Virus record (IMG/VR): IMGVR_UViG_3300044825_001572
Coordinates: 1 to 64,000 of that record
Strand: one strand, 5' to 3'
DNA: 64,000 nt
From: a virus
The number at the start of each line of letters is the position of its first letter. Position 1 is the first letter of the stretch. This document shows positions 1 to 64,000 of this stretch, one piece after another. The translations under genes were made by a program, and so were the position numbers. The notes under the pieces are model-generated. The model was not told the DNA's origin and searched no databases. It saw nothing but the letters and a program-made list of their open reading frames with translations.

Positions 1-48
1 ATTCCAAGTTTGTCCTCTTTCAATACATCGGGGGCATTTGTAAGTCAT
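1..48 (-). CDS. 5' end of a hypothetical gene running off the window (MTYKCPRCIERGQTWN...)
   Basis: ATG at 48 overlaps the upstream stop; CxxC near N-terminus. Confidence 0.5.
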   Translation of the reverse strand, partial: MTYKCPRCIERGQTWN

Positions 49-221
49 CGGTCAAAGTATCCAGAAGGTTTATAATCACTCAGATATTGAGTTTTGATTA
101 GAACATCAAAAGGGTCAATATCTGGGAATTTCTCTTTGATGAAGATTTTACATTCTTCACGACTGGTAAATGCACAAAAGATTTGACCTTCGTAGTATGC
201 GACTTCAATTGATTCAATCAT
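45..221 (-). CDS. hypothetical protein (start trimmed to MIESIE)
   Basis: Track ORF 45..287; ATG at 221 overlaps upstream stop as in rest of operon. Confidence 0.6.
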   Translation of the reverse strand: MIESIEVAYYEGQIFCAFTSREECKIFIKEKFPDIDPFDVLIKTQYLSDYKPSGYFDR

Positions 222-495
222 TCTCAAACTCCTTTTTGAGTTGTTCGTACTGCTTACGACGATGTTCTTTCCAGGATTGTTCTTCACTCATACGAAGGTT
301 GTACTCTTCATCAGTTTCAAGTCGTTCTTTGTAGAGATAGTATTCTTTTTGATTATCATAATCATATTCACTTTCAAGACCTGCCCAACCAGCATCTAAT
401 TCTGCTTGAAGTGAGGAAATAATGTCTTCAAGTGTTCCGTCAAAGTCCCCATAATACTTTTGTGTTTCTTTGACTTGAATGCGTTTGATAGTCAT
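214..495 (-). CDS. hypothetical acidic protein (start trimmed to MTIKRI)
   Basis: Track ORF 214..693 overlaps the next gene; ATG at 495 abuts upstream stop. Confidence 0.65.
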   Translation of the reverse strand: MTIKRIQVKETQKYYGDFDGTLEDIISSLQAELDAGWAGLESEYDYDNQKEYYLYKERLETDEEYNLRMSEEQSWKEHRRKQYEQLKKEFEND

Positions 496-496
496 T

Positions 497-700
497 TCAG
501 TTCTTAAAAAGTTTGTAGATTGCGTCTGCGATTGCAAGTGCCTCTTCTTTTTCCATAGTAATATGAGTATGCCGTTTTCCATCTTGCCAATATGAAATAG
601 TGCAACCATCCATACTGGTGGCAATATTTGAGTCTTCAACTGTATAATACCATTCCTCATCAGGAAGGATGTTGATGCAGGTGCTGGTGTCAATTGCCAT
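497..700 (-). CDS. hypothetical protein (start trimmed to MAIDTS)
   Basis: AAGGA RBS and promoter cassette directly upstream of ATG 700. Confidence 0.7.
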   Translation of the reverse strand: MAIDTSTCINILPDEEWYYTVEDSNIATSMDGCTISYWQDGKRHTHITMEKEEALAIADAIYKLFKN

Positions 701-711
701 TTGGAGTTCCT

Positions 712-784
712 TTGTGTGTATGAGAGTATTATACGACATCAGGAAGCACCTGTGGGATGCTTCTGTGCCAGTTCGTCAAGTGTT
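712..784 (-). promoter_or_regulatory. early promoter/stem-loop cassette, copy 1
   Basis: ACACTTGACGAACTGGCAC box, GAAGCA..TGCTTC hairpin, TATAAT (733-728), CTCATACAC. Confidence 0.7.
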
Positions 785-1072
785 TACATAAACCTCAAAG
801 GTTATTTTTGTTCCATACATTATATCTATTTCCATACTCATACTGGATACTTGTGCCTCACCATTTTTGACTTTTTCTACGACTTGATGAAAAGAAACAT
901 TCACACTATTAATGTCATAAGATTTAATTTTACTAACAGGAATAGTTGAAGTGTCCCGAAGTTTTTCCAGTTCTTCTGCATATGACTTTTCACCCTTATA
1001 ATAATCTGGTTTTGGTTCTTCTTTCTTTCCGTAGAGTTCATTATATTTTTCTATGAGAGGATTAGTTATCAT
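776..1072 (-). CDS. hypothetical protein
   Basis: ORF track; start overlaps upstream stop. Confidence 0.65.
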   Translation of the reverse strand: MITNPLIEKYNELYGKKEEPKPDYYKGEKSYAEELEKLRDTSTIPVSKIKSYDINSVNVSFHQVVEKVKNGEAQVSSMSMEIDIMYGTKITFEVYVNT

Positions 1073-1626
1073 ACATCAACCCAACGGAAATCCAAAAGTT
1101 TATTCATAAAGAACCGAACAATCGCAGTCGGTTTCTTATTCATATAATATCTCAAATATCCATTACCAAAGGTATAATATCCAACTTCTTTACCACCCGA
1201 TTTGATTACAAAACTGGAAGTAATATTACCACCAGTCGCAGTAAGTTTAGAGTAATCTAATTTTGCTGGAAAACTTCCATTCCTGCGAGCATACTCAATA
1301 TCCTCAATAATCCTTGTAATCTTTTTACTAAACTGATACTCTTGATAGTATTTGAGTTGTGCGAACTTATATTCTACATCCTTAATATGTTTATCAATCT
1401 TCTTATCAAACTCTTGATAGATTTCTTCCAGAGTTTTAGGTTTCTCTGGAATTTTGAGAAATGGTTTGACTACCTCAAAAAATTCATAGTTTTCAGCAAC
1501 ACGCATAGGAGAAAGAAGATGTGCTAAATCACTCATCGTTGCCTTTGAGAATTTTTCTACATCAATCTCATACCAATTTGGTTGATTGATTTTCAGTTCA
1601 AAAATAGGTTTTTCGGTCATCATCAT
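1069..1626 (-). CDS. hypothetical protein
   Basis: ORF track, 185 aa in operon. Confidence 0.7.
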   Translation of the reverse strand: MMMTEKPIFELKINQPNWYEIDVEKFSKATMSDLAHLLSPMRVAENYEFFEVVKPFLKIPEKPKTLEEIYQEFDKKIDKHIKDVEYKFAQLKYYQEYQFSKKITRIIEDIEYARRNGSFPAKLDYSKLTATGGNITSSFVIKSGGKEVGYYTFGNGYLRYYMNKKPTAIVRFFMNKLLDFRWVDV

Positions 1627-1777
1627 TCAAAGTAAATTTTACATTCTCAATCCAACGATGAGACAAAATTGCTTCCGCAAGAGCAGAGGCACCAAGAGAA
1701 TTAGAACCATCCACTTCCCGAATAATGTCTGCTAATTTCAAAATGTGTCCTACTTTTGGTGGTAGTTTGTTAGTCAT
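1598..1777 (-). CDS. hypothetical 59-aa protein not in ORF track (MTNKLPPK...IIREVDGSNSLGASALAEAILSH...)
   Basis: Manual translation; first ATG after promoter cassette 2. Confidence 0.65.
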   Translation of the reverse strand: MTNKLPPKVGHILKLADIIREVDGSNSLGASALAEAILSHRWIENVKFTLNDDDRKTYF

Positions 1778-1788
1778 TAGATGTCTTC

Positions 1789-1857
1789 GTGTATGAAGTC
1801 ATTATACAATAAAAGGCACCCGATTTCAAGTGCCCTTGTGTCTGTTTGAGAATTGTC
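1789..1857 (-). promoter_or_regulatory. early promoter/stem-loop cassette, copy 2
   Basis: TTGAAA (1829-1824) N17 TATAAT (1806-1801); GGCAC/GTGCC hairpin over -35; ACTTCATACAC downstream. Confidence 0.75.
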
Positions 1858-2602
1858 TTTTTTTCTTCATCATTCCAAGAACCCATCCTTCACCAGGACA
1901 TTTTACAGACATTTTGTTATTTCCACATCCATCATTCCACCATTTTTTACCATAATTATGGTTTTTTTCACCTTTAATTGTTTCACTATGTTTTCTTTTA
2001 ACTTCTTCATTCCTTCCAGGAAACCAACCCTCACCAGGACATTCTACGACAAATTTTGTATTACCATAACCATCATTCCACCATTTTCTTCCTTTCTGAC
2101 TTTCACTCATTTTACTTTTTCTTTCTATAGAGTGTGGTTTGCCTTTATGAGATTTACTCATTTTTTTTCTCGATTCTTCCGACATTATTTTACCCGTATG
2201 AGATTTACTCATTCTTTTTCTTACTTCTTCAGAATGAGATTTGCCGTACATCGGATTTTTTTCACTAGAATATTTAAGTTTTTTTAATTCACTTTGTTTT
2301 CTTCTGGTTTCTTCACTTATAACAGCACCAGAAGGACCTTCCCCACCATCGGTTTTATTATGAAGAATACCATTTCCCAAATCTTTTCTACCGAACACGG
2401 CAATCATATATTTTTCGTGCCTAAATGCATCTTCTTCTGTTAGGTTCTCTTTTAAGAAGATTATTCTTGATTTGTCTTTCGGTGGTTTTATTTCGTTTTT
2501 ATTTCTTGTATATGCTCTTTTTCCACTACCTTTACCGATATAGTAAGGAGTTTTGTCTTTCCGCAAATATGCGTAAGTATAAAACCTATTAGGATTTACC
2601 AT
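1826..2602 (-). CDS. free-standing GIY-YIG homing endonuclease with NUMOD3 repeats
   Basis: FYTYAY...YYIGKG..R...E...N GIY-YIG motifs; (H/M)SEE.RKKMS.SH.GK repeats; two WWNDG.GN.K..V.CPGEGW repeats. Confidence 0.88.
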   Translation of the reverse strand: MVNPNRFYTYAYLRKDKTPYYIGKGSGKRAYTRNKNEIKPPKDKSRIIFLKENLTEEDAFRHEKYMIAVFGRKDLGNGILHNKTDGGEGPSGAVISEETRRKQSELKKLKYSSEKNPMYGKSHSEEVRKRMSKSHTGKIMSEESRKKMSKSHKGKPHSIERKSKMSESQKGRKWWNDGYGNTKFVVECPGEGWFPGRNEEVKRKHSETIKGEKNHNYGKKWWNDGCGNNKMSVKCPGEGWVLGMMKKKRQFSNRHKGT

Positions 2603-2627
2603 TTCTATTCTATTAAGACGGCATTAT

Positions 2628-2635
2628 TATTTATA
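2628..2635 (-). promoter_or_regulatory. T4-type late promoter for the endonuclease
   Basis: Exact TATAAATA 25 nt upstream of ATG. Confidence 0.75.
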
Positions 2636-2639
2636 ATAG

Positions 2640-2661
2640 AAAAGGTGCCCCGAAGGACACC
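2640..2661 (-). terminator. intrinsic terminator with cUUCGg tetraloop
   Basis: GGTGTCC-TTCG-GGGCACC-TTTT. Confidence 0.75.
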
Positions 2662-2697
2662 TAATCTTATCTGTAGAGATTGCCGTCTTAACAGATG
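2640..2697 (-). ncRNA. candidate ~55-nt late sRNA antisense to the endonuclease leader
   Basis: Own TATAAATA (2709-2702); AUCUGU/ACAGAU stem; terminator; 11 nt perfectly complementary to 2613-2623. Confidence 0.55.
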
Positions 2698-2701
2698 TTA
2701 T

Positions 2702-2709
2702 TATTTATA
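2702..2709 (-). promoter_or_regulatory. T4-type late promoter upstream of the candidate sRNA
   Basis: Exact TATAAATA; 12-bp TATAAATAATAA repeated at 2635-2624. Confidence 0.7.
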
Positions 2710-2830
2710 GTAGTTCATCATCTTCGGGAAGAGAAACAGACATATTCAAAATCTCAAAAAGATTTCGCACATCTTTGAGAGTTTTAATTTTACTTGTGTC
2801 TAATTTATGATTTAGTCGTTGTTTAGTCAT
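2705..2830 (-). CDS. 41-aa hypothetical, possibly truncated (MTKQRLNHKLDTSKIKTLKDV...)
   Basis: Manual translation; its stop TAA lies inside the late promoter. Confidence 0.45.
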   Translation of the reverse strand: MTKQRLNHKLDTSKIKTLKDVRNLFEILNMSVSLPEDDELL

Positions 2831-3033
2831 AATGCCGAATTAAACCCATATTCGTGTGCGATTGCTATTTTTTGAAGGTCTTTGATTTGAGTTTCAAGAC
2901 TATCAATTCTATCAATAAGTTCTCCAAAAAGACCAATCAGGCATTCATAGTCAATAGTTTCTGTAGTTTCACCATCTTCCCTACTGGAATAAGTGAAATA
3001 GCATAATTCGTTCTTTAGATTTCGTTCAGTCAT
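2827..3033 (-). CDS. hypothetical protein
   Basis: ORF track. Confidence 0.65.
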   Translation of the reverse strand: MTERNLKNELCYFTYSSREDGETTETIDYECLIGLFGELIDRIDSLETQIKDLQKIAIAHEYGFNSAL

Positions 3034-3187
3034 TTTTCTCTATTTCAAGTTTAGTTTCGGGACATATATTTCCTCGTCTAATATCTGAGGAAGAAATGCG
3101 AAACTTTTCTTCTCCATTAGTATAAAAAATCAAATCATCTGAGTTTTCTTGTGTTTCAGTTTTATCATCCATCATAAGTTTGCCCAT
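3026..3187 (-). CDS. ~50-aa hypothetical resembling a single tail-fibre repeat
   Basis: Manual translation DLIFYTNGEEKFRISSS...PETKLEI; fills operon gap. Confidence 0.45.
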   Translation of the reverse strand: MGKLMMDDKTETQENSDDLIFYTNGEEKFRISSSDIRRGNICPETKLEIEKND

Positions 3188-3329
3188 AATTCAAGTATTT
3201 CCAGAACAATTCTCTCATCTTTTCTTCATTTGTAAATCCATCAAGGTGCATCCATAGAAGATTTCTCCAAGAATACACACAATATTCAAGAAGATGATAA
3301 GAAGTCCAGAAAGTCCATTTAGATTTCAT
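3165..3329 (-). CDS. 54-aa Trp-rich hypothetical
   Basis: Manual translation MKSKWTFWTSYHLLEYCVYSW... Confidence 0.5.
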   Translation of the reverse strand: MKSKWTFWTSYHLLEYCVYSWRNLLWMHLDGFTNEEKMRELFWKYLNYGQTYDG

Positions 3330-3581
3330 TAGTCATCAGAGAGCAATAGCATACATTAGAAGGAAAAATAGTGCCGTAAGGAACAAGATTGTTGGTTTAT
3401 CTCTTAGATACTGGGCAATAAAAATATTTGCAATGATAAGCAAAACTTGTGCGTCAGTCATAATCCCAAAATCGTTGTTCCACCAATTCTAACACATCAG
3501 GAGGCACATAAGAAGTGTCTGTGGTTTTTGGAAGTTTTGCGATTTCTTCCATAATGAGTTCATACTCTATGAGTGCGTAGT

Positions 3582-3821
3582 TCACTCTGCTTTCACCCCA
3601 CCATAAGTATCAAAGTATGGTTTAGGAAACTTTGTAGGTTCTGTGTTGATGAATGGACTTGATGGAGGTTGTGGTGGATGCTTAAACAGGTATTCTTCAA
3701 TCACATTACAATACCAAGCTTGTTCATCAGTATAAGAATATTGAGCATAAGAGATTGCGTGTTCTTTAGATGAGAATGCTCCAATAAACTCATCGTTGTA
3801 GTAAAGGGAATAAACTTTCAT
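3582..3821 (-). CDS. hypothetical protein
   Basis: ORF track. Confidence 0.65.
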   Translation of the reverse strand: MKVYSLYYNDEFIGAFSSKEHAISYAQYSYTDEQAWYCNVIEEYLFKHPPQPPSSPFINTEPTKFPKPYFDTYGGVKAE

Positions 3822-4003
3822 AGGTCTTCAATTTCTTCTGATAATTTTAGCATATCAGGAGCAGCAATCATACCAAAACCATCTTGTAGTTGATTGATTG
3901 TCTCACGGAGAGCAGCAGCAACAGAATACTTATCATAATAATGAGGAGTTCTATTCACAGGTTGATAGAATGCTTCCATAATCTTTTGTGCTCTTTTGGT
4001 CAT
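3818..4003 (-). CDS. small paralog family member A
   Basis: AQKIMEAFY...AAALRE...EIEDL. Confidence 0.7.
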   Translation of the reverse strand: MTKRAQKIMEAFYQPVNRTPHYYDKYSVAAALRETINQLQDGFGMIAAPDMLKLSEEIEDL

Positions 4004-4212
4004 AGGTCTTCAATTTCATCAGCAACTTTATTGATGTCTTCCATAATTTTATGGACTATCTCCCATTCAGCATACTGCATATAAGGAAGCACTACTTCCA
4101 TAACAACTTCACGGAGAACATTCGCAACAACGATTTTGTCTGGAAGTGGTTCTTTATCCCAAGTTTCATCCTTATAGAATGCTTCCATAATCCTTTGTGC
4201 TGTGTCTTTCAT
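4000..4212 (-). CDS. small paralog family member B
   Basis: AQRIMEAFY...ANVLRE...EIEDL. Confidence 0.7.
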   Translation of the reverse strand: MKDTAQRIMEAFYKDETWDKEPLPDKIVVANVLREVVMEVVLPYMQYAEWEIVHKIMEDINKVADEIEDL

Positions 4213-4445
4213 AGTAGTTCAAGTTCATCACAAATACAATCAATTTCTTTGAGACACTCATCCCATCCATTGTTGAACATTACTTCCAGTTCATCAGTAA
4301 AATCAATTGGATGAGTTCCTGATAATTGCCCACGAAGTTTTTCTAAAACTTCTTTTAGTGTCCAAGCAAGATTATGATGCTCACTATCCATCAGAACACT
4401 CAATAACTCCGATGCCCTTTCTTGATTGGTCATTTTATTCTCCAC
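4209..4445 (-). CDS. hypothetical; possibly a distant member of the same family
   Basis: ERASELL...LAWTLKEV...DELELL. Confidence 0.6.
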   Translation of the reverse strand: MENKMTNQERASELLSVLMDSEHHNLAWTLKEVLEKLRGQLSGTHPIDFTDELEVMFNNGWDECLKEIDCICDELELL

Positions 4446-4698
4446 CTATATGACTTGTTGGTTTTCCATCAGGATTGCGCGATACACTTTCTACCCATTC
4501 TGAACCATCATAGACAGCAGGGAAGTAAATACGATTTGTAGTCCAAAGAGTAAATGGTGCTCCTTCACTACCACCAAAACCACAATCAAACTCTTTGAGT
4601 AGTTCTTCCTCTGTGAGAGTAGAACTTACAACATCGTCAAAGGTTTCTTTGCGTTTATTCATTTCGTGTTGAATGAGTTCTTTCCAGTTAGTGTTCAT
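4435..4698 (-). CDS. hypothetical protein
   Basis: ORF track; FDCGFGGSEGAPFTLWT..R.YFP..YDG.EWV.SV.RNP looks like a conserved core. Confidence 0.7.
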   Translation of the reverse strand: MNTNWKELIQHEMNKRKETFDDVVSSTLTEEELLKEFDCGFGGSEGAPFTLWTTNRIYFPAVYDGSEWVESVSRNPDGKPTSHIGGE

Positions 4699-4937
4699 TT
4701 TTCACTCCTCACAACTTGACCATCATCAAACAACTCATAAAACCTCACTTCTCTTTTTGGTTTTTGTTTCCTGCGGTCTCTTTCCCGCTCAAGAATAGCA
4801 ATAGCAGCATAAGATGCCTGTTCCATATCAGGTTGAGGAAACCCTACTTCTTCCCAAAAAAATCCCCAATACCTTTTGTAGATGTAATAAAGAAGAGTTC
4901 CAGTTCTGGTGTATTTTGGAGCAATTTTGAGTTTCAT
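4695..4937 (-). CDS. hypothetical protein
   Basis: ORF track. Confidence 0.6.
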   Translation of the reverse strand: MKLKIAPKYTRTGTLLYYIYKRYWGFFWEEVGFPQPDMEQASYAAIAILERERDRRKQKPKREVRFYELFDDGQVVRSEK

Positions 4938-5107
4938 AATCAGAAATCAATTGTTAGTCAGTAGTTTTAAGAGTTGTAGAACAAAGAAAAGCAACTAAAA
5001 GAAACCATCCCCATCCTTCAGTACCTTTGGATGCGAGATTAACTGCTCCAATCACACAAGCAATAGAGACAGCATTAGAGACCAGTAGCAGGAGTGTAGG
5101 ATCCATT

Positions 5108-5395
5108 TTAAAAGTCAATCAAACGAAGAAAGTTTTTGAAATGGTCAAGCATAGAAAGTTCTTTGATTTCAACAGGGATTTCTCTATGTTCAAAGTTTTT
5201 CCCAAGATGACCACAAAGTTCTTCACTACCCCGTGCTTCATTACAAAGCGTATTCATTTGTGTTACTTCACCAGTAATGTAGTTTGTTTTTTCCCAACCA
5301 TAAAACTTACAAGTATCAACTGTGAATACATTATCATACACATTAGCATTGTGATAATACTTACAGTTTCTACAAGCAGGGATTTGAGAAGTCAT
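5108..5395 (-). CDS. Cys-rich hypothetical protein (start trimmed to MTSQIP)
   Basis: CxxC plus further Cys; first ATG after promoter cassette 3. Confidence 0.65.
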   Translation of the reverse strand: MTSQIPACRNCKYYHNANVYDNVFTVDTCKFYGWEKTNYITGEVTQMNTLCNEARGSEELCGHLGKNFEHREIPVEIKELSMLDHFKNFLRLIDF

Positions 5396-5402
5396 CGGTT
5401 TG

Positions 5403-5473
5403 TTGTGTATGAAGTTATTATAGGGCAAAATCACCGACCTTTGTGGGGTCAGTGGTCAGTTCATCAAGTGTCC
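5403..5473 (-). promoter_or_regulatory. early promoter/stem-loop cassette, copy 3
   Basis: GACACTTGATGAACTGACCA box, GACC/GGTC hairpin, TATAAT (5422-5417), ACTTCATACAC. Confidence 0.7.
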
Positions 5474-5688
5474 AGTTCTTCAATTACCTTCACAAGGTCT
5501 TTCACATTTACCACAGGAATGCCGTGGTCTCCATCAATATCATAATTTGTATATCCCAATTCGGATATTACTTTCAATAGTGCCGTAGCAAGTGCTTGTC
5601 GTTGGTCTTCTGTTGCCTCACCAATAATTTCACCGTTGAATGCTTCCCAGATTTTTTGTGCTTTTTCAGTCATCAGGTAAAGAGGCAA
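5464..5688 (-). CDS. small paralog family member C
   Basis: MTEKAQKIWEAF...LATALLKV...IEEL. Confidence 0.65.
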   Translation of the reverse strand: MPLYLMTEKAQKIWEAFNGEIIGEATEDQRQALATALLKVISELGYTNYDIDGDHGIPVVNVKDLVKVIEELDT

Positions 5689-5848
5689 TAAGTTTTACGA
5701 TATGATAGTATTGTTTATAATGGTCTGAATAATTGAAATCTATCTCGGCATCTTCTTTTGTTAGGTAAATGACTTGATTACTCTTATGAAGGTCAGCATA
5801 AACTTTATTATCCTGCCTTTTGAGCATTATGGTATAAAAAATAGTCAT
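5666..5848 (-). CDS. hypothetical protein
   Basis: ORF track. Confidence 0.6.
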   Translation of the reverse strand: MTIFYTIMLKRQDNKVYADLHKSNQVIYLTKEDAEIDFNYSDHYKQYYHIVKLIASLPDD

Positions 5849-6126
5849 ACCAACTCCAATCGTGAATTACCATTTACATCAAAAATTACTTTGACCTGAT
5901 ATTCGTGAGATGCGTTGATTCTCCACATAGCATCTTTAAATTCTTGAGTTTCTTTTTCTGGATACTTGGGAACAAGTTTGAAGTTCTCATCGTATTCATT
6001 ACAATCAACATCACCAAGATAATGAAGATTTAGGAAACGACGAAGTTGTTGCTTTTGTTCGTGGTCAAGTTGAATTCGTACAAATGTAATGAATTCGTTT
6101 GATACTTTAGGTTCTTGTTCAGTCAT
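5845..6126 (-). CDS. hypothetical protein
   Basis: ORF track. Confidence 0.65.
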   Translation of the reverse strand: MTEQEPKVSNEFITFVRIQLDHEQKQQLRRFLNLHYLGDVDCNEYDENFKLVPKYPEKETQEFKDAMWRINASHEYQVKVIFDVNGNSRLELV

Positions 6127-6129
6127 TTC

Positions 6130-6324
6130 TCAATCACAATAGTGGTAAATAGGTTCCTTATATTTTCTCAACAACCTTACTGCTTCGGTTGCCTCTTCAA
6201 GTGTCTCAAAGTTTTTATCAAGAAACAACACATATTCTTTTTGAAGAATGTTATATCGTTGAATAGCAAAGTAAGGTTTTAGAGTGTGCTTATTGAGACA
6301 CTCAGCAATTCTGTAATTGTTCAT
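6130..6324 (-). CDS. hypothetical protein
   Basis: ORF track. Confidence 0.65.
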   Translation of the reverse strand: MNNYRIAECLNKHTLKPYFAIQRYNILQKEYVLFLDKNFETLEEATEAVRLLRKYKEPIYHYCD

Positions 6325-6566
6325 TTTTTCAATTCATTTAGTTCCATAATAAGATTTTGAATATCTTCTACATCTACATAAGTTCCAGAATATCCAATAT
6401 CACCATCATCACAAGTTTCATGTTCGTAAGAAAAGTTATTCAGTAGATACTCAAGAACAGCAACACACACATCTACACGGTCATTTTTTCTTGGTCGTAG
6501 AGTATATTCTTTAGTAACTTCAATCAGTCTTTGTGCATATGTATCTGGTTCTAGTGGATTATCCAT
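6321..6566 (-). CDS. hypothetical protein
   Basis: ORF track. Confidence 0.65.
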   Translation of the reverse strand: MDNPLEPDTYAQRLIEVTKEYTLRPRKNDRVDVCVAVLEYLLNNFSYEHETCDDGDIGYSGTYVDVEDIQNLIMELNELKK

Positions 6567-7007
6567 TTATACTCTCTCCATTTTAGCAAGTGGTTCAGTT
6601 CCAAATTTCATAGGAGTATCCCAAGAACATCCAATCATATTACTCCAATCTCTTGGAGAATTGAAGTCTTTTACCCAACCTTTTTCAATTGCACATTCCC
6701 AAGAAAGTTGGTGTCTCAAAACCTGATATAAATCCCAAGCAATATCATGGATTTCAGGTAATTCTGGATGACCTACACCAAAATGACGTCTCCACCCATC
6801 AATACTATCTTCAAGAATTTCAGGCATTCTTTTAGTAAGTTCATCTTGAATTTCGTGATAGACACTCCAATTAATATCTTTTTTAAGAGGAAGATGTTCA
6901 AATGCCTCACGAATTTGACCCCCTTGAATACGAGATAGAAGTTCACAAGCATCCATTATTGTTTTTGCTTGCTTTTCAGTAATAGTAAGAGTATAAGTTT
7001 TAGTCAT
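6567..7007 (-). CDS. hypothetical protein
   Basis: ORF track, 146 aa. Confidence 0.7.
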   Translation of the reverse strand: MTKTYTLTITEKQAKTIMDACELLSRIQGGQIREAFEHLPLKKDINWSVYHEIQDELTKRMPEILEDSIDGWRRHFGVGHPELPEIHDIAWDLYQVLRHQLSWECAIEKGWVKDFNSPRDWSNMIGCSWDTPMKFGTEPLAKMERV

Positions 7008-7336
7008 TCTTGGGTAGTTTGATTTTGTTGCACTGATGATGTAGGTGCTGGTGGTGTAGGTGCTGGTGGTGGTAGTGTAGCAGGTTTTGGTGGTTGTACT
7101 TGGGTATCAATAGGCGGTTGTGGAAGTGTTACAGCAGAAGGTGGATTTACATTCGTCAGTTGCTTTTCAAGTCCTGAAATCTGTTGCTGAAGTTCAGTAA
7201 TATGAGTTTCGTATTTTGTATTAACTTCTTCTGTGGATTTTACTTGACTATCTTGTGCTAGTTTAAATCCCGCAATGGACGCACCAAAGATTGATGTAAG
7301 TGCTGCTACGACTGAAACAGTTTTAGAAAAACTCAT
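7004..7336 (-). CDS. membrane-anchored coiled-coil, proline-rich protein
   Basis: N-terminal hydrophobic segment, heptad stretch, PPPAPTPPAPT tail. Confidence 0.65.
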   Translation of the reverse strand: MSFSKTVSVVAALTSIFGASIAGFKLAQDSQVKSTEEVNTKYETHITELQQQISGLEKQLTNVNPPSAVTLPQPPIDTQVQPPKPATLPPPAPTPPAPTSSVQQNQTTQE

Positions 7337-7685
7337 CTTCCTCCAAATTAATAATTTCGAAGTCTTGTACTATACCACATTTAAAGTGGATTTTACATCG
7401 TTTATATGGATTATCATACACTTCAATATACTTTGTAATATAAACAGGCGTTACTTTCCCATGATTTCCATTAGGAATCCATTTAAATAATGGAAAATCA
7501 CTATTTGTTTTTATTGGGTCTGCGGTTTCACTAATGTCTACTAAAAATAATCTACCTACATTATCAATCCAATAAAAATCTAAAGTTCCACCAATACAGT
7601 CTTGGATATCTTTTGTCTGTAAGTCTTTATCTGTAAATTCTTCTCCTAGGTCAAAAGAAGATCTTATTGTGTCATAAAGTCCCAT
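7323..7685 (-). CDS. hypothetical protein
   Basis: ORF track; MGLYD...QTKD N-terminus typical of a phage family. Confidence 0.7.
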   Translation of the reverse strand: MGLYDTIRSSFDLGEEFTDKDLQTKDIQDCIGGTLDFYWIDNVGRLFLVDISETADPIKTNSDFPLFKWIPNGNHGKVTPVYITKYIEVYDNPYKRCKIHFKCGIVQDFEIINLEEDEFF

Positions 7686-8058
7686 CTGTATCTATCTCCA
7701 CATCTTTTACAAGGTCAGTAAGTTCATCAAACATCTCTTTTGTAAATGGAATTGTTTTAACTTTACCAGTTTCAACATCATCAGCCATCTGCATTAGCTC
7801 TTCTAAAAAAGATTTTGGATAAATATCATCTTCAAGACTATCCCAAAAATACAAAATACATTGTTCTAATGGATCATCAGATACGAGAAGAGCATATTCT
7901 TGATAGTTGTCTAACATCAAATCTTTCCAATTCTCGAAGGCATACCAACAATTATACCACCCTTGAATAATACAGGAATTCCAGATATATTCTATCCAAG
8001 ATAACTTGGTCTTTTTTGTATTCGTTCCTAATAGGGGTCTGGAGAATACCATGATCAA
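7672..8058 (-). CDS. hypothetical protein
   Basis: ORF track. Confidence 0.7.
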   Translation of the reverse strand: MIMVFSRPLLGTNTKKTKLSWIEYIWNSCIIQGWYNCWYAFENWKDLMLDNYQEYALLVSDDPLEQCILYFWDSLEDDIYPKSFLEELMQMADDVETGKVKTIPFTKEMFDELTDLVKDVEIDTDGTL

Positions 8059-8258
8059 AAATAATGAATTTTAGTTTCTGGAGCAAGTTTTTGTTTTAAA
8101 ATAAAATCTCTAGCAGATGCTAATGAATAGAATTTAACTAATTTTGGAAAACAATCCAACTCATAAAAATTCACCCACATCCACATTTTTTTATATTGTG
8201 GTATGAAACAAATTTCTCCTGTAAAATCAGGTTTTTCTACTATACGATACTTTCTCAT
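8055..8258 (-). CDS. hypothetical protein
   Basis: ORF track. Confidence 0.6.
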   Translation of the reverse strand: MRKYRIVEKPDFTGEICFIPQYKKMWMWVNFYELDCFPKLVKFYSLASARDFILKQKLAPETKIHYF

Positions 8259-8475
8259 CTAGTATACATTTAGGTGTATTTAAATTATGTATTACACCTA
8301 CAATAATGAATGCATTAGTAATAAAATAAGAAAAGAAAATTAAAGTTCTTATAATAGCTACTTTGTCTGAGGTATGATTGCAATCAGGGTGTGATTTACT
8401 TCCCAGTGCAGAACACCAAACATACCAAAAAGACTTTTTATGCCTCTTCATTTGTTCTTGGTTTGGTTTTTTCAA
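8227..8475 (-). CDS. small membrane protein
   Basis: W..ALGSK...SDKVAIIRT..F..Y.ITN.FI..GVI.. hydrophobic motif. Confidence 0.65.
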   Translation of the reverse strand: MKKPNQEQMKRHKKSFWYVWCSALGSKSHPDCNHTSDKVAIIRTLIFFSYFITNAFIIVGVIHNLNTPKCILDEKVSYSRKT

Positions 8476-8686
8476 TCTTATAATCTTTTGATTTTAACTT
8501 AAGCCTTTTTATATACTTATCTAAATGTTCTTTTACTTGAAAATAACAATACTTAGTTGATTTACCTTCTTTATGAATTAAAGTTATTGGAAAAGTAATA
8601 TGAAACGGTGCAGTTTCAATAACTACTTCTTTTGATTCTTTTGGTGGGTGTATTTTCTTTACTGGTTTCCTTTTTCTTGGAGCCAT
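8438..8686 (-). CDS. basic hypothetical protein
   Basis: ORF track. Confidence 0.65.
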   Translation of the reverse strand: MAPRKRKPVKKIHPPKESKEVVIETAPFHITFPITLIHKEGKSTKYCYFQVKEHLDKYIKRLKLKSKDYKIEKTKPRTNEEA

Positions 8687-8907
8687 TACTTAATTTCGTA
8701 GAAATCTAAAACCTCTCGCATAGAATATTCATTCACTTCATAATAATCAGCAAGCATACTGATGCTCCATTTTTCGCAAATTCTTTTTTGTCTTAATTCT
8801 TTTTCGTTCCAATAAAAATATGGACCTAATTTTGGAGTTTTGAATAGTATAGATTTAATTTTATTTTTAATTTTTTTAATCATTTTAAACTTCATCAAGA
8901 CCTTCAA
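8686..8907 (-). CDS. hypothetical protein, possible C-terminal HTH-like segment
   Basis: ORF track; SISMLADYYEVNEYSMREVL. Confidence 0.55.
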   Translation of the reverse strand: MKVLMKFKMIKKIKNKIKSILFKTPKLGPYFYWNEKELRQKRICEKWSISMLADYYEVNEYSMREVLDFYEIK

Positions 8908-9088
8908 TTTGTGATACAGGTACTATATTTCCAGCAATATTATAGATGTGCTCCCCGTTATGGACCCCCACGTAAGAAAAATCGAGGAAATCATTATCAC
9001 GAATAAGAGCTTGAAGACGATAGTGCATTAGATCCTTATGAGAAATTGAATCAATAGTCATTTTCAATAACCCTCCAATCAAGGTCAA
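8885..9088 (-). CDS. hypothetical protein
   Basis: ORF track. Confidence 0.6.
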   Translation of the reverse strand: MTLIGGLLKMTIDSISHKDLMHYRLQALIRDNDFLDFSYVGVHNGEHIYNIAGNIVPVSQIEGLDEV

Positions 9089-9329
9089 AATTAATTTCTT
9101 TTAGATACTCTTCAACTAGTTCTTCAATTATAGTATCCTCTGTAATATCCATATCAAAGAAATCTTCTAAATCTAAGATAGAAATGAATGCTTCAACATA
9201 ACTATCTCCATACTCAGGAGGGTCGTATTGAGTTTGATGATAAACTAGGCGAGAATTCTCTGCAATCGCCTTCACATAAACTTTTCGCTCAGCAACTGGA
9301 TAAATTTCAACAACTTCAATGATACGCAT
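9051..9329 (-). CDS. hypothetical acidic protein
   Basis: ORF track; QT.YDPPEYG. Confidence 0.65.
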   Translation of the reverse strand: MRIIEVVEIYPVAERKVYVKAIAENSRLVYHQTQYDPPEYGDSYVEAFISILDLEDFFDMDITEDTIIEELVEEYLKEINFDLDWRVIENDY

Positions 9330-9331
9330 AA

Positions 9332-9622
9332 TTATAGAAAAATAGTTTTAGTTTCCTCGGTAAAATCTAATTCTAGATGATAGAACATTTGATAAGGTCC
9401 TTGGTAATAAAGATAAACATCTTTAAGATCATCCATAGTGAGTTCTGGATACTTTTTTAAAACATCTTCTTGGGTTGTTCCGTTGTGAGCTAGTATAGCA
9501 ATAGATTTCGTAGTAATCTCGGTTTCACGGACACAAGGAAGACCGTCACACCGACCCTTCTTAATTGTTACCCTAGGACACAAATAAGAAACTGGATATT
9601 CCTCAAGATAATTTTCAATCAT
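9332..9622 (-). CDS. DUF433-family protein
   Basis: G.C.G.PCVR.T.I....I......G.T...VL..YPELT.DDL...Y.Y. Confidence 0.72.
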   Translation of the reverse strand: MIENYLEEYPVSYLCPRVTIKKGRCDGLPCVRETEITTKSIAILAHNGTTQEDVLKKYPELTMDDLKDVYLYYQGPYQMFYHLELDFTEETKTIFL

Positions 9623-9854
9623 TTTTCATTAATTCTTTTTCAAGTTCTTTTGCTAATTTAGCGTATTCTCTTTCTTTTAAGAAATTTGTAATTGGATTTC
9701 TTGGATGAAATCTAATCATCCAAAAAAATCTTTCTATATTAACTCTCATTAGTTTAAAAATAAGAGTGATATAATCTCCAACATTTTTATCTACAATAAT
9801 GATGTAAGCTATTATTGCGGTTAGTAATAATGCTGAAGATTGATATGGATCCAT
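9615..9854 (-). CDS. small membrane protein
   Basis: N-terminal TM segment; FHPRNPITN. Confidence 0.65.
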   Translation of the reverse strand: MDPYQSSALLLTAIIAYIIIVDKNVGDYITLIFKLMRVNIERFFWMIRFHPRNPITNFLKEREYAKLAKELEKELMKND

Positions 9855-9860
9855 TTTAAT

Positions 9861-10094
9861 TTATGCTGCAATTGGTTCGTCATTAAAATTGGGAATATAT
9901 AAATCCCAAGTAAGTTGCATATCTTCTAGAAAATAGCAAAGTTCATCTTCATCTTCTGGAAGAATTTGACCCGACTGAAGAATAAATTCGGTAATTCCTA
10001 GATATTCTTCACCATCTTCAGTTTTTACAGTTGCTACAACTTCAATATGATTTTTAATTTGATGAATTTCTTCAATTAGTTTTACAAAAATCAT
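9861..10094 (-). CDS. hypothetical acidic protein
   Basis: ORF track; architecture loosely like 9051..9329. Confidence 0.6.
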   Translation of the reverse strand: MIFVKLIEEIHQIKNHIEVVATVKTEDGEEYLGITEFILQSGQILPEDEDELCYFLEDMQLTWDLYIPNFNDEPIAA

Positions 10095-10291
10095 TTTATT
10101 TTTTTTAACTCCTGAGTAATAAATGTTTTTGCAGTTTTAATATTTCTACAGGTTCTTATTTGTTTTCCATTGTGGATAATAACAAATTGTCCTTTGTGGT
10201 AAGGAACTGCTGCAAAAGTTCCACACTTTGTAACATAACCTAGACTTTCATCCTCGTCAACTTGAGGTTCTAGAAATTTTACTGTGGGCAT
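10091..10291 (-). CDS. hypothetical protein
   Basis: ORF track; GYVT..G.FAAVP...F.IIHNG.Q. Confidence 0.65.
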   Translation of the reverse strand: MPTVKFLEPQVDEDESLGYVTKCGTFAAVPYHKGQFVIIHNGKQIRTCRNIKTAKTFITQELKKIK

Positions 10292-10431
10292 TATCGTGAA
10301 TAATCATCCATCTCAACATCAAATTCATCTTGAAAATCTTCAGGATTAATCCCAAGATATTCTAGAAATTCATTATAGTATTGAGGTTTTTCAATAAAAT
10401 CTTTTAGAGGGCTTTCTAATTCTTTAGTCAT
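10291..10431 (-). CDS. 46-aa acidic hypothetical, not in track
   Basis: Manual translation MTKELESPLKDF...; start/stop overlaps with neighbours. Confidence 0.55.
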   Translation of the reverse strand: MTKELESPLKDFIEKPQYYNEFLEYLGINPEDFQDEFDVEMDDYSR

Positions 10432-10562
10432 CAGTAACCTCCAAAGCGATTAGCCATTTCTTCCATTCTGTCTTGACGATACTCTTCTTCTGGCTCTTCT
10501 TGTTCTTCTAAATTTTCGTAAAGTAACTCTGGCTCTTGTTCTAGATAGGTTTCGTAAAACAT
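10431..10562 (-). CDS. 43-aa highly acidic hypothetical, not in track
   Basis: Manual translation MFYETYLEQEPE...NRFGGY; first gene after promoter. Confidence 0.55.
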   Translation of the reverse strand: MFYETYLEQEPELLYENLEEQEEPEEEYRQDRMEEMANRFGGY

Positions 10563-10602
10563 AGTGAAGTTGTTGGGGGAACAGATTTATTTAGGCTTTT
10601 TA

Positions 10603-10631
10603 AGTGTAACAGAGAGGTCTAGATAAGTCAA
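10603..10631 (-). promoter_or_regulatory. sigma70-like early promoter
   Basis: TTGACT N17 TACACT. Confidence 0.6.
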
Positions 10632-10634
10632 GAC

Positions 10635-10662
10635 AAAAAAAGAGGGGCTCACCAGACCCCTC
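10635..10662 (-). terminator. intrinsic terminator
   Basis: GAGGGG..CCCCTC stem followed by T7. Confidence 0.6.
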
Positions 10663-10945
10663 CATACATCCTCTTTTTCCTTCTTGCTTTTTACTCAAAC
10701 ACAAAAAGGGTCTCTAATTCACAAAGTTGCTATGAATTTTCAAGACCTTCATAACATACCAGAAGTATTGATAATAGTCAAGTATTAAGAAATGTTACAA
10801 TATACTAAAGAACTACTTGACAGAATTGAATAAATCGGTGACAATATATCTGTTGGTTGATGAAGGTAATTAAATATTAAATTAATTAATAAGATTAAAG
10901 AATACTTAAGACTGTCCGAAGGACAATCCCGAAGGGATTTAATTA

Positions 10946-11098
10946 TTATTCTTCTAGCTCATTAAGGGCTTCTAGTGCTCCTTGGACTTTAAGAAATTCT
11001 TCTTTCTTTTGATTAAATTGTTGTTCTAAAGAAATTAGCTCATCACGAAGATTATTAGCTTTTTCTGTGAGTAATTCAGTCATTTTAGATTTTTCCAT
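10946..11098 (-). CDS. 50-aa coiled-coil protein after the giant fibre, not in track
   Basis: Manual translation MEKSKMTELL...LKVQGALEALNELEE. Confidence 0.6.
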   Translation of the reverse strand: MEKSKMTELLTEKANNLRDELISLEQQFNQKKEEFLKVQGALEALNELEE

Positions 11099-11143
11099 AA
11101 GTAAAAAATTGATATAGTAAATTCTACAATTTTATATAGTCAA

Positions 11144-14100
11144 TTATAAAATTCTCATAATAAAGGCAAGTGCATAGTATGGAGGTAAATTTTTGTTAAT
11201 TCCAGATTCACCTTCTAATGAAGTTGTAAAGGAGTGACTATGTGATCCATTTTCTGAAGTGCTTGCAAAATATTTCCTTAATCTTTGTCCTTGAGGACTA
11301 CCCTGCTGTTCCAATTCATTAATATCTCCTTGGTTTAAATGATCTGTAGTCCCATTTCCATCAATTGCTGCACCAGTTGCATAAACATATCCATGTCTGT
11401 GTGCCCCTTCAAAAGAAGTAGTTCCAGTATGTTGGTGAGAAACTACAACAGCATTAGCACTACCACCAACATCACCTGGATCATATGGAGAACTTCCTGT
11501 CTGAGCTGTAAGACCACTCTTAGTTATACTATCTACACCAACAATAAATTTATTTCTCAAGTCTGGTGTATTTTGACCAGCAAGTGTACCTGATGAAATT
11601 GTAGAACCATTACATAACTGCCATCCAGGAGGAGTTGTGCTTCCAGACCACATGATAATTCCACCAACTGGAATAGTTCCATTTCCTGAAAATGCAGTTG
11701 CAGATACATTTCCACCAACTGTTAGAGTATTACCAGAATCACAGTAAAGATTTACATTTCCACCGTTGTTTGTGTTATAAAGTCTAATATCACCACCATT
11801 GTAAAGTACAACACCATCACCAGTACCACCTGATATTAGAGAGCTTGCATATAGATTTCCACCAACTGTTAGAGTACCACTCGTATCGCAGTAAAGATTT
11901 ACATTTCCACCGTTGTTTGTGTTATAAAGTCTAATATCACCACCATTAGCAACTCTAATGCCATCACTGGAATCGGATGTTTCTACTCTAGGGACATATA
12001 AAATTCCACCATTACTGAGAGCCATCGAGTCTTGATCTGATGCGTTCCTCCAAGTATAAAGTCCATCAGCACTTCCAAAATATGTTCTTCCATTGTTAGT
12101 AAAATTTAATCTATTCTTTCCATCGGAAGAAGTTATCCAAACATTTGTTGATCTAGATAAGAATCTAGCATCAGATTCACTTTCCGTATAATAGCGACCA
12201 TCTAAATCAACGGATCCAATAGCGGTGATATGACCGTAAGTATCTAAAGTAATATCTTGTATTACTGTTCCGTTAGAATTATCTACTGATACCTGGGATG
12301 ATGTATCAGCGTGTGAAATTGTTACTGTTCCATTAGATGCTTGATTCGTAGTAAATGAACCATTAGTGATTGATATTCCATTACCTGAAGAGAGTGTTAT
12401 TGTTGCATTTCCTACAGATGTAGTATTTACTGGAGTATAACCCAATGCATTTACAATTTCTCTAGAAGTTATGAAATCTTGAGTTCCATCTGCACGTAAC
12501 ATCTTGTAAGTTAGTGTTCCACTTAACACTAGACTTTCAGGATTGGTGGCTACAAATTTAGGTGATTTTATACCATCTAAATTTATAGCTTCTACTTCTC
12601 CCTTGAGTTCAAATCTACTATTTATTTCTGTTATACTAGTAGATGAATCAATTTTTGTTGTAAATAAAGTTTCTCCAATTCGAAGATTCTTTGCAACTCC
12701 AACACCACCAGAAACCACTAGTGCTCCAGTTGAAGTTGTAGTTGATTGTGTTGTTCCGTTAATACTTACTTTTGATGTATTGGTGCTTGCCGCTAGGTTA
12801 ATCGTAGAAGCATTACCAAATGCATTCACAGTTTGAACTTGACTATTGAGAAGATTAAATGTAGATTGATTTGTAATTATATTTGAACCATTAATAGTTG
12901 TAATTCCACTGCTAGAAGTTAAAGCTAAGTTTCCATTAACATCTACTCTTATTTTCACGTCGGTATCAAAATTTTCATTGTTATATGAAACAGTAGTGAG
13001 TGGAGTAGCTAGTTTCCAAGAATATCCATCACTAGTATCAATACCAGCGTACCATCTTCTGTTTATATTATTAAATGTAGTATCCCAGGATAGAGCAACA
13101 TCTCCAGAGCCGGATTGAGTTAATCTTAAATGAGCACCTCTTAAGTTTTCTCCGGAATTATTTTGGAATACTGTAATTGTTCCAGAAGTTCCAATTCTCA
13201 ATCTTTCAGTATTATTTGATAATATTCTTACGTCTCCACCATTATCAATAGCATTAATGAATAGTGGTGTTGTTCCTCTATGAATTATAGAAGAACTTTG
13301 ACTTCCAACACCAGAATTTCTAATTAATCTTAATCCATAATCAAAGGTAGAAGTATCATTATTTAAATCAATATATGAGGATTGGTTGGTATTACCTACT
13401 CCAAGTCTTAAAATTCTACTATCTGTAATATATGCAGTAGAAATTCCAGGAACTCTATTTGTGGTAATTGCAACATTACCATTAACAACAGATAAACTAT
13501 TATTGATGATAGTATTACCTGTTACTGAACTAATAGTTAAATCATTGAATTTATTATCAATAATATTACTACCAGCAATACCAACTCTAATATTTGCTAA
13601 ATCAATTTTATCTGCATATAATGTTGGTGCTACTCCAAATTCATTTTTTTTATTGATATAAACATCTTTATAGAAAGATGATACACCAACCGTCTCAATT
13701 TGATTAAATTTAGATGTTCCTCTTTCGTGAATTTGAGTATAATTAGTTGCGATTCCTGTTGATGGATTGATCCCCAAGAAAGTCATTGTTCCATAAACAT
13801 CAACATCTTCAAATTTTACATCACCCAGGTTAAATGCTTGTGTAAATACAACTCCGCCAGTAACTCTTAGGTTTTGAATTTGAGCAGTACCAGCAACATT
13901 TAGTGGGTATACATCACTTGGAGCAATTCCAATACCAACTTTATCTAATGTAAATGTTAGCTTATTTGGTTCGTTACTAATTAATCCCCACTGCCTCCAT
14001 TCATTACTCTTATAAATATGACCTACGTAATTATTTGTTGGGTTTGAAATAAATGATATATCACCATTTGTTGGTCTTGGAATTGTTACTGCAGTTGGAG

Positions 14101-17100
14101 TTGATATTCCTACTGTGAATAATTTTTCTTGGGATACTGAACCTCTTATAAAGAGATTTCTCAATAACATACCTTCAGGAGAGAGGTTGGTTACTCTCTT
14201 ATCAAAGTTTACTGGACCATAGAACTGTGAACTTTGATTATTATTTTCACCACCTTCTACAGTAATTCTACTTTTTACTAGAACTTCATCAAATAATCCA
14301 CTTTGTGAATTTTGTAATTCTCCATTTGCATCATCTCCGGTAAATGTCAATATTGGAGCACCGACAATTGTTTGCTCTCCAGTGGTTGCAGAAACTTTAG
14401 TACTTCCAGTATAGAATTCACCAAGGTCATTCATTCCAGTATATACAATTGAGCCACCTTGCTCTCTTCTTGCTTGTGAATTAAGAACTTCAATATCTCC
14501 TAGAACTCTATCCTGTCTTTGTGGAAGAGCTGTGGAGTAGTTACCCGGACCATAACCTAAGTATTCAAAAGTATGTCCAGAAGCTCTCATAAATGAAGGT
14601 CTTCTTGTTTCTACTGGAAGTACTCTTATTTTTCTAACAACAGAGCCAGAAACTGCAGAAATTCTTAGTGTACCTAGTTGATTTCTTAAAACATTAAATG
14701 ATGTGCTAGTTGGAGTACCAGCAATCCTCATAATCTCATTTCCAATAGTGATGAAATCTCCTCTCTTTAATCCAGCAGTAGTATCTACATTTAAAGAAGT
14801 TGTATTAATATTAATAGATGATGTTAATGTAAATGATAATCCAGAATATACATAACAAGCTCTAGAAGATAAGTTTTCTTCACCTCTACCTAAGTTTAAT
14901 GCGTTTGAATTAATTCCATACTTAAGAATTTTTCCTGTAGATGGAGTTGTAGTTGTAGTAGCAATCCCAGCACCAACACTAAATGAGAATGTTGTGATTC
15001 CAATAACTTCATTAACAATATAATCTTTATTATTGTAAAATTCTATATTAGACTTGGTAAACTTAAATTTATTACCAATGGATAGTCCGTGAGGATAAGA
15101 TGTAGTAACTGTTGTAATTCCTGTAGTTAAATCGCTCAAAATCATTGAGCTTATTCCAACACCTTTTGATGCAATATAACCAATTGGAACTATTCCATTT
15201 GTATTAGAAGTATATGTAGGTACTCCTTCTGGAACATAAATCGTTACTGATTTTTTATTTGGTACTGCTATAATTTCATAAATTCCATTTAAATCTGTTG
15301 AATGGAATCCAGAAAGTTCTAATCCGTCACCAATATTATTGTTTATCTCAGTTACTTGGACTAGAGCATTGGTAACTGATCCTCCCTGAACTCCAAGTTG
15401 CTCTCCAACAGTATGTGCTGCACCTACGTCTACTAATCTTAAGCTATTAGTATTAATAGTGCCGGTTCCAGTTGTAGAATATCTACAAGTAGCATCTTCT
15501 TCATTAAATTTTACGTCTATTAGGTTTGCTGAGTAAATCGTGGTATTTAGAGGATATCCAGCTCCAGAAGAAATTACGTTTACAGATTTAATAGAGTTTA
15601 ATTTATGTTCTACATCAGTAGATAAAGTTAAAGTTGTATTACCAACACCACTGATAGTAATATTAGTAATTCCAAATCCTACTCTATTGTTTTTATTAAA
15701 TTCGTTAATTACCTCAAGAGTTAATGATTTTTTCTTATCATCAGTTATTACATTACCAACTACTTTTAAATCTGCGTAACTAATAGTGGCATTTGGATTT
15801 GATGTAGGATTATCTCTATCAACTTGCGGATATAAATTTCTAATATCTTGATTAAAATACTTCGATGATAATCCATATCCAACATTATTACTAATTCCTA
15901 TAGAAGATGATAGTACAATAAGATGATAAATTCCATCCTGACCTTCAGTTCCAGGAACGTGTTCTCTTATGGTGTCTACTCTATAAATGTAAAAATTATT
16001 TTTATAAGACTGTCTTGATACTAAAGGTAACGCATTTCTTTGTTGTGTTGTTGTTCTTTGATTAATATTATTTGTAAAAGTTCCTGGATTTGTTTTAACG
16101 CCTTCAAGTTGATATGTGAATGTTCTTGATGATGGTATTGAAAGTACCGGGTAATCTCCATTATAACTACTAACAATTCCAACCCCAGATGGATTGTTTG
16201 TACTTCTTACTGATTGAACCTTTACTACATCTCCAACAATTAAATTATGTGGTAACTCAGTAGTAATTGTAACTGTTTGTTTATTGTTGAGAATTGAACC
16301 AGCAGAAGCATTTACAATAACTTTTTCATTTCTCAATTCAGTTGAATTTAAAAGTTGAGTACCATCACTAATACTTATTGTACTGATAGCTACATTTTTA
16401 CTTTCTTGTAAAATATATCCAGATTGTGGTGCTTTTGCATTAATATATTCTTTTGGTATAACATAACGAAGTTTATATAATCTTTCATCAATAGGTCTAT
16501 TCTCTTGTATCCTTTTTATAAATGTAAATGGAGTTGCATCTCCAAATGTAGCTATGTTGATAGTTGATACTATATCATATATTTTATTTACTGATCCAGA
16601 TTGGGCAGTAAAGATATACCAAGATTTATTTCCTTCATCCCACTGAATTGGATGGCCAAATTCTCCTGCAATTTTATCACTTACAGTACTAATTACAGAA
16701 ATAGTTCCTCCATTGTTTCCTATACTTGTGATCTCTACACCTGATAATGCATCATTTAAAGTTGAAGCAAGCTTTATTTGATTAATTCCAAGAGTTATAT
16801 CAACAGTATTTGTAATTGTATAATATACTTTATCAATCTCTAATCCTTCTGGAGCTTGAGCGTTATCGCTAAAAATTCTTACCTTTTCTCCGGAAAATAA
16901 TTTATGATTTCCAGTAAGTGTTAATACATTATTTGAAATATTATTAACAATTCCAGTTCTAGCAACATTATATGTTTTTTTAGATATTAACCCCTCACTT
17001 TCATCTGGAGTAGTCATATAAATTGGGGTGGAATATGAAGATTGACTTTCATTTCCAGTAATAGTTAAATATAATTTATCTCCTTCTCTTGCACCTATTC

Positions 17101-18877
17101 TATATCCATTAACTTGAGATATGGGTACTACATCCTTACTATTATATCCAAAAATATAAAGTTTATTTGGGTCTGCAATAGATTGAATTTTACCAATATC
17201 TAAAGGTAGCCAAGATACCTCATCCTCTTCTTCTACCAATTCTCTTGGGGGAATTATATGAGTAATATATCCAGTATCATCTCTATCAAATGAAGTTTTC
17301 TTAAATCCTATACTATTAAGTGAGGTAGCACCAAAGTTTGAGTTTGAGTTGGTGATACTCATATCAGCACCACTTTCAGTTAAGAAATGTTTTGCATAAC
17401 CAATAGCAAAAACTGATACTGCCTGAATAAAAGCATCATTAGAACACCTAATATGATAATTCTCAAATTCGGGTTTAAATATTGCTCTTGAGTTTTGATA
17501 TAATGGTCTTAGTTGACTTACTGTGGGAAGTGTAATATTATCGTAATATACTCCATTATCATAAATCAAATATGCATCATTATCTTTCTGTAGAGAAACT
17601 CCGGTAAACTGAGCCACGACCATAGATTTAAATCCATCTGCTCTCGCACCATCAGCCCACATACCACACATACCATATACTGAACGTATAGAGCAGTTGA
17701 AGATATATGGTGATGATGAACTTACAGTATCACTTTCTACAGATACTGTAGCAACATCAAAAGTATTTGAATCTGGTAATACTTCACTTGGAATTGTAGT
17801 GGTTACAAACGTAAATGTATTGATACCAACAACTTCTCTTACTGTAAATGATCCATTATATGCAGTTGGAGATTCGGTAATACCTCTAATTACAATAGGA
17901 GTATCTACTGCGAAATTATGAGGCTTTTCAATTTTACTTTGTAAGTCAGCAGTAGTTACAGTAATGACGCTATTATCACCAGTACCATCACCATTACCAG
18001 CGCGAATACTTGAAATTCCTAGAGGATTTTCTTGAAGTGGACCTACAATTCTAAATTCATTAACATTAGGCTCAAAATCTAGATTTGCTGGGAAATCTTC
18101 AATTCCTCTACCAGAAAGACTATCATATGCCCTAGCAATTTTATAATAATACATTTCTAGGTCGGTTAGGTCAGTTTGGTCTTGACCCAATCTAACCTTA
18201 TTTACACCATCGGCATAAACAAATGATGTTAATTTGTGGTGAGAGAATTTTGGAACGTGTTTAGTATCAGTATAATTTTTATATGCAAATTTTGTTATAT
18301 CTGCATCAAAGAAGGTAAATTGTGAAAAGTAGCAACTACCTGTTACATTAAAAATACTTGAAACTTCTACATCTTGACTTAATGGGTCTGGAACATATAG
18401 AGGTCTAATTTTAGTCTTTCTTAAGTCTTGACCTACTATAGAAGTACCTCTTGGTAAAATTATACCACCATTAACTGAGTTATACTTATATAAGTCATTA
18501 TTTGGATCGAATATATCAAAATTAGTATTCTCCCCAAAAGGTTGTAGACTAGATGTAGTCCAAGTATCTTTTCCAGTTCTTTTCTTATATACGGCAGATC
18601 CACTAATATTTTGTATACTATATCCAGGTCTATTATCAATATAATGTGTTCCAGAAGAAACTATAATCGTAGTTCTATCATTTCTATCGTTATTTCTTCC
18701 AGGAACATATGAGTAGAGAGCAGCCTCTAATAAACAACGCTGGAGGCTAGAAAATGGGCGGAGGGGACTAGTTCCTCTATTTTCTATACTATCTGTAGAA
18801 TCAAAGTTTGACGGGTCTACATAAAGTTGAACTCCAGTAGGATTTGAACCCAGATTTTCTAGTCTAGAGAGTGACAT
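11144..18877 (-). CDS. giant virion structural/tail-fibre protein (2577 aa) with C-terminal tail-collar domain
   Basis: Cyanophage-type N-terminus MSLSRLEN...DSTDSIENRG.S..RPF; PVGGIIMW...WQLCNG...PDLRNKFIVG...NLPPYYALAFIMRI. Confidence 0.8.
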   Translation of the reverse strand: MSLSRLENLGSNPTGVQLYVDPSNFDSTDSIENRGTSPLRPFSSLQRCLLEAALYSYVPGRNNDRNDRTTIIVSSGTHYIDNRPGYSIQNISGSAVYKKRTGKDTWTTSSLQPFGENTNFDIFDPNNDLYKYNSVNGGIILPRGTSIVGQDLRKTKIRPLYVPDPLSQDVEVSSIFNVTGSCYFSQFTFFDADITKFAYKNYTDTKHVPKFSHHKLTSFVYADGVNKVRLGQDQTDLTDLEMYYYKIARAYDSLSGRGIEDFPANLDFEPNVNEFRIVGPLQENPLGISSIRAGNGDGTGDNSVITVTTADLQSKIEKPHNFAVDTPIVIRGITESPTAYNGSFTVREVVGINTFTFVTTTIPSEVLPDSNTFDVATVSVESDTVSSSSPYIFNCSIRSVYGMCGMWADGARADGFKSMVVAQFTGVSLQKDNDAYLIYDNGVYYDNITLPTVSQLRPLYQNSRAIFKPEFENYHIRCSNDAFIQAVSVFAIGYAKHFLTESGADMSITNSNSNFGATSLNSIGFKKTSFDRDDTGYITHIIPPRELVEEEDEVSWLPLDIGKIQSIADPNKLYIFGYNSKDVVPISQVNGYRIGAREGDKLYLTITGNESQSSYSTPIYMTTPDESEGLISKKTYNVARTGIVNNISNNVLTLTGNHKLFSGEKVRIFSDNAQAPEGLEIDKVYYTITNTVDITLGINQIKLASTLNDALSGVEITSIGNNGGTISVISTVSDKIAGEFGHPIQWDEGNKSWYIFTAQSGSVNKIYDIVSTINIATFGDATPFTFIKRIQENRPIDERLYKLRYVIPKEYINAKAPQSGYILQESKNVAISTISISDGTQLLNSTELRNEKVIVNASAGSILNNKQTVTITTELPHNLIVGDVVKVQSVRSTNNPSGVGIVSSYNGDYPVLSIPSSRTFTYQLEGVKTNPGTFTNNINQRTTTQQRNALPLVSRQSYKNNFYIYRVDTIREHVPGTEGQDGIYHLIVLSSSIGISNNVGYGLSSKYFNQDIRNLYPQVDRDNPTSNPNATISYADLKVVGNVITDDKKKSLTLEVINEFNKNNRVGFGITNITISGVGNTTLTLSTDVEHKLNSIKSVNVISSGAGYPLNTTIYSANLIDVKFNEEDATCRYSTTGTGTINTNSLRLVDVGAAHTVGEQLGVQGGSVTNALVQVTEINNNIGDGLELSGFHSTDLNGIYEIIAVPNKKSVTIYVPEGVPTYTSNTNGIVPIGYIASKGVGISSMILSDLTTGITTVTTSYPHGLSIGNKFKFTKSNIEFYNNKDYIVNEVIGITTFSFSVGAGIATTTTTPSTGKILKYGINSNALNLGRGEENLSSRACYVYSGLSFTLTSSININTTSLNVDTTAGLKRGDFITIGNEIMRIAGTPTSTSFNVLRNQLGTLRISAVSGSVVRKIRVLPVETRRPSFMRASGHTFEYLGYGPGNYSTALPQRQDRVLGDIEVLNSQARREQGGSIVYTGMNDLGEFYTGSTKVSATTGEQTIVGAPILTFTGDDANGELQNSQSGLFDEVLVKSRITVEGGENNNQSSQFYGPVNFDKRVTNLSPEGMLLRNLFIRGSVSQEKLFTVGISTPTAVTIPRPTNGDISFISNPTNNYVGHIYKSNEWRQWGLISNEPNKLTFTLDKVGIGIAPSDVYPLNVAGTAQIQNLRVTGGVVFTQAFNLGDVKFEDVDVYGTMTFLGINPSTGIATNYTQIHERGTSKFNQIETVGVSSFYKDVYINKKNEFGVAPTLYADKIDLANIRVGIAGSNIIDNKFNDLTISSVTGNTIINNSLSVVNGNVAITTNRVPGISTAYITDSRILRLGVGNTNQSSYIDLNNDTSTFDYGLRLIRNSGVGSQSSSIIHRGTTPLFINAIDNGGDVRILSNNTERLRIGTSGTITVFQNNSGENLRGAHLRLTQSGSGDVALSWDTTFNNINRRWYAGIDTSDGYSWKLATPLTTVSYNNENFDTDVKIRVDVNGNLALTSSSGITTINGSNIITNQSTFNLLNSQVQTVNAFGNASTINLAASTNTSKVSINGTTQSTTTSTGALVVSGGVGVAKNLRIGETLFTTKIDSSTSITEINSRFELKGEVEAINLDGIKSPKFVATNPESLVLSGTLTYKMLRADGTQDFITSREIVNALGYTPVNTTSVGNATITLSSGNGISITNGSFTTNQASNGTVTISHADTSSQVSVDNSNGTVIQDITLDTYGHITAIGSVDLDGRYYTESESDARFLSRSTNVWITSSDGKNRLNFTNNGRTYFGSADGLYTWRNASDQDSMALSNGGILYVPRVETSDSSDGIRVANGGDIRLYNTNNGGNVNLYCDTSGTLTVGGNLYASSLISGGTGDGVVLYNGGDIRLYNTNNGGNVNLYCDSGNTLTVGGNVSATAFSGNGTIPVGGIIMWSGSTTPPGWQLCNGSTISSGTLAGQNTPDLRNKFIVGVDSITKSGLTAQTGSSPYDPGDVGGSANAVVVSHQHTGTTSFEGAHRHGYVYATGAAIDGNGTTDHLNQGDINELEQQGSPQGQRLRKYFASTSENGSHSHSFTTSLEGESGINKNLPPYYALAFIMRIL

Positions 18878-18930
18878 TTATATTAAGATACTAGTCTACA
18901 TATGTTCTATTTAGTAAGTAAAATAGTATT

Positions 18931-18955
18931 AAAAAAGAGACCCATAAGGTCTCTA
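18931..18955 (-). terminator. intrinsic terminator
   Basis: AGAGACC-TTATG-GGTCTCT-TTTTT. Confidence 0.75.
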
Positions 18956-18958
18956 AAA

Positions 18959-19132
18959 TCAAACAAAATCTGGAACAATTTCTCCTCGAAGTTCAGCTAG
19001 CTTTGCTGTTGCTAGACTTTCAACTACAGTCCAATATAGCTCACCACTCATCATATTTTCATCCGTAAATGAAGCTGCTACATCCTCTTGTAGTCCAGTT
19101 AGCTCATTTAGAAGTTCTTTAGAAATTTGCAT
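18959..19132 (-). CDS. 57-aa hypothetical, monocistronic (start trimmed to MQISKE)
   Basis: Flanked by own promoter and terminator. Confidence 0.65.
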   Translation of the reverse strand: MQISKELLNELTGLQEDVAASFTDENMMSGELYWTVVESLATAKLAELRGEIVPDFV

Positions 19133-19155
19133 AAAGTAATTTCGATGACCCAATT

Positions 19156-19184
19156 AGTCTACCATAGGTACGACAGGCTGTCAA
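19156..19184 (-). promoter_or_regulatory. sigma70-like promoter
   Basis: TTGACA N17 TAGACT. Confidence 0.7.
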
Positions 19185-19384
19185 GTGTCCTGAATTAGAG
19201 AAATTTAACTTCTCAAGAATTAACATCTACAGAGTATGTCAATTATGAATGTGGAGTGGAATTAAGTCTAAATGGTGGTGTTTACAATTTAGAATCTGCT
19301 ATGAAGTTTCTAGAAAATCAATAGAATTTTATTGACTTTTATTACTATCAATATGGTGTTGACCTTTTGGATATCTTATTTCTT

Positions 19385-20677
19385 TCATCTCGTTAGTGCC
19401 TGGAGTTGAGCATTTGGAAGTCGTTTTGGGAAATATGTCACTCTAGAAACTGTACCGTTTAAAGGAGAATCGAACGACCAAGGTGAGGAACCAATTGTCA
19501 ATCTATTAATAGTTTTAGGAAATCCAAATATAGTGTTTCCTTCAAAACTAAGCGATCTATTGAATATGTTTCTTACAGGTTCGTCATTAACACACGCAGA
19601 GGCTGTAGGTTCTGCTGTAGTATAACCTAAAATTCCTTTAACTTCCTTATTTGAAGTGTAATTACCTAAAGAACTTATTCCTGTTAGAGGAGACCAAGCT
19701 ACTACTACTGGATTTGATCCCACATTAAAATAAAGTGATGAAAGAAATCCAATCCTACTATCAGCTAAACCTCCAAATAATTTCGCTACATTTGGAGTTG
19801 CTAAAGTTCTACCTGAAAAAAATATTGTAGATTCAAGTTGACTGTAAAAACTAGAAAAATTATTATCAACTATTGAGGCTCTATCTGCGGATCTAGTTCT
19901 TGTGGAACCTACAGTTGGTATGTAGGATGTTGGGAAGGTTCCCAATTCTACTTGAGCACCAAAAACTTGAAATATTTGTCTAACGGCATTTGGTACAACC
20001 ACGACACTTTCAGCAAGTTCTCCATTTTGATCTGCACTTGCAGTCATAGAAAGGCGATACCATCCATCAGAAAATTTCTGAATAGTTTTATTTATTATTG
20101 TCCCTGTAGAATCGACCGCAGTTAATCTCGATAAATTATATCTCACTTGTCTTTGAGTGGTCCATGCTCTATCTGTACCAGTCCAAAAACGTAGATAAAT
20201 ATCATCTTCTGGAATAGTAATACTCTTAAAAAATATGCTAAAAGTTACTGTTTGTCCTGCAGTTACAGATATTGGATTAGTATTATGGAAAATATAATCT
20301 GATCCTAGGCTGGTTGTTATTTTTTCATTATAACCAGTTCCAGTAGGTCCTCCAGTAGTTATAGTAGTACTCGATAATCTTATATTATTATATTCATTCA
20401 AACTCTCACTTCTTCTAGATAAATTACTTCTACTCTCTTCAATAAGTAACCCTAAACTTTCACCTGTATCTGGGTTATGATCGAATCTTGCTTCATTCAC
20501 TCCAGCGTATTTAATAAGACCATCAGCACCTACATAAGATCCACCAGAAGCTCTAGTGAAAGTAATTCTAGGATCTAAGGTTTTTGTTCTTGCAAAATTT
20601 AAATCCAGAGTTGGTCTAACTTCTGGATAATTTAAATCTGTAGTAGTTGCAGAAAGAAGAAATTGATCGATACTCAT
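19385..20677 (-). CDS. adhesin-like virion protein, paralog 1 (carbohydrate-binding/LamG-like domains)
   Basis: TLDPRITFTRAS...LGLLIEESR; GAQVE.G.FPTSYIPT; C-terminal TYFPKRL. Confidence 0.75.
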   Translation of the reverse strand: MSIDQFLLSATTTDLNYPEVRPTLDLNFARTKTLDPRITFTRASGGSYVGADGLIKYAGVNEARFDHNPDTGESLGLLIEESRSNLSRRSESLNEYNNIRLSSTTITTGGPTGTGYNEKITTSLGSDYIFHNTNPISVTAGQTVTFSIFFKSITIPEDDIYLRFWTGTDRAWTTQRQVRYNLSRLTAVDSTGTIINKTIQKFSDGWYRLSMTASADQNGELAESVVVVPNAVRQIFQVFGAQVELGTFPTSYIPTVGSTRTRSADRASIVDNNFSSFYSQLESTIFFSGRTLATPNVAKLFGGLADSRIGFLSSLYFNVGSNPVVVAWSPLTGISSLGNYTSNKEVKGILGYTTAEPTASACVNDEPVRNIFNRSLSFEGNTIFGFPKTINRLTIGSSPWSFDSPLNGTVSRVTYFPKRLPNAQLQALTR

Positions 20678-20681
20678 AATA

Positions 20682-21086
20682 TCAAGTTGTAGTTATGCTA
20701 TATCTCCATCCAGATGGAGTTCTAATGTATAGACGATTATTTAAGGTATCAAAAATTAATGGTGCTTCTCCAGGAGGAATTGCAGAAGTGACTCCTGTGG
20801 GTGGTCCAGAACAAGTTGGAATACATAAGAATCCTTCAGTAGCAGTAGTTGCTAATGATGTACCTGATCCTACAAATATATTTCCACCATTAGGTTGAAG
20901 AGTTAAGTTGGTGAAAGGATTTGTGGTTCCTGATACTGGAAAGTTATCAATCGTTGTTGTACTTGCAACACCAACAGGAGATTGTATAGATCTTACAGTA
21001 ATTCCAGAACTATTTTGAAATGCTAGTTCCCCAAGCATTCCATTGGTGCTCAACTGGTTTATTCCCGATCCAATGAGGCTCGCCAT
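20682..21086 (-). CDS. 134-aa mini fibre/adaptor protein
   Basis: N-terminal GINQLSTNGMLGELAFQ motif; C-terminal FDTLNNRLYI....WR. Confidence 0.65.
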   Translation of the reverse strand: MASLIGSGINQLSTNGMLGELAFQNSSGITVRSIQSPVGVASTTTIDNFPVSGTTNPFTNLTLQPNGGNIFVGSGTSLATTATEGFLCIPTCSGPPTGVTSAIPPGEAPLIFDTLNNRLYIRTPSGWRYSITTT

Positions 21087-21112
21087 ATTACTTAAACTTT
21101 ATTAGTTATTTA

Positions 21113-21478
21113 TTAGAAGAAAGTCCTTTGTGGATTTTGTGGAGTTACAAGATAAGGCTCCAATTCAGTTGGAAGTGGAATTTCTGGTTTATTACCATAA
21201 ATCGTTCTATAATTGTAATGATATCCATCAATTTGAGTTGGTGGAGTAACTACAGTCATCTCACCAGTTTCTGGATTAGTTTCATAAACTCCATCATCAT
21301 TATAAAGAACTCCAACTTCATCGATTGCGAAAATTTCAGTTTGAGTAGTGACTTCTAATGTGTCCAGAGGTTCATTAGTTTCTGGATCATATGGAGTATA
21401 TGTGTGCTCTGGGATTGTGGAGAACACTTGGAGTGCTTCTTCTTTGGAAGCAAACTTAAGGAAATAATCTGTTATCAT
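21113..21478 (-). CDS. small adhesin-associated protein 1
   Basis: YFLKF..KEEA...ID.VG.LY...PPT..DGYH.N...VTP.NP.R.F; paralog of 26990..27313. Confidence 0.7.
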   Translation of the reverse strand: MITDYFLKFASKEEALQVFSTIPEHTYTPYDPETNEPLDTLEVTTQTEIFAIDEVGVLYNDDGVYETNPETGEMTVVTPPTQIDGYHYNYRTIYGNKPEIPLPTELEPYLVTPQNPQRTFF

Positions 21479-21494
21479 GATGTTTTTGTTTTAT

Positions 21495-22808
21495 TTATGA
21501 TGTGAGTGAGATTAATTGAGAATTGGGAAGACGTTTGGGGTAGTATGTGAGGCGGCGGATGGTTCCGTTATAATAAAATTGAGTTCCACTAACCGGAATT
21601 CTTGTTCCTATATCCATTCTTGTCATAGGAATAAAAACAAAACTTTGAGGAGAACTTCTAACTAATCCATTAAACGCCGCTGCTATTTCATTCTTACCAT
21701 AGGTTCCAGCAAGTTTAATATTATCTTGTATTGTGTAAAATGTATCACTAATAACAGAACTTGTACCACTATCAGTTCTAGTTTGAAAGGTTGCGGCATA
21801 ATTAGTAGATGCCCGAGTATCAAGATTTGGACCAATTCCTCTTAAATTATCTCCATACTGTATTCGAAATGGAGTTTGATTACTATATTCCCTAGAATTT
21901 ACTTTACAATTAACATATATGGTTCCTTCACTATCTTGCCTATAAAAATCACTAAAGTTCTTACCAGTTATTGATGCATTATCTGCGGCACGGGTTCTTG
22001 TGGATGCTTGTGTTGGTATATAGGATGTTGGGAATGAACCTTGTTCTAGTTGAGCGCCCCATAGGTAGATTCCACTTGTACCATCTCCAATATAAGTTGT
22101 ACTTCTATTAATTAACTGTATTCTAACTCTTAAATCAGTAACACTAGATGTACTGGGAGTTCCAGAAATAGAAAGACAAAACCATCCATTAGGTAAAGGA
22201 ACTATTGAGGAATTTGATATAGAACCTGTACCTCCAGTTCCAGTAGATATTACACTTACACTATCAATATCAAATGTTGTACCAATTCTATCAACATTAC
22301 TGTTTGAAAATAGCACTAAATTGATAAGTCTAACTCCAGAAAGTCTTTTTACATAAATTGACAAAGTTAATGGAACATTTGCTGCTTGAGATATTGTAGT
22401 TCTATCTAAATAATGATCTTGTAATCCACTAGATGAGGGTCTTTCAATAAAAGAGTCTGCAGTTAAAGATCCATCGGGTGCAACAGAAGAATTTAAAATA
22501 ATTGGAGAAGATGCTTTTATATTCCAAGCATTTTGTGCATTTTCACTCCAAGTAAATAAATTAGTCCTACTCTCCTCAATAAGTAACCCTAAACTCTCAC
22601 CAGTAACAGGATCGTGGTCAAATCTAGGTTCATTAACTCCAGCATACTTAATCAATCCATCAGCACCTACATAAGAACCACCAGATGCTCTAGTAAAAGT
22701 AATTCTAGGATCTAAAGTTTTACTATTAGCAAAGTCTAAGTCTAAGGTAGGTAAGACCTTTGGATAGTCTAATTCTGCACTGGTGTTAAATACTTGTTTA
22801 ACTGTCAT
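21495..22808 (-). CDS. adhesin-like virion protein, paralog 2
   Basis: Same three conserved blocks. Confidence 0.75.
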   Translation of the reverse strand: MTVKQVFNTSAELDYPKVLPTLDLDFANSKTLDPRITFTRASGGSYVGADGLIKYAGVNEPRFDHDPVTGESLGLLIEESRTNLFTWSENAQNAWNIKASSPIILNSSVAPDGSLTADSFIERPSSSGLQDHYLDRTTISQAANVPLTLSIYVKRLSGVRLINLVLFSNSNVDRIGTTFDIDSVSVISTGTGGTGSISNSSIVPLPNGWFCLSISGTPSTSSVTDLRVRIQLINRSTTYIGDGTSGIYLWGAQLEQGSFPTSYIPTQASTRTRAADNASITGKNFSDFYRQDSEGTIYVNCKVNSREYSNQTPFRIQYGDNLRGIGPNLDTRASTNYAATFQTRTDSGTSSVISDTFYTIQDNIKLAGTYGKNEIAAAFNGLVRSSPQSFVFIPMTRMDIGTRIPVSGTQFYYNGTIRRLTYYPKRLPNSQLISLTS

Positions 22809-22818
22809 TTTTTCCTCC

Positions 22819-25635
22819 TTATACAGTAATTCCAGTTCTTACCCACTTAATCGTATTATTACGATATGTAGGTGTGATCAATAATCGAGCATTAGTACCA
22901 CTAATATCAGCACCAAAAGTACCTAAAATTTCATTATTAGCAATCGTTGCGTATTCCATATAATCACAAGCAGTGGAAGCAGAACCTACAGATTGCATAA
23001 TCATTACATCAGTACTTTGGTAATTTCTTACCACATTAATTGCAATAAAACTAAATCCAGAACCAAGAGTTCCTAATGTAGCACTTAAACTATTTCCTGA
23101 GACATATCCACTTCCTGGTGATACAATTTCAACATAAGAAACTCCTCCCGCTTTAGTCATCGTATTACCAACCCCAGCAAATGTAGTAGTTCCAATTCCA
23201 GTAACTTGTGATGTACCATTAGAGTTATTATAAAGTTGTAAAGTAGTTGTTCCAACACCAACAGCATAGTAAATATTTCCGGCAGTAACGGCAAAACCAG
23301 TAAAACCACTATTTGGAATACTAGAAGCAAATGATACTGCAATTGTTCCTATCCCTGATGGTAGACCGTGAGCATCAGTAGTTACTAATAAATCTGTTGC
23401 ACTTGTAAATCCAACTAAATTAAATGATAATCCAATACCAATATTTGCTCGTGCATCATTTCCAGAACCACCAGTAAGTGCTACGTTTGTATAAGTTGCT
23501 TCAGTATATCCAGCACCAGCAACAATTGTTCCAACTGATGTAAATGCTGTAGTCATTCCAGCAGTTACTAATTGACCAGTACAAGCAATTGATACTTGAT
23601 ACCTTGCAGTTTGGAATGTTGCTGTTGCTAAATTATCTACGACCTGATTTTCAGTTGTTGCTGTAGTAGTAAGAATTCCAGAAGTTTGAGAACCAACTAC
23701 TCCAGTATCATAAGTTGTAGATGTAGTAACACCAGTATTGTTTATTGTGGTACTTCTTACATTAGTAATTGTAGAAATACCTGTATAATTTAAATTAGTT
23801 CCTGAAATATTTGTTACTGTTCCTGTAGTAGAATTTAATGTTGTTATGGTTCCAACACCAGTATTATTAAGAGTTGTACTTCTTACATTAGTAATTGTAG
23901 AAATACCTGTATAATTTAAATTAGTTCCTGAAATATTTGTTATAGTTCCAGTAGTACTATTGAGTGTTGTAATAGTTCCAACACCAGTATAGTTCAAATT
24001 TGTTCCAGATATATTAGTAACTATTCCAGTAACAATATTTCCATTTGTAAAATTTCCTGTTGTATAAGTTGCCGTAGTTCCACTTATTGTAGTTGCAGTA
24101 TTAACTCCAGAAGAGTTTAAGTTTCCATTAAGATTTCCATTAAAAGTAGTTGCTGTAACTACTCCAGATATTAAAGCATTTCCAACGATTTGTAATTTTT
24201 GAGTTGGATTGGTAGTTCCAATTCCCAAATCACCTAAAGAATCAACAACTAAAACATTAGTATTAAATGCCGAATTAATTTGTATTGGTTGAATTGGATT
24301 AGTCGTTGCAATTCCAACAAAACCAGAGGAATTTACAGTTACATCATCTTCACCTCCACCTTCTCTTCGTAATCCATTAGCACTAAAATCATCAAGGAAT
24401 GCTAATTGACCTAGGAATTGATTGAGTGGAACCTGTGATGCACCATAACCAACATCCGCTTGTGTTACTACATTCCAGTAAGTTCCATTAAAGAGTTCGG
24501 TAATTGTTCCACCAACTGCTAATGTTGAACCTGGAATAGTAGAGTTAATTCCTACAAATCCACCAGTAGTTGTAGTAATTATGGTTCCACCAGTTCCAAC
24601 ATTTAATCTTGTAGTTGTTGTTACTCCAGAAGTATTAATGTTGGTGTTAGAAATATTTGTTATAGTTCCAGTAGTACTATTAAGTGTTGTTATAGTTCCA
24701 ACACCAGTATAAGAAACATTAGTACCTGAAAGATTTGTTATAGTTCCTGTGGTGGAATTTAGTGTAGTTATAGTACCAACACCAGTATTATTAAGAGTTG
24801 TACTTCTTACATTAGTAATTGTAGAAATACCTGTATAATTTAAATTAGTTCCTGAAATATTAGTAACTACTCCAGTAACAATATTTCCATTTGTGAAGTT
24901 TCCTGTCGTATAAGTTGCAGTTGTACCGCTAATCGTAGTTGCAGTATTAACTCCAGAAGAGTTTAAGTTTCCAGTTATATTACCAACAAAAGTTGCAGTT
25001 ATAATACCAGCACTAAAACCACCAGAAGCATTTCTTGCAACTATTGTGGAGTTGGTATTATCACTTGTAGCATTAGAGGTTACTGTAAATGTTGAGTTTC
25101 CAGATTGGTTTGCTGTAAATGTTGCAGAGCCAGAAAGACCAGTCCCAGAAACTCCTAAAGTTAAAGTTCCATTATTTGGTGCAACTGTTGATACTCCAGT
25201 AACAAGACCTTTAGCATTTACAGTTACTACTGGAATAGCACCAGTTCCACCATAGGTTCCTATATTACTATTGACTGTTGCAAGAGTTGTTGTTGTGTTA
25301 TTTGAAGTTACATCACCAGAAAGATTTGGAATATTAGTGGTTGATGTTGCGGTTCCACTAAATGTTGTTGATGTAATAACTCCAGTTACATTAATATTAG
25401 AAAATGTTGCAATACCAGTTACATTTAAATCATTAAATGTATTTGGAGCATTTTGAATTGCTGATTCAATCGTAGAGGTTGTGATAGCATCTAGTGAAGT
25501 AATGTTCCTAAGCTGCCTAGAAGAACTTATAACTTCTGTATTACCAATACTTACTGATGTTACTGTTGTGATACCAGCATTTATGATATTTCTACTATCA
25601 TCAATAATAGTAGAATTTTGAATTTTAATTGCCAT
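22819..25635 (-). CDS. Thr/Gly-rich tail fibre (938 aa)
   Basis: GIGTTNP and TGVGTITTLNST repeats; QVPLNQFLGQLAF motif. Confidence 0.75.
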   Translation of the reverse strand: MAIKIQNSTIIDDSRNIINAGITTVTSVSIGNTEVISSSRQLRNITSLDAITTSTIESAIQNAPNTFNDLNVTGIATFSNINVTGVITSTTFSGTATSTTNIPNLSGDVTSNNTTTTLATVNSNIGTYGGTGAIPVVTVNAKGLVTGVSTVAPNNGTLTLGVSGTGLSGSATFTANQSGNSTFTVTSNATSDNTNSTIVARNASGGFSAGIITATFVGNITGNLNSSGVNTATTISGTTATYTTGNFTNGNIVTGVVTNISGTNLNYTGISTITNVRSTTLNNTGVGTITTLNSTTGTITNLSGTNVSYTGVGTITTLNSTTGTITNISNTNINTSGVTTTTRLNVGTGGTIITTTTGGFVGINSTIPGSTLAVGGTITELFNGTYWNVVTQADVGYGASQVPLNQFLGQLAFLDDFSANGLRREGGGEDDVTVNSSGFVGIATTNPIQPIQINSAFNTNVLVVDSLGDLGIGTTNPTQKLQIVGNALISGVVTATTFNGNLNGNLNSSGVNTATTISGTTATYTTGNFTNGNIVTGIVTNISGTNLNYTGVGTITTLNSTTGTITNISGTNLNYTGISTITNVRSTTLNNTGVGTITTLNSTTGTVTNISGTNLNYTGISTITNVRSTTINNTGVTTSTTYDTGVVGSQTSGILTTTATTENQVVDNLATATFQTARYQVSIACTGQLVTAGMTTAFTSVGTIVAGAGYTEATYTNVALTGGSGNDARANIGIGLSFNLVGFTSATDLLVTTDAHGLPSGIGTIAVSFASSIPNSGFTGFAVTAGNIYYAVGVGTTTLQLYNNSNGTSQVTGIGTTTFAGVGNTMTKAGGVSYVEIVSPGSGYVSGNSLSATLGTLGSGFSFIAINVVRNYQSTDVMIMQSVGSASTACDYMEYATIANNEILGTFGADISGTNARLLITPTYRNNTIKWVRTGITV

Positions 25636-25686
25636 TTGGTTCTACCGTCCTCGTATTACACTAGGTAGTTCTTATTATTTAGTTGT

Positions 25687-26997
25687 TTAGCGAGTTAATG
25701 CTTGCAATTGTTGGTCTGGAAGACGTTTTGGAAAGTATGTGAGACGGGAGATTGTTCCATTATACCACCAACCTCCATCAATACCTCTACCAATCCACAA
25801 TCTATCAAGTGTCGTCGGAGTAATAACTGTTATATCTACTAATGGGGGTATTCCATCATATGATACTGCGAAATTATTAAAAGAGTATCTAAATGCGGCT
25901 TTAAATTTTTGTAAGGATATGGTTGAGTTGCTAACTACAGTGGTCTGAATAAGGTCATTAGATTGAATATAAGAAGAATATGTAGAAGAATTTGAATTTT
26001 TTGCTAAACTAATATAGTTAACAGTACTTCCTGATGATGAATAAAATACTCCTGCTCTAGTACCTGGTGGGTGAGTTCCATAATTACTTCTAGAAATTGT
26101 AAAATAAGACCCTTCATCCTGCCTATACCAACTACTAAAGTTACTACCAGTTATTCGAGCATCATCTGCTGCTCTGGTTCTTGTGGAACCTACAGTTGGT
26201 ATATAGGATGTTGGAAAAGAGCCTACTTCTAGTTGAGAGCCCCATAGGTAGATTCCTGAAGATCCATTTCCAGTATATCCAATATCAAAAGCACCTCCAC
26301 TACCAATAAGATACATAGTAACCACACCATCAGTATTATTGCCTATATTTCCAGAAACGGAAATTCGATACCAATCATTTGGATATCTTTCAATAGATGT
26401 ATTGTTTAATGTTCCGCCAACAGTATTGGGGTCGGGAGTTACTACCTGTGTTCTCAGATTAAATGATGCACCAAATCTTGTACTATAATCGCTTTTCCTT
26501 ACGTGTATCATTATAGAAGTTCTTTCTGCTGCCTTTACAAAAACTGAAAACGTATATGTGTTATTTGCAATAGCAGTAAAACTTCTTGCTAATATTTTAT
26601 GATTAGTATTGGTATTTTCTATAAACTTGTCTGCAGTAGAATTTCCATCTGGTGCAGTTACTACATTTGCATCAACTCTAGCTGAATTTATCTTAATCCA
26701 ATAAGCATCATTAAACTCTTCACTTCTCTGTAATAAATTCTGTCTACTTTCCTCAATAAGTAACCCTAAACTCTCACCAGTCATAGGATCGTGGTCAAAT
26801 CTAGGTTCATTAACTCCAGCATACTTAATAAGTCCATCAACACCAACATAAGATGCTCCACTTGCTCTAGTATAAGTAATCCTAGGATCTAAAGTTTTAC
26901 TATTAGCAAAATCTAAATCCAAAGTAGGTCTTATACTTGGAAAATTATTGACTGATGACTTATTAGTTCCTGGTCTAAAAACTGCCATATCAAGCAA
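25687..26997 (-). CDS. adhesin-like virion protein, paralog 3
   Basis: Same conserved blocks; likely start MAVFRP at 26988. Confidence 0.75.
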   Translation of the reverse strand: MLDMAVFRPGTNKSSVNNFPSIRPTLDLDFANSKTLDPRITYTRASGASYVGVDGLIKYAGVNEPRFDHDPMTGESLGLLIEESRQNLLQRSEEFNDAYWIKINSARVDANVVTAPDGNSTADKFIENTNTNHKILARSFTAIANNTYTFSVFVKAAERTSIMIHVRKSDYSTRFGASFNLRTQVVTPDPNTVGGTLNNTSIERYPNDWYRISVSGNIGNNTDGVVTMYLIGSGGAFDIGYTGNGSSGIYLWGSQLEVGSFPTSYIPTVGSTRTRAADDARITGSNFSSWYRQDEGSYFTISRSNYGTHPPGTRAGVFYSSSGSTVNYISLAKNSNSSTYSSYIQSNDLIQTTVVSNSTISLQKFKAAFRYSFNNFAVSYDGIPPLVDITVITPTTLDRLWIGRGIDGGWWYNGTISRLTYFPKRLPDQQLQALTR

Positions 26998-27313
26998 ATA
27001 CTCTATAAGGATTGTTAGGAGTTACAATAAATTCTTTGAGTGCTTCTGGAAGACCACCTTGAAGAATTATATTAATATGCCAACCATCCAGTTTGGTCGG
27101 TGGTGTGATGGCTTCCCCAGTTTCTAAATCATAAACACCATCATTTCTATAAATCTCACCAACAATATCAATATCGCCTACTTGGTCAGTAACTGTATAG
27201 AAAGTTTGTTCTACACCATCAAAGGTTTCGGTTCTCTTATAACCAACTTCTTCAAGTTTGGTTTCTGCTTCTTCTTGGGAATTAAAACGAAGATAATAAG
27301 TTTGATAGGTCAT
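26990..27313 (-). CDS. small adhesin-associated protein 2
   Basis: YYLRF..QEEA...IDIVGEIY...PPTKLDGWHIN...VTPNNPYRVF. Confidence 0.7.
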   Translation of the reverse strand: MTYQTYYLRFNSQEEAETKLEEVGYKRTETFDGVEQTFYTVTDQVGDIDIVGEIYRNDGVYDLETGEAITPPTKLDGWHINIILQGGLPEALKEFIVTPNNPYRVFA

Positions 27314-27325
27314 AGTGTTTTTTGA

Positions 27326-28591
27326 CTATTTAGTGAGGTTGATTAATTGATTATCTGGAAGTCTTGATGGATAGTAGGTTAGTTGGGAGATTGTTCCTCC
27401 CCAATAATTACCTATTCCCATTCCAATAAGAAGTTGATTTACTCCGACAGGCATCTCAACTGAAGTATCAGTAGTTGTAAGAGTTCCATTTCCTCCAAAA
27501 GTGGAATCATTTTTTTTGAGTGCTTGTATCATTTTAAATTGCGAAGTGGTTGGAACATTTATTGCTACATATGGTGTTTGATTTACACCACCAGAACCTA
27601 TACTAAAATTTGTAAGTTGAGGACTATCTTTTGCACCATAAAAAGCAATATTATTATTAATAGTTCCATCCCATATTCGTGCAAGGTTTGGAAATGCCAA
27701 AAAGTTTCCACTATAATTTCTTCTTGCTGCAATCATTAAAGTCCATTCTGTTGGATTATACCAACTACTAAAATTACTTCCAGTTATACTTGCGTTATCT
27801 GGTGTGCGAGTTGCTGTGGAACCTGATGTTGGTATATAGGATGTTGGGAAGGACCCTTGTTCTAGTTGAGCGCCCCAGATGTAGATACCTGATGTTCCAT
27901 CTCCTGTATAAATGACATTTCCTGAAGAATCTAATGGTGAAATTGTTGGAATATTAGTGGTATTTACGGAACCTTTTGTTGTTGTTATCGAACATCTATA
28001 CCAACCATTAGGATATTGAGTTATTGTTGCTGCAGTATTTGTGTAATCTGTGTTATCTGAACTTATTGCAATAATTACTCCAGTTGACAAGTTAAAAGTT
28101 GCATTTGCTGAAGTAGTGAAAAAATTACTTAATTGCAATAAAATTTTATCTCTTCCCGCAGATTTACAAAAAACGCTAAATGTTACTGTTTCATTACTTC
28201 CTGTTCTGGATTGATAAACTGCGTGTTGGCTATTAGTTGTATCTTCTACTATTTTTTCTGCATTATTACTTCCATCTGGTGCTGTAGTTGCTGTGGTATT
28301 TGTTGCAATTCCTACAGCACTTTTAACCCAAGAAGTGTTATTAAATTCTTCACTTCTTAGTAATAAATTCTGCCTCTGCTCCTCCACCAACAATCCCAAA
28401 CACTCACCAGTAACAGGGTCGTGGTCAAATCTTGGAGAATTTGCAGGTGCAATTTTAATTAATCCATTCTCATCAATATAAGTTGCACTAGAAGTTCTTG
28501 TGAAAGTAATTCTAGGATCTAGAGTTTTAGACCTTGCAAAGTTAAGATTGAGAGATGGTCTGGTGGATGGGAAGTTTTGTGATATACTCAT
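27326..28591 (-). CDS. adhesin-like virion protein, paralog 4
   Basis: Same conserved blocks. Confidence 0.75.
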   Translation of the reverse strand: MSISQNFPSTRPSLNLNFARSKTLDPRITFTRTSSATYIDENGLIKIAPANSPRFDHDPVTGECLGLLVEEQRQNLLLRSEEFNNTSWVKSAVGIATNTTATTAPDGSNNAEKIVEDTTNSQHAVYQSRTGSNETVTFSVFCKSAGRDKILLQLSNFFTTSANATFNLSTGVIIAISSDNTDYTNTAATITQYPNGWYRCSITTTKGSVNTTNIPTISPLDSSGNVIYTGDGTSGIYIWGAQLEQGSFPTSYIPTSGSTATRTPDNASITGSNFSSWYNPTEWTLMIAARRNYSGNFLAFPNLARIWDGTINNNIAFYGAKDSPQLTNFSIGSGGVNQTPYVAINVPTTSQFKMIQALKKNDSTFGGNGTLTTTDTSVEMPVGVNQLLIGMGIGNYWGGTISQLTYYPSRLPDNQLINLTK

Positions 28592-28595
28592 AGTC

Positions 28596-29756
28596 TTACT
28601 TTGTTAGGTTTTGAAGGATTTGGTTAGATAGTCTTCGTGGGTAGTAGGTGAGTTGAGATATTGTTCCATTAAATAAAGATCCACTTGCAGAAGAACCAAT
28701 TCTCAATCTATTAATATTTGAAATTGTTGAAGAATATGTATTAGTTAATGTATTACTTCCATTATAAGAAGAACCATAATCTCCTGCTTTATATGCACCT
28801 ACCCATTTTGATACTCTACTGGAAGTTCTATCTAATGTCGTTACTACTGCAGATCCTGAACTAAAAGTTAAAAATCTTGCAGTAGATCCCACAGAATGGA
28901 AGAATATCATTCTATTTGATGATGTATTATCATTAAATTCTGCGACTGCTTGATCTCCAGATGCTATAGGAATATTATAATTTATTAAAGAAGTACCCTC
29001 ACTTTGATTATACCAACTTGAGAAGTTCTCACCGACTATAGAGGCATTATCTGCGGTTCTGGTTGCTGTGGAGTTCGTTGTTGGTATATAGGATGTTGGG
29101 AAGGAACCTTCTTCTAATTGTGCTCCCCAAAATACAACAGATTTTGAAGTGCCATCCGAAGAATTCGCAAATCCAATATTTGATCCACCTGCCGTTGATG
29201 TTGCAGTAAAAGTATAGGTATATCTTTTCCACGTTTCATCCACAGCAATATTATCGCTATAAACACCAATAGAAGTATTCCAATATTTAAATCTAAACTG
29301 ACTAGACCCAGAAACAGATCTAGCCCAGACTGATAATGTATATGTAGTTCCGTTTGTGATAAACGCCGTATTATGATTTACATCTGAAAATTGGTTATTG
29401 GAAAATGTAACAATATCTGCAGTTAGAGTTCCACTTGGAGATATTATTGAATTTGTAGTTAATGAAGTTATAAGAAACTGTGACCAAAATGTAGATAAAT
29501 CCTCACTATGAAATAATAAATTACTCCTACTCTCCTCAATCAACAATCCCAAAGATCTCACAGTACCACTCACAGGATCATAAGAATGGTCAAATCTTGG
29601 AGTATTTGCAGGAACCACCTCAATCAATCCTTTACCATTTACTCTGGTTGCAGATGAAGTTCTTATGAATGTAATGCGTGGGTCTAAGGTTTTAGACCTT
29701 GTAAAATTCAAGCAAAGTGATGGTGAAATTGCTGGGAAGTTTTGTTGGATACTCAT
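28596..29756 (-). CDS. adhesin-like virion protein, paralog 5
   Basis: Same conserved blocks; shorter central domain. Confidence 0.75.
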   Translation of the reverse strand: MSIQQNFPAISPSLCLNFTRSKTLDPRITFIRTSSATRVNGKGLIEVVPANTPRFDHSYDPVSGTVRSLGLLIEESRSNLLFHSEDLSTFWSQFLITSLTTNSIISPSGTLTADIVTFSNNQFSDVNHNTAFITNGTTYTLSVWARSVSGSSQFRFKYWNTSIGVYSDNIAVDETWKRYTYTFTATSTAGGSNIGFANSSDGTSKSVVFWGAQLEEGSFPTSYIPTTNSTATRTADNASIVGENFSSWYNQSEGTSLINYNIPIASGDQAVAEFNDNTSSNRMIFFHSVGSTARFLTFSSGSAVVTTLDRTSSRVSKWVGAYKAGDYGSSYNGSNTLTNTYSSTISNINRLRIGSSASGSLFNGTISQLTYYPRRLSNQILQNLTK

Positions 29757-31063
29757 TTTGTTAAGGATACAAGTTGAGAATTTGGAAGTCTTGTTGGATA
29801 GTAAATAAACTGTCTTATATGACCGTTTAAATAAGATGCAAACACTCCTTCCAATCCAAAAACTATTCTGTTGAATGTTGTTGGTAATACATCTGGGACG
29901 CCTGATGCAAAATCTGCAGTATATAAATCTCCATCAACGGAAATAATCATATTATTTGTTTTTATTGCTAGTGCCTTTTTAACTAATCTATTAATATATG
30001 TCTCATTTTTTCCAACCAAAAAGTTAGTAGTATTATTTTGAATAACTGAAAATAATGGAATTTGGTTTATATTTTGCCAACCTACTATTCTATCTAAAGG
30101 AGGTACTTCTGGACTCATAATTGCAAAATCTGTAGAATTTCCAGCATTAGTCGGTTTATATGTACTATAATTTGATATTATAGTACCTTCTGTCTGATTA
30201 TACCAACTACTAAAATTACTTCCAGCCATACTTGCATTATCTGCAGTTCTTGTTGCTGTGGAGTTCGTTGTTGATACATAGGATGTTGGGAAGGAACCTT
30301 GTTCTAGTTGAGCACCCCAGATATAATATCCATTTGAAGTGTTCCCAACAAATCCAGGAAATACTCCAGAAGTACCAGAAGTTATAGAATTGACTGAAAG
30401 TCTAGCAAGAGTTGATGTAGTTCCAGCAGTACCTGTAACTGATAATCTATACCATCCATTTGGGAATGATGATATACCTGCATTTATTCCAGAACCACTT
30501 CCATAATTTAAACTAGTAGTTACGCCAACTGTAGATAAATTAAAATTAGCATAACTACCATTTGTAGTAGCATTATCATCAAAAACTAATTGAACGAATT
30601 GTTTATTTATTGGTTTTACAAAAATTGAAAAAGTATAAACTGTATTTGAACTTATTCCTATTGCATTAAATGTATTATTAATGTGGATATTATTATCAGT
30701 AGTTTCTAATATTTTGTCCGAGTTATAACTTCCATCAGGAGCGATTGTTTCTGTAGTATTGAATGAAGTAGTAAATCCAGCTCTAGTCCACCTAGAATTT
30801 GAAAAATCCTCACTCCAACTGACCAAATTACTTCTACTTTCCTCAATCAACAATCCCAAACTCTCAACTTCTCCAGTTGTAAGATTATAAAGATGATCAA
30901 ACCTTGGAGTATTCGCAGGAACTACCTCAATTAATCCTTCCCTACCCATTACAGTAGCACTAGAAGTCCTAGTGAAAGTAATTCTGGGATCTAATGTGCG
31001 ACTTCCCGCAAAGTTAAGATTTAAAGTAGGTCCTTCATCTGGGAAGTTTTGCTGTATCGCCAT
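29753..31063 (-). CDS. adhesin-like virion protein, paralog 6
   Basis: Same conserved blocks. Confidence 0.75.
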   Translation of the reverse strand: MAIQQNFPDEGPTLNLNFAGSRTLDPRITFTRTSSATVMGREGLIEVVPANTPRFDHLYNLTTGEVESLGLLIEESRSNLVSWSEDFSNSRWTRAGFTTSFNTTETIAPDGSYNSDKILETTDNNIHINNTFNAIGISSNTVYTFSIFVKPINKQFVQLVFDDNATTNGSYANFNLSTVGVTTSLNYGSGSGINAGISSFPNGWYRLSVTGTAGTTSTLARLSVNSITSGTSGVFPGFVGNTSNGYYIWGAQLEQGSFPTSYVSTTNSTATRTADNASMAGSNFSSWYNQTEGTIISNYSTYKPTNAGNSTDFAIMSPEVPPLDRIVGWQNINQIPLFSVIQNNTTNFLVGKNETYINRLVKKALAIKTNNMIISVDGDLYTADFASGVPDVLPTTFNRIVFGLEGVFASYLNGHIRQFIYYPTRLPNSQLVSLTK

Positions 31064-34000
31064 CTAACCTAATTTCTCCTTTAGAATATTTATCTGGTTC
31101 TGCTGTTCCTTTACAACTTCTATAAGTAATCCAATCAAACCATTATAGTTTACAGTTTTAGTTTCTTCCCCATTTACGAGTTCTGGTAAAACTTTTTCAA
31201 TATCTTGAGCTATAACTCCCATAGAAGATTTACCAGTTTCTTTCCAGTCAAAAGAAACTCCAGTAATATTTAGAATTTTATCTATTGGATTTTCTATTGG
31301 TTTAATATTCTCTTTGAGTCTTATGTCTGATGCTGAGTTGAAATCTGTAGATGTAGTAACTCCAGTAATTAGAGCATCACCTTGTATATGAAGTCTTGAT
31401 GTTGGATTTGCGGTTCCTATCCCAAGATTACCAGAAACATAAGCACCACCAGTTACTTGAAGTGGTTGTGATGCGGTTCCTGTTGAACTTACAGAACCAA
31501 CTAAAATATTTGATCCATCAATTGCAAGAGAAGCATTAGTTGCTTGACGATTAAATAAAAATCTTCCAGAAAATTCTGATCTAAAAATAATATCTCCCTG
31601 TGCAGCATTATTTGCATACTGTCCTGGAGCGCCCGCTACTGCAATCGTCAAATCTCCATTATTTCTACCAACAGAAATTCCAGTATTGGAGGTTGAAAAT
31701 CCACTTCTTAATAGAAGTCCGAGATCACCACTTCTTGTTATTGCAACAAAATTCCCATCATAAGAAAGATTAGAAGATGTTGTTGTAGTATTAGTTGCGC
31801 TATTGTAAAGAATTCTGTTTGCTGCACCTACAACATTTGTGGAAGTTGTTGCAGTTCCTGTAAGATTACCTACAAAAGTAGTTGCAGTTGCTACACCAGA
31901 AACATTCAGTTGTCCTAATGTTCCAACAGAAGTGAGTGATGAATTAATAACTCCACTTCCAAGAGTTGTGGAACTTAAGACTGAAGTTCCATTAATTTCA
32001 TACTGCTTACCAGAAACTAGGTTCCAATCTTCACTTGAAGTTAATGCTCCCGCAGTATTATTCCAAGTGATTGTCTTACGAATTCCAGTAGAACCGATAC
32101 CAATTCCAGCACCATCAAGAAGTGCATTAGTTCCTACTGTTGTTGCAATACCAACATTAAAGTCTGCAAGTTCAATAGTTGAAGAATTAACAATAAACTG
32201 AGTACCATCTACATATAAGTCACCTTTAATTCTTACTGCACCTGTATCATCACCAACAACTGCAGGGTCAATAATTAATGTTGAAGGACCATAAATTGAA
32301 CCAGTAAGTTTAATATTTCCTACAACATCCAATTTTTCTGTTGGATTTGTTGTTCCTATTCCAATATTTCCAGAACTATTTCCATAAATCCAATTTACAC
32401 CATTACTTCCAATTGCAAGTTGTGTAGATCCACCAGGTATTGCAGGTTCAGCACTAAAACCTACTGCAACATTATAAGAACCTGTAACATTATATCCTGC
32501 ATAAGAACCTAGAAAAACATTTCCATTTCCAGTATTATTAACAAATCCTGCAAGAGAACCTATGAAAATATTTTCACTTCCATCACTATTATTATATCCA
32601 GACTGTTCTCCTATGAAATTATTATAAGATCCATCAAAATTTGTATATCCTGCAGAATTTCCTAAAAAGTTATTTCCTGTTCCACTATTATTTGTATATC
32701 CAACCTGATAACCTAAAAAGTTATTGTAATTTCCACCAATATTACTATACCCCACCTGATAACCTATGAAGTTATTATTATATCCAGTAATAGCAAGTTC
32801 TCCAGCACCAACTCCTGCAAAAAAATTATAATCTCCATCAATAGAAGTATTGGTAGTACTATCACCAAGTCTTATATTAGTACCATTAAACCCAATAGTT
32901 CCATCAACTTCAAGTTTTACTGTTGGATTTGTGCTTCCTATACCAACAGAACCACTAGAAGTAATTACAAAAGCACTTGAATCTGGATTTGCACTATCTT
33001 CAACAACTAATGCATTACCAGTTCCTGTTTGTGTGATTCTTAAGGCATCATTAGAACTATTAACTGATATTGTTGCAATTCCAGAAGATTGAAGTCCTTG
33101 TGTCTGAAGAATACCAAAGACCGTTGCACCATATCCAGTAGTTTCAAATTCTTTTACATTATCAAAATAGAGTCCTACTGGTCCATTTGAAATAAAACTT
33201 GCTTTTGTTTCCGAACCAGCAGCATTTGTAATAAGAACATTATTATCGCCAGTAAGATATAAATTTCCTGTTCCAAAATCTCCAATAATACTATTTCCAC
33301 CATCATGATAAATTCTTAAATCATTACCATCGCCAAAATATAAAATATCATTATCACCAAAGTAAGCAGAAGTTCCAAAACTTACGGCACCTGTGAATGT
33401 GGTGATTCCAAGTGTTGAAACACCAGAAGAATTAATGTTTGTTAAAGTAACATTGGTGCTATTCAGACTTGTAATCGTACCAACGCCAGTATAATTTAGA
33501 TTAGTTCCAGAAATGTTAGTAACAATACCAGTTACAATATTACCTGTTGTAAAGTTACCAGTCGTATAAGTTGCTGTTGTTCCAGATAGAGTTGGAATTG
33601 TACCAACACCAGAAGAATTAATGTTTCTTATAACTGCTAAATCATTTTGGGTAAATTGAACATTACCAACAGCAAGGTGAGTTCTTGTTGGGAATTGAGT
33701 AGATCCAATACCTACCGCATAGTTAATCAACCAAGCATCTGTATTGAGACCAGCAAAGGAACCGGACTTGAACCACATAATTTTCTTATATGTGGGAAGT
33801 GTTGATTCTCCAATACCAGGATTGTAAATTGAAACTAATGGACTACCTTCTGTTGATGCGACAGAAATACCGCCATGATTTGCTGTTGTATCATTAGAAA
33901 CATCATTATTATTTGAATCTGTTCTAAATCCAAGAACAATATCAGGGTCAGAGACTTTCAGTTCAGTCGTGAATAAAGTAGCAGAAGTTCCACCAATCGT

Positions 34001-36160
34001 AATATTACCAGTAACGTTTAAGTTACGATTAACTTGTAGGTCTCTAGTAACTGTTACATCTTGAGGGGCAGTAAATTGTGATGGGATACTTAATGTTGGT
34101 GTTGAACCCTCACCAGTTCCACTTGTTACTGTAATTTGATTTGATGTTCCAGAAATTGACTGAACATAATCACCAGTAGTATCTGTACCAAGTCCAACTG
34201 AGTTTGGTTGAATTGTTGCTGCTAATGATACATTACCAGTACCATCAAAACTAATTGCTGATGCAACAACGTCACCCGTAATTTCAAAAGTTCTTGGAGT
34301 TACTAATCGTGTTGCGGAACCAGCAATACCAGTTAATGAACCTACAAATGTTGTTGCTGTGACGACACCAGTAACTAATGTATCTCCGGATACGTGAAGT
34401 CTAGATGTTGGATTTGTGGTTCCAATACCAACCCTTTGAGTAGAGTTATTAACAACAAACCAAGTATTTGCCGAACTTCTACCTTCAAATGATACAATTT
34501 CGCTGGAACTTCTTGTGAATCTAAATGTGTCTCCACCACCACTACCAGAATCATTTATTGCTTGAAAATAAAATGTTTCATTATTTGCACCAACATTCCA
34601 GTTTCTATTGTTAGTTGTCGCATCTTCATCAACAAATCTAATAACAGGATCAACTGATTGTAAATGTAGTTCTTCTCTTGGATTTGTGGTTCCAATTCCA
34701 ACCCAACCATACCCACCACCTTTAATTACAAAAGCACTTGAATCTGGATTTGCACTATCTTCAACTACAAAAGCATTACCAGAACCAGATTGAGTAATTC
34801 TTAATGCATCGTTAGAACTATTGACCGATATTGTTGCAATTCCAGAAACATTTAATTGCGTTGATGTTAAATTAGTTAATGTGGTAATTCCAGAAGAATT
34901 TATATTTGTTAATGTTGCATTACTGCTAGTTAAAGAAGTGATTACTCCAGATAAAATATTTGCAGTATTATAGTTTAATGTAGTACCCGAAATCGTTGTT
35001 GCTGTATTAACTCCAGAAGAATTTAAATTTCCAGTAATATTACCAAAAAATGTTGTTGCTGTGACGACACCAGTAACTAATGTATCTCCGGATACGTGAA
35101 GTCTAGATGTTGGATTTAAAACATTTATTCCAACATTTCCAGTTGAACTTACTCGTAATCTCCTAGTGTTTGCAGTAAATATATCAAAATTTCCAAGTTC
35201 TCCTGAAGTTTGTCCCGCACTTATAGATACAGTTCCAGAGCCTCTGTTTAAAATTTGTAATCCGCCATCATCAGTTCCATTTCGTATTAATCTAGCTTGA
35301 TAGTCTGTATATAAAAGTTGTGGAAAATTCCCCCCACCAAAATCAATATATTTGGGAAGATCTGTATTTCCCATACCTATTTCAAATGATCTTCCATTAT
35401 CTGCCCCCATTCTAGTAACAGAATTATTAAATGAATTTGCTACTATCCATTCAGTATCATAAAATGTAAAAGTATTAAATATTTGACTATCACTATCAGA
35501 ATAAAATGGAATAAATGGATTTGTGGTACCTATTCCTATTCCATATCTTGTTTGAGTTACAGCAATTCCAGAAACATTATAACCAGAAGCTTCTCCTTTC
35601 AATGTAGTGATTAAATTGTATGTTCCTCCAATAGATACATTTAAATTTCCATTTATAACGGAATTACCATTAACCTGAAATGTTGATTGTGGATTTGTGG
35701 TTCCTATTCCAACAAAACCACTTGAGTTTACAGTTACATCATCTTCTCCACCACCATCTCTTCTTAAACCATTAGGACTAAAATCATCTAAGAATGCTAA
35801 TTGTCCTAAGTATTGATTGAGTGGTACTTGAGATGCTCCATAACCAACATCTGCTTGAGTTACTACATTCCAATATTGACCTCCGTATAATTCAGTAATA
35901 GTTCCACCAACTGCTAGAGTTGATTGTGGATTTGTGGTTCCTATACCAACATTTCCATCATTATAATATACACTACCACCAGGATTTTCGGTCCAAACGT
36001 TCAATAGTGTAACGGTAGTTCCTATTCCAACAGCTTCTTTCTTTGTGAATAGTCTACCATCATTTGTATTGAGTGCTAGTTCCCCCAGTTCTACTTGATT
36101 AGTAGAAGGTCTCTTCCCTGGAACAGCAGAACGCTTAAACTTTATGTAATTTGTTGCCAT
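31064..36160 (-). CDS. long tail fibre with C-terminal intramolecular chaperone (peptidase S74-type)
   Basis: N-terminal KRS...GELALNT.DGRLF; VGIGTTNP repeats; NNF.G..AG repeats; SDIRLKENI...GVIAQD.EK..PELV. Confidence 0.85.
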   Translation of the reverse strand: MATNYIKFKRSAVPGKRPSTNQVELGELALNTNDGRLFTKKEAVGIGTTVTLLNVWTENPGGSVYYNDGNVGIGTTNPQSTLAVGGTITELYGGQYWNVVTQADVGYGASQVPLNQYLGQLAFLDDFSPNGLRRDGGGEDDVTVNSSGFVGIGTTNPQSTFQVNGNSVINGNLNVSIGGTYNLITTLKGEASGYNVSGIAVTQTRYGIGIGTTNPFIPFYSDSDSQIFNTFTFYDTEWIVANSFNNSVTRMGADNGRSFEIGMGNTDLPKYIDFGGGNFPQLLYTDYQARLIRNGTDDGGLQILNRGSGTVSISAGQTSGELGNFDIFTANTRRLRVSSTGNVGINVLNPTSRLHVSGDTLVTGVVTATTFFGNITGNLNSSGVNTATTISGTTLNYNTANILSGVITSLTSSNATLTNINSSGITTLTNLTSTQLNVSGIATISVNSSNDALRITQSGSGNAFVVEDSANPDSSAFVIKGGGYGWVGIGTTNPREELHLQSVDPVIRFVDEDATTNNRNWNVGANNETFYFQAINDSGSGGGDTFRFTRSSSEIVSFEGRSSANTWFVVNNSTQRVGIGTTNPTSRLHVSGDTLVTGVVTATTFVGSLTGIAGSATRLVTPRTFEITGDVVASAISFDGTGNVSLAATIQPNSVGLGTDTTGDYVQSISGTSNQITVTSGTGEGSTPTLSIPSQFTAPQDVTVTRDLQVNRNLNVTGNITIGGTSATLFTTELKVSDPDIVLGFRTDSNNNDVSNDTTANHGGISVASTEGSPLVSIYNPGIGESTLPTYKKIMWFKSGSFAGLNTDAWLINYAVGIGSTQFPTRTHLAVGNVQFTQNDLAVIRNINSSGVGTIPTLSGTTATYTTGNFTTGNIVTGIVTNISGTNLNYTGVGTITSLNSTNVTLTNINSSGVSTLGITTFTGAVSFGTSAYFGDNDILYFGDGNDLRIYHDGGNSIIGDFGTGNLYLTGDNNVLITNAAGSETKASFISNGPVGLYFDNVKEFETTGYGATVFGILQTQGLQSSGIATISVNSSNDALRITQTGTGNALVVEDSANPDSSAFVITSSGSVGIGSTNPTVKLEVDGTIGFNGTNIRLGDSTTNTSIDGDYNFFAGVGAGELAITGYNNNFIGYQVGYSNIGGNYNNFLGYQVGYTNNSGTGNNFLGNSAGYTNFDGSYNNFIGEQSGYNNSDGSENIFIGSLAGFVNNTGNGNVFLGSYAGYNVTGSYNVAVGFSAEPAIPGGSTQLAIGSNGVNWIYGNSSGNIGIGTTNPTEKLDVVGNIKLTGSIYGPSTLIIDPAVVGDDTGAVRIKGDLYVDGTQFIVNSSTIELADFNVGIATTVGTNALLDGAGIGIGSTGIRKTITWNNTAGALTSSEDWNLVSGKQYEINGTSVLSSTTLGSGVINSSLTSVGTLGQLNVSGVATATTFVGNLTGTATTSTNVVGAANRILYNSATNTTTTSSNLSYDGNFVAITRSGDLGLLLRSGFSTSNTGISVGRNNGDLTIAVAGAPGQYANNAAQGDIIFRSEFSGRFLFNRQATNASLAIDGSNILVGSVSSTGTASQPLQVTGGAYVSGNLGIGTANPTSRLHIQGDALITGVTTSTDFNSASDIRLKENIKPIENPIDKILNITGVSFDWKETGKSSMGVIAQDIEKVLPELVNGEETKTVNYNGLIGLLIEVVKEQQNQINILKEKLG

Positions 36161-36209
36161 AATCCTGGTATATACCTAAATTAAAAGCTTATATAAGCCT
36201 TTTCACTAT

Positions 36210-39200
36210 TTAGACTGTAAACCTATCCCTAGAAATCTTAATAGTATTGTTTCTATAGGTTGGAGTAAATTGAAGATTTGCAGAATATTGTGGATTGGAA
36301 CCCTCTACTATATTAGCAGAAAATGTTCCCAAAATTTCTTCATTAGCTACAGTTGAATATTCCATATAATCTGCAGCGGTATTTCCAGAACCTACAGATT
36401 GTAATAACATTACATCACTTACCTGGAAATTATTAACTGTGATTGGATTGAAACTAAATCCAGAACCAACATTTCCATTATCGAAAGTATTATTTACAGA
36501 AATTATACTACCAGAAGTATATCCAGAACCAGGAGAAACTACAGATACATTTGTTATTTTTCCTCCAGCAAGAACTATAGGATTGCTACTTGCAAAAGAT
36601 ACGTTAGCAACATTACTAGAAGTTAAAGTACCAATTCCAGGTCTTGTAGATAGTTTTAATGTTGATGCTGTAGGAATTTCTGCGATATAATAGATTTGTG
36701 TAGTAACTCCATATCCAGGTCCAGGAAGAATACCGGGGAATCCAAGAGAAGCGGAAGCTCTAGCAGTAGATCCAATTCCAGATACTGGAGCAGTTATAGT
36801 TACAACTGCAGATTGAGCCGTAGTGTAACCAATACCAGTACTTGTTACTGTAATTGTTGATACCCCAAAACCAACTATACCCGTAGTTCCGCTTGGGCTG
36901 AATGTAGCAATTCCAGATTGAGCTAAATCAAATTGTGTATAACCAGCACCAGAATTTGTAATTACTACATTAGTTACAATAATAGTTGATACTGCAGCAC
37001 CAACACCTGATCCAGTATCTCCAGGAACTCCACCAGAGAATGATACTGAAGGAATTGATACAGAATATCCTGCCCCTGGATTAGTAACTAAAATCTCACT
37101 AATTCCTACCCCTACAGATCCTCTAGTACTTGTACCAATACCAGTTGGTGAACTAAATGTTACTGATGGAATAAAGGTATAACCTGCTCCTGGATTAGTG
37201 ATAGTAATGTTGGAAGATGTAACTCCAAGACCTAATGAATTGACCATTCCACCAGCTCCAGTTATACCATCAACAGCTGTAACTGATATAGATGGGTTAG
37301 ATGTATAACCACTTCCAAATTCATTAACAAATACAGTACCAATTCCCATTACAGCAGAAGCGGAAGCGCCATTACCAAGACCACCACTTGGAGATAAGAA
37401 AACAGAAGATACTGTAGTCACACCAAAACCGACATTAAGCACTTGGATATCAGTCAAGAACATTTGCGTAATTGTCGCTACAGCAACTGTCTCTGGAGTT
37501 CCTCCAGTAAATACAATTATTGGTGGAACAGTATAACCAAATCCAGGATTGGTAATAGAAATACTTTCAACTTGACCTGAGACATTGATTTGTGCTGTAC
37601 CTTGTGCTCCAGTACCAATTCCACCTACAGGACTAAATGAAACAGATGGATTACTATCATAACCACCTCCACCACTAATTAAAATTCCAGTTCCACTAAC
37701 CCCCATCCCAACTCTACCAACAAAATTTGTTGGAGATGGTGATACTGTTAATGTAGGAGCTATAGTATATCCAGAACCTGGTAAAATATTTGTAAAGGTT
37801 ACAATACCTAAATTACAACCAATAGTTGCTGTAGTACCTATTCCTGCTGGACTACCAACAGTTAGAATTGGAGGTCTAGTATATCCTGCACCTGGATTTG
37901 GAATACTAAAATGGGTTGAAATACTAAGAGTATTTACTACAGCAGTTGCAGTTGTTCCTACTCCCGTTGGAGATTGTATTGTAATGGTTGGATAATTTGG
38001 TCCGCTAGTTCCAGCGTATCCAAATCCTGTACCATCAATCCTAATGTTAGTAGCAAATAATCTATTGACCCTAGCAGTAGCAGCAGTTCCAACATTATTT
38101 CCTGGTACAGAGACTGTTGGAATAAATGAATAGTTAAAACCACTATTAGTAACAACAATTGTAGAAATGCCAAATCCAATCCGCCCAGTTGCAGTAGTAC
38201 CAACTCCAATTGGCGCATTAAATGTTACTGTAGGAATTTCTGTATGAATTCCTGCTTGAGTTATCCTAAAGTCAGTAATGCACATAGTAGCTACTTGAGC
38301 TGTAGCTGTAGAGCCTATTCCAGATACTCCAGAAATAGGAGGATTATTCGTAGGAGCTGAAATATTTACTGTTGGGAAATTTGTATAACCAAATCCAGTA
38401 TTTGTAATATTAATAGAAGTTAATCTAGAATTTTCTGCCGCAGTTGGTGGAATAGCCTGATTGAAAAGAATAGGCTTGTTTACGTTTAATGATGAAACAT
38501 CATTCTGGAAAGCAAAATTTCCATCTTGAATTGCAGTAAGTGTTAATGATGTTTCAGGCTCTACGGTTAGATTAGCTCTAGCATCATTTCCACTACCACT
38601 TGTTGTTAATAGTTCTATGTTAGTATAACTTCCACTAACATAATCTTGACCTTGACTTAAATTACTTATTGATCTAGATGATGAAGAAGTTCCAGAACCA
38701 ATTAACTGTCCGTTACAAGTAATTTGAATATTATATCTTGCACTTCTTTCAAATCCACAATCTAAACTATCTAACGTAACTGCTGAAGTGGATGTAGTAA
38801 CAACTTCAGTATTTCTAAATTGTGGAGGTAAATATTCATCAAGGAATGCAAGTTGTCCTAGGTATTGATTGAGTGGTACTTGAGATGCTCCATATCCAAC
38901 ATCAGCTTGAGTTACTACATTCCAATATTGACCGGCAAATTCCTCGGTAATAGTTCCACCAATTGCTAGTGTAGATCCTGGATTTGTAGTTCCAATTCCC
39001 AATCTACCAGTAGTAGGTACATAGCGAATTCCAGATGCATTAATATCTAAAGTATCTCTAATGGTAGTAATTCCAGAGAATATACTTCTCCCATTTAATA
39101 ATGTACTTCCACTTACATTTAGATTTGCAGTTGGGGAAGTAGTTCCAATACCTAGACTATTTGTTGATGGATTATAAGCTAAGTTATCACTGTCTAATAA

Positions 39201-40748
39201 TATACTTTGATTTAATGAACCAGTGGTTCTTTCAACAAATGATAGATAATAAGTTTGATTAGTATTAACCCTATCAATTGTAGTTACAGAAGTAGCGGAA
39301 CCTACATTCACGCCAGAAGCAGAACCCCATACTGGAGAACTAGAGCTACCTTTAGATAGTAAGACTTGACCATCAGTTCCAGCATTCCCATTTAAATTTA
39401 AAGTTCCAGTTAAATTTATATTTCCATTGACATCTAAATTATATCTTGCTACAGTAGTTCCAATACCAACTGAAGATGCAATACTTACTGTAGAACCACT
39501 ACTAATAAAGAAATTATTTACTGTAGTAATTCCAGTTACTGTTAAGTTTCTTGATGTGGTTAATCCAGTAACACCTAAAGAACTTAAAGTAGAAATTCCA
39601 GATACTTGTAAATCTCTAGCTGTTGTTAATCCAGTAACTCCTAAAGTTCCTAATGTAGTAATTCCAGTTACTGTTAAGTTTCTTGATGTGGTTAATCCAG
39701 TAACACCTAAAGTTTCTAATGTAGTAATTCCAGTTACTCTTAAATCTCTTGAAGTTGTTAATCCGGAAACTCCAATATTTTGTTGAAATGTTGCAATTCC
39801 TGTAACATTTAAATCATTAAATGTATTTGGAGCATTTGCAATCGCAGTTTCAATTGTTGCAGTGGTAACTGCATCTAAAGAAGCAATATTTTGAAGTTGT
39901 CTTGAACTGCTGATAACTTGAGTAGTACCAATATTTAAAGTCTGAGATGAAATTGAAGTTCTAGATACTAAACTATTTACAGTAGCAACTCCACTAATGT
40001 TTGTAGTCCCTCTTACATCTAAAGTTGCTATTGGTAATGTAGTTCCAATTCCTACTGCATCTTCAGTAATTTTAAATACAATTGTAGTATCGTTTATAGT
40101 AAATCTATCAACTTCAAAAGCATTAGTTTTTATTGAATTAGCTGTTATTGCAGATCCTACAACTAAGTTATTTGAAATATTAGCATTCCCTAGTACATCT
40201 AATCTCTGCTTAGGTTGTGTGCTACCTACACCAACATTATTATTGGATGAATTAAATATAAAAGTATTTGAACCTTGTATCAGACCATTAGAATCCTTAT
40301 AGGCTACAGAACCAGTTTGTCCGGAAACTAAAGATACGTCAGTAACTGTAATATCTACATCTGCTCTATCACTACCTACACCAATAACTGTAACACCAGC
40401 ACCAGTAAAATTAAGTTTGAAGATACTTAATTCATTAGTATTGGGGGCGAGATTACCATTTTGATAAACTGAAATTGCCCCAGGTTGTACTACACCACCT
40501 GCAATAATATTTGCTTTTTGAGTCCAATATCTCTTTCCTGAACCTGAGGCATCACTGACTAAAATATATGGGTCTCCAGCTCCTATGGGAAAAGGGTTTG
40601 CACCAACAGAAGATACCCCTACAAGAGGATCTCCTAAGTCGGGTTCAGCTTGGTCTAACCCTAAAAATTCATATCTATCAGAAGTAATTCCAGATTGTGG
40701 TCTTTTTTTTACTCTTTTACTTTGATAGCTTGGATTTGGATTCGCCAT
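36210..40748 (-). CDS. tail fibre/virion protein (1512 aa) with many NPGAGYT repeats
   Basis: RYEFLGLDQAEPDLGDP N-terminus; repeat array; QVPLNQYLGQLAF motif. Confidence 0.75.
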   Translation of the reverse strand: MANPNPSYQSKRVKKRPQSGITSDRYEFLGLDQAEPDLGDPLVGVSSVGANPFPIGAGDPYILVSDASGSGKRYWTQKANIIAGGVVQPGAISVYQNGNLAPNTNELSIFKLNFTGAGVTVIGVGSDRADVDITVTDVSLVSGQTGSVAYKDSNGLIQGSNTFIFNSSNNNVGVGSTQPKQRLDVLGNANISNNLVVGSAITANSIKTNAFEVDRFTINDTTIVFKITEDAVGIGTTLPIATLDVRGTTNISGVATVNSLVSRTSISSQTLNIGTTQVISSSRQLQNIASLDAVTTATIETAIANAPNTFNDLNVTGIATFQQNIGVSGLTTSRDLRVTGITTLETLGVTGLTTSRNLTVTGITTLGTLGVTGLTTARDLQVSGISTLSSLGVTGLTTSRNLTVTGITTVNNFFISSGSTVSIASSVGIGTTVARYNLDVNGNINLTGTLNLNGNAGTDGQVLLSKGSSSSPVWGSASGVNVGSATSVTTIDRVNTNQTYYLSFVERTTGSLNQSILLDSDNLAYNPSTNSLGIGTTSPTANLNVSGSTLLNGRSIFSGITTIRDTLDINASGIRYVPTTGRLGIGTTNPGSTLAIGGTITEEFAGQYWNVVTQADVGYGASQVPLNQYLGQLAFLDEYLPPQFRNTEVVTTSTSAVTLDSLDCGFERSARYNIQITCNGQLIGSGTSSSSRSISNLSQGQDYVSGSYTNIELLTTSGSGNDARANLTVEPETSLTLTAIQDGNFAFQNDVSSLNVNKPILFNQAIPPTAAENSRLTSINITNTGFGYTNFPTVNISAPTNNPPISGVSGIGSTATAQVATMCITDFRITQAGIHTEIPTVTFNAPIGVGTTATGRIGFGISTIVVTNSGFNYSFIPTVSVPGNNVGTAATARVNRLFATNIRIDGTGFGYAGTSGPNYPTITIQSPTGVGTTATAVVNTLSISTHFSIPNPGAGYTRPPILTVGSPAGIGTTATIGCNLGIVTFTNILPGSGYTIAPTLTVSPSPTNFVGRVGMGVSGTGILISGGGGYDSNPSVSFSPVGGIGTGAQGTAQINVSGQVESISITNPGFGYTVPPIIVFTGGTPETVAVATITQMFLTDIQVLNVGFGVTTVSSVFLSPSGGLGNGASASAVMGIGTVFVNEFGSGYTSNPSISVTAVDGITGAGGMVNSLGLGVTSSNITITNPGAGYTFIPSVTFSSPTGIGTSTRGSVGVGISEILVTNPGAGYSVSIPSVSFSGGVPGDTGSGVGAAVSTIIVTNVVITNSGAGYTQFDLAQSGIATFSPSGTTGIVGFGVSTITVTSTGIGYTTAQSAVVTITAPVSGIGSTARASASLGFPGILPGPGYGVTTQIYYIAEIPTASTLKLSTRPGIGTLTSSNVANVSFASSNPIVLAGGKITNVSVVSPGSGYTSGSIISVNNTFDNGNVGSGFSFNPITVNNFQVSDVMLLQSVGSGNTAADYMEYSTVANEEILGTFSANIVEGSNPQYSANLQFTPTYRNNTIKISRDRFTV

Positions 40749-40773
40749 TTCTTATATCTTATAATCTTATTTA

Positions 40774-41130
40774 TTATTGGTTTGAAGTTTCAAGAATGGA
40801 AGTTAGGAACTTTAGATCCGTTGATGAACTACCATTAATTGTAATGAAATCATCAGTTTCTAAAACCAATTTTCCTGGTAATAAATTGGCGGTGTCATTT
40901 CCTGGGATAGCAAAGTCTTTTAAAATTTCAGTGGTGACTGTTCCAACTCCAGAAACATTTCTATTATGATAAAAACTAATCGTCTGAGTATTTGAACCAA
41001 TATTAGAACATTGTGCTAATAGAAATACACCAACGTATCCAACAGGCGCCCTATAGATTTCTTCAGTTGTGACCCCTACAACTTTTGTTACCGTTCTAAA
41101 ATTATTGACTGCGGCTGCTGCTACTGCCAT
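40774..41130 (-). CDS. small virion structural protein
   Basis: IY.AP.G...V.LLAQ..N...IP.ND...L..GKLVLE..D...SILET. Confidence 0.65.
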   Translation of the reverse strand: MAVAAAAVNNFRTVTKVVGVTTEEIYRAPVGYVGVFLLAQCSNIGSNTQTISFYHNRNVSGVGTVTTEILKDFAIPGNDTANLLPGKLVLETDDFITINGSSSTDLKFLTSILETSNQ

Positions 41131-41145
41131 TTATAAAAATCCTCC

Positions 41146-44100
41146 TTATTCTGATAGAGCGAGAATGAATGGGGTCATAGTTGTAAAGAGTGCTTTTGTG
41201 AAGTCTCTTCCTGAAATTTGACCTGTTGCCTGATTAATAATTACACCATCACCAATTTTGAAGTTTCCTGCCTGATCTGTTGATGTATATACCACTATAC
41301 CACCATTTTCTTGAACTACTTCATTTTCAGGAACTACAACACCACCTAACGCTGGCTTTGCTTTATTTATATCATTACCAGAACCAACCCATTCAAATGA
41401 ATGTGAAGATGTAATTTGTAAGCTTACTCTAGAGAAATATACGGTAGTTCCTGCGCTGACTTCATTATTAAGATTTTGTAATAGAGAAATTGTAGAAATT
41501 CCAGAAGATGGGAGAGTTGCACTATCAACTTTATAATAAATTGGTTGCATTCTAGAAACTCTTGCAGTTGCTTGAGTTCCAGATGATGGAGGAGCAATCT
41601 CAATAGTTGGTGGCTTTCTATATTGTGTTCCAGAATTTACTATAGTTATTGCAACTACTCTACCATTTTCTATAGTAGTAGTAGCCTGGGCAGTAATTCC
41701 ATTTTGTCCTTCTGGAGTAGTAATAGTTACTCTTGGAGCTGCAGTATAGCCAGATCCACCATCAATTACCTCAATTGTATCTACAAAATATAGTAGTTCT
41801 CCAAAATAACATACTTGACCATCATATGGTCTATAATCACCAACACCAGATACTACAACTTCGTTAGTTTTTTCTGGTGCTGTTGTAAATGCAACTCCAG
41901 TTGATCTATAGATTGATTTAGTACCAGCATCACCAACACCATCTGCAACCAGACCTAATCTACCAAAAGAGCTATTAGAGTTTGTAATATCACACTGTCC
42001 ACCAGATCCAGTAAAGACTGCTATATCATCACAAATTGTAAAGATAGAAACTAATTGAGCATATGCACCATTAGTAATAGAAACTCCAATACCACCTTGA
42101 TTGTATTGAGTGTAAGAATCTACACTCATTGTTCCAGTTACACCGATATCATCTTGGTCTCCAAGTTCTGCAGCAAATCCATCAATTTTCATTCCTATTG
42201 ATTTTGGAATAAAGTTTGTGCAGTTTCTTACATATGGACCTTGAGTTATAGGACCAACACCTCTAGAAAATGGTGGAATTACTATACCACCAGAAACATA
42301 AGTATGTGGAATTGTTGATGGTCCTACATTAATAGTAAATGTATCGTTTGCGGTATTTGTTCTATTAATAGCAATACCACCAGAAACATAAGTATGTGGA
42401 ATTGTTGATGGTCCTACATTCACAGTGAATGTTGAGCCGATTGCACTTAGAACTCTAAATTCAAATCCATTATTTCCTGTTGGATATAAATCGGTTGTAA
42501 TTCCACTTCCTGGAGGACAAGAGAATTTTAAGTTTCTAATTTCTACTAATCCATTATACGTCACTCCAATTCCAGGAGCAGTAATTGTAGTAATTCCAGT
42601 GATGTTATCGTAAACTGCTGTAGTGATTGCTACTGGCTTATCGGTTACTATATCAAGTACTCTGAAATCAAATCCATTATTTCCTGTTGGATAAATTGTA
42701 GTTGTTCCAGAACCACTTGGACATGAGAATTCTAATCCACGAATTCTTACTAGATCTCCAGTTTCTATTGATAAACCTTTTGCTCTAATTGTTGTAATTC
42801 CGGTTAAATTATTATAAGTTGCAGTAGTTACGGCAACTGTTCTATCTACTACTACACCTCCACCAACATAAGTATGTGGAAGTGTTGATGGTCCAACATA
42901 AACATCAAATGAGCCATCGTTATTAATATTATTAACAAAGAAGTCATAACCATATCTTCCAGATGGGAACGATTGTGTAGATATTCCTCCTCCAGAATTA
43001 CAACTAAATCTCAAATCTCTCAACTCAATTTGTTCACCTTCTTGTACTTTAAGACCAGGTGCTGTAATTCTAGTTCTTCCGGTTACTTCATCATAAACTG
43101 CAGTAGTAATTCCTAGAGTAGAAGTAAATCCTATTCCAGAATTTCCTGGATATGAAGTTTTTATTCCAACAGAAGTAAATGCGGTTGATCCAAGTCCAAC
43201 AATATTAGTTACAATACCAACACATGAACGAAGTGCTGATACTACGTTGGCGCAACCATTAATTGCATTATTGAATCCAGTTAATGGATCTTTCTGCATT
43301 CCAAGATCTTTAACTTGATACTTATTGTGTGAGTAGCTGGAATATTTTTGGATAAATCCACCAGAAACATATGTGTGTGGTAGTGAAGATTGTCCAACTA
43401 CAACTTCAAAAGTATTATTATTGATAACTTTAAGGACGTTAAAGATATAACCAAAAGCTCCGCTAGGATAAGTTACAATTCCAGGACCAGATGGACAAGT
43501 AAATCCTATTCCAGTAATTTTAACTGCATCATCTTTAATTAGTCCATGATTTGTAGCAGTAATTGTAGTTATTCCAGTAAATTGATTATATTGAGCATTA
43601 CTTACTGTAGTACCTAGTCCTACTGGATACCCACCCCAAGTAACATTATTAATAATTGCTCTTGCAACATTAAATGAATAGTCAACAGAAGCTACAGTTT
43701 GAGTTACTTCACCAGGATTCTTGAGTATTTGAGGAATTAGATTCCAATTATCATCGTAATAAGACTTACCGGCATCTACTGAACGTGAATTACCACCTCT
43801 TGTGATATCATGGATGATACACTTCCAAATACTCTTGATATCATCTGCACAATCTTGACTTTCTAATGTTACACCATATCTAATGCTTGGAAGACTAGAA
43901 GTATTTCCAGCTGCTATTGCAGATGTAATAATTCCTACTAATTGAGATATTGTAGTTCCAACTGCAACACATCCACCAGGGACTGTAATTACTGAAGGAT
44001 TAAAAGTTTGTGAAATGCTACCAACTCCAGACTGATATGAAGTAGTTGGTCCAACATTATTAATTACTGAATAAGCTATTCCTACAGCATAATTTAAAGT

Positions 44101-46350
44101 TTGAATTGTAGCCTGACTTACCCCAACTCCAGTAATGTGTAAAAGATTGCCCGAAGGACCAAAGTATGATAGTGCTGCACCTATTGATTTTCTATTACTG
44201 TTTGCCTTTAGATCATATGAAATAGCTCTGAAAATATCCTTAATATCATCAGCACAATCACTAGTTGTTCCTGGAGCAGGTACAGTAAAGTTTAGTCCTG
44301 ATGGTGAGGTTAAAAATCCAACTGCTTCTGCAGCAATAAAGTTTATATTACTATCAATCAGTCTAGCAGCATCTTGCTCTCTATGATTACCGGCAAATCC
44401 ACTAAATCCACTAGTTAAGAACCCGACAGTCTCATTTGCAATATAATCAAGGTTCAATCTAATCATTCTTGCAGCATCAAAATATCTATCAACTGCAACA
44501 CCTTCTAAAGTTTGAAGTGCTACTACTGCAGCACCATCGGTCATATCTGGACCAATAAAGCTCATATCAGTAATATGACAGCCATTATTAACGTGGAATA
44601 AGTCTAGATATGGATACCTAGGAGTTACTACACAGTTTCTTAGTTCTGTACCTTCTATTGAAACTGTTTTCTTAAGTACAATTGGATTTTCTTCTACGTA
44701 AACTCCAGGATATACTTTAATAGTATCTCCAAATACTGCTATCTTTGCAGCAGCTTTAATAGTTTTCTTAGCGTTATTTTCACTTAAACCACTATTATTA
44801 TCATTACCATTTTGGGTTACAAAAATGGTTTTTCCAGTTGGTCTGTAAGCCTCTATTTCTACTACACCCTTTCCATTTATTGGCTTAACATTTACACCAA
44901 TTCCAGCAGTTATTTGAGTTACAATTCCGGTTAGTGCTACACCATCACCAATAAATGCGGAAGCGATAATAGTATCTGCAGTAACATCAGCAAGGTTAGA
45001 TACTCCAGAAACATCTAATTGAGTAACGGAAGCTATTCCACCCCTAACATCAATAGCTGTAGAAGCTATACCAGTTACATTACCTATTAGTCTATTAGCA
45101 TTTATATTACCACCTACACTTAATGCATTCGTGTTTGGATTATAAGTTAATCCTGGAGTATCAACTCTTAAATCTGCTACTCCATCAGTTTGGGTAGTTA
45201 TGACTAGATTATAGGTAGCATTTTCATTAGTAGTTTGGACCCCAACGCTTACAACTTCGTCAGGATTCTTCCAAGATGCTGGACTTGTTGAACCACCAGA
45301 AACTAGAACTTGGCCGGGAATTCCTGATGATTGTAAAGCTTCTCTAGTGAATACTAATGAACGAACTTCACTACCGCTAACGAGATGATTTGGACTAACT
45401 CTAATACTATTAATTCCAACACTTATAATTCTAGTATTATTAAATATCCTTAATTGAGGAGAATCTACTACAAAATCTCCTATTTGTAATAATGAGGTAT
45501 TGACTCCAATAAAAGAACTTGAATTTAACGTTCCAGTATCAGTTTTTACTCCAGTTGGTGCTGTATATGTAAATAACCTATTACTTAATGCTATATCACC
45601 TATAACATCTAAAGCATAATTTGGTGAAGTTGTATTAATACCAAATCTTCCAGTTGATGGAATATAAGTTAGGCTACTACCAATAGAAACATTAGTGTAA
45701 CCTGTTCCTGTAGTAAATGTAGGATAAACTACTCTAGATGTACTAGATAGACTTACATTTATATTATTAGAATTTGTAGAAACTCCGGAAATAACCGCAT
45801 ATGAAGATATACCAGCATTTGTGGAATACCCTGCTATATTTGCATACGAGGATGAACCAGTAATACTTATATCGTAAGTTCCTGGAATAATAGTAGCAAC
45901 TGATGTAGCTGTACCAGTAATGCTAATGTTATAAACACCAGTTAATCTATCTGCACTAATAATTCCTTCATTAATATTTGCAGCATTCTGTAAGTAATTA
46001 GCTGTCTGTGCAGTTCCAGTTACATCAATATTATAAGATCCATTTAGGACATTTTGTGGAATTGTTCCATTAATTATACCATCAGCATCAGCAGTTCTAG
46101 CATAATCTACTTCAATTGGATAATATCCAGAGAGTCTTTGAGAACTAATAGTTCCAGCTAATATATTAGCACCATTTAATAGAGTATTAGAATAATCTGC
46201 AATTCCTTCAAGATTACCCACAAATTTTTGTGATGTAATAGTAGTAGCACCTACAATACTACTATTTTGTAAATTAAGATTATCACCAGCAGCTAATTCT
46301 TCAATTCTATTTGTCTGTGAATTAGCTATAAGCGGGTATCTATCAGCCAT
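41146..46350 (-). CDS. large virion protein with beta-helix (pectin-lyase-like) region
   Basis: IFVTQNGND.NSG...AKKTIKAA...GDTI.V.PG.Y.E; repeated PHTYVSGG modules. Confidence 0.75.
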   Translation of the reverse strand: MADRYPLIANSQTNRIEELAAGDNLNLQNSSIVGATTITSQKFVGNLEGIADYSNTLLNGANILAGTISSQRLSGYYPIEVDYARTADADGIINGTIPQNVLNGSYNIDVTGTAQTANYLQNAANINEGIISADRLTGVYNISITGTATSVATIIPGTYDISITGSSSYANIAGYSTNAGISSYAVISGVSTNSNNINVSLSSTSRVVYPTFTTGTGYTNVSIGSSLTYIPSTGRFGINTTSPNYALDVIGDIALSNRLFTYTAPTGVKTDTGTLNSSSFIGVNTSLLQIGDFVVDSPQLRIFNNTRIISVGINSIRVSPNHLVSGSEVRSLVFTREALQSSGIPGQVLVSGGSTSPASWKNPDEVVSVGVQTTNENATYNLVITTQTDGVADLRVDTPGLTYNPNTNALSVGGNINANRLIGNVTGIASTAIDVRGGIASVTQLDVSGVSNLADVTADTIIASAFIGDGVALTGIVTQITAGIGVNVKPINGKGVVEIEAYRPTGKTIFVTQNGNDNNSGLSENNAKKTIKAAAKIAVFGDTIKVYPGVYVEENPIVLKKTVSIEGTELRNCVVTPRYPYLDLFHVNNGCHITDMSFIGPDMTDGAAVVALQTLEGVAVDRYFDAARMIRLNLDYIANETVGFLTSGFSGFAGNHREQDAARLIDSNINFIAAEAVGFLTSPSGLNFTVPAPGTTSDCADDIKDIFRAISYDLKANSNRKSIGAALSYFGPSGNLLHITGVGVSQATIQTLNYAVGIAYSVINNVGPTTSYQSGVGSISQTFNPSVITVPGGCVAVGTTISQLVGIITSAIAAGNTSSLPSIRYGVTLESQDCADDIKSIWKCIIHDITRGGNSRSVDAGKSYYDDNWNLIPQILKNPGEVTQTVASVDYSFNVARAIINNVTWGGYPVGLGTTVSNAQYNQFTGITTITATNHGLIKDDAVKITGIGFTCPSGPGIVTYPSGAFGYIFNVLKVINNNTFEVVVGQSSLPHTYVSGGFIQKYSSYSHNKYQVKDLGMQKDPLTGFNNAINGCANVVSALRSCVGIVTNIVGLGSTAFTSVGIKTSYPGNSGIGFTSTLGITTAVYDEVTGRTRITAPGLKVQEGEQIELRDLRFSCNSGGGISTQSFPSGRYGYDFFVNNINNDGSFDVYVGPSTLPHTYVGGGVVVDRTVAVTTATYNNLTGITTIRAKGLSIETGDLVRIRGLEFSCPSGSGTTTIYPTGNNGFDFRVLDIVTDKPVAITTAVYDNITGITTITAPGIGVTYNGLVEIRNLKFSCPPGSGITTDLYPTGNNGFEFRVLSAIGSTFTVNVGPSTIPHTYVSGGIAINRTNTANDTFTINVGPSTIPHTYVSGGIVIPPFSRGVGPITQGPYVRNCTNFIPKSIGMKIDGFAAELGDQDDIGVTGTMSVDSYTQYNQGGIGVSITNGAYAQLVSIFTICDDIAVFTGSGGQCDITNSNSSFGRLGLVADGVGDAGTKSIYRSTGVAFTTAPEKTNEVVVSGVGDYRPYDGQVCYFGELLYFVDTIEVIDGGSGYTAAPRVTITTPEGQNGITAQATTTIENGRVVAITIVNSGTQYRKPPTIEIAPPSSGTQATARVSRMQPIYYKVDSATLPSSGISTISLLQNLNNEVSAGTTVYFSRVSLQITSSHSFEWVGSGNDINKAKPALGGVVVPENEVVQENGGIVVYTSTDQAGNFKIGDGVIINQATGQISGRDFTKALFTTMTPFILALSE

Positions 46351-46385
46351 TACTTATGATTGATTACTTTTTGTTCTTAAGATAT

Positions 46386-47990
46386 TTAGTTACTTTCATA
46401 TGGACTAAAATCAATATTATCTAATGTAGAAATATCAGATTCTAATCTTTTTATTTCTTCAGTTATACTACCAAGAGCTTGTAGTATCGACCAAGCTTGT
46501 AATTCTTTTCTATCTCTATCTCTTCTTAAGGTTTTTGTTGCATTAATAATAGGTTCAATTTGAGATTGATATTGTGCTATTACATTATTTAAATCTTCTA
46601 TTGCATTATCAATATTCTGTTGTAATTGATTACATAAAGTTCCAGTTGGATCTATTCCAGGAAATCTTGATGTAGTTCCTAGAGATATTGGATTACTAGA
46701 TGATGTAATGGCTACAGTTCCTTCTGGAGCTATTGTACTGGTACAAGATATAGATGGAAATGCTCCAGAACACTTAATTATGCTAGGCCATAGTAAAGTT
46801 CCAATATAATATTCAACTTTTCCACCTCCTACTAAAGGTTCTGGATTAATTTGAGTATTTGTTGAACTATCGAAATAAGAACTACTTGGGCTCCAAGTTT
46901 GAGTTTGACTTGAATTTCCAGAAATATCTAAAAATATACTGTGACCTATACCGACTGTAGATGAATTAATAACACCAATGTTTAATGGCTCTAATGGATT
47001 TTGTAAATAGTCAAAATTTGTATCAATATCTCCAATTCGTAGTACCGTGAAAGTATTATTTGTAGTAGAAGCCAGAGATACAGTAGAAATAAATGCTGCT
47101 GAATATGTTGTAATAATTCCAACAGTAAATATATTTTCAATAGTACCTATTGGCGCAGCATCATTCAATATTAAACTATTACACGGGACTTCCGTAGTTT
47201 CATATTCACCAGTTCCATTTAAAAATGTTACTGGGAATGTAGTAGTACCAAAACCAACAATTGTAGTAGTTATAATACCTACACATTCAAAACTCATTCC
47301 TGTATTAACTCCTATAGTGGAAATTCCCGGACCATAATGAGCGAAAATTGTAGAGCCAGTAGATATTCCTCCACCTAAAGTCGTAACAATACCAACAGCG
47401 TTTATTGTACCAAACCCCACAAATTTAGGAAGATTTGTTGGGGAGAATATTGTAGGATTGGAAATACTATCAACAATTATATCATCAGGTTGAATATTTT
47501 GAGTTAATTGAGAATTATTATCCAATATTGCAATAGCTGTACTACCAACAGATGTTGAACCTGAAAATGTAGTAATAATATTTGAACCATAATCACGATT
47601 TAATGGCTTTTGATAATATTTTAATCCACGATATGGGGTAAAAGAATATGTATTAGAATTTTTCTTAACTTCATATTTGTAATATCTATTAATACTACCT
47701 CCAAACAAAGTATATGATGGAGGTTCCCAAGCATCAACTAATACCCAAGCTAAATCGCTTCTACATCCAGAAGAAATTCTAGCATCATATGCCTGTTTTA
47801 TTGGGGGAATTTTTTCGTTGATAATATTGATAATCCTTAAAGCATCACTATCAATTTTTGATATTAAATTATCTTCTTTATCAATATTAACATCTATTAA
47901 TGTTAATTGATTTAAAAGTGCATCTCTTTGAGTTTTTTTACTTATTAATTCTAATTGAAGTTCTGATATTATTTCTCTAGATATAGTCAT
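46386..47990 (-). CDS. virion structural protein with coiled-coil ends
   Basis: ORF track; helical termini around a Thr/Gly-rich core. Confidence 0.65.
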   Translation of the reverse strand: MTISREIISELQLELISKKTQRDALLNQLTLIDVNIDKEDNLISKIDSDALRIINIINEKIPPIKQAYDARISSGCRSDLAWVLVDAWEPPSYTLFGGSINRYYKYEVKKNSNTYSFTPYRGLKYYQKPLNRDYGSNIITTFSGSTSVGSTAIAILDNNSQLTQNIQPDDIIVDSISNPTIFSPTNLPKFVGFGTINAVGIVTTLGGGISTGSTIFAHYGPGISTIGVNTGMSFECVGIITTTIVGFGTTTFPVTFLNGTGEYETTEVPCNSLILNDAAPIGTIENIFTVGIITTYSAAFISTVSLASTTNNTFTVLRIGDIDTNFDYLQNPLEPLNIGVINSSTVGIGHSIFLDISGNSSQTQTWSPSSSYFDSSTNTQINPEPLVGGGKVEYYIGTLLWPSIIKCSGAFPSISCTSTIAPEGTVAITSSSNPISLGTTSRFPGIDPTGTLCNQLQQNIDNAIEDLNNVIAQYQSQIEPIINATKTLRRDRDRKELQAWSILQALGSITEEIKRLESDISTLDNIDFSPYESN

Positions 47991-47992
47991 TG

Positions 47993-48838
47993 TTATATGT
48001 TATCTCCTTCATATTCTACGATTAATTTATCTACATCTTTTCTTTCGGCAAATACTGTATAAAAGCAATCTATAGGACCACTTAAATTATTCGCAATATT
48101 TATAACTTTACCCCATTCTATATTTTTTACATAAAGTTCTTGATATGCATTATTTGGTGTTAAATTGACTGTGATAGTTTCTATATCGACTAAATTATCC
48201 CAATATTCAGGTAAAATAATTTTATTTTTGTTTTTTAATTTTCCTCTATAATATACACCAACTTCTGGACCTTCAATACAAGCATGTCGTAGTCTCATTC
48301 CACTTTTATTTGGATGAGGAATATCAAATTGTTTAAATGGTGCCGCTACTGATGAAAACGCGCCAAAAGTTGCCTTTATTGATGCTGCATCTATATCACC
48401 ACAAAATATTTTTCCAGTAACATTTAAAGCAGAATTCATAGTTACTGGACCATTAAAAATTCCAGTATCATTACCTATGTTTATTGCATTTTTTAAGTCT
48501 GCACCATTTTTAGTTTCAACTGCTGTTACATTTACAGACCCTGTAAAATTACTAATAGCAGAAACATTTAAAGTTCCAGCGATATTTGTTATAGGACCTA
48601 AAAAATTAGATACTCCTACAACTTCTAATGATGCTGGGGCTGATAGTCCAGCAAGTGGTGGACCAATCATACAAGATGCCCGAGCTACACCAATTTGTGG
48701 AGTAGCTCCAATGTATACGGGACCATTTAAAACTGCAGTTCCAGGAATTACCCTTGAAGTTGCTGTAAGAAATGAGGTATCTACTTGACCTACAACTAAT
48801 TTATCTCCAACATGAGAAATTGAAGTAATATGAGCCAT
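47993..48838 (-). CDS. baseplate/spike-associated protein
   Basis: Follows gp5; beta-repeat region; KQFDIPHP...LRHACIEGPE.GVY.RG C-terminal domain. Confidence 0.6.
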   Translation of the reverse strand: MAHITSISHVGDKLVVGQVDTSFLTATSRVIPGTAVLNGPVYIGATPQIGVARASCMIGPPLAGLSAPASLEVVGVSNFLGPITNIAGTLNVSAISNFTGSVNVTAVETKNGADLKNAINIGNDTGIFNGPVTMNSALNVTGKIFCGDIDAASIKATFGAFSSVAAPFKQFDIPHPNKSGMRLRHACIEGPEVGVYYRGKLKNKNKIILPEYWDNLVDIETITVNLTPNNAYQELYVKNIEWGKVINIANNLSGPIDCFYTVFAERKDVDKLIVEYEGDNI

Positions 48839-48842
48839 AGTA

Positions 48843-49412
48843 TCAACCTATACCCAAACAATCCTTGAAGAATTTTTTTAATGATTGCAATCCACTAAAT
48901 GCTTGTCCTAAAAAGCTTCCTTGAACTAAATCTACACTACTACCATCGCTGTTTTGAATCTGTGCCGAACCAGATTTAGTTCCAGCCATAGTTTCTAGAT
49001 TTCCAGACCCAGCAACAGTAATATTAGTACCATTTTCTCGTATGGAGGGTGCTCTAATTTCTATAATTTTTCCAGAATTTAGAGTTATTTCTCCACTACC
49101 ATCTTCTGCTACTATTCTAATATTTTTTGCTTTAAGAATAATATCACCATTCTGTGCTTCTAGATGAATGTTACCATTTTTAGCTAATATTATTTTTCCT
49201 GGTTGATCTTCTTTACAAGTATTTCCAACGTATTCATAAGAAGTATTAGGAGTAACTTCAACTTTAACTCCGTCACTTTGCATCATCATAGCATTACCAT
49301 TATCTGTGGTAACACCATATTCTACTTGATAGTTACCATAATTTACATTGCTATAGATTTTAGCAGCAGCTAAAGTTTCTAAATCATATCCTCGTTGATT
49401 TGTCATACGCAA
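48843..49412 (-). CDS. gp5-C-like beta-helix spike segment
   Basis: A.NG.I.L.A.NG.I.L.AKNI repeats; directly downstream of gp5. Confidence 0.55.
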   Translation of the reverse strand: MRMTNQRGYDLETLAAAKIYSNVNYGNYQVEYGVTTDNGNAMMMQSDGVKVEVTPNTSYEYVGNTCKEDQPGKIILAKNGNIHLEAQNGDIILKAKNIRIVAEDGSGEITLNSGKIIEIRAPSIRENGTNITVAGSGNLETMAGTKSGSAQIQNSDGSSVDLVQGSFLGQAFSGLQSLKKFFKDCLGIG

Positions 49413-51922
49413 TCTACTACTTTAATTACTCCTAATTCATTAATAGCAATACCAGAAGAAATATTTCCTTTTGGTAAGTATTTTATAACTGGGTACAATA
49501 CTGCTCCTTCTCCATTATTACTATCTATAAAGGTTGTTGGTAATGTAGTGAATTCTGTAGGACAGAACACAGAACTTACACCAACAATTGAACCATTATT
49601 TGATACTATTGGTGTTATTATACATTCCCCAACTTCTATTCTATCACCAGTGCTATATCCAATTCCGGGATTAGGAATAACAATTCCAGTTAGAATGCCA
49701 GAATTAATTGTACCAATTCCACTTGGTAATGATGGGAAGAATGTAGAAATTCCAAGTGTTATTGGTAAAGTCCCTATTCCAATTGGTACTACAGTTCCTG
49801 GAGGAGATTGATTTGGATTTGTTGAGGGGATTTGAAGTATTGGTGACAACCTGTCATTAACTAAAACTACAGTCCTAGCAACAATATCTTGATTGGAATT
49901 TAATAAATCAAAAGTTAATTGCTCTACCTGCTCTCCAATACTATCTTGTCTAATTTTTACTTGAACTGATGCAGTAGAGTTAAATATCGTTACTGTTCCT
50001 GAAACAGGACCATCAATATCTTCTGGGGTAATTTCTCCACCTAAAGTATATCCTAAAGTTGTTCCATCAGTAACATTCTCTGTTAGTATCGTGAAGTTAC
50101 ACACTTCCCCCTCATAGAAAGAATACTTATCTGCTGTTACAAGATAATATGGATTTATTACTAACCCATCAAGATTAGTTTCACAATATCCACTACCAGT
50201 AGAAGTTACATAAATTTGAGTAACTTTTCCTCCAGAAATTACCGAACTTGCTTTAGCACCAGAGCCAGTATTAGTGTTATCAATAATTGAAACTGATGGT
50301 GGAACACTATATCCAAATCCCTGATTTACAACTTCTATAGAAAGAATTGAACCATTCTCCCCAATAACAGCAACTGCTTGTGCTCCAATTCCATCACCAT
50401 AGATAATGACTTCTGGTGGAATACAAGTAGCTCTTATATTGCCAGTATTTACAATATCACGTTGAGATTGTGGGTTGATGACTCTATCTGCACAATTTGG
50501 GAAAATTGCTGCACTTGAACCTCCACCATAAATTGATAGAAAATTTACTGAGGTCTCTAAACTATCATTAAATCCTCTAATCACATTCATCTTACCAACA
50601 ACTCTATTCCAGTTATCCTTTTCAGCTTGACTTGGACCAACAGCTAAAGCCCATTCACTTGGAGTTTTACATTTTAAATTATCACAACCAATGAGATTAA
50701 AAATTTGTGTTGCTATAGAAGTTGCTTTTGATAAAATACTTTTTACTTGTGAAACCCCATTTAATAGCCAATCCAATCCTGAAAGTATTGGCGCTAAAAG
50801 ATCATCAATAATATCTAAAAGTTTATTTAAGATAGTGGCAGTGAACTCTTCTACTGCACATACTGGAGCGTTAATAGCTCTACCAACTAATCCTTGAAGC
50901 ATATCTAAGAGAAAGTCAAGTAATTGGTCTAGTATTCTTTCAAATAGACAGAAAATAATATTTAAAATATTTTTAGTCGCTTCACCAACTATTGGCTGTT
51001 GTGGAATAGGTACTACAAGACCCACAAATTTTGAAAACAAACAACCAACCATTTTCATAATAATGTTTCTCATATTGTTTATGAGAAACTTTAATGTTCC
51101 TGTTATTATTCTAGCAGTCCTTTTTATTTCTTGGGCAATATCAACAACAGTATTGAGAATTGGGTCAATATAAGTTCCCAAGTAACTTTCAAGACCGCTA
51201 ACAACTGCTATAAAATTTTGAATTGCTCTTGTAATTTTACCAATTACATTATCATCACAACCATTTTCACTTACAATTTTTTCCTTTTCAGCTTGTGCAT
51301 ATGCTTTAGCTAATGCTGAATCTACAGGAAAAAACTTATCAGAATTCTTTGAGAATGTAGTATCTATCCCAACTGAAGTGGGGTCTTGCATCAATCCCCC
51401 AATAATATTTCCACCAGAATTTGATGGTTCCCCTTGAGAAGTATTTGTTTTGGCTACTTGTTTCGTTGGACCTTTAACTACTCTTGAACCTTTTGTATGG
51501 CCTGTGAATGGTTTAAATGCTATTTCATCAACATCAAAACTTGGAACGTTAGCATTTCTATAAATTGAACCAATTACTACCGGCTGTTGAGCGTCATCAC
51601 CATCTAGAAAAAATCCAAAAACTGTTTCGCCACCAATTAGTTTATGAGTTTTACCTAATCCTCCTTGTGCGTTCCCATCACTTGGAGATACTAATACATG
51701 AGCCCAAGGTAAATCTTTATCTGGAAGTTCTGTTCTATCATAAGTATGATATCCAATTATCCTCACTTTACATCTATAAGCCCAAGCTTGTGAGTGTTTG
51801 GTAAAATCTATACCAACCTTATCATCTTTATCCCACACCTCAGGTGGAGCAACTTGACCCAACCACCAGATAAATCCATCTTTACCAAGATAATTAGATT
51901 TTAAAAGACTTTCCTCAATCAT
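49403..51922 (-). CDS. gp5: baseplate hub subunit gp5 (OB-fold; no lysozyme domain evident)
   Basis: FIWWLGQV...RCKVRIIGYH...LPWA...GETVFGFFLDG..AQQPVVIG. Confidence 0.85.
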   Translation of the reverse strand: MIEESLLKSNYLGKDGFIWWLGQVAPPEVWDKDDKVGIDFTKHSQAWAYRCKVRIIGYHTYDRTELPDKDLPWAHVLVSPSDGNAQGGLGKTHKLIGGETVFGFFLDGDDAQQPVVIGSIYRNANVPSFDVDEIAFKPFTGHTKGSRVVKGPTKQVAKTNTSQGEPSNSGGNIIGGLMQDPTSVGIDTTFSKNSDKFFPVDSALAKAYAQAEKEKIVSENGCDDNVIGKITRAIQNFIAVVSGLESYLGTYIDPILNTVVDIAQEIKRTARIITGTLKFLINNMRNIIMKMVGCLFSKFVGLVVPIPQQPIVGEATKNILNIIFCLFERILDQLLDFLLDMLQGLVGRAINAPVCAVEEFTATILNKLLDIIDDLLAPILSGLDWLLNGVSQVKSILSKATSIATQIFNLIGCDNLKCKTPSEWALAVGPSQAEKDNWNRVVGKMNVIRGFNDSLETSVNFLSIYGGGSSAAIFPNCADRVINPQSQRDIVNTGNIRATCIPPEVIIYGDGIGAQAVAVIGENGSILSIEVVNQGFGYSVPPSVSIIDNTNTGSGAKASSVISGGKVTQIYVTSTGSGYCETNLDGLVINPYYLVTADKYSFYEGEVCNFTILTENVTDGTTLGYTLGGEITPEDIDGPVSGTVTIFNSTASVQVKIRQDSIGEQVEQLTFDLLNSNQDIVARTVVLVNDRLSPILQIPSTNPNQSPPGTVVPIGIGTLPITLGISTFFPSLPSGIGTINSGILTGIVIPNPGIGYSTGDRIEVGECIITPIVSNNGSIVGVSSVFCPTEFTTLPTTFIDSNNGEGAVLYPVIKYLPKGNISSGIAINELGVIKVVDCV

Positions 51923-51927
51923 TTTAA

Positions 51928-52137
51928 TTAAATATCATATTTACGACATTCTGGAGCATCTGGATTTAAATCACAATATAGTTCTAATGATGATGGAATT
52001 TGAGTTATATCTGGATGATTTTTTATATATCTATCCAATTCTTCCATATAACTTTCTAAATATCTCCTTCTTTGTTTTGTTATATTATCCCCATCTAATT
52101 CATTAATAATATTTTGAAATAAAGTTTTAATTTCCAT
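51928..52137 (-). CDS. cp12: CP12 Calvin-cycle regulator (start trimmed to MEIKTL)
   Basis: Q.RR.LE....EL..Y...H...P..LELYCD.NPDAPECRKYD. Confidence 0.85.
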   Translation of the reverse strand: MEIKTLFQNIINELDGDNITKQRRRYLESYMEELDRYIKNHPDITQIPSSLELYCDLNPDAPECRKYDI

Positions 52138-52138
52138 A

Positions 52139-53476
52139 TTAAACAATATTGGAAGAGCTGTATAGTCCATAACTATCTCGTATTAATTTCAAACTTGTTA
52201 CCATTGTTGCTGGTTCCATATGATGTCTTAACTCTTTTATGAGATAGTTTCCACTTTGTTGGTCGTCAGCTTCAAGATTATTTCCACTGCGTATTGCTGG
52301 AAATTCTGCATAAATTACATCACCAACTTTTAAATTTATGTTACAAGGGACTACCATATTTAGGGATTGAGTGAATAATAAATTGTATCTAGAAGTAGAT
52401 TTAGCCATATCAGTTTCATCTCTCATAGGAGTTTTATCTGTAATACTAGCTGGACCATCTTTATTATCCATGACCCCAATGTCCGAAGTTCTAACCATAA
52501 TTCTAGAAAAGCTTTCTCCAAGTTCTTCAGAAATAGCTACATTTGCATCAGCACCTAAGGTTGAAGCATCTTTTATTTCATCTTTCAGAACATATTTAAT
52601 AATAGATAATCTATTTTCATATAAATTATAAAAATATGTCGCATTGGCGTACATACCAACTCTTAAGTTTTTCAACAAATCTGTGTTTTTCTCAAAATTA
52701 TAATTAAGTATTGTATACTCATTAATTGGTGAACTTCCTTGTATGACTTGAGAATAATAATATTTTGGAATATTTTTTAAATTAGATGTTCCAGATTGGG
52801 TATTTTTAACTAATTTTTCAACACTTTTAAAATTAAATCCTTCACTATTTTGATAAAATAAAAATCCAGCTACTCCTTTTGCTTGAGCAGTTAAATCTGC
52901 TCCACTTGTATTGGTAGCAGAATTACTTTCTGGAATTGATTTTGGTCCAAGCCAGGTTAAAATATGAAAAGGCTTTTTTTGGTTACTTATAAATGAATAG
53001 CTATTAGCAGTTTTTTCTATATTACTATCTTTGAAGTTATCCGTTTGTAATATATCCTTTAAAATTTTTTTAACAGATTGATCTATAGTTCCATCGTATC
53101 TTTTTTTACAACGTATAGTCTCATTTGTAATTCCTTCTCTAGAAATTAAATTAAGAGTAAATGTTTCGGCAGTACTAGTTTGAGTTATTCCAGAAACTTT
53201 ATATACATATAAAGTTTTATTTCCTTGGAATTCAAAATCTCCAAATGCTGTAGTAATTGATAATGCTACTGCTTCTCCACCCCTTATTGGTAATACATTT
53301 AATATAGATGTACTACAGAGGACTTGAACTGTAAGCATTATTGATGGAGATAATAAATCTTCATAATAATCAAGAAATAATAATGATGAAGATCCCATTA
53401 AGTCAATAGTTTTACTACCATCTAAAGATGTAATAGTAAATAATCTAGGGTTTAGTGAACTTACTGCTGCAGACAT
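52139..53476 (-). CDS. baseplate hub protein (gp27-like)
   Basis: YYED..SP...GGE...GFLFYQ..EGFNFKS...VP.N..L.VGD...SG.YLI..L.H; position upstream of gp5. Confidence 0.6.
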   Translation of the reverse strand: MSAAVSSLNPRLFTITSLDGSKTIDLMGSSSLLFLDYYEDLLSPSIMLTVQVLCSTSILNVLPIRGGEAVALSITTAFGDFEFQGNKTLYVYKVSGITQTSTAETFTLNLISREGITNETIRCKKRYDGTIDQSVKKILKDILQTDNFKDSNIEKTANSYSFISNQKKPFHILTWLGPKSIPESNSATNTSGADLTAQAKGVAGFLFYQNSEGFNFKSVEKLVKNTQSGTSNLKNIPKYYYSQVIQGSSPINEYTILNYNFEKNTDLLKNLRVGMYANATYFYNLYENRLSIIKYVLKDEIKDASTLGADANVAISEELGESFSRIMVRTSDIGVMDNKDGPASITDKTPMRDETDMAKSTSRYNLLFTQSLNMVVPCNINLKVGDVIYAEFPAIRSGNNLEADDQQSGNYLIKELRHHMEPATMVTSLKLIRDSYGLYSSSNIV

Positions 53477-55264
53477 TTATGTTGAGGATAAGCTTGTTAA
53501 TAAAATACTCTTCATCAAACTATTTAATACCAAAGAACCTGTTTCTGGAGATATAACAATAGATTGTCCTCCACCCCCACCCCCTACGGGTATCATCATA
53601 GGTCTTTGTGAACCTCCACCACCAGGAGATAAATTAGAAATAATTGTTTGCTTTTCCATAATATACGATTGTCCTTGAGAATATGAAGGATATATTTCAA
53701 TTTGCCTTTCTTGTTTAGGTGGAGATAACATTACATTTTTAGGTAATGGTTGAGTAATTGGTTTTTGTTGTGATTGAGTTGATGCGATTTGAGGAGTTGT
53801 TGAAGTTTGTGGTTTAGTTTGAGATTGTTGTGGTAAATATAAATTTATTCCAGAAGATTGTTGTGTTATATCAGTATTTGATGAATTTTTTAAGCTATTC
53901 TCCTTGGCTTTATCTACAGATAACGGAGCAGGAAGTCTTTTAGCACTTCCCCCAGGACCCACACCAGCATTAAGTGGATTAATAGGAGTTCCACCTTTAT
54001 GAACTTCAAAATGTAGATGTGTAGATTGACCTGCTGGAAATAGTTTGGCAATTTGTTGCCCTCCATAAACAATATCACCTTGCTTTACTAGTGGAGTTAT
54101 ATGGAAATATTTTGTCTTCATTCCATTTCCGTGGTCTATCATTACTCCACTATTATAACTTCCATTAGGAGACGCCCAGATAACTCTTCCACTTTTATAT
54201 GCAACAACCGGAGCATCCAAAGCACCTTTATGATGAGTCATATCTAGCCCAGCGTGTTGTCTAGCTCCACCATCCCTTGGAGCACCAAATGCTTGACCTG
54301 GACTTATAGTTCCTCTAGTTCCAACATCACCTCCTGGTAATGGAAAAAATGTATCTCCATCTACTGGCCCATCATAAGTCTCATTACTAGGAACATCTGG
54401 AAAATCTGGATATTCAGTAGGTTCATTATATGGATTATCAACATTATTTCCCATAAGACTACCAATATTCATAGAGAAGTCTTCAAATTTAATTACGGCT
54501 TCATTAAATTTCATCAATACTTCACTAAAAGATTGAGTAGATACATCAGGTTTCTTTGAAGCTGCTTTTTGTTTTTCTTCTTGAGTTTTTAATTGTTGTT
54601 CTTGCTTTTGTTTAGTATCTCCAGTTATTGCTTCATAAGCTCTATCTGCTCCATAACCACCAAGAAATCCCCCAGCGGCACCACCAACCATACCTATAAC
54701 AAATCCAACTCCCGGAACTGGTATTAATGCTTGACCTAATGCACCAGCTAATAATGAACCAGCAAGTGCTCCACCAAAAGACCCTACTGCACCAGAAGCT
54801 GCTTTACCTACACTTTCCCCTTCAGCAAGTCCAGTAGCAAAATCTAATCCTGCAAAAACTGCATTGGCAATTCCTAATGCCCTTATTCCACCTAAACGTA
54901 ATTTTCCACCACGAACTGTAGGATTTGGTTGAGGTCTAGACTTATTTGGACTTTTACCAACTTTCTCACCTTTTCCAGGAAACATTCCAGAAATAAATCC
55001 ACCTAAATCTAATGCTCCACCTAATAAATTTTGTAATAGATTCCCAGCAGAGCCAAAACTACTTACAATATTAATATTAGCTAAATTTTTTATTTTTCTT
55101 TTATCTGGAAGTTGCTGCCTCTCAAGTTTTAATATTTCTATTTCTAAAAATCTAGAAAAATCTTGAAATTCTCTTTGAGCTTTCGGTAAAGCTCTTTGAT
55201 TTCGATTACCTATAGTAACAATATTATTTGCAGCAATAGAAAGAGGAGATTGAGTAATAGCCAT
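53477..55264 (-). CDS. tail/baseplate protein with M23 metallopeptidase domain
   Basis: HAGLD and HLHFE Zn motifs; Gly-zipper hydrophobic segment. Confidence 0.82.
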   Translation of the reverse strand: MAITQSPLSIAANNIVTIGNRNQRALPKAQREFQDFSRFLEIEILKLERQQLPDKRKIKNLANINIVSSFGSAGNLLQNLLGGALDLGGFISGMFPGKGEKVGKSPNKSRPQPNPTVRGGKLRLGGIRALGIANAVFAGLDFATGLAEGESVGKAASGAVGSFGGALAGSLLAGALGQALIPVPGVGFVIGMVGGAAGGFLGGYGADRAYEAITGDTKQKQEQQLKTQEEKQKAASKKPDVSTQSFSEVLMKFNEAVIKFEDFSMNIGSLMGNNVDNPYNEPTEYPDFPDVPSNETYDGPVDGDTFFPLPGGDVGTRGTISPGQAFGAPRDGGARQHAGLDMTHHKGALDAPVVAYKSGRVIWASPNGSYNSGVMIDHGNGMKTKYFHITPLVKQGDIVYGGQQIAKLFPAGQSTHLHFEVHKGGTPINPLNAGVGPGGSAKRLPAPLSVDKAKENSLKNSSNTDITQQSSGINLYLPQQSQTKPQTSTTPQIASTQSQQKPITQPLPKNVMLSPPKQERQIEIYPSYSQGQSYIMEKQTIISNLSPGGGGSQRPMMIPVGGGGGGQSIVISPETGSLVLNSLMKSILLTSLSST

Positions 55265-57219
55265 TATCCGTCAACAATATTATACACTATTCTAGAGTAC
55301 ATAGTTAAAAAGTTATCAGGATTTGTTGTTGGTAAGAATGGAACTTCTGGAGGATTTGCATTATTGGATGGAGGAGTAACTAAATTATTACCACCAGAAG
55401 ATTGCTGTTGCCCTCCACCACCAGCATCAATAATTGTTGGTGGTAGTGAAATTGTTTGTGGAACTTGTTGAGCTGGTTGTGATATAGTTTGTGCTCTAGC
55501 CTGAGCTGATTGAGATGCTATTGGTGCTGCAGTAACTTGAGTTGTCTGTGATTTTTGAGGTGTTATAGTTCCAAGAGTTTTTGATTTCCCTAACACCTGT
55601 TCTGCAGCTACCACTCTTTCCCTAAGTTCTCTTGGACCTTGATCTGCTGGACCTTCATATCTACCAAGAATTATCTTAGTAGCAGCTTCAATATTTCCAG
55701 AAGCTTTCAAATCTCTTAGTACGTCTGCATAATTTGTACTTAATTCTTTAACTAAAAATCCATAGTTGATTTCATCCGTTAATGGCTGTTTAGTTGGATC
55801 TATACCCTTAGATTTTGCATATTCAAACAATCTCTTTTGCCTACCTGGGCTCGTCCATTGCGCCCAACCATAACCACTTCCTGTTCTCATAGCCTCAGTC
55901 AATAATCCACTACCACCACCTTGAAGTTGAGCTGGATTTAATTGAGAACTTTCATTAAGTAAATTTCCAACAATAGCAGAAGCCTGATAATCTTTTAGCC
56001 CCAAATCTTTTTGCAATCTTTGGGTTATTTCAGCACCCTTTTCAGTTACTCCTTGAGAAAAGGATCCCATAGTTGCTGTGGCTTCCTTACCTGGAGGCGT
56101 AGTTGGTGAAACCCCACCTCCACCTCCTCCCCCACCAGCTCCAGCAGAGCTTTTTGCTCCACTAAGAAGTCCGTTTACTGCTGCAACAAATCTATCTACA
56201 ATTGCAGAAAAACTTTCCACAATACCTTTTGGAATATACTGTTCCCCAGGAGCTGGACTTACTCCACTAGATAATAAACTTTCTTGATATTCTTTAGCTC
56301 TACCCATACCAGATGTTGCTGCGACGGCCCCACCAGCAGCTAATAAACCAGCTCCAACAATACCACCAGCTCTAGCTATATTTCTAACCTTTGGACCACC
56401 AGCTTGTCTTAACCTTCCACCAGGAACATCAATATCTAAATTTAACCCTCCAGATGATGGTGATGCTGTAGGTAGATTAGATAATTGATTTACAATTTTT
56501 ATTATAGTTTGTCTTAAAACTGCAGCAACTTCAAAACTTTCCTCAAATATTTTGCGGAGTGCTTTTAAATTCTTGTCTACAGTGCTAATATTTTTTCTAT
56601 CTCCAAAGAAATTAACAAATCCTATTGCATTTCTATAAAGGTCTAAGAATTTACTTAATACTGTATTTGGTCTTGTATCATCAAAACTTTTTACTTTATC
56701 TTGATAATCTTTTGAAAAATTTCTCAAAGTATTATCTAAAACAGACTTAACTTGATTTTGTATATTTTCTATAACTCTACTAAGATCTGATACTGAAGTT
56801 TGATTTTGAACTTGAAATTCGAGTGGATTTGTTATCTTACTCTGAATTTCCGTAGTTACATTTTTAGTATCTTTTTGTAAATAATTTATGTTTGATTGTA
56901 ATTCTCCAAGTCTTGAATATAAATCACTTCTTAATTTATTTAATTCTAAATCAGTTTCATTCTTCAAGAAATTTGTAGTATTTTTAATAGAATTATCAAC
57001 TTGATTTAAAATATTTGTAGAAATATTTGAAATAAGATTATTAATATTTGGAGTTATTGGAGCAACTCCTGGGCGATTAAATCCAACAATTTTATTTGCC
57101 GCGTTAGTTACAACAGAAGAAGCACCTAAATTACCACCAGTCATAAAACTACCAAAGCTATCAAAAGTAGCCTTAGAATTTCTAGTTATAGCTTGTGGAT
57201 TAAGAGTACTACTAACCAT
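55264..57219 (-). CDS. tail/baseplate protein with phage tail-lysozyme domain (gp29/tape-measure-like position)
   Basis: QASAIVGNL..ES..LNP...GYGWAQWT...R...YE.P....R. Confidence 0.78.
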   Translation of the reverse strand: MVSSTLNPQAITRNSKATFDSFGSFMTGGNLGASSVVTNAANKIVGFNRPGVAPITPNINNLISNISTNILNQVDNSIKNTTNFLKNETDLELNKLRSDLYSRLGELQSNINYLQKDTKNVTTEIQSKITNPLEFQVQNQTSVSDLSRVIENIQNQVKSVLDNTLRNFSKDYQDKVKSFDDTRPNTVLSKFLDLYRNAIGFVNFFGDRKNISTVDKNLKALRKIFEESFEVAAVLRQTIIKIVNQLSNLPTASPSSGGLNLDIDVPGGRLRQAGGPKVRNIARAGGIVGAGLLAAGGAVAATSGMGRAKEYQESLLSSGVSPAPGEQYIPKGIVESFSAIVDRFVAAVNGLLSGAKSSAGAGGGGGGGGVSPTTPPGKEATATMGSFSQGVTEKGAEITQRLQKDLGLKDYQASAIVGNLLNESSQLNPAQLQGGGSGLLTEAMRTGSGYGWAQWTSPGRQKRLFEYAKSKGIDPTKQPLTDEINYGFLVKELSTNYADVLRDLKASGNIEAATKIILGRYEGPADQGPRELRERVVAAEQVLGKSKTLGTITPQKSQTTQVTAAPIASQSAQARAQTISQPAQQVPQTISLPPTIIDAGGGGQQQSSGGNNLVTPPSNNANPPEVPFLPTTNPDNFLTMYSRIVYNIVDG

Positions 57220-57394
57220 TTAACTGTTGGTTTTTGAGATTTTCTTCTTCAATATGTTGTTCCAATAAACCAAGATAAATTTCTCGCTCCCAAGGAACAA
57301 AATTTTCAATCTCACTAATAGGCCATTTATGGAATTGTTGAACGGCAAAATTAATCCTAAAATAACTTTCAAGATTAATATAACTCATACTCAA
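57212..57394 (-). CDS. gp51: baseplate hub assembly protein gp51
   Basis: LESYFRINFA..QFHKW...EIEN..PWEREIY..LL..HIEEEN. Confidence 0.85.
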   Translation of the reverse strand: MSMSYINLESYFRINFAVQQFHKWPISEIENFVPWEREIYLGLLEQHIEEENLKNQQLNG

Positions 57395-58116
57395 GTAAAA
57401 AAACTTGTTAGCCCTTCAAGTGTAACTTCATTTTCTTTTTTTGTTTTTGGATTAACTACTTTAAAAGTGTAAGATAATACAGGCATAGTTTGGAAAAAGT
57501 TTTCAATCATTTTAAACTGCTTCGTATCCATACTTTCAATAAAATCAAATAGTTCCTTTTTAGTGCAGTCTTTCGCAGCCCAACTATCTTCTTTTGTAAA
57601 GATTACATCCATACAAGAAGCAATAATTTCAAAAGACTTATCTAAATTAGAAAGTGAATTAGTATCACCAAAATCAAAGTTAGTCTTAATAAACTCATCA
57701 AGTGATGGGTATTTCATTCTCAATACTAAATCATTTCCAAGACTTATATCTGGACTATGATTATCATCTTTTTTAACCTTTATATTATCAATAAAAATTG
57801 TTACTGGGACTTGTGTTTCACCATCATCATTACAGGTAACAATTAATTCAATACTTTCTCCTACAGATTTACCCCTAACATTCAAGAAAATATATTCAAT
57901 ATCAAATGTTGGTAGTTCTTCTACTTTAATTCCACGAGTTAAAATACAATTTTTTAGAATTTGTTTAATAGCATTTGTAATCTGAGTATTATCTTTACTT
58001 TCCAAAGCAAGTAATAGAACTTTCTCTTCTTTAACTAGAAATGGTCTGTATTTTATTTTTTTACCATTTGAAGGTAATTCCAACTCAAATTCAGGTTGTA
58101 TGATTTTGGGAAGCAC
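57391..58116 (-). CDS. gp26: baseplate hub subunit gp26
   Basis: LPKI..P.FEL.LPS..K.IKYRPFLVKEEK...FDIEYIFL..RGKSVGE...LEGL.SFF. Confidence 0.9.
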   Translation of the reverse strand: MLPKIIQPEFELELPSNGKKIKYRPFLVKEEKVLLLALESKDNTQITNAIKQILKNCILTRGIKVEELPTFDIEYIFLNVRGKSVGESIELIVTCNDDGETQVPVTIFIDNIKVKKDDNHSPDISLGNDLVLRMKYPSLDEFIKTNFDFGDTNSLSNLDKSFEIIASCMDVIFTKEDSWAAKDCTKKELFDFIESMDTKQFKMIENFFQTMPVLSYTFKVVNPKTKKENEVTLEGLTSFFT

Positions 58117-58140
58117 TTTAATAATCTAATACACTAAAGC

Positions 58141-58148
58141 TATTTATA
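58141..58148 (-). promoter_or_regulatory. late promoter for the gp26 operon
   Basis: TATAAATA upstream of GTG start. Confidence 0.7.
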
Positions 58149-58154
58149 GGCTTA

Positions 58155-58949
58155 TTAACTCCTTAATATAGTACTCCTTGGCGTTGCGGTTTGATTTCTT
58201 TCCATCACATATCTAGAATATGAAAAACTAACCCTAGTTTTTGTTATAACACTACCTTCATAAGTTACCGGAATTGATGTGAGATTTGTGGGGAAAGCAT
58301 CAATCATACGATAGGTTATCGTAGTTTGATTTCTATAACTATCTGCTTTAGGTTGTGCTGGATTTTCGTGAAAGTCTCTTTCAAATTTTGTTATTGATAT
58401 AATTCTTTTATAATCATCAGGATATCTCATTCTAAAAAAGTCTGGTCTATTTTTAGCATCTCCATAACCATTGCCTGTTACTGTAGGCTCTTGTAAACCT
58501 AAACTAGTGTAAATTGGATTTATAAAATTCATCCATTCTTCAAAAAGTCTTATCATCGTATATTGAGCGTCAACATAAAAAGTCATATCAAATGCTGGAT
58601 AAATTCTATTAGCAGCAAATGGTTCAGATATTCCTTGACGACTTCCTTGTTCTTCAAATGTATTAAAACTAGCTCCGGGAAGACTAGCTTCAGCACATAA
58701 AAAATCATATGTTGCAGCTTCTAGTGAAGTTTGTAATAGTCCATCTTTTCTTAACCAAGTTTCTAATTTACTATTTCCACCTGCAGACAAATGTAGAGAG
58801 ACTTTAAATTGACTTGTTACTGATAATGACCCAAGCATATCCAATGCATTGGGTAATAAATTACCATCTCTCCTTGTAGTTGCAGATATTGGAGTATAAA
58901 ATAATCCAATATCTGGTTTCCCTGGCGAATTCCCCTGCTCGGTAGCCAT
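58155..58949 (-). CDS. tail-tube-fold baseplate protein (gp54/gp19-like)
   Basis: LC.EASLPG...R.Y....TFYVD..Y...FE.WM.FI...YP..YK...AFP......V.F.Y.RY. Confidence 0.7.
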   Translation of the reverse strand: MATEQGNSPGKPDIGLFYTPISATTRRDGNLLPNALDMLGSLSVTSQFKVSLHLSAGGNSKLETWLRKDGLLQTSLEAATYDFLCAEASLPGASFNTFEEQGSRQGISEPFAANRIYPAFDMTFYVDAQYTMIRLFEEWMNFINPIYTSLGLQEPTVTGNGYGDAKNRPDFFRMRYPDDYKRIISITKFERDFHENPAQPKADSYRNQTTITYRMIDAFPTNLTSIPVTYEGSVITKTRVSFSYSRYVMERNQTATPRSTILRS

Positions 58950-58950
58950 C

Positions 58951-58980
58951 TATAAATACATATAAGCTTTTATTTATTTA
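58951..58980. promoter_or_regulatory. overlapping late promoters for the divergent operons
   Basis: + strand TATAAATA 58951-58958; - strand ATAAATA within 58971-58980. Confidence 0.65.
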
Positions 58981-58987
58981 TTTGTAA

Positions 58988-59437
58988 ATGTCTGGTCCAT
59001 ATCAACAGGGAAAGTTTAGACCAAAAAATCCAAATAAGTATAATGGAGACCCATCAAATATAGTGTTTAGGAGTTCATATGAACTTAAAATGTTTCAGTA
59101 TTGTGATTTAAAAGAAAATGTAATTTCTTGGGAAAGTGAAGAGAAGTGCATTCCATATCTAGATCCAATTACTGGAAGATATAAAAGATATTTTCCTGAT
59201 GTTCTTATTAAGTATAAAGATGGTGAAGGAAATATCAGGAAAGCATTGATAGAAATTAAACCAAAAAAAGATTTAATTGAACCAGAAAAAAATCCAAAAA
59301 GAAAAACAAAAGCTTGGGTTTATAGAGTTCAAACTTGGGCAAAAAATCAAGCCAAATGGAGTGCCGCTAGAGAATGGTGTAAAGATAGAAATATAGAATT
59401 CCGTATATTTTGTGAAACAGAATTGGGAATAAAATGA
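58988..59437 (+). CDS. gp4: head completion nuclease gp4
   Basis: G.F.P.NP.KY.GD...I.FRSS.E...W.SE...IPY...RYFPD...IEIKP...NQAKW.AA..W. Confidence 0.9.
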   Translation: MSGPYQQGKFRPKNPNKYNGDPSNIVFRSSYELKMFQYCDLKENVISWESEEKCIPYLDPITGRYKRYFPDVLIKYKDGEGNIRKALIEIKPKKDLIEPEKNPKRKTKAWVYRVQTWAKNQAKWSAAREWCKDRNIEFRIFCETELGIK

Positions 59438-59955
59438 CTATTTCACAAGACATTAGAAAAAGAGCTGGTAGAACTGGGTACAAATCCAGTGATTGGTATA
59501 CAAATGCGTTAATGAATGAATTAGCATCATATCAAAAGAAAGATATTAATGAATTAGATACTCGTTTTATTATCCCTGGAGATTTTGTATTTTTTCTATA
59601 CTCTGCAAAATATCCACAAAAATATAAGTTTTGGGACCAACATCCTTTGGTATATGTGATAGAGGTTAGACCAAGAGATGGATTATTTTTAGGTTCCAAC
59701 GTTCATTATTTAAATCCAGCTTATCGTGGAGCAGTTGCTAAATCTTATCTAAATAAACTAGGGGTTGTAAATGCTCCTAGAAAAACATTGAAAAATTATC
59801 TTTTTGGAAATGTAGTAACTGACTTTTATAAAGTTCCAAAAGATGATTGGGAAGGAGTATCCTTATTACCAACTGAAAAATTTGTAGATAAAAGAGGACA
59901 ATCTTTTCCAAAGTATAGAGTATGGGATTATCCAGATTCACTTTCATCTCCATAG
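59434..59955 (+). CDS. gp2: DNA end protector gp2-like
   Basis: PG...FF.Y.AK....FWD.HPL...F.G.N.HYL...R...Y......W...LPTE.F. Confidence 0.72.
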   Translation: MTISQDIRKRAGRTGYKSSDWYTNALMNELASYQKKDINELDTRFIIPGDFVFFLYSAKYPQKYKFWDQHPLVYVIEVRPRDGLFLGSNVHYLNPAYRGAVAKSYLNKLGVVNAPRKTLKNYLFGNVVTDFYKVPKDDWEGVSLLPTEKFVDKRGQSFPKYRVWDYPDSLSSP

Positions 59956-61443
59956 ATGGCTTACATATCAATTAATGATAATTTCTATAGATGCAATACC
60001 TGCGGACCACTAGGTCTACAGTTGGCACTACAATACAATCCATCTACTGGAGATTATAGATTAATTGAAAAAAATATTACTGGATATGGACCTGCAATAT
60101 TTTATCAAAATGGTATATACTATAGTGATTCTATAAGAGATTCAAATTTATTTACAAGTCAAGACCCAAATAGACTAACATCGGCAGGAAAAACTTTAAG
60201 TAATAATATAAGAAATTCAGTATTTAATACTTATTCTAGATTAGGTGGATTAAATAAAGGAAATAGAATTAACGATACTGTAAAACCTGAAAATCAAACA
60301 GCTTCTCCAGCAGTAACTAATGCAACTCCAGGAACAAATCCAGGTCTTGCTGGAGCTATTCCAGGACTATCTAATCCGCCAGGTCAAGGAAATATACTTG
60401 ACCCAGGATTACCACAGTTAAAAAATCCAATAGTATCTACCCCAAATCCAGCATTTGCTAAAACATTAAAATATCCAGAAAATTTAAATATAGATTTACA
60501 AGATACTTTACATATCACACAATTTAAATATGAGCCTCCAAATAAAGATGTGTTTTCTGGGGATGTTACAAAAATTTTGAGAGAAGGAATCTCTAGAGGA
60601 GCTGTAGCAACTAAAAAGAACCTATTGGGTCAAGTAATACTTCCAATACCAAATAATATCCAAGATAGTAATAATGTATCCTGGGGTGAAGACAATATGA
60701 ATGCTTTTACTACTGCAGCTACTGCTCAAATAATACAAAAACCTGTAGAAGCTTTAGGTGGTTTAGCTGCTGGAAAGGGAGCATCTGCATTATTAGACGC
60801 ATTAGGTAAATCTGGTCTAGCATCTTTAGCTGGAAGTGCTCCTCCTGCAGTATTGAGAATGCTTTTATTATCTCAAGGAATGGATAATCCTGCAACAAAA
60901 GCTGCATTGTTTTCATATATTTTAAGTAAATATCAGTTTGAAGTATCTCCAGAAACAATATTATCCAGGGGATTAGGAGTAGTTCCAAATTCAAATTTAC
61001 AATTACTATTCAATAATGTAAAATTGAGAAACTTTACATTTTCTTACATGATGAGTCCAAGGAGTGAAGCTGAAGCAAAAGATGTAAATATGATATTAAG
61101 ATTTTTTAAGCAAGGGATGGCTGCTAAAAAACAAACAAAAACTGCAGGAGGTCCATCATTAGTATTAGGAACTCCAAATGTATTTAAGTTAGAATATAAA
61201 ACAGGTAATACTCCAATCAAAGGATTAAATAAATTTAAAATCTGCGCTCTTGCTGGATTTGGAGTTAATTATGCCCCATCAGGTCAATGGGCGGCATATG
61301 AAGGAGGTCAGCCAACATCTGTAGTAATGACTATGAGCTTTAATGAACTTGAACCTGTTTATGAAACTGATTATACTGATGATATCAGTTCAGGATTTGA
61401 ATATGATTTACCAAAAGTTGGCTCAGAAGACATAGGATACTAA
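59956..61443 (+). CDS. gp48: baseplate tail-tube cap gp48
   Basis: LKYP...VILPIP..I.D.N.VSW...N.QLLF....LR.F.FS..M.PRS..EA...I.RFFK...P.VF...K.CAL....VNY.P...M.F.EL.P. Confidence 0.85.
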   Translation: MAYISINDNFYRCNTCGPLGLQLALQYNPSTGDYRLIEKNITGYGPAIFYQNGIYYSDSIRDSNLFTSQDPNRLTSAGKTLSNNIRNSVFNTYSRLGGLNKGNRINDTVKPENQTASPAVTNATPGTNPGLAGAIPGLSNPPGQGNILDPGLPQLKNPIVSTPNPAFAKTLKYPENLNIDLQDTLHITQFKYEPPNKDVFSGDVTKILREGISRGAVATKKNLLGQVILPIPNNIQDSNNVSWGEDNMNAFTTAATAQIIQKPVEALGGLAAGKGASALLDALGKSGLASLAGSAPPAVLRMLLLSQGMDNPATKAALFSYILSKYQFEVSPETILSRGLGVVPNSNLQLLFNNVKLRNFTFSYMMSPRSEAEAKDVNMILRFFKQGMAAKKQTKTAGGPSLVLGTPNVFKLEYKTGNTPIKGLNKFKICALAGFGVNYAPSGQWAAYEGGQPTSVVMTMSFNELEPVYETDYTDDISSGFEYDLPKVGSEDIGY

Positions 61444-61444
61444 T

Positions 61445-62299
61445 ATGGCTTATTTCAACGAGTTACCAAATTTACAGGTAGTTTCTAGATTTCCAAATCA
61501 ATCTAGTAATCAAGATTATACTACAATTAAAAATCTGTGGAAAAGAGCTAAATTAAGAGAAGATATTGCAAATGCAATCACTGCTTTTAATTATTATCAA
61601 ATTGAAGGTGATGAAAGACCAGATCAAATAGCTCAAAAAATTTATGGAGATCCGGAGTTAGATTGGGTAATTTTAATTACAAATAATATTACAAATGTAA
61701 ATGAAGAATGGCCGTTAGAGGATGAAACTTTTTATAAGTACCTCATTGATAAGTATGGTAGTGAAGAAGCTTTACAAGAAGTTCATCACACAGAAACTAT
61801 TAATGTTAGAGATGAATTTAATAGATTAGTTATTCCCGAAGGACTACAAGTAGACTCAAGTTCTAATATCCCAAGTAGTTTTAATACAACTACCACGGAA
61901 GACAATTATAAGTTAGATGCATTTCCTTCCGCAGATGGACTTACTTCGGTAAAAGTAAATCTAATACAAGCACTTAAAGTAAATCAAATAGTAGAAGGAG
62001 ATGTTTTCTATCTTATTCCAGATATAAAAATAGAGACATCCACACTAAAAGTATATAAGCGAGATAGTGATATAATGAATGTTACAATAAACAATAATTT
62101 AATTGATAATTGGCCTTCTAGTTGGGGAGGTAATCTTCAAGTGTATGCTAGAGATGGTATAAAAAATATAATAATAGATGATATTCTTTCAAGCACAGTC
62201 TCAATAAATATACCAGATAGACTTTATGAAGTTATTGGTGAGTTAGTTGGTAATAATATTGTTCCAGTATTTAAATTTAGATACATCGCACAAGGATAA
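61445..62299 (+). CDS. gp53: baseplate wedge gp53, N-terminal part plus extension
   Basis: YF.ELPN...KNL.KRAKLR.D...RPD.IA...YG...LDWVIL.TNNI.N...EWPL...KYG. Confidence 0.85.
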   Translation: MAYFNELPNLQVVSRFPNQSSNQDYTTIKNLWKRAKLREDIANAITAFNYYQIEGDERPDQIAQKIYGDPELDWVILITNNITNVNEEWPLEDETFYKYLIDKYGSEEALQEVHHTETINVRDEFNRLVIPEGLQVDSSSNIPSSFNTTTTEDNYKLDAFPSADGLTSVKVNLIQALKVNQIVEGDVFYLIPDIKIETSTLKVYKRDSDIMNVTINNNLIDNWPSSWGGNLQVYARDGIKNIIIDDILSSTVSINIPDRLYEVIGELVGNNIVPVFKFRYIAQG

Positions 62300-62301
62300 A
62301 A

Positions 62302-62595
62302 ATGGCCAATCCATTCCCAGAAATGACTGTTGATTTTGAAACTAGAGCTTATGAAGTAAAAACAACAGATATACAAAATCAAAATATAAAAGTTTTTAGT
62401 GGTTCAAAAGATGTAACTAATTATGAATATGAATTGCAAAAAAATAATGATAAAAGGCAAATTTTAGTATTAAAACCTGAATATCTTGGCGCTTTTATCG
62501 TTGATATGAGAAATATTATGAAATATGATAAATCTTCACAAACAATTGATGATAAAACTAAGCGGGTATATAATCCAAAACTTAAAGGAGTATAA
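62302..62595 (+). CDS. gp53 C-terminal part as a separate ORF
   Basis: VTNYEYE...N..KR.I.VLKPEYL..F..D...IM.Y..SSQ is the usual gp53 C-terminus. Confidence 0.75.
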   Translation: MANPFPEMTVDFETRAYEVKTTDIQNQNIKVFSGSKDVTNYEYELQKNNDKRQILVLKPEYLGAFIVDMRNIMKYDKSSQTIDDKTKRVYNPKLKGV

Positions 62596-62626
62596 AAGAA
62601 AGGGAGGTATTTAGCCTCCCTTTTTT
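62594..62626. terminator. bidirectional terminator between convergent operons
   Basis: A-run, AAGGGAGG/CCTCCCTT stem, T-run. Confidence 0.8.
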
Positions 62627-62627
62627 A

Positions 62628-63258
62628 TCACATTTGAGATAGCTTTGCGAAATAATCTAAAGCATCATCTTCGTCCGTTGTATCGTCATCATCTTCAATA
62701 ATAGAAGATTTTTTAGATGATTTTGATGATACCATTTCTTGATAATCATCATCAATTTCTTCTTGTAGTTCTGGATCTACTTTTTTCCTTTCTGTATGAA
62801 CATTACCAAGAACTTTATCTAGACGAGCTTGAAGTTCATCATAAGATTTGAACTTTTCGGGATCAACAAATTCATTTAGATTATGAAGTTTATCATAAAC
62901 TTCTTTCAGGTCATCATCATCTCCACCCAATAGAGCAGATGGATTTGCAAACTCTGAGCTATCATAGTTCCAATAACCATCTTTCTTGAGAACCTTTAGT
63001 TTGAAATCAGCACCTTCCCAAAAGTCAAATGGATTGATAGGAGTATCATCTTGGAATTTTGGTTTTAGAGCAGCTTCAATCTTTTCAAAAATCTTCTTAC
63101 CAAATTTAAAGATGCGAACAGTTCCCTCGTTTTCAGGACTATCTGGATCTTTGATTACATAGACATTAGCGTAATATGAAAGCTTACGTTTACGATCCCT
63201 TACAACATTTTGCTTTTGTTTATCTCCAGTTGCCCAATCTTTGCTATTGTTGTCGCAA
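62628..63258 (-). CDS. gp32: single-stranded DNA-binding protein gp32, 3' exon
   Basis: Frame open from 63257: CDNN...RKRKLSYYANVYVIKDP..PENEG.V..FKFGKKIF...NPFDFWEGADFKLK...YWNYDSSEF...DDALDYFAKL. Confidence 0.93.
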
Positions 63259-64000
63259 CATTTATATTCATATAAGTTCGCTAAGCTTATATCGGGTCTT
63301 ACCCTGCTTATAATTTCTTATAAGATTAGACTATATCACACACCTAATAAATTTTAGGTGTCTCCGCATTTCGGGATGCTTATCCCTACTCCCGGTCAAG
63401 GGATAGTCGTTGAACCTTCCTCAAGTATACTTGAGGCTTGGCTGCTGATTGCCTTGTGTAATATGTTTAAATACTTTTGTTTATCTTTGAGAGTTCTATC
63501 TTTATTAATATCTTTGGAATGAATAACAAGAAAAATATGATTATATCCAGAAAGTATAGTATATTTATTTTTGATAATATTTTCTTGATATCTAATGTTA
63601 AAAGTATATTCACTTTTAACCTCAATAATCAAATTATCAATCATTATATCTGGATAATATTTTCTATTATTTGGTAAAGTTATTCTTGGAACATCTTTAC
63701 CAATTTTAATTGAAGATATATCTACAATTTCAGCTAAAAGATTTAAAGCTATGTCTTCATAACCTTGAACTTTAAATTCTCTCCCAGATATAATAATGCT
63801 TTTGTTAGCATTTTTATATGGAGCATCAATATAAGAACCATTTTTTATTCTTGTTGCAACTGATTTAGAAACTAAATCTTTTACATCTTGTTGGGTTCTA
63901 CGTTCCCATTGTCTTTTAGCTTTTTGAGAAAAATAATCATCTCCATAATTTCTTTTAAGAGATGATACTCTTTTTCTAGCTATATCCAAAATTTCTTTAT
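63259..64000 (-). ncRNA. group I intron (IA2-like) in gp32; 5' part outside window
   Basis: Q AATCAGCAGCC 63450-63440; R GGTTCAACGACTA 63416-63404; S GATATAGTCT 63337-63328; P7 GACTA/TAGTC; P7.1, P7.2, P8, GAAA-capped P9; terminal G 63259. Confidence 0.88.
63396..64000 (-). CDS. intron-encoded PD-(D/E)xK endonuclease, 5' truncated by window
   Basis: QGYE...YYPDIMIDNLIIEVKS; frame open to window edge; 3' end overlaps intron core. Confidence 0.78.
   Translation of the reverse strand, partial: KEILDIARKRVSSLKRNYGDDYFSQKAKRQWERRTQQDVKDLVSKSVATRIKNGSYIDAPYKNANKSIIISGREFKVQGYEDIALNLLAEIVDISSIKIGKDVPRITLPNNRKYYPDIMIDNLIIEVKSEYTFNIRYQENIIKNKYTILSGYNHIFLVIHSKDINKDRTLKDKQKYLNILHKAISSQASSILEEGSTTIP

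Follow-up and report, generated by a model that had tools for sequence, protein, structure and literature searches.

On balance, we favor the view that homing-endonuclease genes of T4-like cyanophages carry a portable expression-control module, one that includes a short RNA acting in trans. We analyzed this module in a stretch of 64,000 nt (the window), an IMG/VR fragment of a T4-like cyanophage, where a covariance-model search finds it once, on the minus strand, ahead of a 258-aa homing-endonuclease gene. The predicted order of its elements is a late promoter (P1), an anti-leader that lies partly in a 5′ hairpin, a terminator, a second late promoter (P2), the leader and the AUG. Transcripts arriving from upstream would mostly end at the terminator, and those that read through would carry both the anti-leader and the leader, so that the ribosome-binding site would be sequestered in cis. 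Late in infection, mRNA started at P2 would begin with the leader, lack the anti-leader and be translatable. Simultaneously, P1 and the terminator would release the anti-leader as a separate two-hairpin RNA of ~50-60 nt, which would pair in trans with the P2 transcripts and damp translation of the endonuclease. Through these steps, the cassette would bring its own insulator, promoter and repressor to any insertion site.

Re-reading the minus strand from 2760 to 2590 confirmed the layout given in a preliminary description of this DNA, which had placed two identical late-promoter motifs, a hairpin, a terminator and a complementary 11-mer pair before the endonuclease; every element sits where it had been reported. 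The conserved module has its left border at the P1 motif, TATAAATAATAA (2709-2698), that is, TATAAATA(ATAA), which overlaps the TAA stop codon (2707-2705) of a 41-aa ORF (2705-2830, minus strand). The 5′ hairpin, H1 (2669-2696), pairs AUCUGU (2696-2691) with ACAGAU (2674-2669); its first nucleotide in the window is the predicted P1 +1, and its loop holds the core of the anti-leader, or 5′ arm (UCUGUUAAGACGGCA, 2681-2695). The intrinsic terminator (2636-2662), with which a terminator scan concurs, consists of the stem-loop AGGUGUCC-UUCG-GGGCACCU (2662-2643) and the tail UUUCUAU. P2, again TATAAATAATAA or TATAAATA(ATAA), occupies 2635-2624, between the two arms, and the leader, or 3′ arm (UGCCGUCUUAAUAGA, 2609-2623, at -21 to -7), starts at about the predicted P2 start. 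The endonuclease gene (1826-2602) opens with the ATG at 2602-2600. From the positions of P1 and the terminator, we predict a transcript of ~57-59 nt (2638-2696, minus strand), the candidate small RNA.

The complementarity first reported, between the 11-mer UUAAGACGGCA (2691-2681, minus strand) and UGCCGUCUUAA (2623-2613, -21 to -11 relative to the ATG), is real and longer than had been recognized, extending over 15 nt (2695-2681 with 2623-2609) with one mismatch. This single mismatch of the inverted repeat becomes a G.U pair only on minus-strand RNA. Within the window alone, the 11-mer and its complement are not significant, and the window statistics in general are modest, with 7 copies of TATAAATA in 64 kb where 13.5 would be expected, two of the seven being 74 nt apart. 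We regard the arrangement as more than chance because its homologs show both conservation and covariation.

Scanning viral contigs with the protein as anchor gave 80 loci, 73 of which have the module with both late-promoter motifs (52 unique sequences). A covariance model built on the long helix and the terminator gave 99 matches (71 distinct), and more than 100 contigs, with many different insertion sites, share the full architecture. When the search was made with an 18-mer over the terminator tail and P2, with no gene anchor, the full module was found in 93 of 102 unique instances, and 86 of the 87 ORFs that follow 18-mer instances belong to one endonuclease cluster. The few instances outside the module precede other genes, two long ORFs of 238 and 836 aa among them, and have no anti-leader. 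By this comparison of homologs, both late-promoter motifs belong to one conserved unit together with the terminator and the inverted pair.

Aligned homologs also behave as the preliminary description had anticipated, in that the arms co-vary while the promoters and the terminator architecture stay fixed. The arms are almost wholly different between lineages yet complementary, with 32 distinct arms among the 52 unique homologs. This diversification extends to a single genome, that of the cultured phage S-SRM01, where the module stands at two of six endonuclease paralogs and a variant at a third, all three with different arms. Across the 52 homologs, an anti-leader pairs with its own leader far more strongly than with those of others (duplex energies of −21.9 ± 1.5 vs. 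−10.6 ± 4.1 kcal/mol). We counted covariation with a gap-free anchored script, in a subset of 13 sequences whose arms are in register, and with two covariance models. In gap-free counts anchored where the helix ends on its inner side, 50-52 of the 52 homologs are paired at each of columns 1-10, with 3-6 pair types per column, and the non-Watson-Crick cells of this 10-pair core comprise eight G.U and no A.C, as expected of an RNA helix on this strand and not of a DNA repeat. In the in-register MAFFT subset, 89.5% of cells are paired, vs. 73% after shuffling (reached in 0 of 500 shuffles) and 40-54% with slid partners. In the covariance-model alignment of 71 distinct sequences, which is fitted to the structure under test and contains related sequences that are not independent, 91% of cells are paired (64.5% when shuffled, 0 of 500; 34-46% when slid), compensatory change is seen at each of the 22 pairs, and pairing reaches 99.8% in the inner 7; the unfitted analyses agree. 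The terminator is conserved in the same manner, with ~98% of its cells paired (98-98.5%), 46 distinct stems and GAAA or UUCG tetraloops. RNAalifold returned no structure from the plain MAFFT alignment because the variable arms are mis-registered in it. Taken together, these patterns make us confident that the anti-leader pairs with the leader and that this pairing acts at the RNA level.

The position of the helix points to translation initiation. In the homologs, the 5′ arm starts at the predicted P1 +1, and the helix spans the leader from about the predicted P2 +1 to 1-8 nt (mostly 3-5) before the AUG, taking in the purine-rich, Shine-Dalgarno-like AGAG of the leader; in the window, the AUG stays unpaired. 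The read-through RNA has the long helix as its minimum-energy fold (−46.8 kcal/mol, z −4.9), and the leader from the P2 start alone is unstructured (z 0.4). On motif evidence, P2 is placed so as to bypass the helix: in 51 of 52 homologs, the two arms flank its TATAAATA, and the 3′ arm follows after 3-6 nt. Two features of T4-type control are thus found in predicted form, a helix that would occlude the ribosome-binding site on long transcripts and a late-promoter motif that would bypass it. For I-TevI, I-TevII, I-TevIII, segB and Aeh1 mobE, long transcripts have their ribosome-binding site masked by a helix, which is bypassed by a late promoter that starts within it (PMC2988022, PMC3014915). 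Given this established precedent, cis pairing on read-through RNA, which had been put forward as the alternative to a separate small RNA, is certainly possible for the predicted fold.

We infer, nevertheless, that a separately promoted RNA of ~57 nt also acts in trans. We consider this the best single explanation, and somewhat probable, because of P1, the 5′ hairpin, the order of the elements and a group of antisense-oriented cassettes. Of 66 modules collected from P2, the anti-leader and the intervening hairpin only, with P1 not required, 65 have [A/C]TAAATA at a fixed distance, 20-24 nt ahead of the anti-leader's 3′ end; in one two-hairpin module, TATATATA replaces the P1 motif. The P1 8-mer is NATAAATA (44) or NCTAAATA (8) in the 52 homologs and thus varies only within the published late-promoter consensus of cyanophages, NATAAATA/CTAAATA (PMC2984593). 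Both promoter motifs are followed by nTAnTGC in these homologs. The P1 motif and the predicted intrinsic terminator are conserved and bound the candidate short transcript, and the terminator lies 3′ of the anti-leader, not 5′, the order required for a separate transcription unit. The rarity of TATAAATA elsewhere in the window also speaks for a separate RNA.

The predicted P1-to-terminator RNA has a fold energy of −24.6 kcal/mol in the window (z −4.9) and a length of 49-71 nt in the homologs (median 57). All 52 of these predicted RNAs have a 5′ hairpin and the terminator, H1 starting from nt 1 in 51 of them, and the core of the arm is presented in the H1 loop. H1 has 22 distinct stems among the homologs. 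In the second covariance model, likewise fitted to the structure it tests, H1 shows compensatory change in 6 of 6 pairs and 90.5% of cells paired, and the two-hairpin structure as a whole has 94.6% of cells paired vs. 71.7% when shuffled. Two features expected of a regulatory small RNA are therefore present in the models, namely a recognition sequence held in a stable, conserved predicted fold and a complementarity to the translation-initiation region that is kept by compensatory change. In H1, the long helix has a competitor for its outer part, one that a purely cis design does not need. The A-tract of the terminator can pair with its U-tail. In thermodynamic terms, cofolding the predicted RNA with the P2 leader is favorable (ΔΔG −16 kcal/mol) with the cost of opening the hairpin paid.

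Four orthologous cassettes (L033, L034, L039 and L040) bear on the source of the anti-leader. Their endonuclease gene is antisense to both neighbors, and therefore no co-directional upstream gene can supply the anti-leader; in L039, a 551-aa gene on the opposite strand begins 37 nt from P1. Across the four, P1 and the anti-leader are 93% identical, vs. 78-79% for the flank, the terminator and the coding sequence.

The strongest competitor is control in cis only, in which the anti-leader works solely on the RNA that also carries the leader, as in I-TevI, segB and Aeh1 mobE. The joined arms would come from upstream promoters by read-through, or from P1 transcripts that pass the terminator, and P1 would yield no functional free RNA: it would be silent, a by-product, or serve another role such as occluding P2. 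We hold this to be a real possibility, if short of probable. It has established precedent (PMC2988022, PMC3014915), it agrees with the minimum-energy fold of the read-through RNA, and a co-directional upstream gene is present in 66 of the 73 resolvable contexts (7 are without one). In addition, modules of a second, single-hairpin subtype, described below, keep the anti-leader without a canonical P1 in two of three cases. What it leaves unexplained are the near-universal P1 at a fixed spacing, the co-varying H1 that competes with the long helix, the terminator placed inside rather than upstream of the helix, and the peak of conservation at P1 and the anti-leader in cassettes that have no co-directional upstream gene. 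The trans reading has its own difficulties. The cis mechanism alone would account for the complementarity and has documented precedent, which counts against a further RNA, as does the puzzle of making an activating mRNA and its own repressor from two near-identical late promoters. In its fullest form, the proposition that these cassettes carry their own trans antisense small RNA, with a dedicated late promoter and terminator and dozens of private RNA/leader specificities, seems to us evenly poised. The preliminary description had likened such an RNA to an antitoxin; that analogy finds no support, and in a lytic phage there is no evident role for addiction.

The arms might instead work as DNA, as two operator copies to which the endonuclease itself binds, so that both late promoters would be autorepressed in the manner of I-TevI with no RNA helix. 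I-TevI is indeed a repressor of its own late promoter, acting at an operator similar to its homing site (PMC2988022), and each arm here directly follows a late-promoter motif. However, the core mismatches are G.U on the sense strand (eight, with no A.C), the same arms stand before unrelated endonuclease families, H1 and the terminator co-vary as RNA, and the helix reaches over the Shine-Dalgarno-like region, and we judge a DNA operator quite unlikely. Another origin would be chance or an insertion scar, that is, a promoter duplicated on integration together with a fortuitous 11-mer. The lack of significance of the 11-mer pair in the window alone, and the microhomology that P1 and the target gene share at the junction, would suit it. 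It is refuted by the compensatory changes and by the more than 100 contigs, with many insertion sites among them, that have the full architecture, and we give it practically no credence.

Among known systems, the endonuclease hairpins of T-even phages are similar in having an RNA helix over the ribosome-binding region of long transcripts, a TATAAATA-type late promoter sited so that late transcripts lose the 5′ strand, and a homing endonuclease as the controlled gene; Aeh1 mobE further resembles the module in using a terminator as a second layer of control. In contrast to the T-even hairpins, the module has a long-range helix whose ~57-nt loop encloses an intrinsic terminator and a late promoter, and its 5′ strand has a late-promoter motif and a co-varying hairpin of its own. 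It is also shared and portable, standing before unrelated endonuclease families, its hosts are cyanophages, and the AUG usually lies outside the helix. For the trans mode, the closest analogue is the c4 antisense RNA directed against the ant/icd mRNA of phages P1 and P7 (PMC12197685). Like c4, the candidate is predicted to be a structured small RNA encoded upstream of its target on the same strand, predicted to pair around the ribosome-binding site and block translation, with changes in the paired sequence setting specificity. Whereas c4 is processed from the transcript of its own target and controls lysogenic immunity, the candidate RNA, known here from sequence, would have its own promoter and terminator and act in a lytic phage on a selfish nuclease. 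The CfrI antisense RNA of cyanophage S-PM2 (~225 nt) runs on the opposite strand across an endonuclease gene and psbA (PMC2984593). Its common ground with our candidate is physical linkage to the gene of a homing endonuclease in a T4-like cyanophage; CfrI is likewise non-coding, as our candidate would be, but no leader-pairing module has been described for it.

A homing endonuclease has to be made in amounts that let it spread yet do not harm the phage. Beyond the T4 precedent of a local hairpin and a late promoter, the same logic, as read from the conserved elements, is here built as a portable module of ~110 nt in which the predicted terminator insulates the cassette, a promoter is supplied and the repressor element is aboard. 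If the trans mode is correct, these RNAs may be the first class of trans-acting regulatory small RNAs in T4-like phages. They would then make of the cassette a selfish element equipped with a dose limiter, showing that selfish DNA can carry an RNA-based self-limiter, and they would form a natural set of dozens of orthogonal RNA/leader pairs. The module is widespread and portable, and the hypothesis can be tested directly in cultured phages (S-SRM01, S-B68, B23 and Sf-CH5).

The same module, sometimes with the same arms, is found 5′ of other endonucleases, including a Pfam-positive GIY-YIG protein (L020:1229), HNH proteins (L060:4320 and L056:267) and further divergent families. Comparison of these loci indicates that the module is exchanged among unrelated GIY-YIG and HNH endonucleases of freshwater and marine cyanophages. 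Its cultured carriers are S-SRM01, B23 and S-B68. Megablast and blastn searches of cultured phages with the module itself returned S-SRM01 only, the other carriers having been reached through the protein, and no module was found at the homologs in ACG-2014f and S-N03 or at three of the six S-SRM01 paralogs. Rfam contains no family for the module (overlapping hits reach 16 bits at best, where the thresholds are 50-80), and the accessible literature, comprising reviews and genome papers, does not describe it. In the variant, single-hairpin subtype, the anti-leader lies in the apical loop of the terminator hairpin and the leader arm abuts the AUG. This subtype occurs in L027, in S-SRM01 at 77.6 kb and in Sf-CH5; two of the three have no canonical P1, and the anti-leader is kept. 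We dropped a candidate sigma-70 promoter that seemed to replace P1 in L027, since, set beside L125 and L134, it amounts to no more than a degenerate stretch resembling P1.

The protein controlled by the module in the window has four NUMOD3 repeats (Pfam NUMOD3, 4.8e-19) and matches PHROG 314, 'homing endonuclease' (1e-15). Motifs of the form YxY...YYIGKG are visible by eye at its N-terminus, and it aligns with a bona fide GIY-YIG relative over the E...N region. The Pfam GIY-YIG domain gave no match in the 258-aa protein (the sole hit, LEM-3_GIY-YIG at E 0.0045, is below cut-off), a PDB sequence search gave no hit, and the AlphaFold model of the N-terminal domain is unusable (pLDDT 46). We therefore refer to it as a NUMOD3 endonuclease with GIY-YIG-like motifs.

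The distribution of this endonuclease is patchy and extends across differing genomic contexts. Endonuclease-free alleles of the same site exist in relatives, where the intact resident gene begins MT(E/K)QRLNHKLD..., and the 41-aa ORF corresponds to the first ~40 codons of that gene, being 59-65% identical to the N-termini of the intact homologs. DNA homology to the intact gene stops at ...GAACTACT|ATAAATAATAA, a junction where P1 and the target gene show microhomology. The resident target gene is, on this comparison, truncated by the cassette, leaving the 41-aa ORF as its 5′ remnant with a stop codon inside P1; a complete copy of the gene, with a divergent N-terminus, lies 3′ of the cassette (1626-1069). 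The modules of the window and of locus L003 are near-identical from ATAAATA onward and their upstream sequences are unrelated, which places the left border of the mobile unit at P1. The earlier suggestion that small RNA and nuclease form one mobile cassette agrees with these data, in that the comparison with L003 and with the endonuclease-free relatives shows that the unit moves together with the endonuclease and forms the left border of the cassette.

At the other end, a 3′ boundary element (1801-1837, minus strand) consists of a hairpin over TTGAAA-17 nt-TATAAT and resembles the PeSL cassettes of T4-like phages, which are composites of a terminator and an early promoter (PMC2839356, PMC4122927). 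This PeSL-like element closes the cassette at 1837-1801 and, judging from its motifs, can restart transcription of the downstream genes. The control module itself is of a different kind. PeSLs have sigma-70-type early promoters with a stem-loop and no anti-leader/leader pair, whereas the promoters of the module are of the late type, TATAAATA, and the module consists of two late-promoter motifs and a co-varying long-range helix. What the two share is that they are short, conserved and portable units of stem-loop and promoter that border shuffled gene modules.

The target gene, the resident gene into which the endonuclease cassette inserted, is represented twice on the minus strand. Its 5' remnant is a 41-aa ORF (window 2705-2830), and the complete gene, whose N-terminus has diverged strongly, is located downstream of the cassette (window 1069-1626). 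An orphan 59-aa ORF (window 1598-1777) is found between remnant and full copy. A 5' duplication of the same kind is present in the cultured phage S-SRM01 (L001:2394 and L001:3391).

Directly 3' of the endonuclease stop codon, on the minus strand, a hairpin (GGGCAC...GTGCC) overlaps TTGAAA, which is followed after 17 nt by TATAAT (window 1801-1837). This element resembles a PeSL, a composite of a terminator and an early promoter. Similar 3' ends were observed at seven homologous viral loci (L003, L009, L011, L012, L016, L038 and L065) and in S-SRM01.

A second type of control module occurs at L027:520-640, L125 (S-SRM01, about 77.5 kb) and L134 (phage Sf-CH5). In all three, the terminator hairpin has the anti-leader in its apical loop, the leader arm reaches the AUG, and only one of the two structures, terminator stem or long-range helix, can form at a time. 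Just one of these modules has a canonical TAAATA upstream. At another locus, L039:1205-5426, two endonuclease cassettes converge on opposite strands, each with a module of its own, and the one on the plus strand runs antisense to the gene on either side.

Across the whole window, the late-promoter motif TATAAATA is rarer than expected from shuffles (7 vs. 13.5), consistent with selection against stray late promoters.

The endonuclease gene itself contains an 82-nt direct repeat (78% identity; window 1870-1951 and 2011-2092, plus-strand coordinates), which encodes WWNDG...CPGEGW as a repeated segment of the C-terminal domain. GenBank labels the NUMOD3 homing endonucleases of L001 (S-SRM01), L132 (B23) and L134 (Sf-CH5) 'translation initiation factor 2', which is probably an annotation error.

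What the first reader, a model, noticed from the sequence alone, without database searches (positions are those of the whole stretch)
21017..38925. One peptide motif recurs in four fibre-like proteins that precede the adhesin genes: candidate docking site
Seen: YWNVVTQADVGYGASQVPLNQ(Y/F)LGQLAFLD in the 1512-aa (about 38845-38925), 1698-aa (about 35792-35872) and 938-aa (about 24397-24478) proteins at different relative positions, and a degenerate IGSGINQLSTNGMLGELAFQN opening the 134-aa protein. In transcription order the 1698-, 938- and 134-aa carriers are each immediately followed by adhesin paralog(s). Inference: a plug-and-socket system in which this motif binds the constant adhesin N-terminal domain or links fibres, giving a branched multi-tip apparatus, with the 134-aa protein as a minimal adaptor.
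Basis: partly seen in the sequence, partly recalled or inferred. Interest (0 to 1): 0.72.

Follow-up and report, generated by a model that had tools for sequence, protein, structure and literature searches.

The report
Portable junction motif in phage fibres
A 30-residue peptide repeated in this cyanophage's tail-fibre proteins is the core of a widespread, undescribed fibre junction module. The module is almost always encoded next to, or fused to, a sugar-binding adhesin family, so it is a good candidate mounting point for swappable host-recognition heads, though binding is not shown.

Summary
Three fibre proteins (1512, 1698 and 938 aa) carry the same 30 residues, and the 134-aa protein opens with a slightly decayed N-terminal form.

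The motif is not special to this phage.
- A profile finds 724 protein clusters among 1.84 billion.
- It sits inside fibres, at shaft-to-head junctions, at residue 1 of small head proteins and in tandem 21-residue arrays.
- There is no Pfam family, no solved structure and no paper with these strings.

- Of 36 distinct motif genes from other viral contigs with downstream sequence, 34 have an adhesin gene next, within 1.4 kb, or fused.
- Fused and split forms are colinear.
- N-terminal-motif proteins lie directly after adhesin genes.

The pairing is not exclusive.
- Adhesins also join motif-less shafts.
- Free-standing adhesins follow motif-less fibres that share the 938-aa protein's C-terminal domain.
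- The motif also precedes C1q-like and enzyme heads.

Best reading: a self-contained fibre neck or junction module at which parts are exchanged and heads mounted. Specific docking of the adhesin N-domain, and branched fibres, remain untested.

Earlier scan notes describe similar plug-and-socket fibre cassettes in other cyanophage genomes; a look-up by sequence found no look-alike stretch there.

The parts
36210..40748 (-). 1512-aa fibre protein; motif at residues 608-637 (nt 38838-38927); shared module residues 581-645 (nt 38814-39008)
31064..36160 (-). 1698-aa fibre protein. The N-terminus carries a GELALN-type sequence of the Mtd_N-like class, though Pfam did not match it. Motif at residues 96-125 (nt 35786-35875); module residues 48-164 (nt 35669-36019). 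C-terminal Peptidase_S74 chaperone domain at residues 1611-1662 (nt 31175-31330).
22819..25635 (-). 938-aa fibre protein. N-terminus of the MAIKI..TIIDDSRN class. Motif at residues 386-415 (nt 24391-24480); module residues 339-454 (nt 24274-24621). The C-terminal domain is shared with the 1512-aa protein and with the motif-less fibres L152 and L187.
20682..21086 (-). 134-aa mini-fibre. N-terminal motif form at residues 1-25 (nt 21012-21086), then a small domain with a C-terminal ..DT.NNRLYIR...W.. cap. Orthologues are L112 (140 aa, 74% identity) and L010 (118 aa).
29753..31063 (-). adhesin paralogue (436 aa), directly after the 1698-aa gene
28596..29756 (-). adhesin paralogue (386 aa)
27326..28591 (-). 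adhesin paralogue (421 aa); NF048003 GTA head spike fiber domain at residues 68-263, 169.8 bits against a cut-off of 36
26990..27313 (-). SMALL protein (107 aa, phrog_18574), a companion of the adhesin genes; confident alpha/beta model (pLDDT 94)
25687..26997 (-). adhesin paralogue (436 aa from TTG, or 433 aa from the ATG at 26988)
21495..22808 (-). adhesin paralogue (437 aa), 10 nt after the 938-aa gene
21113..21478 (-). SMALL protein (121 aa, phrog_18574), directly ahead of the 134-aa gene
19385..20677 (-). adhesin paralogue (430 aa), 4 nt after the 134-aa gene

Best explanation
The motif is the core of a self-contained junction or neck module of trimeric phage fibres.

The module has a short beta-hairpin (..TE....Y/F-W-N-V-V-T-Q) followed by a 21-residue unit (D-I/V-G-x4-Q-I/V-P-L-N-Q-Y-L-G-Q-L-A-F-x-D). 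The second half of that unit is an amphipathic helix.

Inferred mechanism:
- Three copies form a short axial bundle that sets the register between one fibre part and the next.
- Any part can therefore be placed on either side of it: more shaft, a distal head, or nothing when it sits at the N-terminus.
- Recombination within its conserved codons can then swap parts.

In this phage the three internal copies mark the boundaries of mosaic fibre segments.

The module belongs to a recurring cassette: fibre with motif, then one to three lectin-like adhesins of the GTA head-spike-fibre family, then a small companion protein. In some phages the adhesin is fused just behind the motif. In most it is the next gene. 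Where the fibre ends shortly after the motif, the adhesin probably sits there non-covalently.

What is shown: the motif's anatomy, its distribution, the gene linkage, and the fusion and fission forms. What is inferred: trimeric bundle formation and any docking.
For: Distribution:
- 196 or more proteins of 139-1995 aa carry the module at any relative position, in 1-3 copies, at 70-90% identity.
- A 48-position profile finds 724 clusters at E<=1e-3 among 1.84 billion representatives. These include tandem 21-residue arrays (P0258; P0287 = Mtd_N + 6 units + GDPD) and small proteins with two copies.

Junction position:
- 101 of 131 copies are followed by a conserved linker and the next GIGTT shaft unit.
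- The rest go straight into C-terminal head domains of fixed length (144, 121, 103 or 47 aa) or into the 1512-type body.

N-terminal form: residues 1-25 are almost invariant in more than 100 proteins whose sequence diverges right after residue 25. Many of these have C1q or BclA_C-like heads.

Mosaic breakpoint in the window: the 938-aa protein is 1512-like upstream of the motif and 1698-like from the motif onward.

Selection acts on the protein. Window copies differ at 5-10 of 30 codons synonymously but at 0-1 residue. Copies in different genomes differ at 41% of identical-residue codons and about 6 residues.

Linkage to the adhesin:
- 34 of 36 non-duplicate motif genes have an adhesin next, within 1.4 kb, or fused.
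- Counted as clusters, 30 against 6 at 70% identity and 12 against 6 at 50%.
- 0 of 9 control fibre loci that have GIGTT units but no motif have an adhesin.
- 5 of 5 large contigs with the window's variant have one.
- The loci come from different phage types: tape-measure-bearing, terminase/portal-adjacent and T4-like.

Fused and split junctions are colinear.

The AlphaFold monomer gives a hairpin plus a 13-residue helix over LNQYLGQLAFLDD, but at low confidence.
Against: - No structure or interaction was obtained.
- Polar residues (N, Q, D, E, P) are invariant across lineages. That is more than a buried neck strictly needs and could reflect a conserved binding partner.
- Copies within one genome share their variable four-residue loop. 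That would also fit co-evolution with a common partner.
- The very high frequency of adhesin genes beside motif genes is not predicted by a purely structural role.
Confidence: 0.5

Rival explanations
1. The motif is a specific socket that binds the constant N-terminal part of the free-standing adhesins. Adhesins would then hang from each motif node, and the fibres would be branched and multi-tipped. The 134-aa protein would be a minimal adaptor.
For: - Adhesin genes lie next to motif genes in 34 of 36 informative loci.
- Natural fusions have the motif 11-25 residues ahead of the adhesin, and split forms are cut in that linker (L036, L066, L072).
- Among cultured phages, the nine records with the N-terminal motif are the same nine that have full-length free-standing adhesins.
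- The unit of N-terminal-motif protein followed by an adhesin recurs in L010 and L112.
- In RcGTA this adhesin family is anchored through its extreme N-terminus (PMC10218006).
Against: - Free-standing adhesins follow the complete motif-less fibres L152 and L187 and the motif-less S-CAM4 gp073.
- Adhesin domains are fused to several unrelated shaft ends.
- S-TIM54 has the adhesin as a virion protein, and tblastn with either motif form did not match it.
- The motif precedes non-adhesin heads and forms tandem arrays.
- The window's internal copies are continuous with further shaft.
Confidence: 0.2
2. The motif is a plug, not a socket. It would be an N-terminal anchor peptide that attaches its carrier to a conserved partner: the adhesin-bearing fibre, the small companion protein, or the baseplate. 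This resembles the conserved N-terminal peptides of secondary receptor-binding proteins in Klebsiella, K1-5 and G7C phages. Internal copies would be relics of end-to-end gene fusions.
For: - Residues 1-25 are almost invariant ahead of many unrelated heads, including adhesin domains themselves (L123 5887, L131 5860, L167 5827).
- N-terminal-motif genes lie directly after adhesin genes, with or without the small protein, in 22 adhesin-sampled loci and in 6 of 6 loci sampled by the S-CAM4-type motif.
Against: - No partner was identified.
- No protein ends with the hairpin half of the module.
- The small companion protein also follows adhesins in loci without any motif.
- No T4gp10-like domain was found by Pfam in the window.
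- Tandem arrays and mid-shaft copies are hard to explain as plugs.
Confidence: 0.2
3. The conservation is only at the DNA level. The motif would be a recombination linker kept alike by gene conversion, with no role of its own in the protein.
For: - Exact runs of about 30 nt are shared by the 1512- and 1698-aa copies.
- Mosaic breakpoints fall at the motif.
- Copies within a genome are somewhat closer at synonymous sites than copies in different genomes (0.29 against 0.41).
Against: - Synonymous sites differ in 17-38% of codons between copies in one genome while the residues stay identical.
- 19 residues are invariant across lineages whose synonymous sites differ at 41% of codons.
Confidence: 0.03

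Closest known systems
Branched receptor-binding-protein systems of Klebsiella podophages, K1-5/SP6 and G7C (PMC6872550; validated in PMC13352976)
   Same: A short conserved N-terminal peptide (7-29 residues) sits on swappable heads. Heads are encoded beside the anchoring fibre. The parts are standard and re-used across phages.
   Different: In those phages the socket is a T4gp10-like domain; none was detected here by Pfam. The peptide here has a different sequence. It also occurs inside fibres and in tandem arrays. Docking has not been shown.
RcGTA head spike fibre (rcc01080; NF048003), anchored by its N-terminal ~10 residues in a pentameric base (PMC10218006, PMC7296036)
   Same: The window's six adhesin paralogues belong to this domain family. 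It is a two-domain lectin-like protein that binds capsule polysaccharide and is held by its N-terminus.
   Different: In RcGTA it sits on the capsid, on a pentameric base. Here it lies in tail-fibre cassettes, free-standing or fused behind fibre shafts. No base-protein homologue was sought.
T4-type long tail fibre joints, and the T2/T6/S16 gp37 fibre with the gp38 adhesin encoded downstream
   Same: Fibres are built from separate proteins joined end to end. The tip adhesin and a helper are encoded directly after the fibre gene. Conserved motifs act as recombination points (general knowledge).
   Different: No sequence relationship was found. The joint element here is a different peptide, and the adhesin is a lectin-like jelly-roll family.
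Bdellovibrio mosaic adhesive trimer fibres (PDB 8ond, 8ojn, 8oml)
   Same: The GIGTT..P...L.V shaft units that flank the motif match these chains by sequence profile (E = 5e-9).
   Different: The match covers only the flanking shaft units. The motif itself has no counterpart in any solved chain.

Membership tests
NF048003 GTA_spike_fiber (phage head spike fiber domain), for the adhesin paralogues | Profile score above NCBI's curated cut-off | tested here: met
   169.8 bits against a cut-off of 36, E = 8e-50, residues 68-263 of the 421-aa paralogue. The six paralogues are 35-44% identical to one another.
NF048003 GTA_spike_fiber, for the adhesin paralogues | Anchored to an oligomeric base through the extreme N-terminus, as in RcGTA | not testable with these tools
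   Known for RcGTA only (PMC10218006). No multimer prediction was available.
Anchor-branch receptor-binding-protein systems (Klebsiella, G7C and K1-5 type) | Short conserved N-terminal peptide on otherwise variable heads | tested here: met
   residues 1-25 are almost invariant ahead of diverse heads. The window's 134-aa protein carries a slightly decayed form.
Anchor-branch receptor-binding-protein systems (Klebsiella, G7C and K1-5 type) | T4gp10-like branching domain in the partner fibre | tested here: inconclusive
   Pfam found none in the 1512-, 1698-, 938-, 1734- or 2577-aa proteins. One metagenomic motif protein, P0066, has T4_gp9_10_N. No fold-level search was made.
Anchor-branch receptor-binding-protein systems (Klebsiella, G7C and K1-5 type) | Physical docking of the peptide on the partner | not testable with these tools
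   No multimer prediction or experiment was possible.
Any curated family covering the motif (Pfam, NCBIfam, PDB) | Significant profile or sequence match over the motif | tested here: not met
   Pfam gave none and NCBIfam none. PDB gave only E = 0.17 chance rows. phrog_15750, of unknown function, matches the N-terminal form in metagenomic relatives but not the window's 134-aa protein.
Exosporium leader peptide (the annotation of the N-terminal-motif protein in Synechococcus phage ACG-2014j) | Match to an NCBIfam exosporium-leader model | tested here: not met
   no such hit for the window's protein, the S-CAM4, S-WAM2 and L010 proteins, P0182 or P0123. The C-terminal heads do resemble C1q/BclA_C.
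Peptidase_S74 intramolecular chaperone (1698-aa fibre) | Pfam match above the gathering score at the C-terminus | tested here: met
   60.7 bits against 22, residues 1611-1662.

The most novel reading that the evidence does not exclude
The motif is one half of a widespread snap-on connector code of aquatic phages. Lectin-like adhesins and small knob proteins would be attached non-covalently at motif nodes along and at the ends of fibres. That would give branched, multi-headed fibres whose heads can be exchanged by moving single genes.
Probability: 0.25. Interest if true: 0.75.

Novelty: new member of a known kind. Interest (0 to 1): 0.55.

Why it matters
How marine and freshwater cyanophages assemble and reshuffle their many fibre proteins is largely unknown. 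This peptide is a compact, easily recognised marker of module boundaries in hundreds of fibre gene families. Its tight linkage to one adhesin family, with natural fused and split forms, gives a directly testable pair for docking studies, for example in the cultured phages S-CAM4 and S-WAM2. If docking is confirmed, it would explain how such phages carry several host-recognition heads, and it would help in reading host range from metagenomes.

Tried and rejected
- Solved structures: sequence searches with the module and motif profiles hit only the flanking GIGTT units (Bdellovibrio fibres) or chance rows.
- AlphaFold monomer of the 130-residue module: pLDDT 54, too poor to use for fold search.
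- Search for a trans "socket" made of the hairpin half alone at a protein's C-terminus: none in the window, in the S-CAM4 or S-WAM2 genomes, or in about 180 loci.
- Small companion protein as a motif-specific connector: rejected. It follows adhesins in loci with no motif and in S-TIM54. Its confident model (pLDDT 94) has no clear PDB relative by Foldseek or VIA (best Z 5.0).
- Exosporium-leader reading: no NCBIfam support.
- DNA-only recombination linker: disfavoured by synonymous divergence.
- Literature search for the motif strings: no relevant paper.
- Whole-contig checks found six fragmentary motif contigs without an adhesin. Both complete (terminal-repeat) genomes tested had one.
Full report
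**Setting**

The window is part of a 76.7-kb contig of a T4-like cyanomyovirus. It has baseplate hub/lysozyme, tube and wedge genes, and its only nucleotide matches are to Synechococcus phages. Positions 11-46 kb hold a minus-strand run of giant fibre genes (2577, 1698, 1512 and 1734 aa) and a 938-aa one.

**Observation**

The 30-residue string is present three times. It is identical except for one Y/F, and it lies within a few bases of the coordinates given.

The 134-aa protein begins with a related 25-residue string. Its 74%-identical orthologue in L112 has the canonical NQIPTN where the window has NQLSTN, so the window copy is a slightly decayed true member.

The gene order claimed is correct. 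The shared region is larger than 30 residues. The motif is the best-conserved part of a 65-120-residue module made of:
- a GIGTTNP shaft unit;
- a hairpin-like TE....YWNVVTQ;
- the 21-residue core;
- a DxxSPxGLRRxGGGxDDV linker;
- the next shaft unit.

The 938-aa protein resembles the 1512-aa protein for about 400 residues up to the motif. It resembles the 1698-aa protein from about 50 residues before the motif onward. So the motif sits at a mosaic breakpoint.

**How common the motif is**

- A word-based search found 196 or more metagenomic proteins of 139-1995 aa with the module at 70-90% identity. It lies anywhere along the chain and occurs once to three times.
- A 48-position profile against 1.84 billion cluster representatives gave 724 clusters at E<=1e-3 and 139 at E<=1e-10.
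- The weaker hits show the 21-residue core used in other ways. P0258 has six tandem copies. P0287 has an Mtd_N anchor, six copies and a GDPD enzyme domain. Small proteins such as P0288 have an N-terminal copy, a hairpin, a second copy and a head.
- A separate search starting from S-CAM4 gp070 found more than 100 proteins, mostly 146-196 aa. Their first 25 residues are almost invariant and their sequences diverge immediately afterwards. Many have C1q or BclA_C-like heads.
- No Pfam or NCBIfam model covers the motif, no solved chain contains it, and no paper in the library contains the strings.

**What follows the motif**

Of 131 copies in the first hit set, 101 continue through the conserved linker into another shaft unit. 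The others pass directly into C-terminal domains of fixed length (144, 121, 103 or 47 residues) or into the 1512-type body. Together with the N-terminal class, this makes the motif a junction between fibre parts.

**Protein-level or DNA-level conservation**

The window's three copies differ at 5-10 of 30 codons, all but one synonymously. Across eight within-contig pairs, 29% of identical-residue codons differ, with 1.5 residue changes. Across 202 between-contig pairs the figures are 41% and 6.2. Nineteen residues are invariant in 16 copies from 12 distinct contigs (13 loci and the window).

Selection therefore acts on the peptide. The shared 20-30-nt exact runs could still serve recombination.

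**The adhesin family**

The paralogues match NF048003, the GTA head spike fiber domain (169.8 bits). They have a constant-variable-constant layout typical of two lectin-like jelly rolls. In RcGTA this protein binds capsule polysaccharide and is held by its N-terminal ~10 residues in a pentameric base (PMC10218006). The broad family is present in 734 cultured-phage records.

Sampling by motif:
- A degenerate DNA pattern for NQIPLNQYLG retrieved 79 stretches of IMG/VR, 73 of them new loci.
- 36 non-duplicate motif genes had at least 400 nt of downstream sequence. In 18 the adhesin is the next gene. In 14 it lies within 1.4 kb downstream. In 2 the motif and adhesin are in one reading frame. In 2 there is none.
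- Clustering the motif proteins gives 30 against 6 clusters at 70% identity and 12 against 6 at 50%.
- Nine control loci fetched through the GIGTT shaft unit, but lacking the motif, have no adhesin. The control is small and not phylogenetically corrected.
- The loci come from different phage types: one has a tape-measure gene, another has terminase and portal genes within 8 kb, and the window is T4-like.
- All five large contigs with the window's own variant carry adhesins.
- Whole-contig checks of ten further contigs found adhesins in four, including both complete genomes, and none in six fragments.

Sampling from the adhesin side (78 loci, of which 54 non-duplicate loci were informative):
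- 10 have a motif gene upstream.
- 2 were scored as fused by the script. One of these (L155) has its motif 348 residues ahead of the adhesin, and the other (L143) was not inspected.
- 22 have an N-terminal-motif protein just downstream, usually after SMALL.
- 20 have no motif.

Sampling by the S-CAM4-type N-terminal motif: an adhesin lies immediately upstream in 6 of 6 informative loci.

Among cultured phages, the nine records with the N-terminal motif are exactly the nine with full-length free-standing adhesins: S-CAM4, ACG-2014j and S-WAM2.

**Fusion and fission**

- In L052 and L043 the motif is followed after about 11 residues by the start of the adhesin profile.
- In L123 (5887), L131 (5860) and L167 (5827) the N-terminal motif is followed after 13-25 residues by the adhesin.
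- In L036, L066 and L072 the fibre stops 9-26 residues after the motif, and the next gene starts with the adhesin's first conserved strand.

These forms are colinear. This is the strongest evidence that the adhesin is mounted just distal to the motif in at least some phages.

**Limits of the pairing**

- Adhesin domains are also fused behind alanine-rich coils and two other kinds of shaft end.
- Some have their own 27-46-residue N-terminal peptides, with no motif nearby.
- S-TIM54 carries the adhesin as a 1026-aa virion protein, and tblastn with either motif form did not match it.
- The complete fibres L152 and L187 lack the motif. They end in the same C-terminal domain as the window's 938- and 1512-aa proteins and are followed directly by free-standing adhesins. 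For the 938-aa gene this points to its C-terminal domain, not its internal motif, as the likelier contact.
- SMALL follows adhesins whether or not a motif is present: 54 distinct homologues, and also S-TIM54. It is therefore an adhesin companion, not a motif partner. Its model is confident (pLDDT 94) but has no clear solved relative.

**Mechanism**

I commit to the junction/neck reading (about 0.5). The AlphaFold monomer, at low confidence, gives a hairpin and a 13-residue helix over LNQYLGQLAFLDD. The hydrophobic residues in that helix are spaced 3-4 apart, and tandem arrays have a 21-residue period, which equals three heptads. Both fit short axial three-helix bundles.

Such a self-contained element would let any part be joined on either side, and it would be a natural crossover point. 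The cassette reading of the window is then:
- 1698 > three adhesins > SMALL;
- (adhesin) 938 > adhesin > SMALL;
- 134 > adhesin.

Each fibre would carry its own lectin tip or tips.

Specific binding of the adhesin N-domain to the motif (about 0.2) and the plug reading (about 0.2) are not excluded. The first is favoured by the fused and split forms. The second is favoured by the invariance of the N-terminal class.

**Comparison with known systems**

The closest working analogue is the conserved-peptide / T4gp10-like-domain docking of branched receptor-binding proteins in Klebsiella, K1-5 and G7C phages (PMC6872550, PMC13352976). No T4gp10-like domain was detected here by Pfam. The peptide is unrelated in sequence and is also used internally and in arrays.

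Earlier notes of this scan describe plug-and-socket fibre cassettes in other cyanophage genomes. A look-up by sequence found no look-alike stretch there, so whether they concern this motif is unknown.

**Verdict**

The motif is an undescribed but widespread member of the known class of conserved fibre junction or anchor elements. The proposed link to the adhesin family is real at the level of the genome, but its physical basis is unproven. Branched fibres remain speculative.

Noticed in passing
window 26990-27313 and 21113-21478 (-): The SMALL proteins (phrog_18574) follow adhesin genes in at least 54 distinct loci and in cyanophage S-TIM54, with or without the motif. The AlphaFold model is confident (pLDDT 94, alpha/beta fold) but has no clear PDB relative. 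They are probably an adhesin chaperone or partner.
   Followed up: partly
window 22819-23500 and 36210-36950 (-); L152:1553-5974, L187:2048-5977: The C-terminal domain shared by the 938- and 1512-aa proteins (ending ..TPTY.NN..K..R....) also ends motif-less fibres in other contigs. There it is followed directly, with overlapping start, by a free-standing adhesin gene. It is a second candidate contact for adhesins.
   Followed up: partly
window 20682-20800 (-); L010:17031-17387; L084:5301-5774; P0318; P0080: A short C-terminal cap (G-E/D......D.....LY-I/V......W-K/R.....) ends the 134-aa protein and several unrelated small motif proteins. It often lies just ahead of an adhesin gene.
   Followed up: no
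window 25560-25635 (-) and metagenomic proteins P0017-P0043: The 938-aa protein's first 16 residues (MAIKI..TIIDDSRN) form another recurrent N-terminal class, seen in 20 motif-bearing proteins of very different length. This suggests a second conserved anchor peptide.
   Followed up: no
Synechococcus phage ACG-2014j (KJ019089, about 172480-172611): The N-terminal-motif protein is annotated 'exosporium leader peptide'. Relatives have C1q/BclA_C-like heads, but no NCBIfam exosporium-leader match was found for them.
   Followed up: partly
P0287 (metagenomic, 305 aa): A compact fibre built from an Mtd_N anchor, six tandem 21-residue motif units and a glycerophosphodiester phosphodiesterase domain. 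It shows that the motif unit can itself form a shaft.
   Followed up: no
window 25687-26997 (-): The longest reading frame of this adhesin paralogue starts at a TTG that overlaps the end of the SMALL gene. An ATG at 26988 would give 433 aa and is the likelier start.
   Followed up: no
P0066 (metagenomic, 360 aa): One motif-bearing protein has a T4 gp9/gp10 N-terminal domain ahead of the motif. This links the module to a baseplate-attached protein.
   Followed up: no
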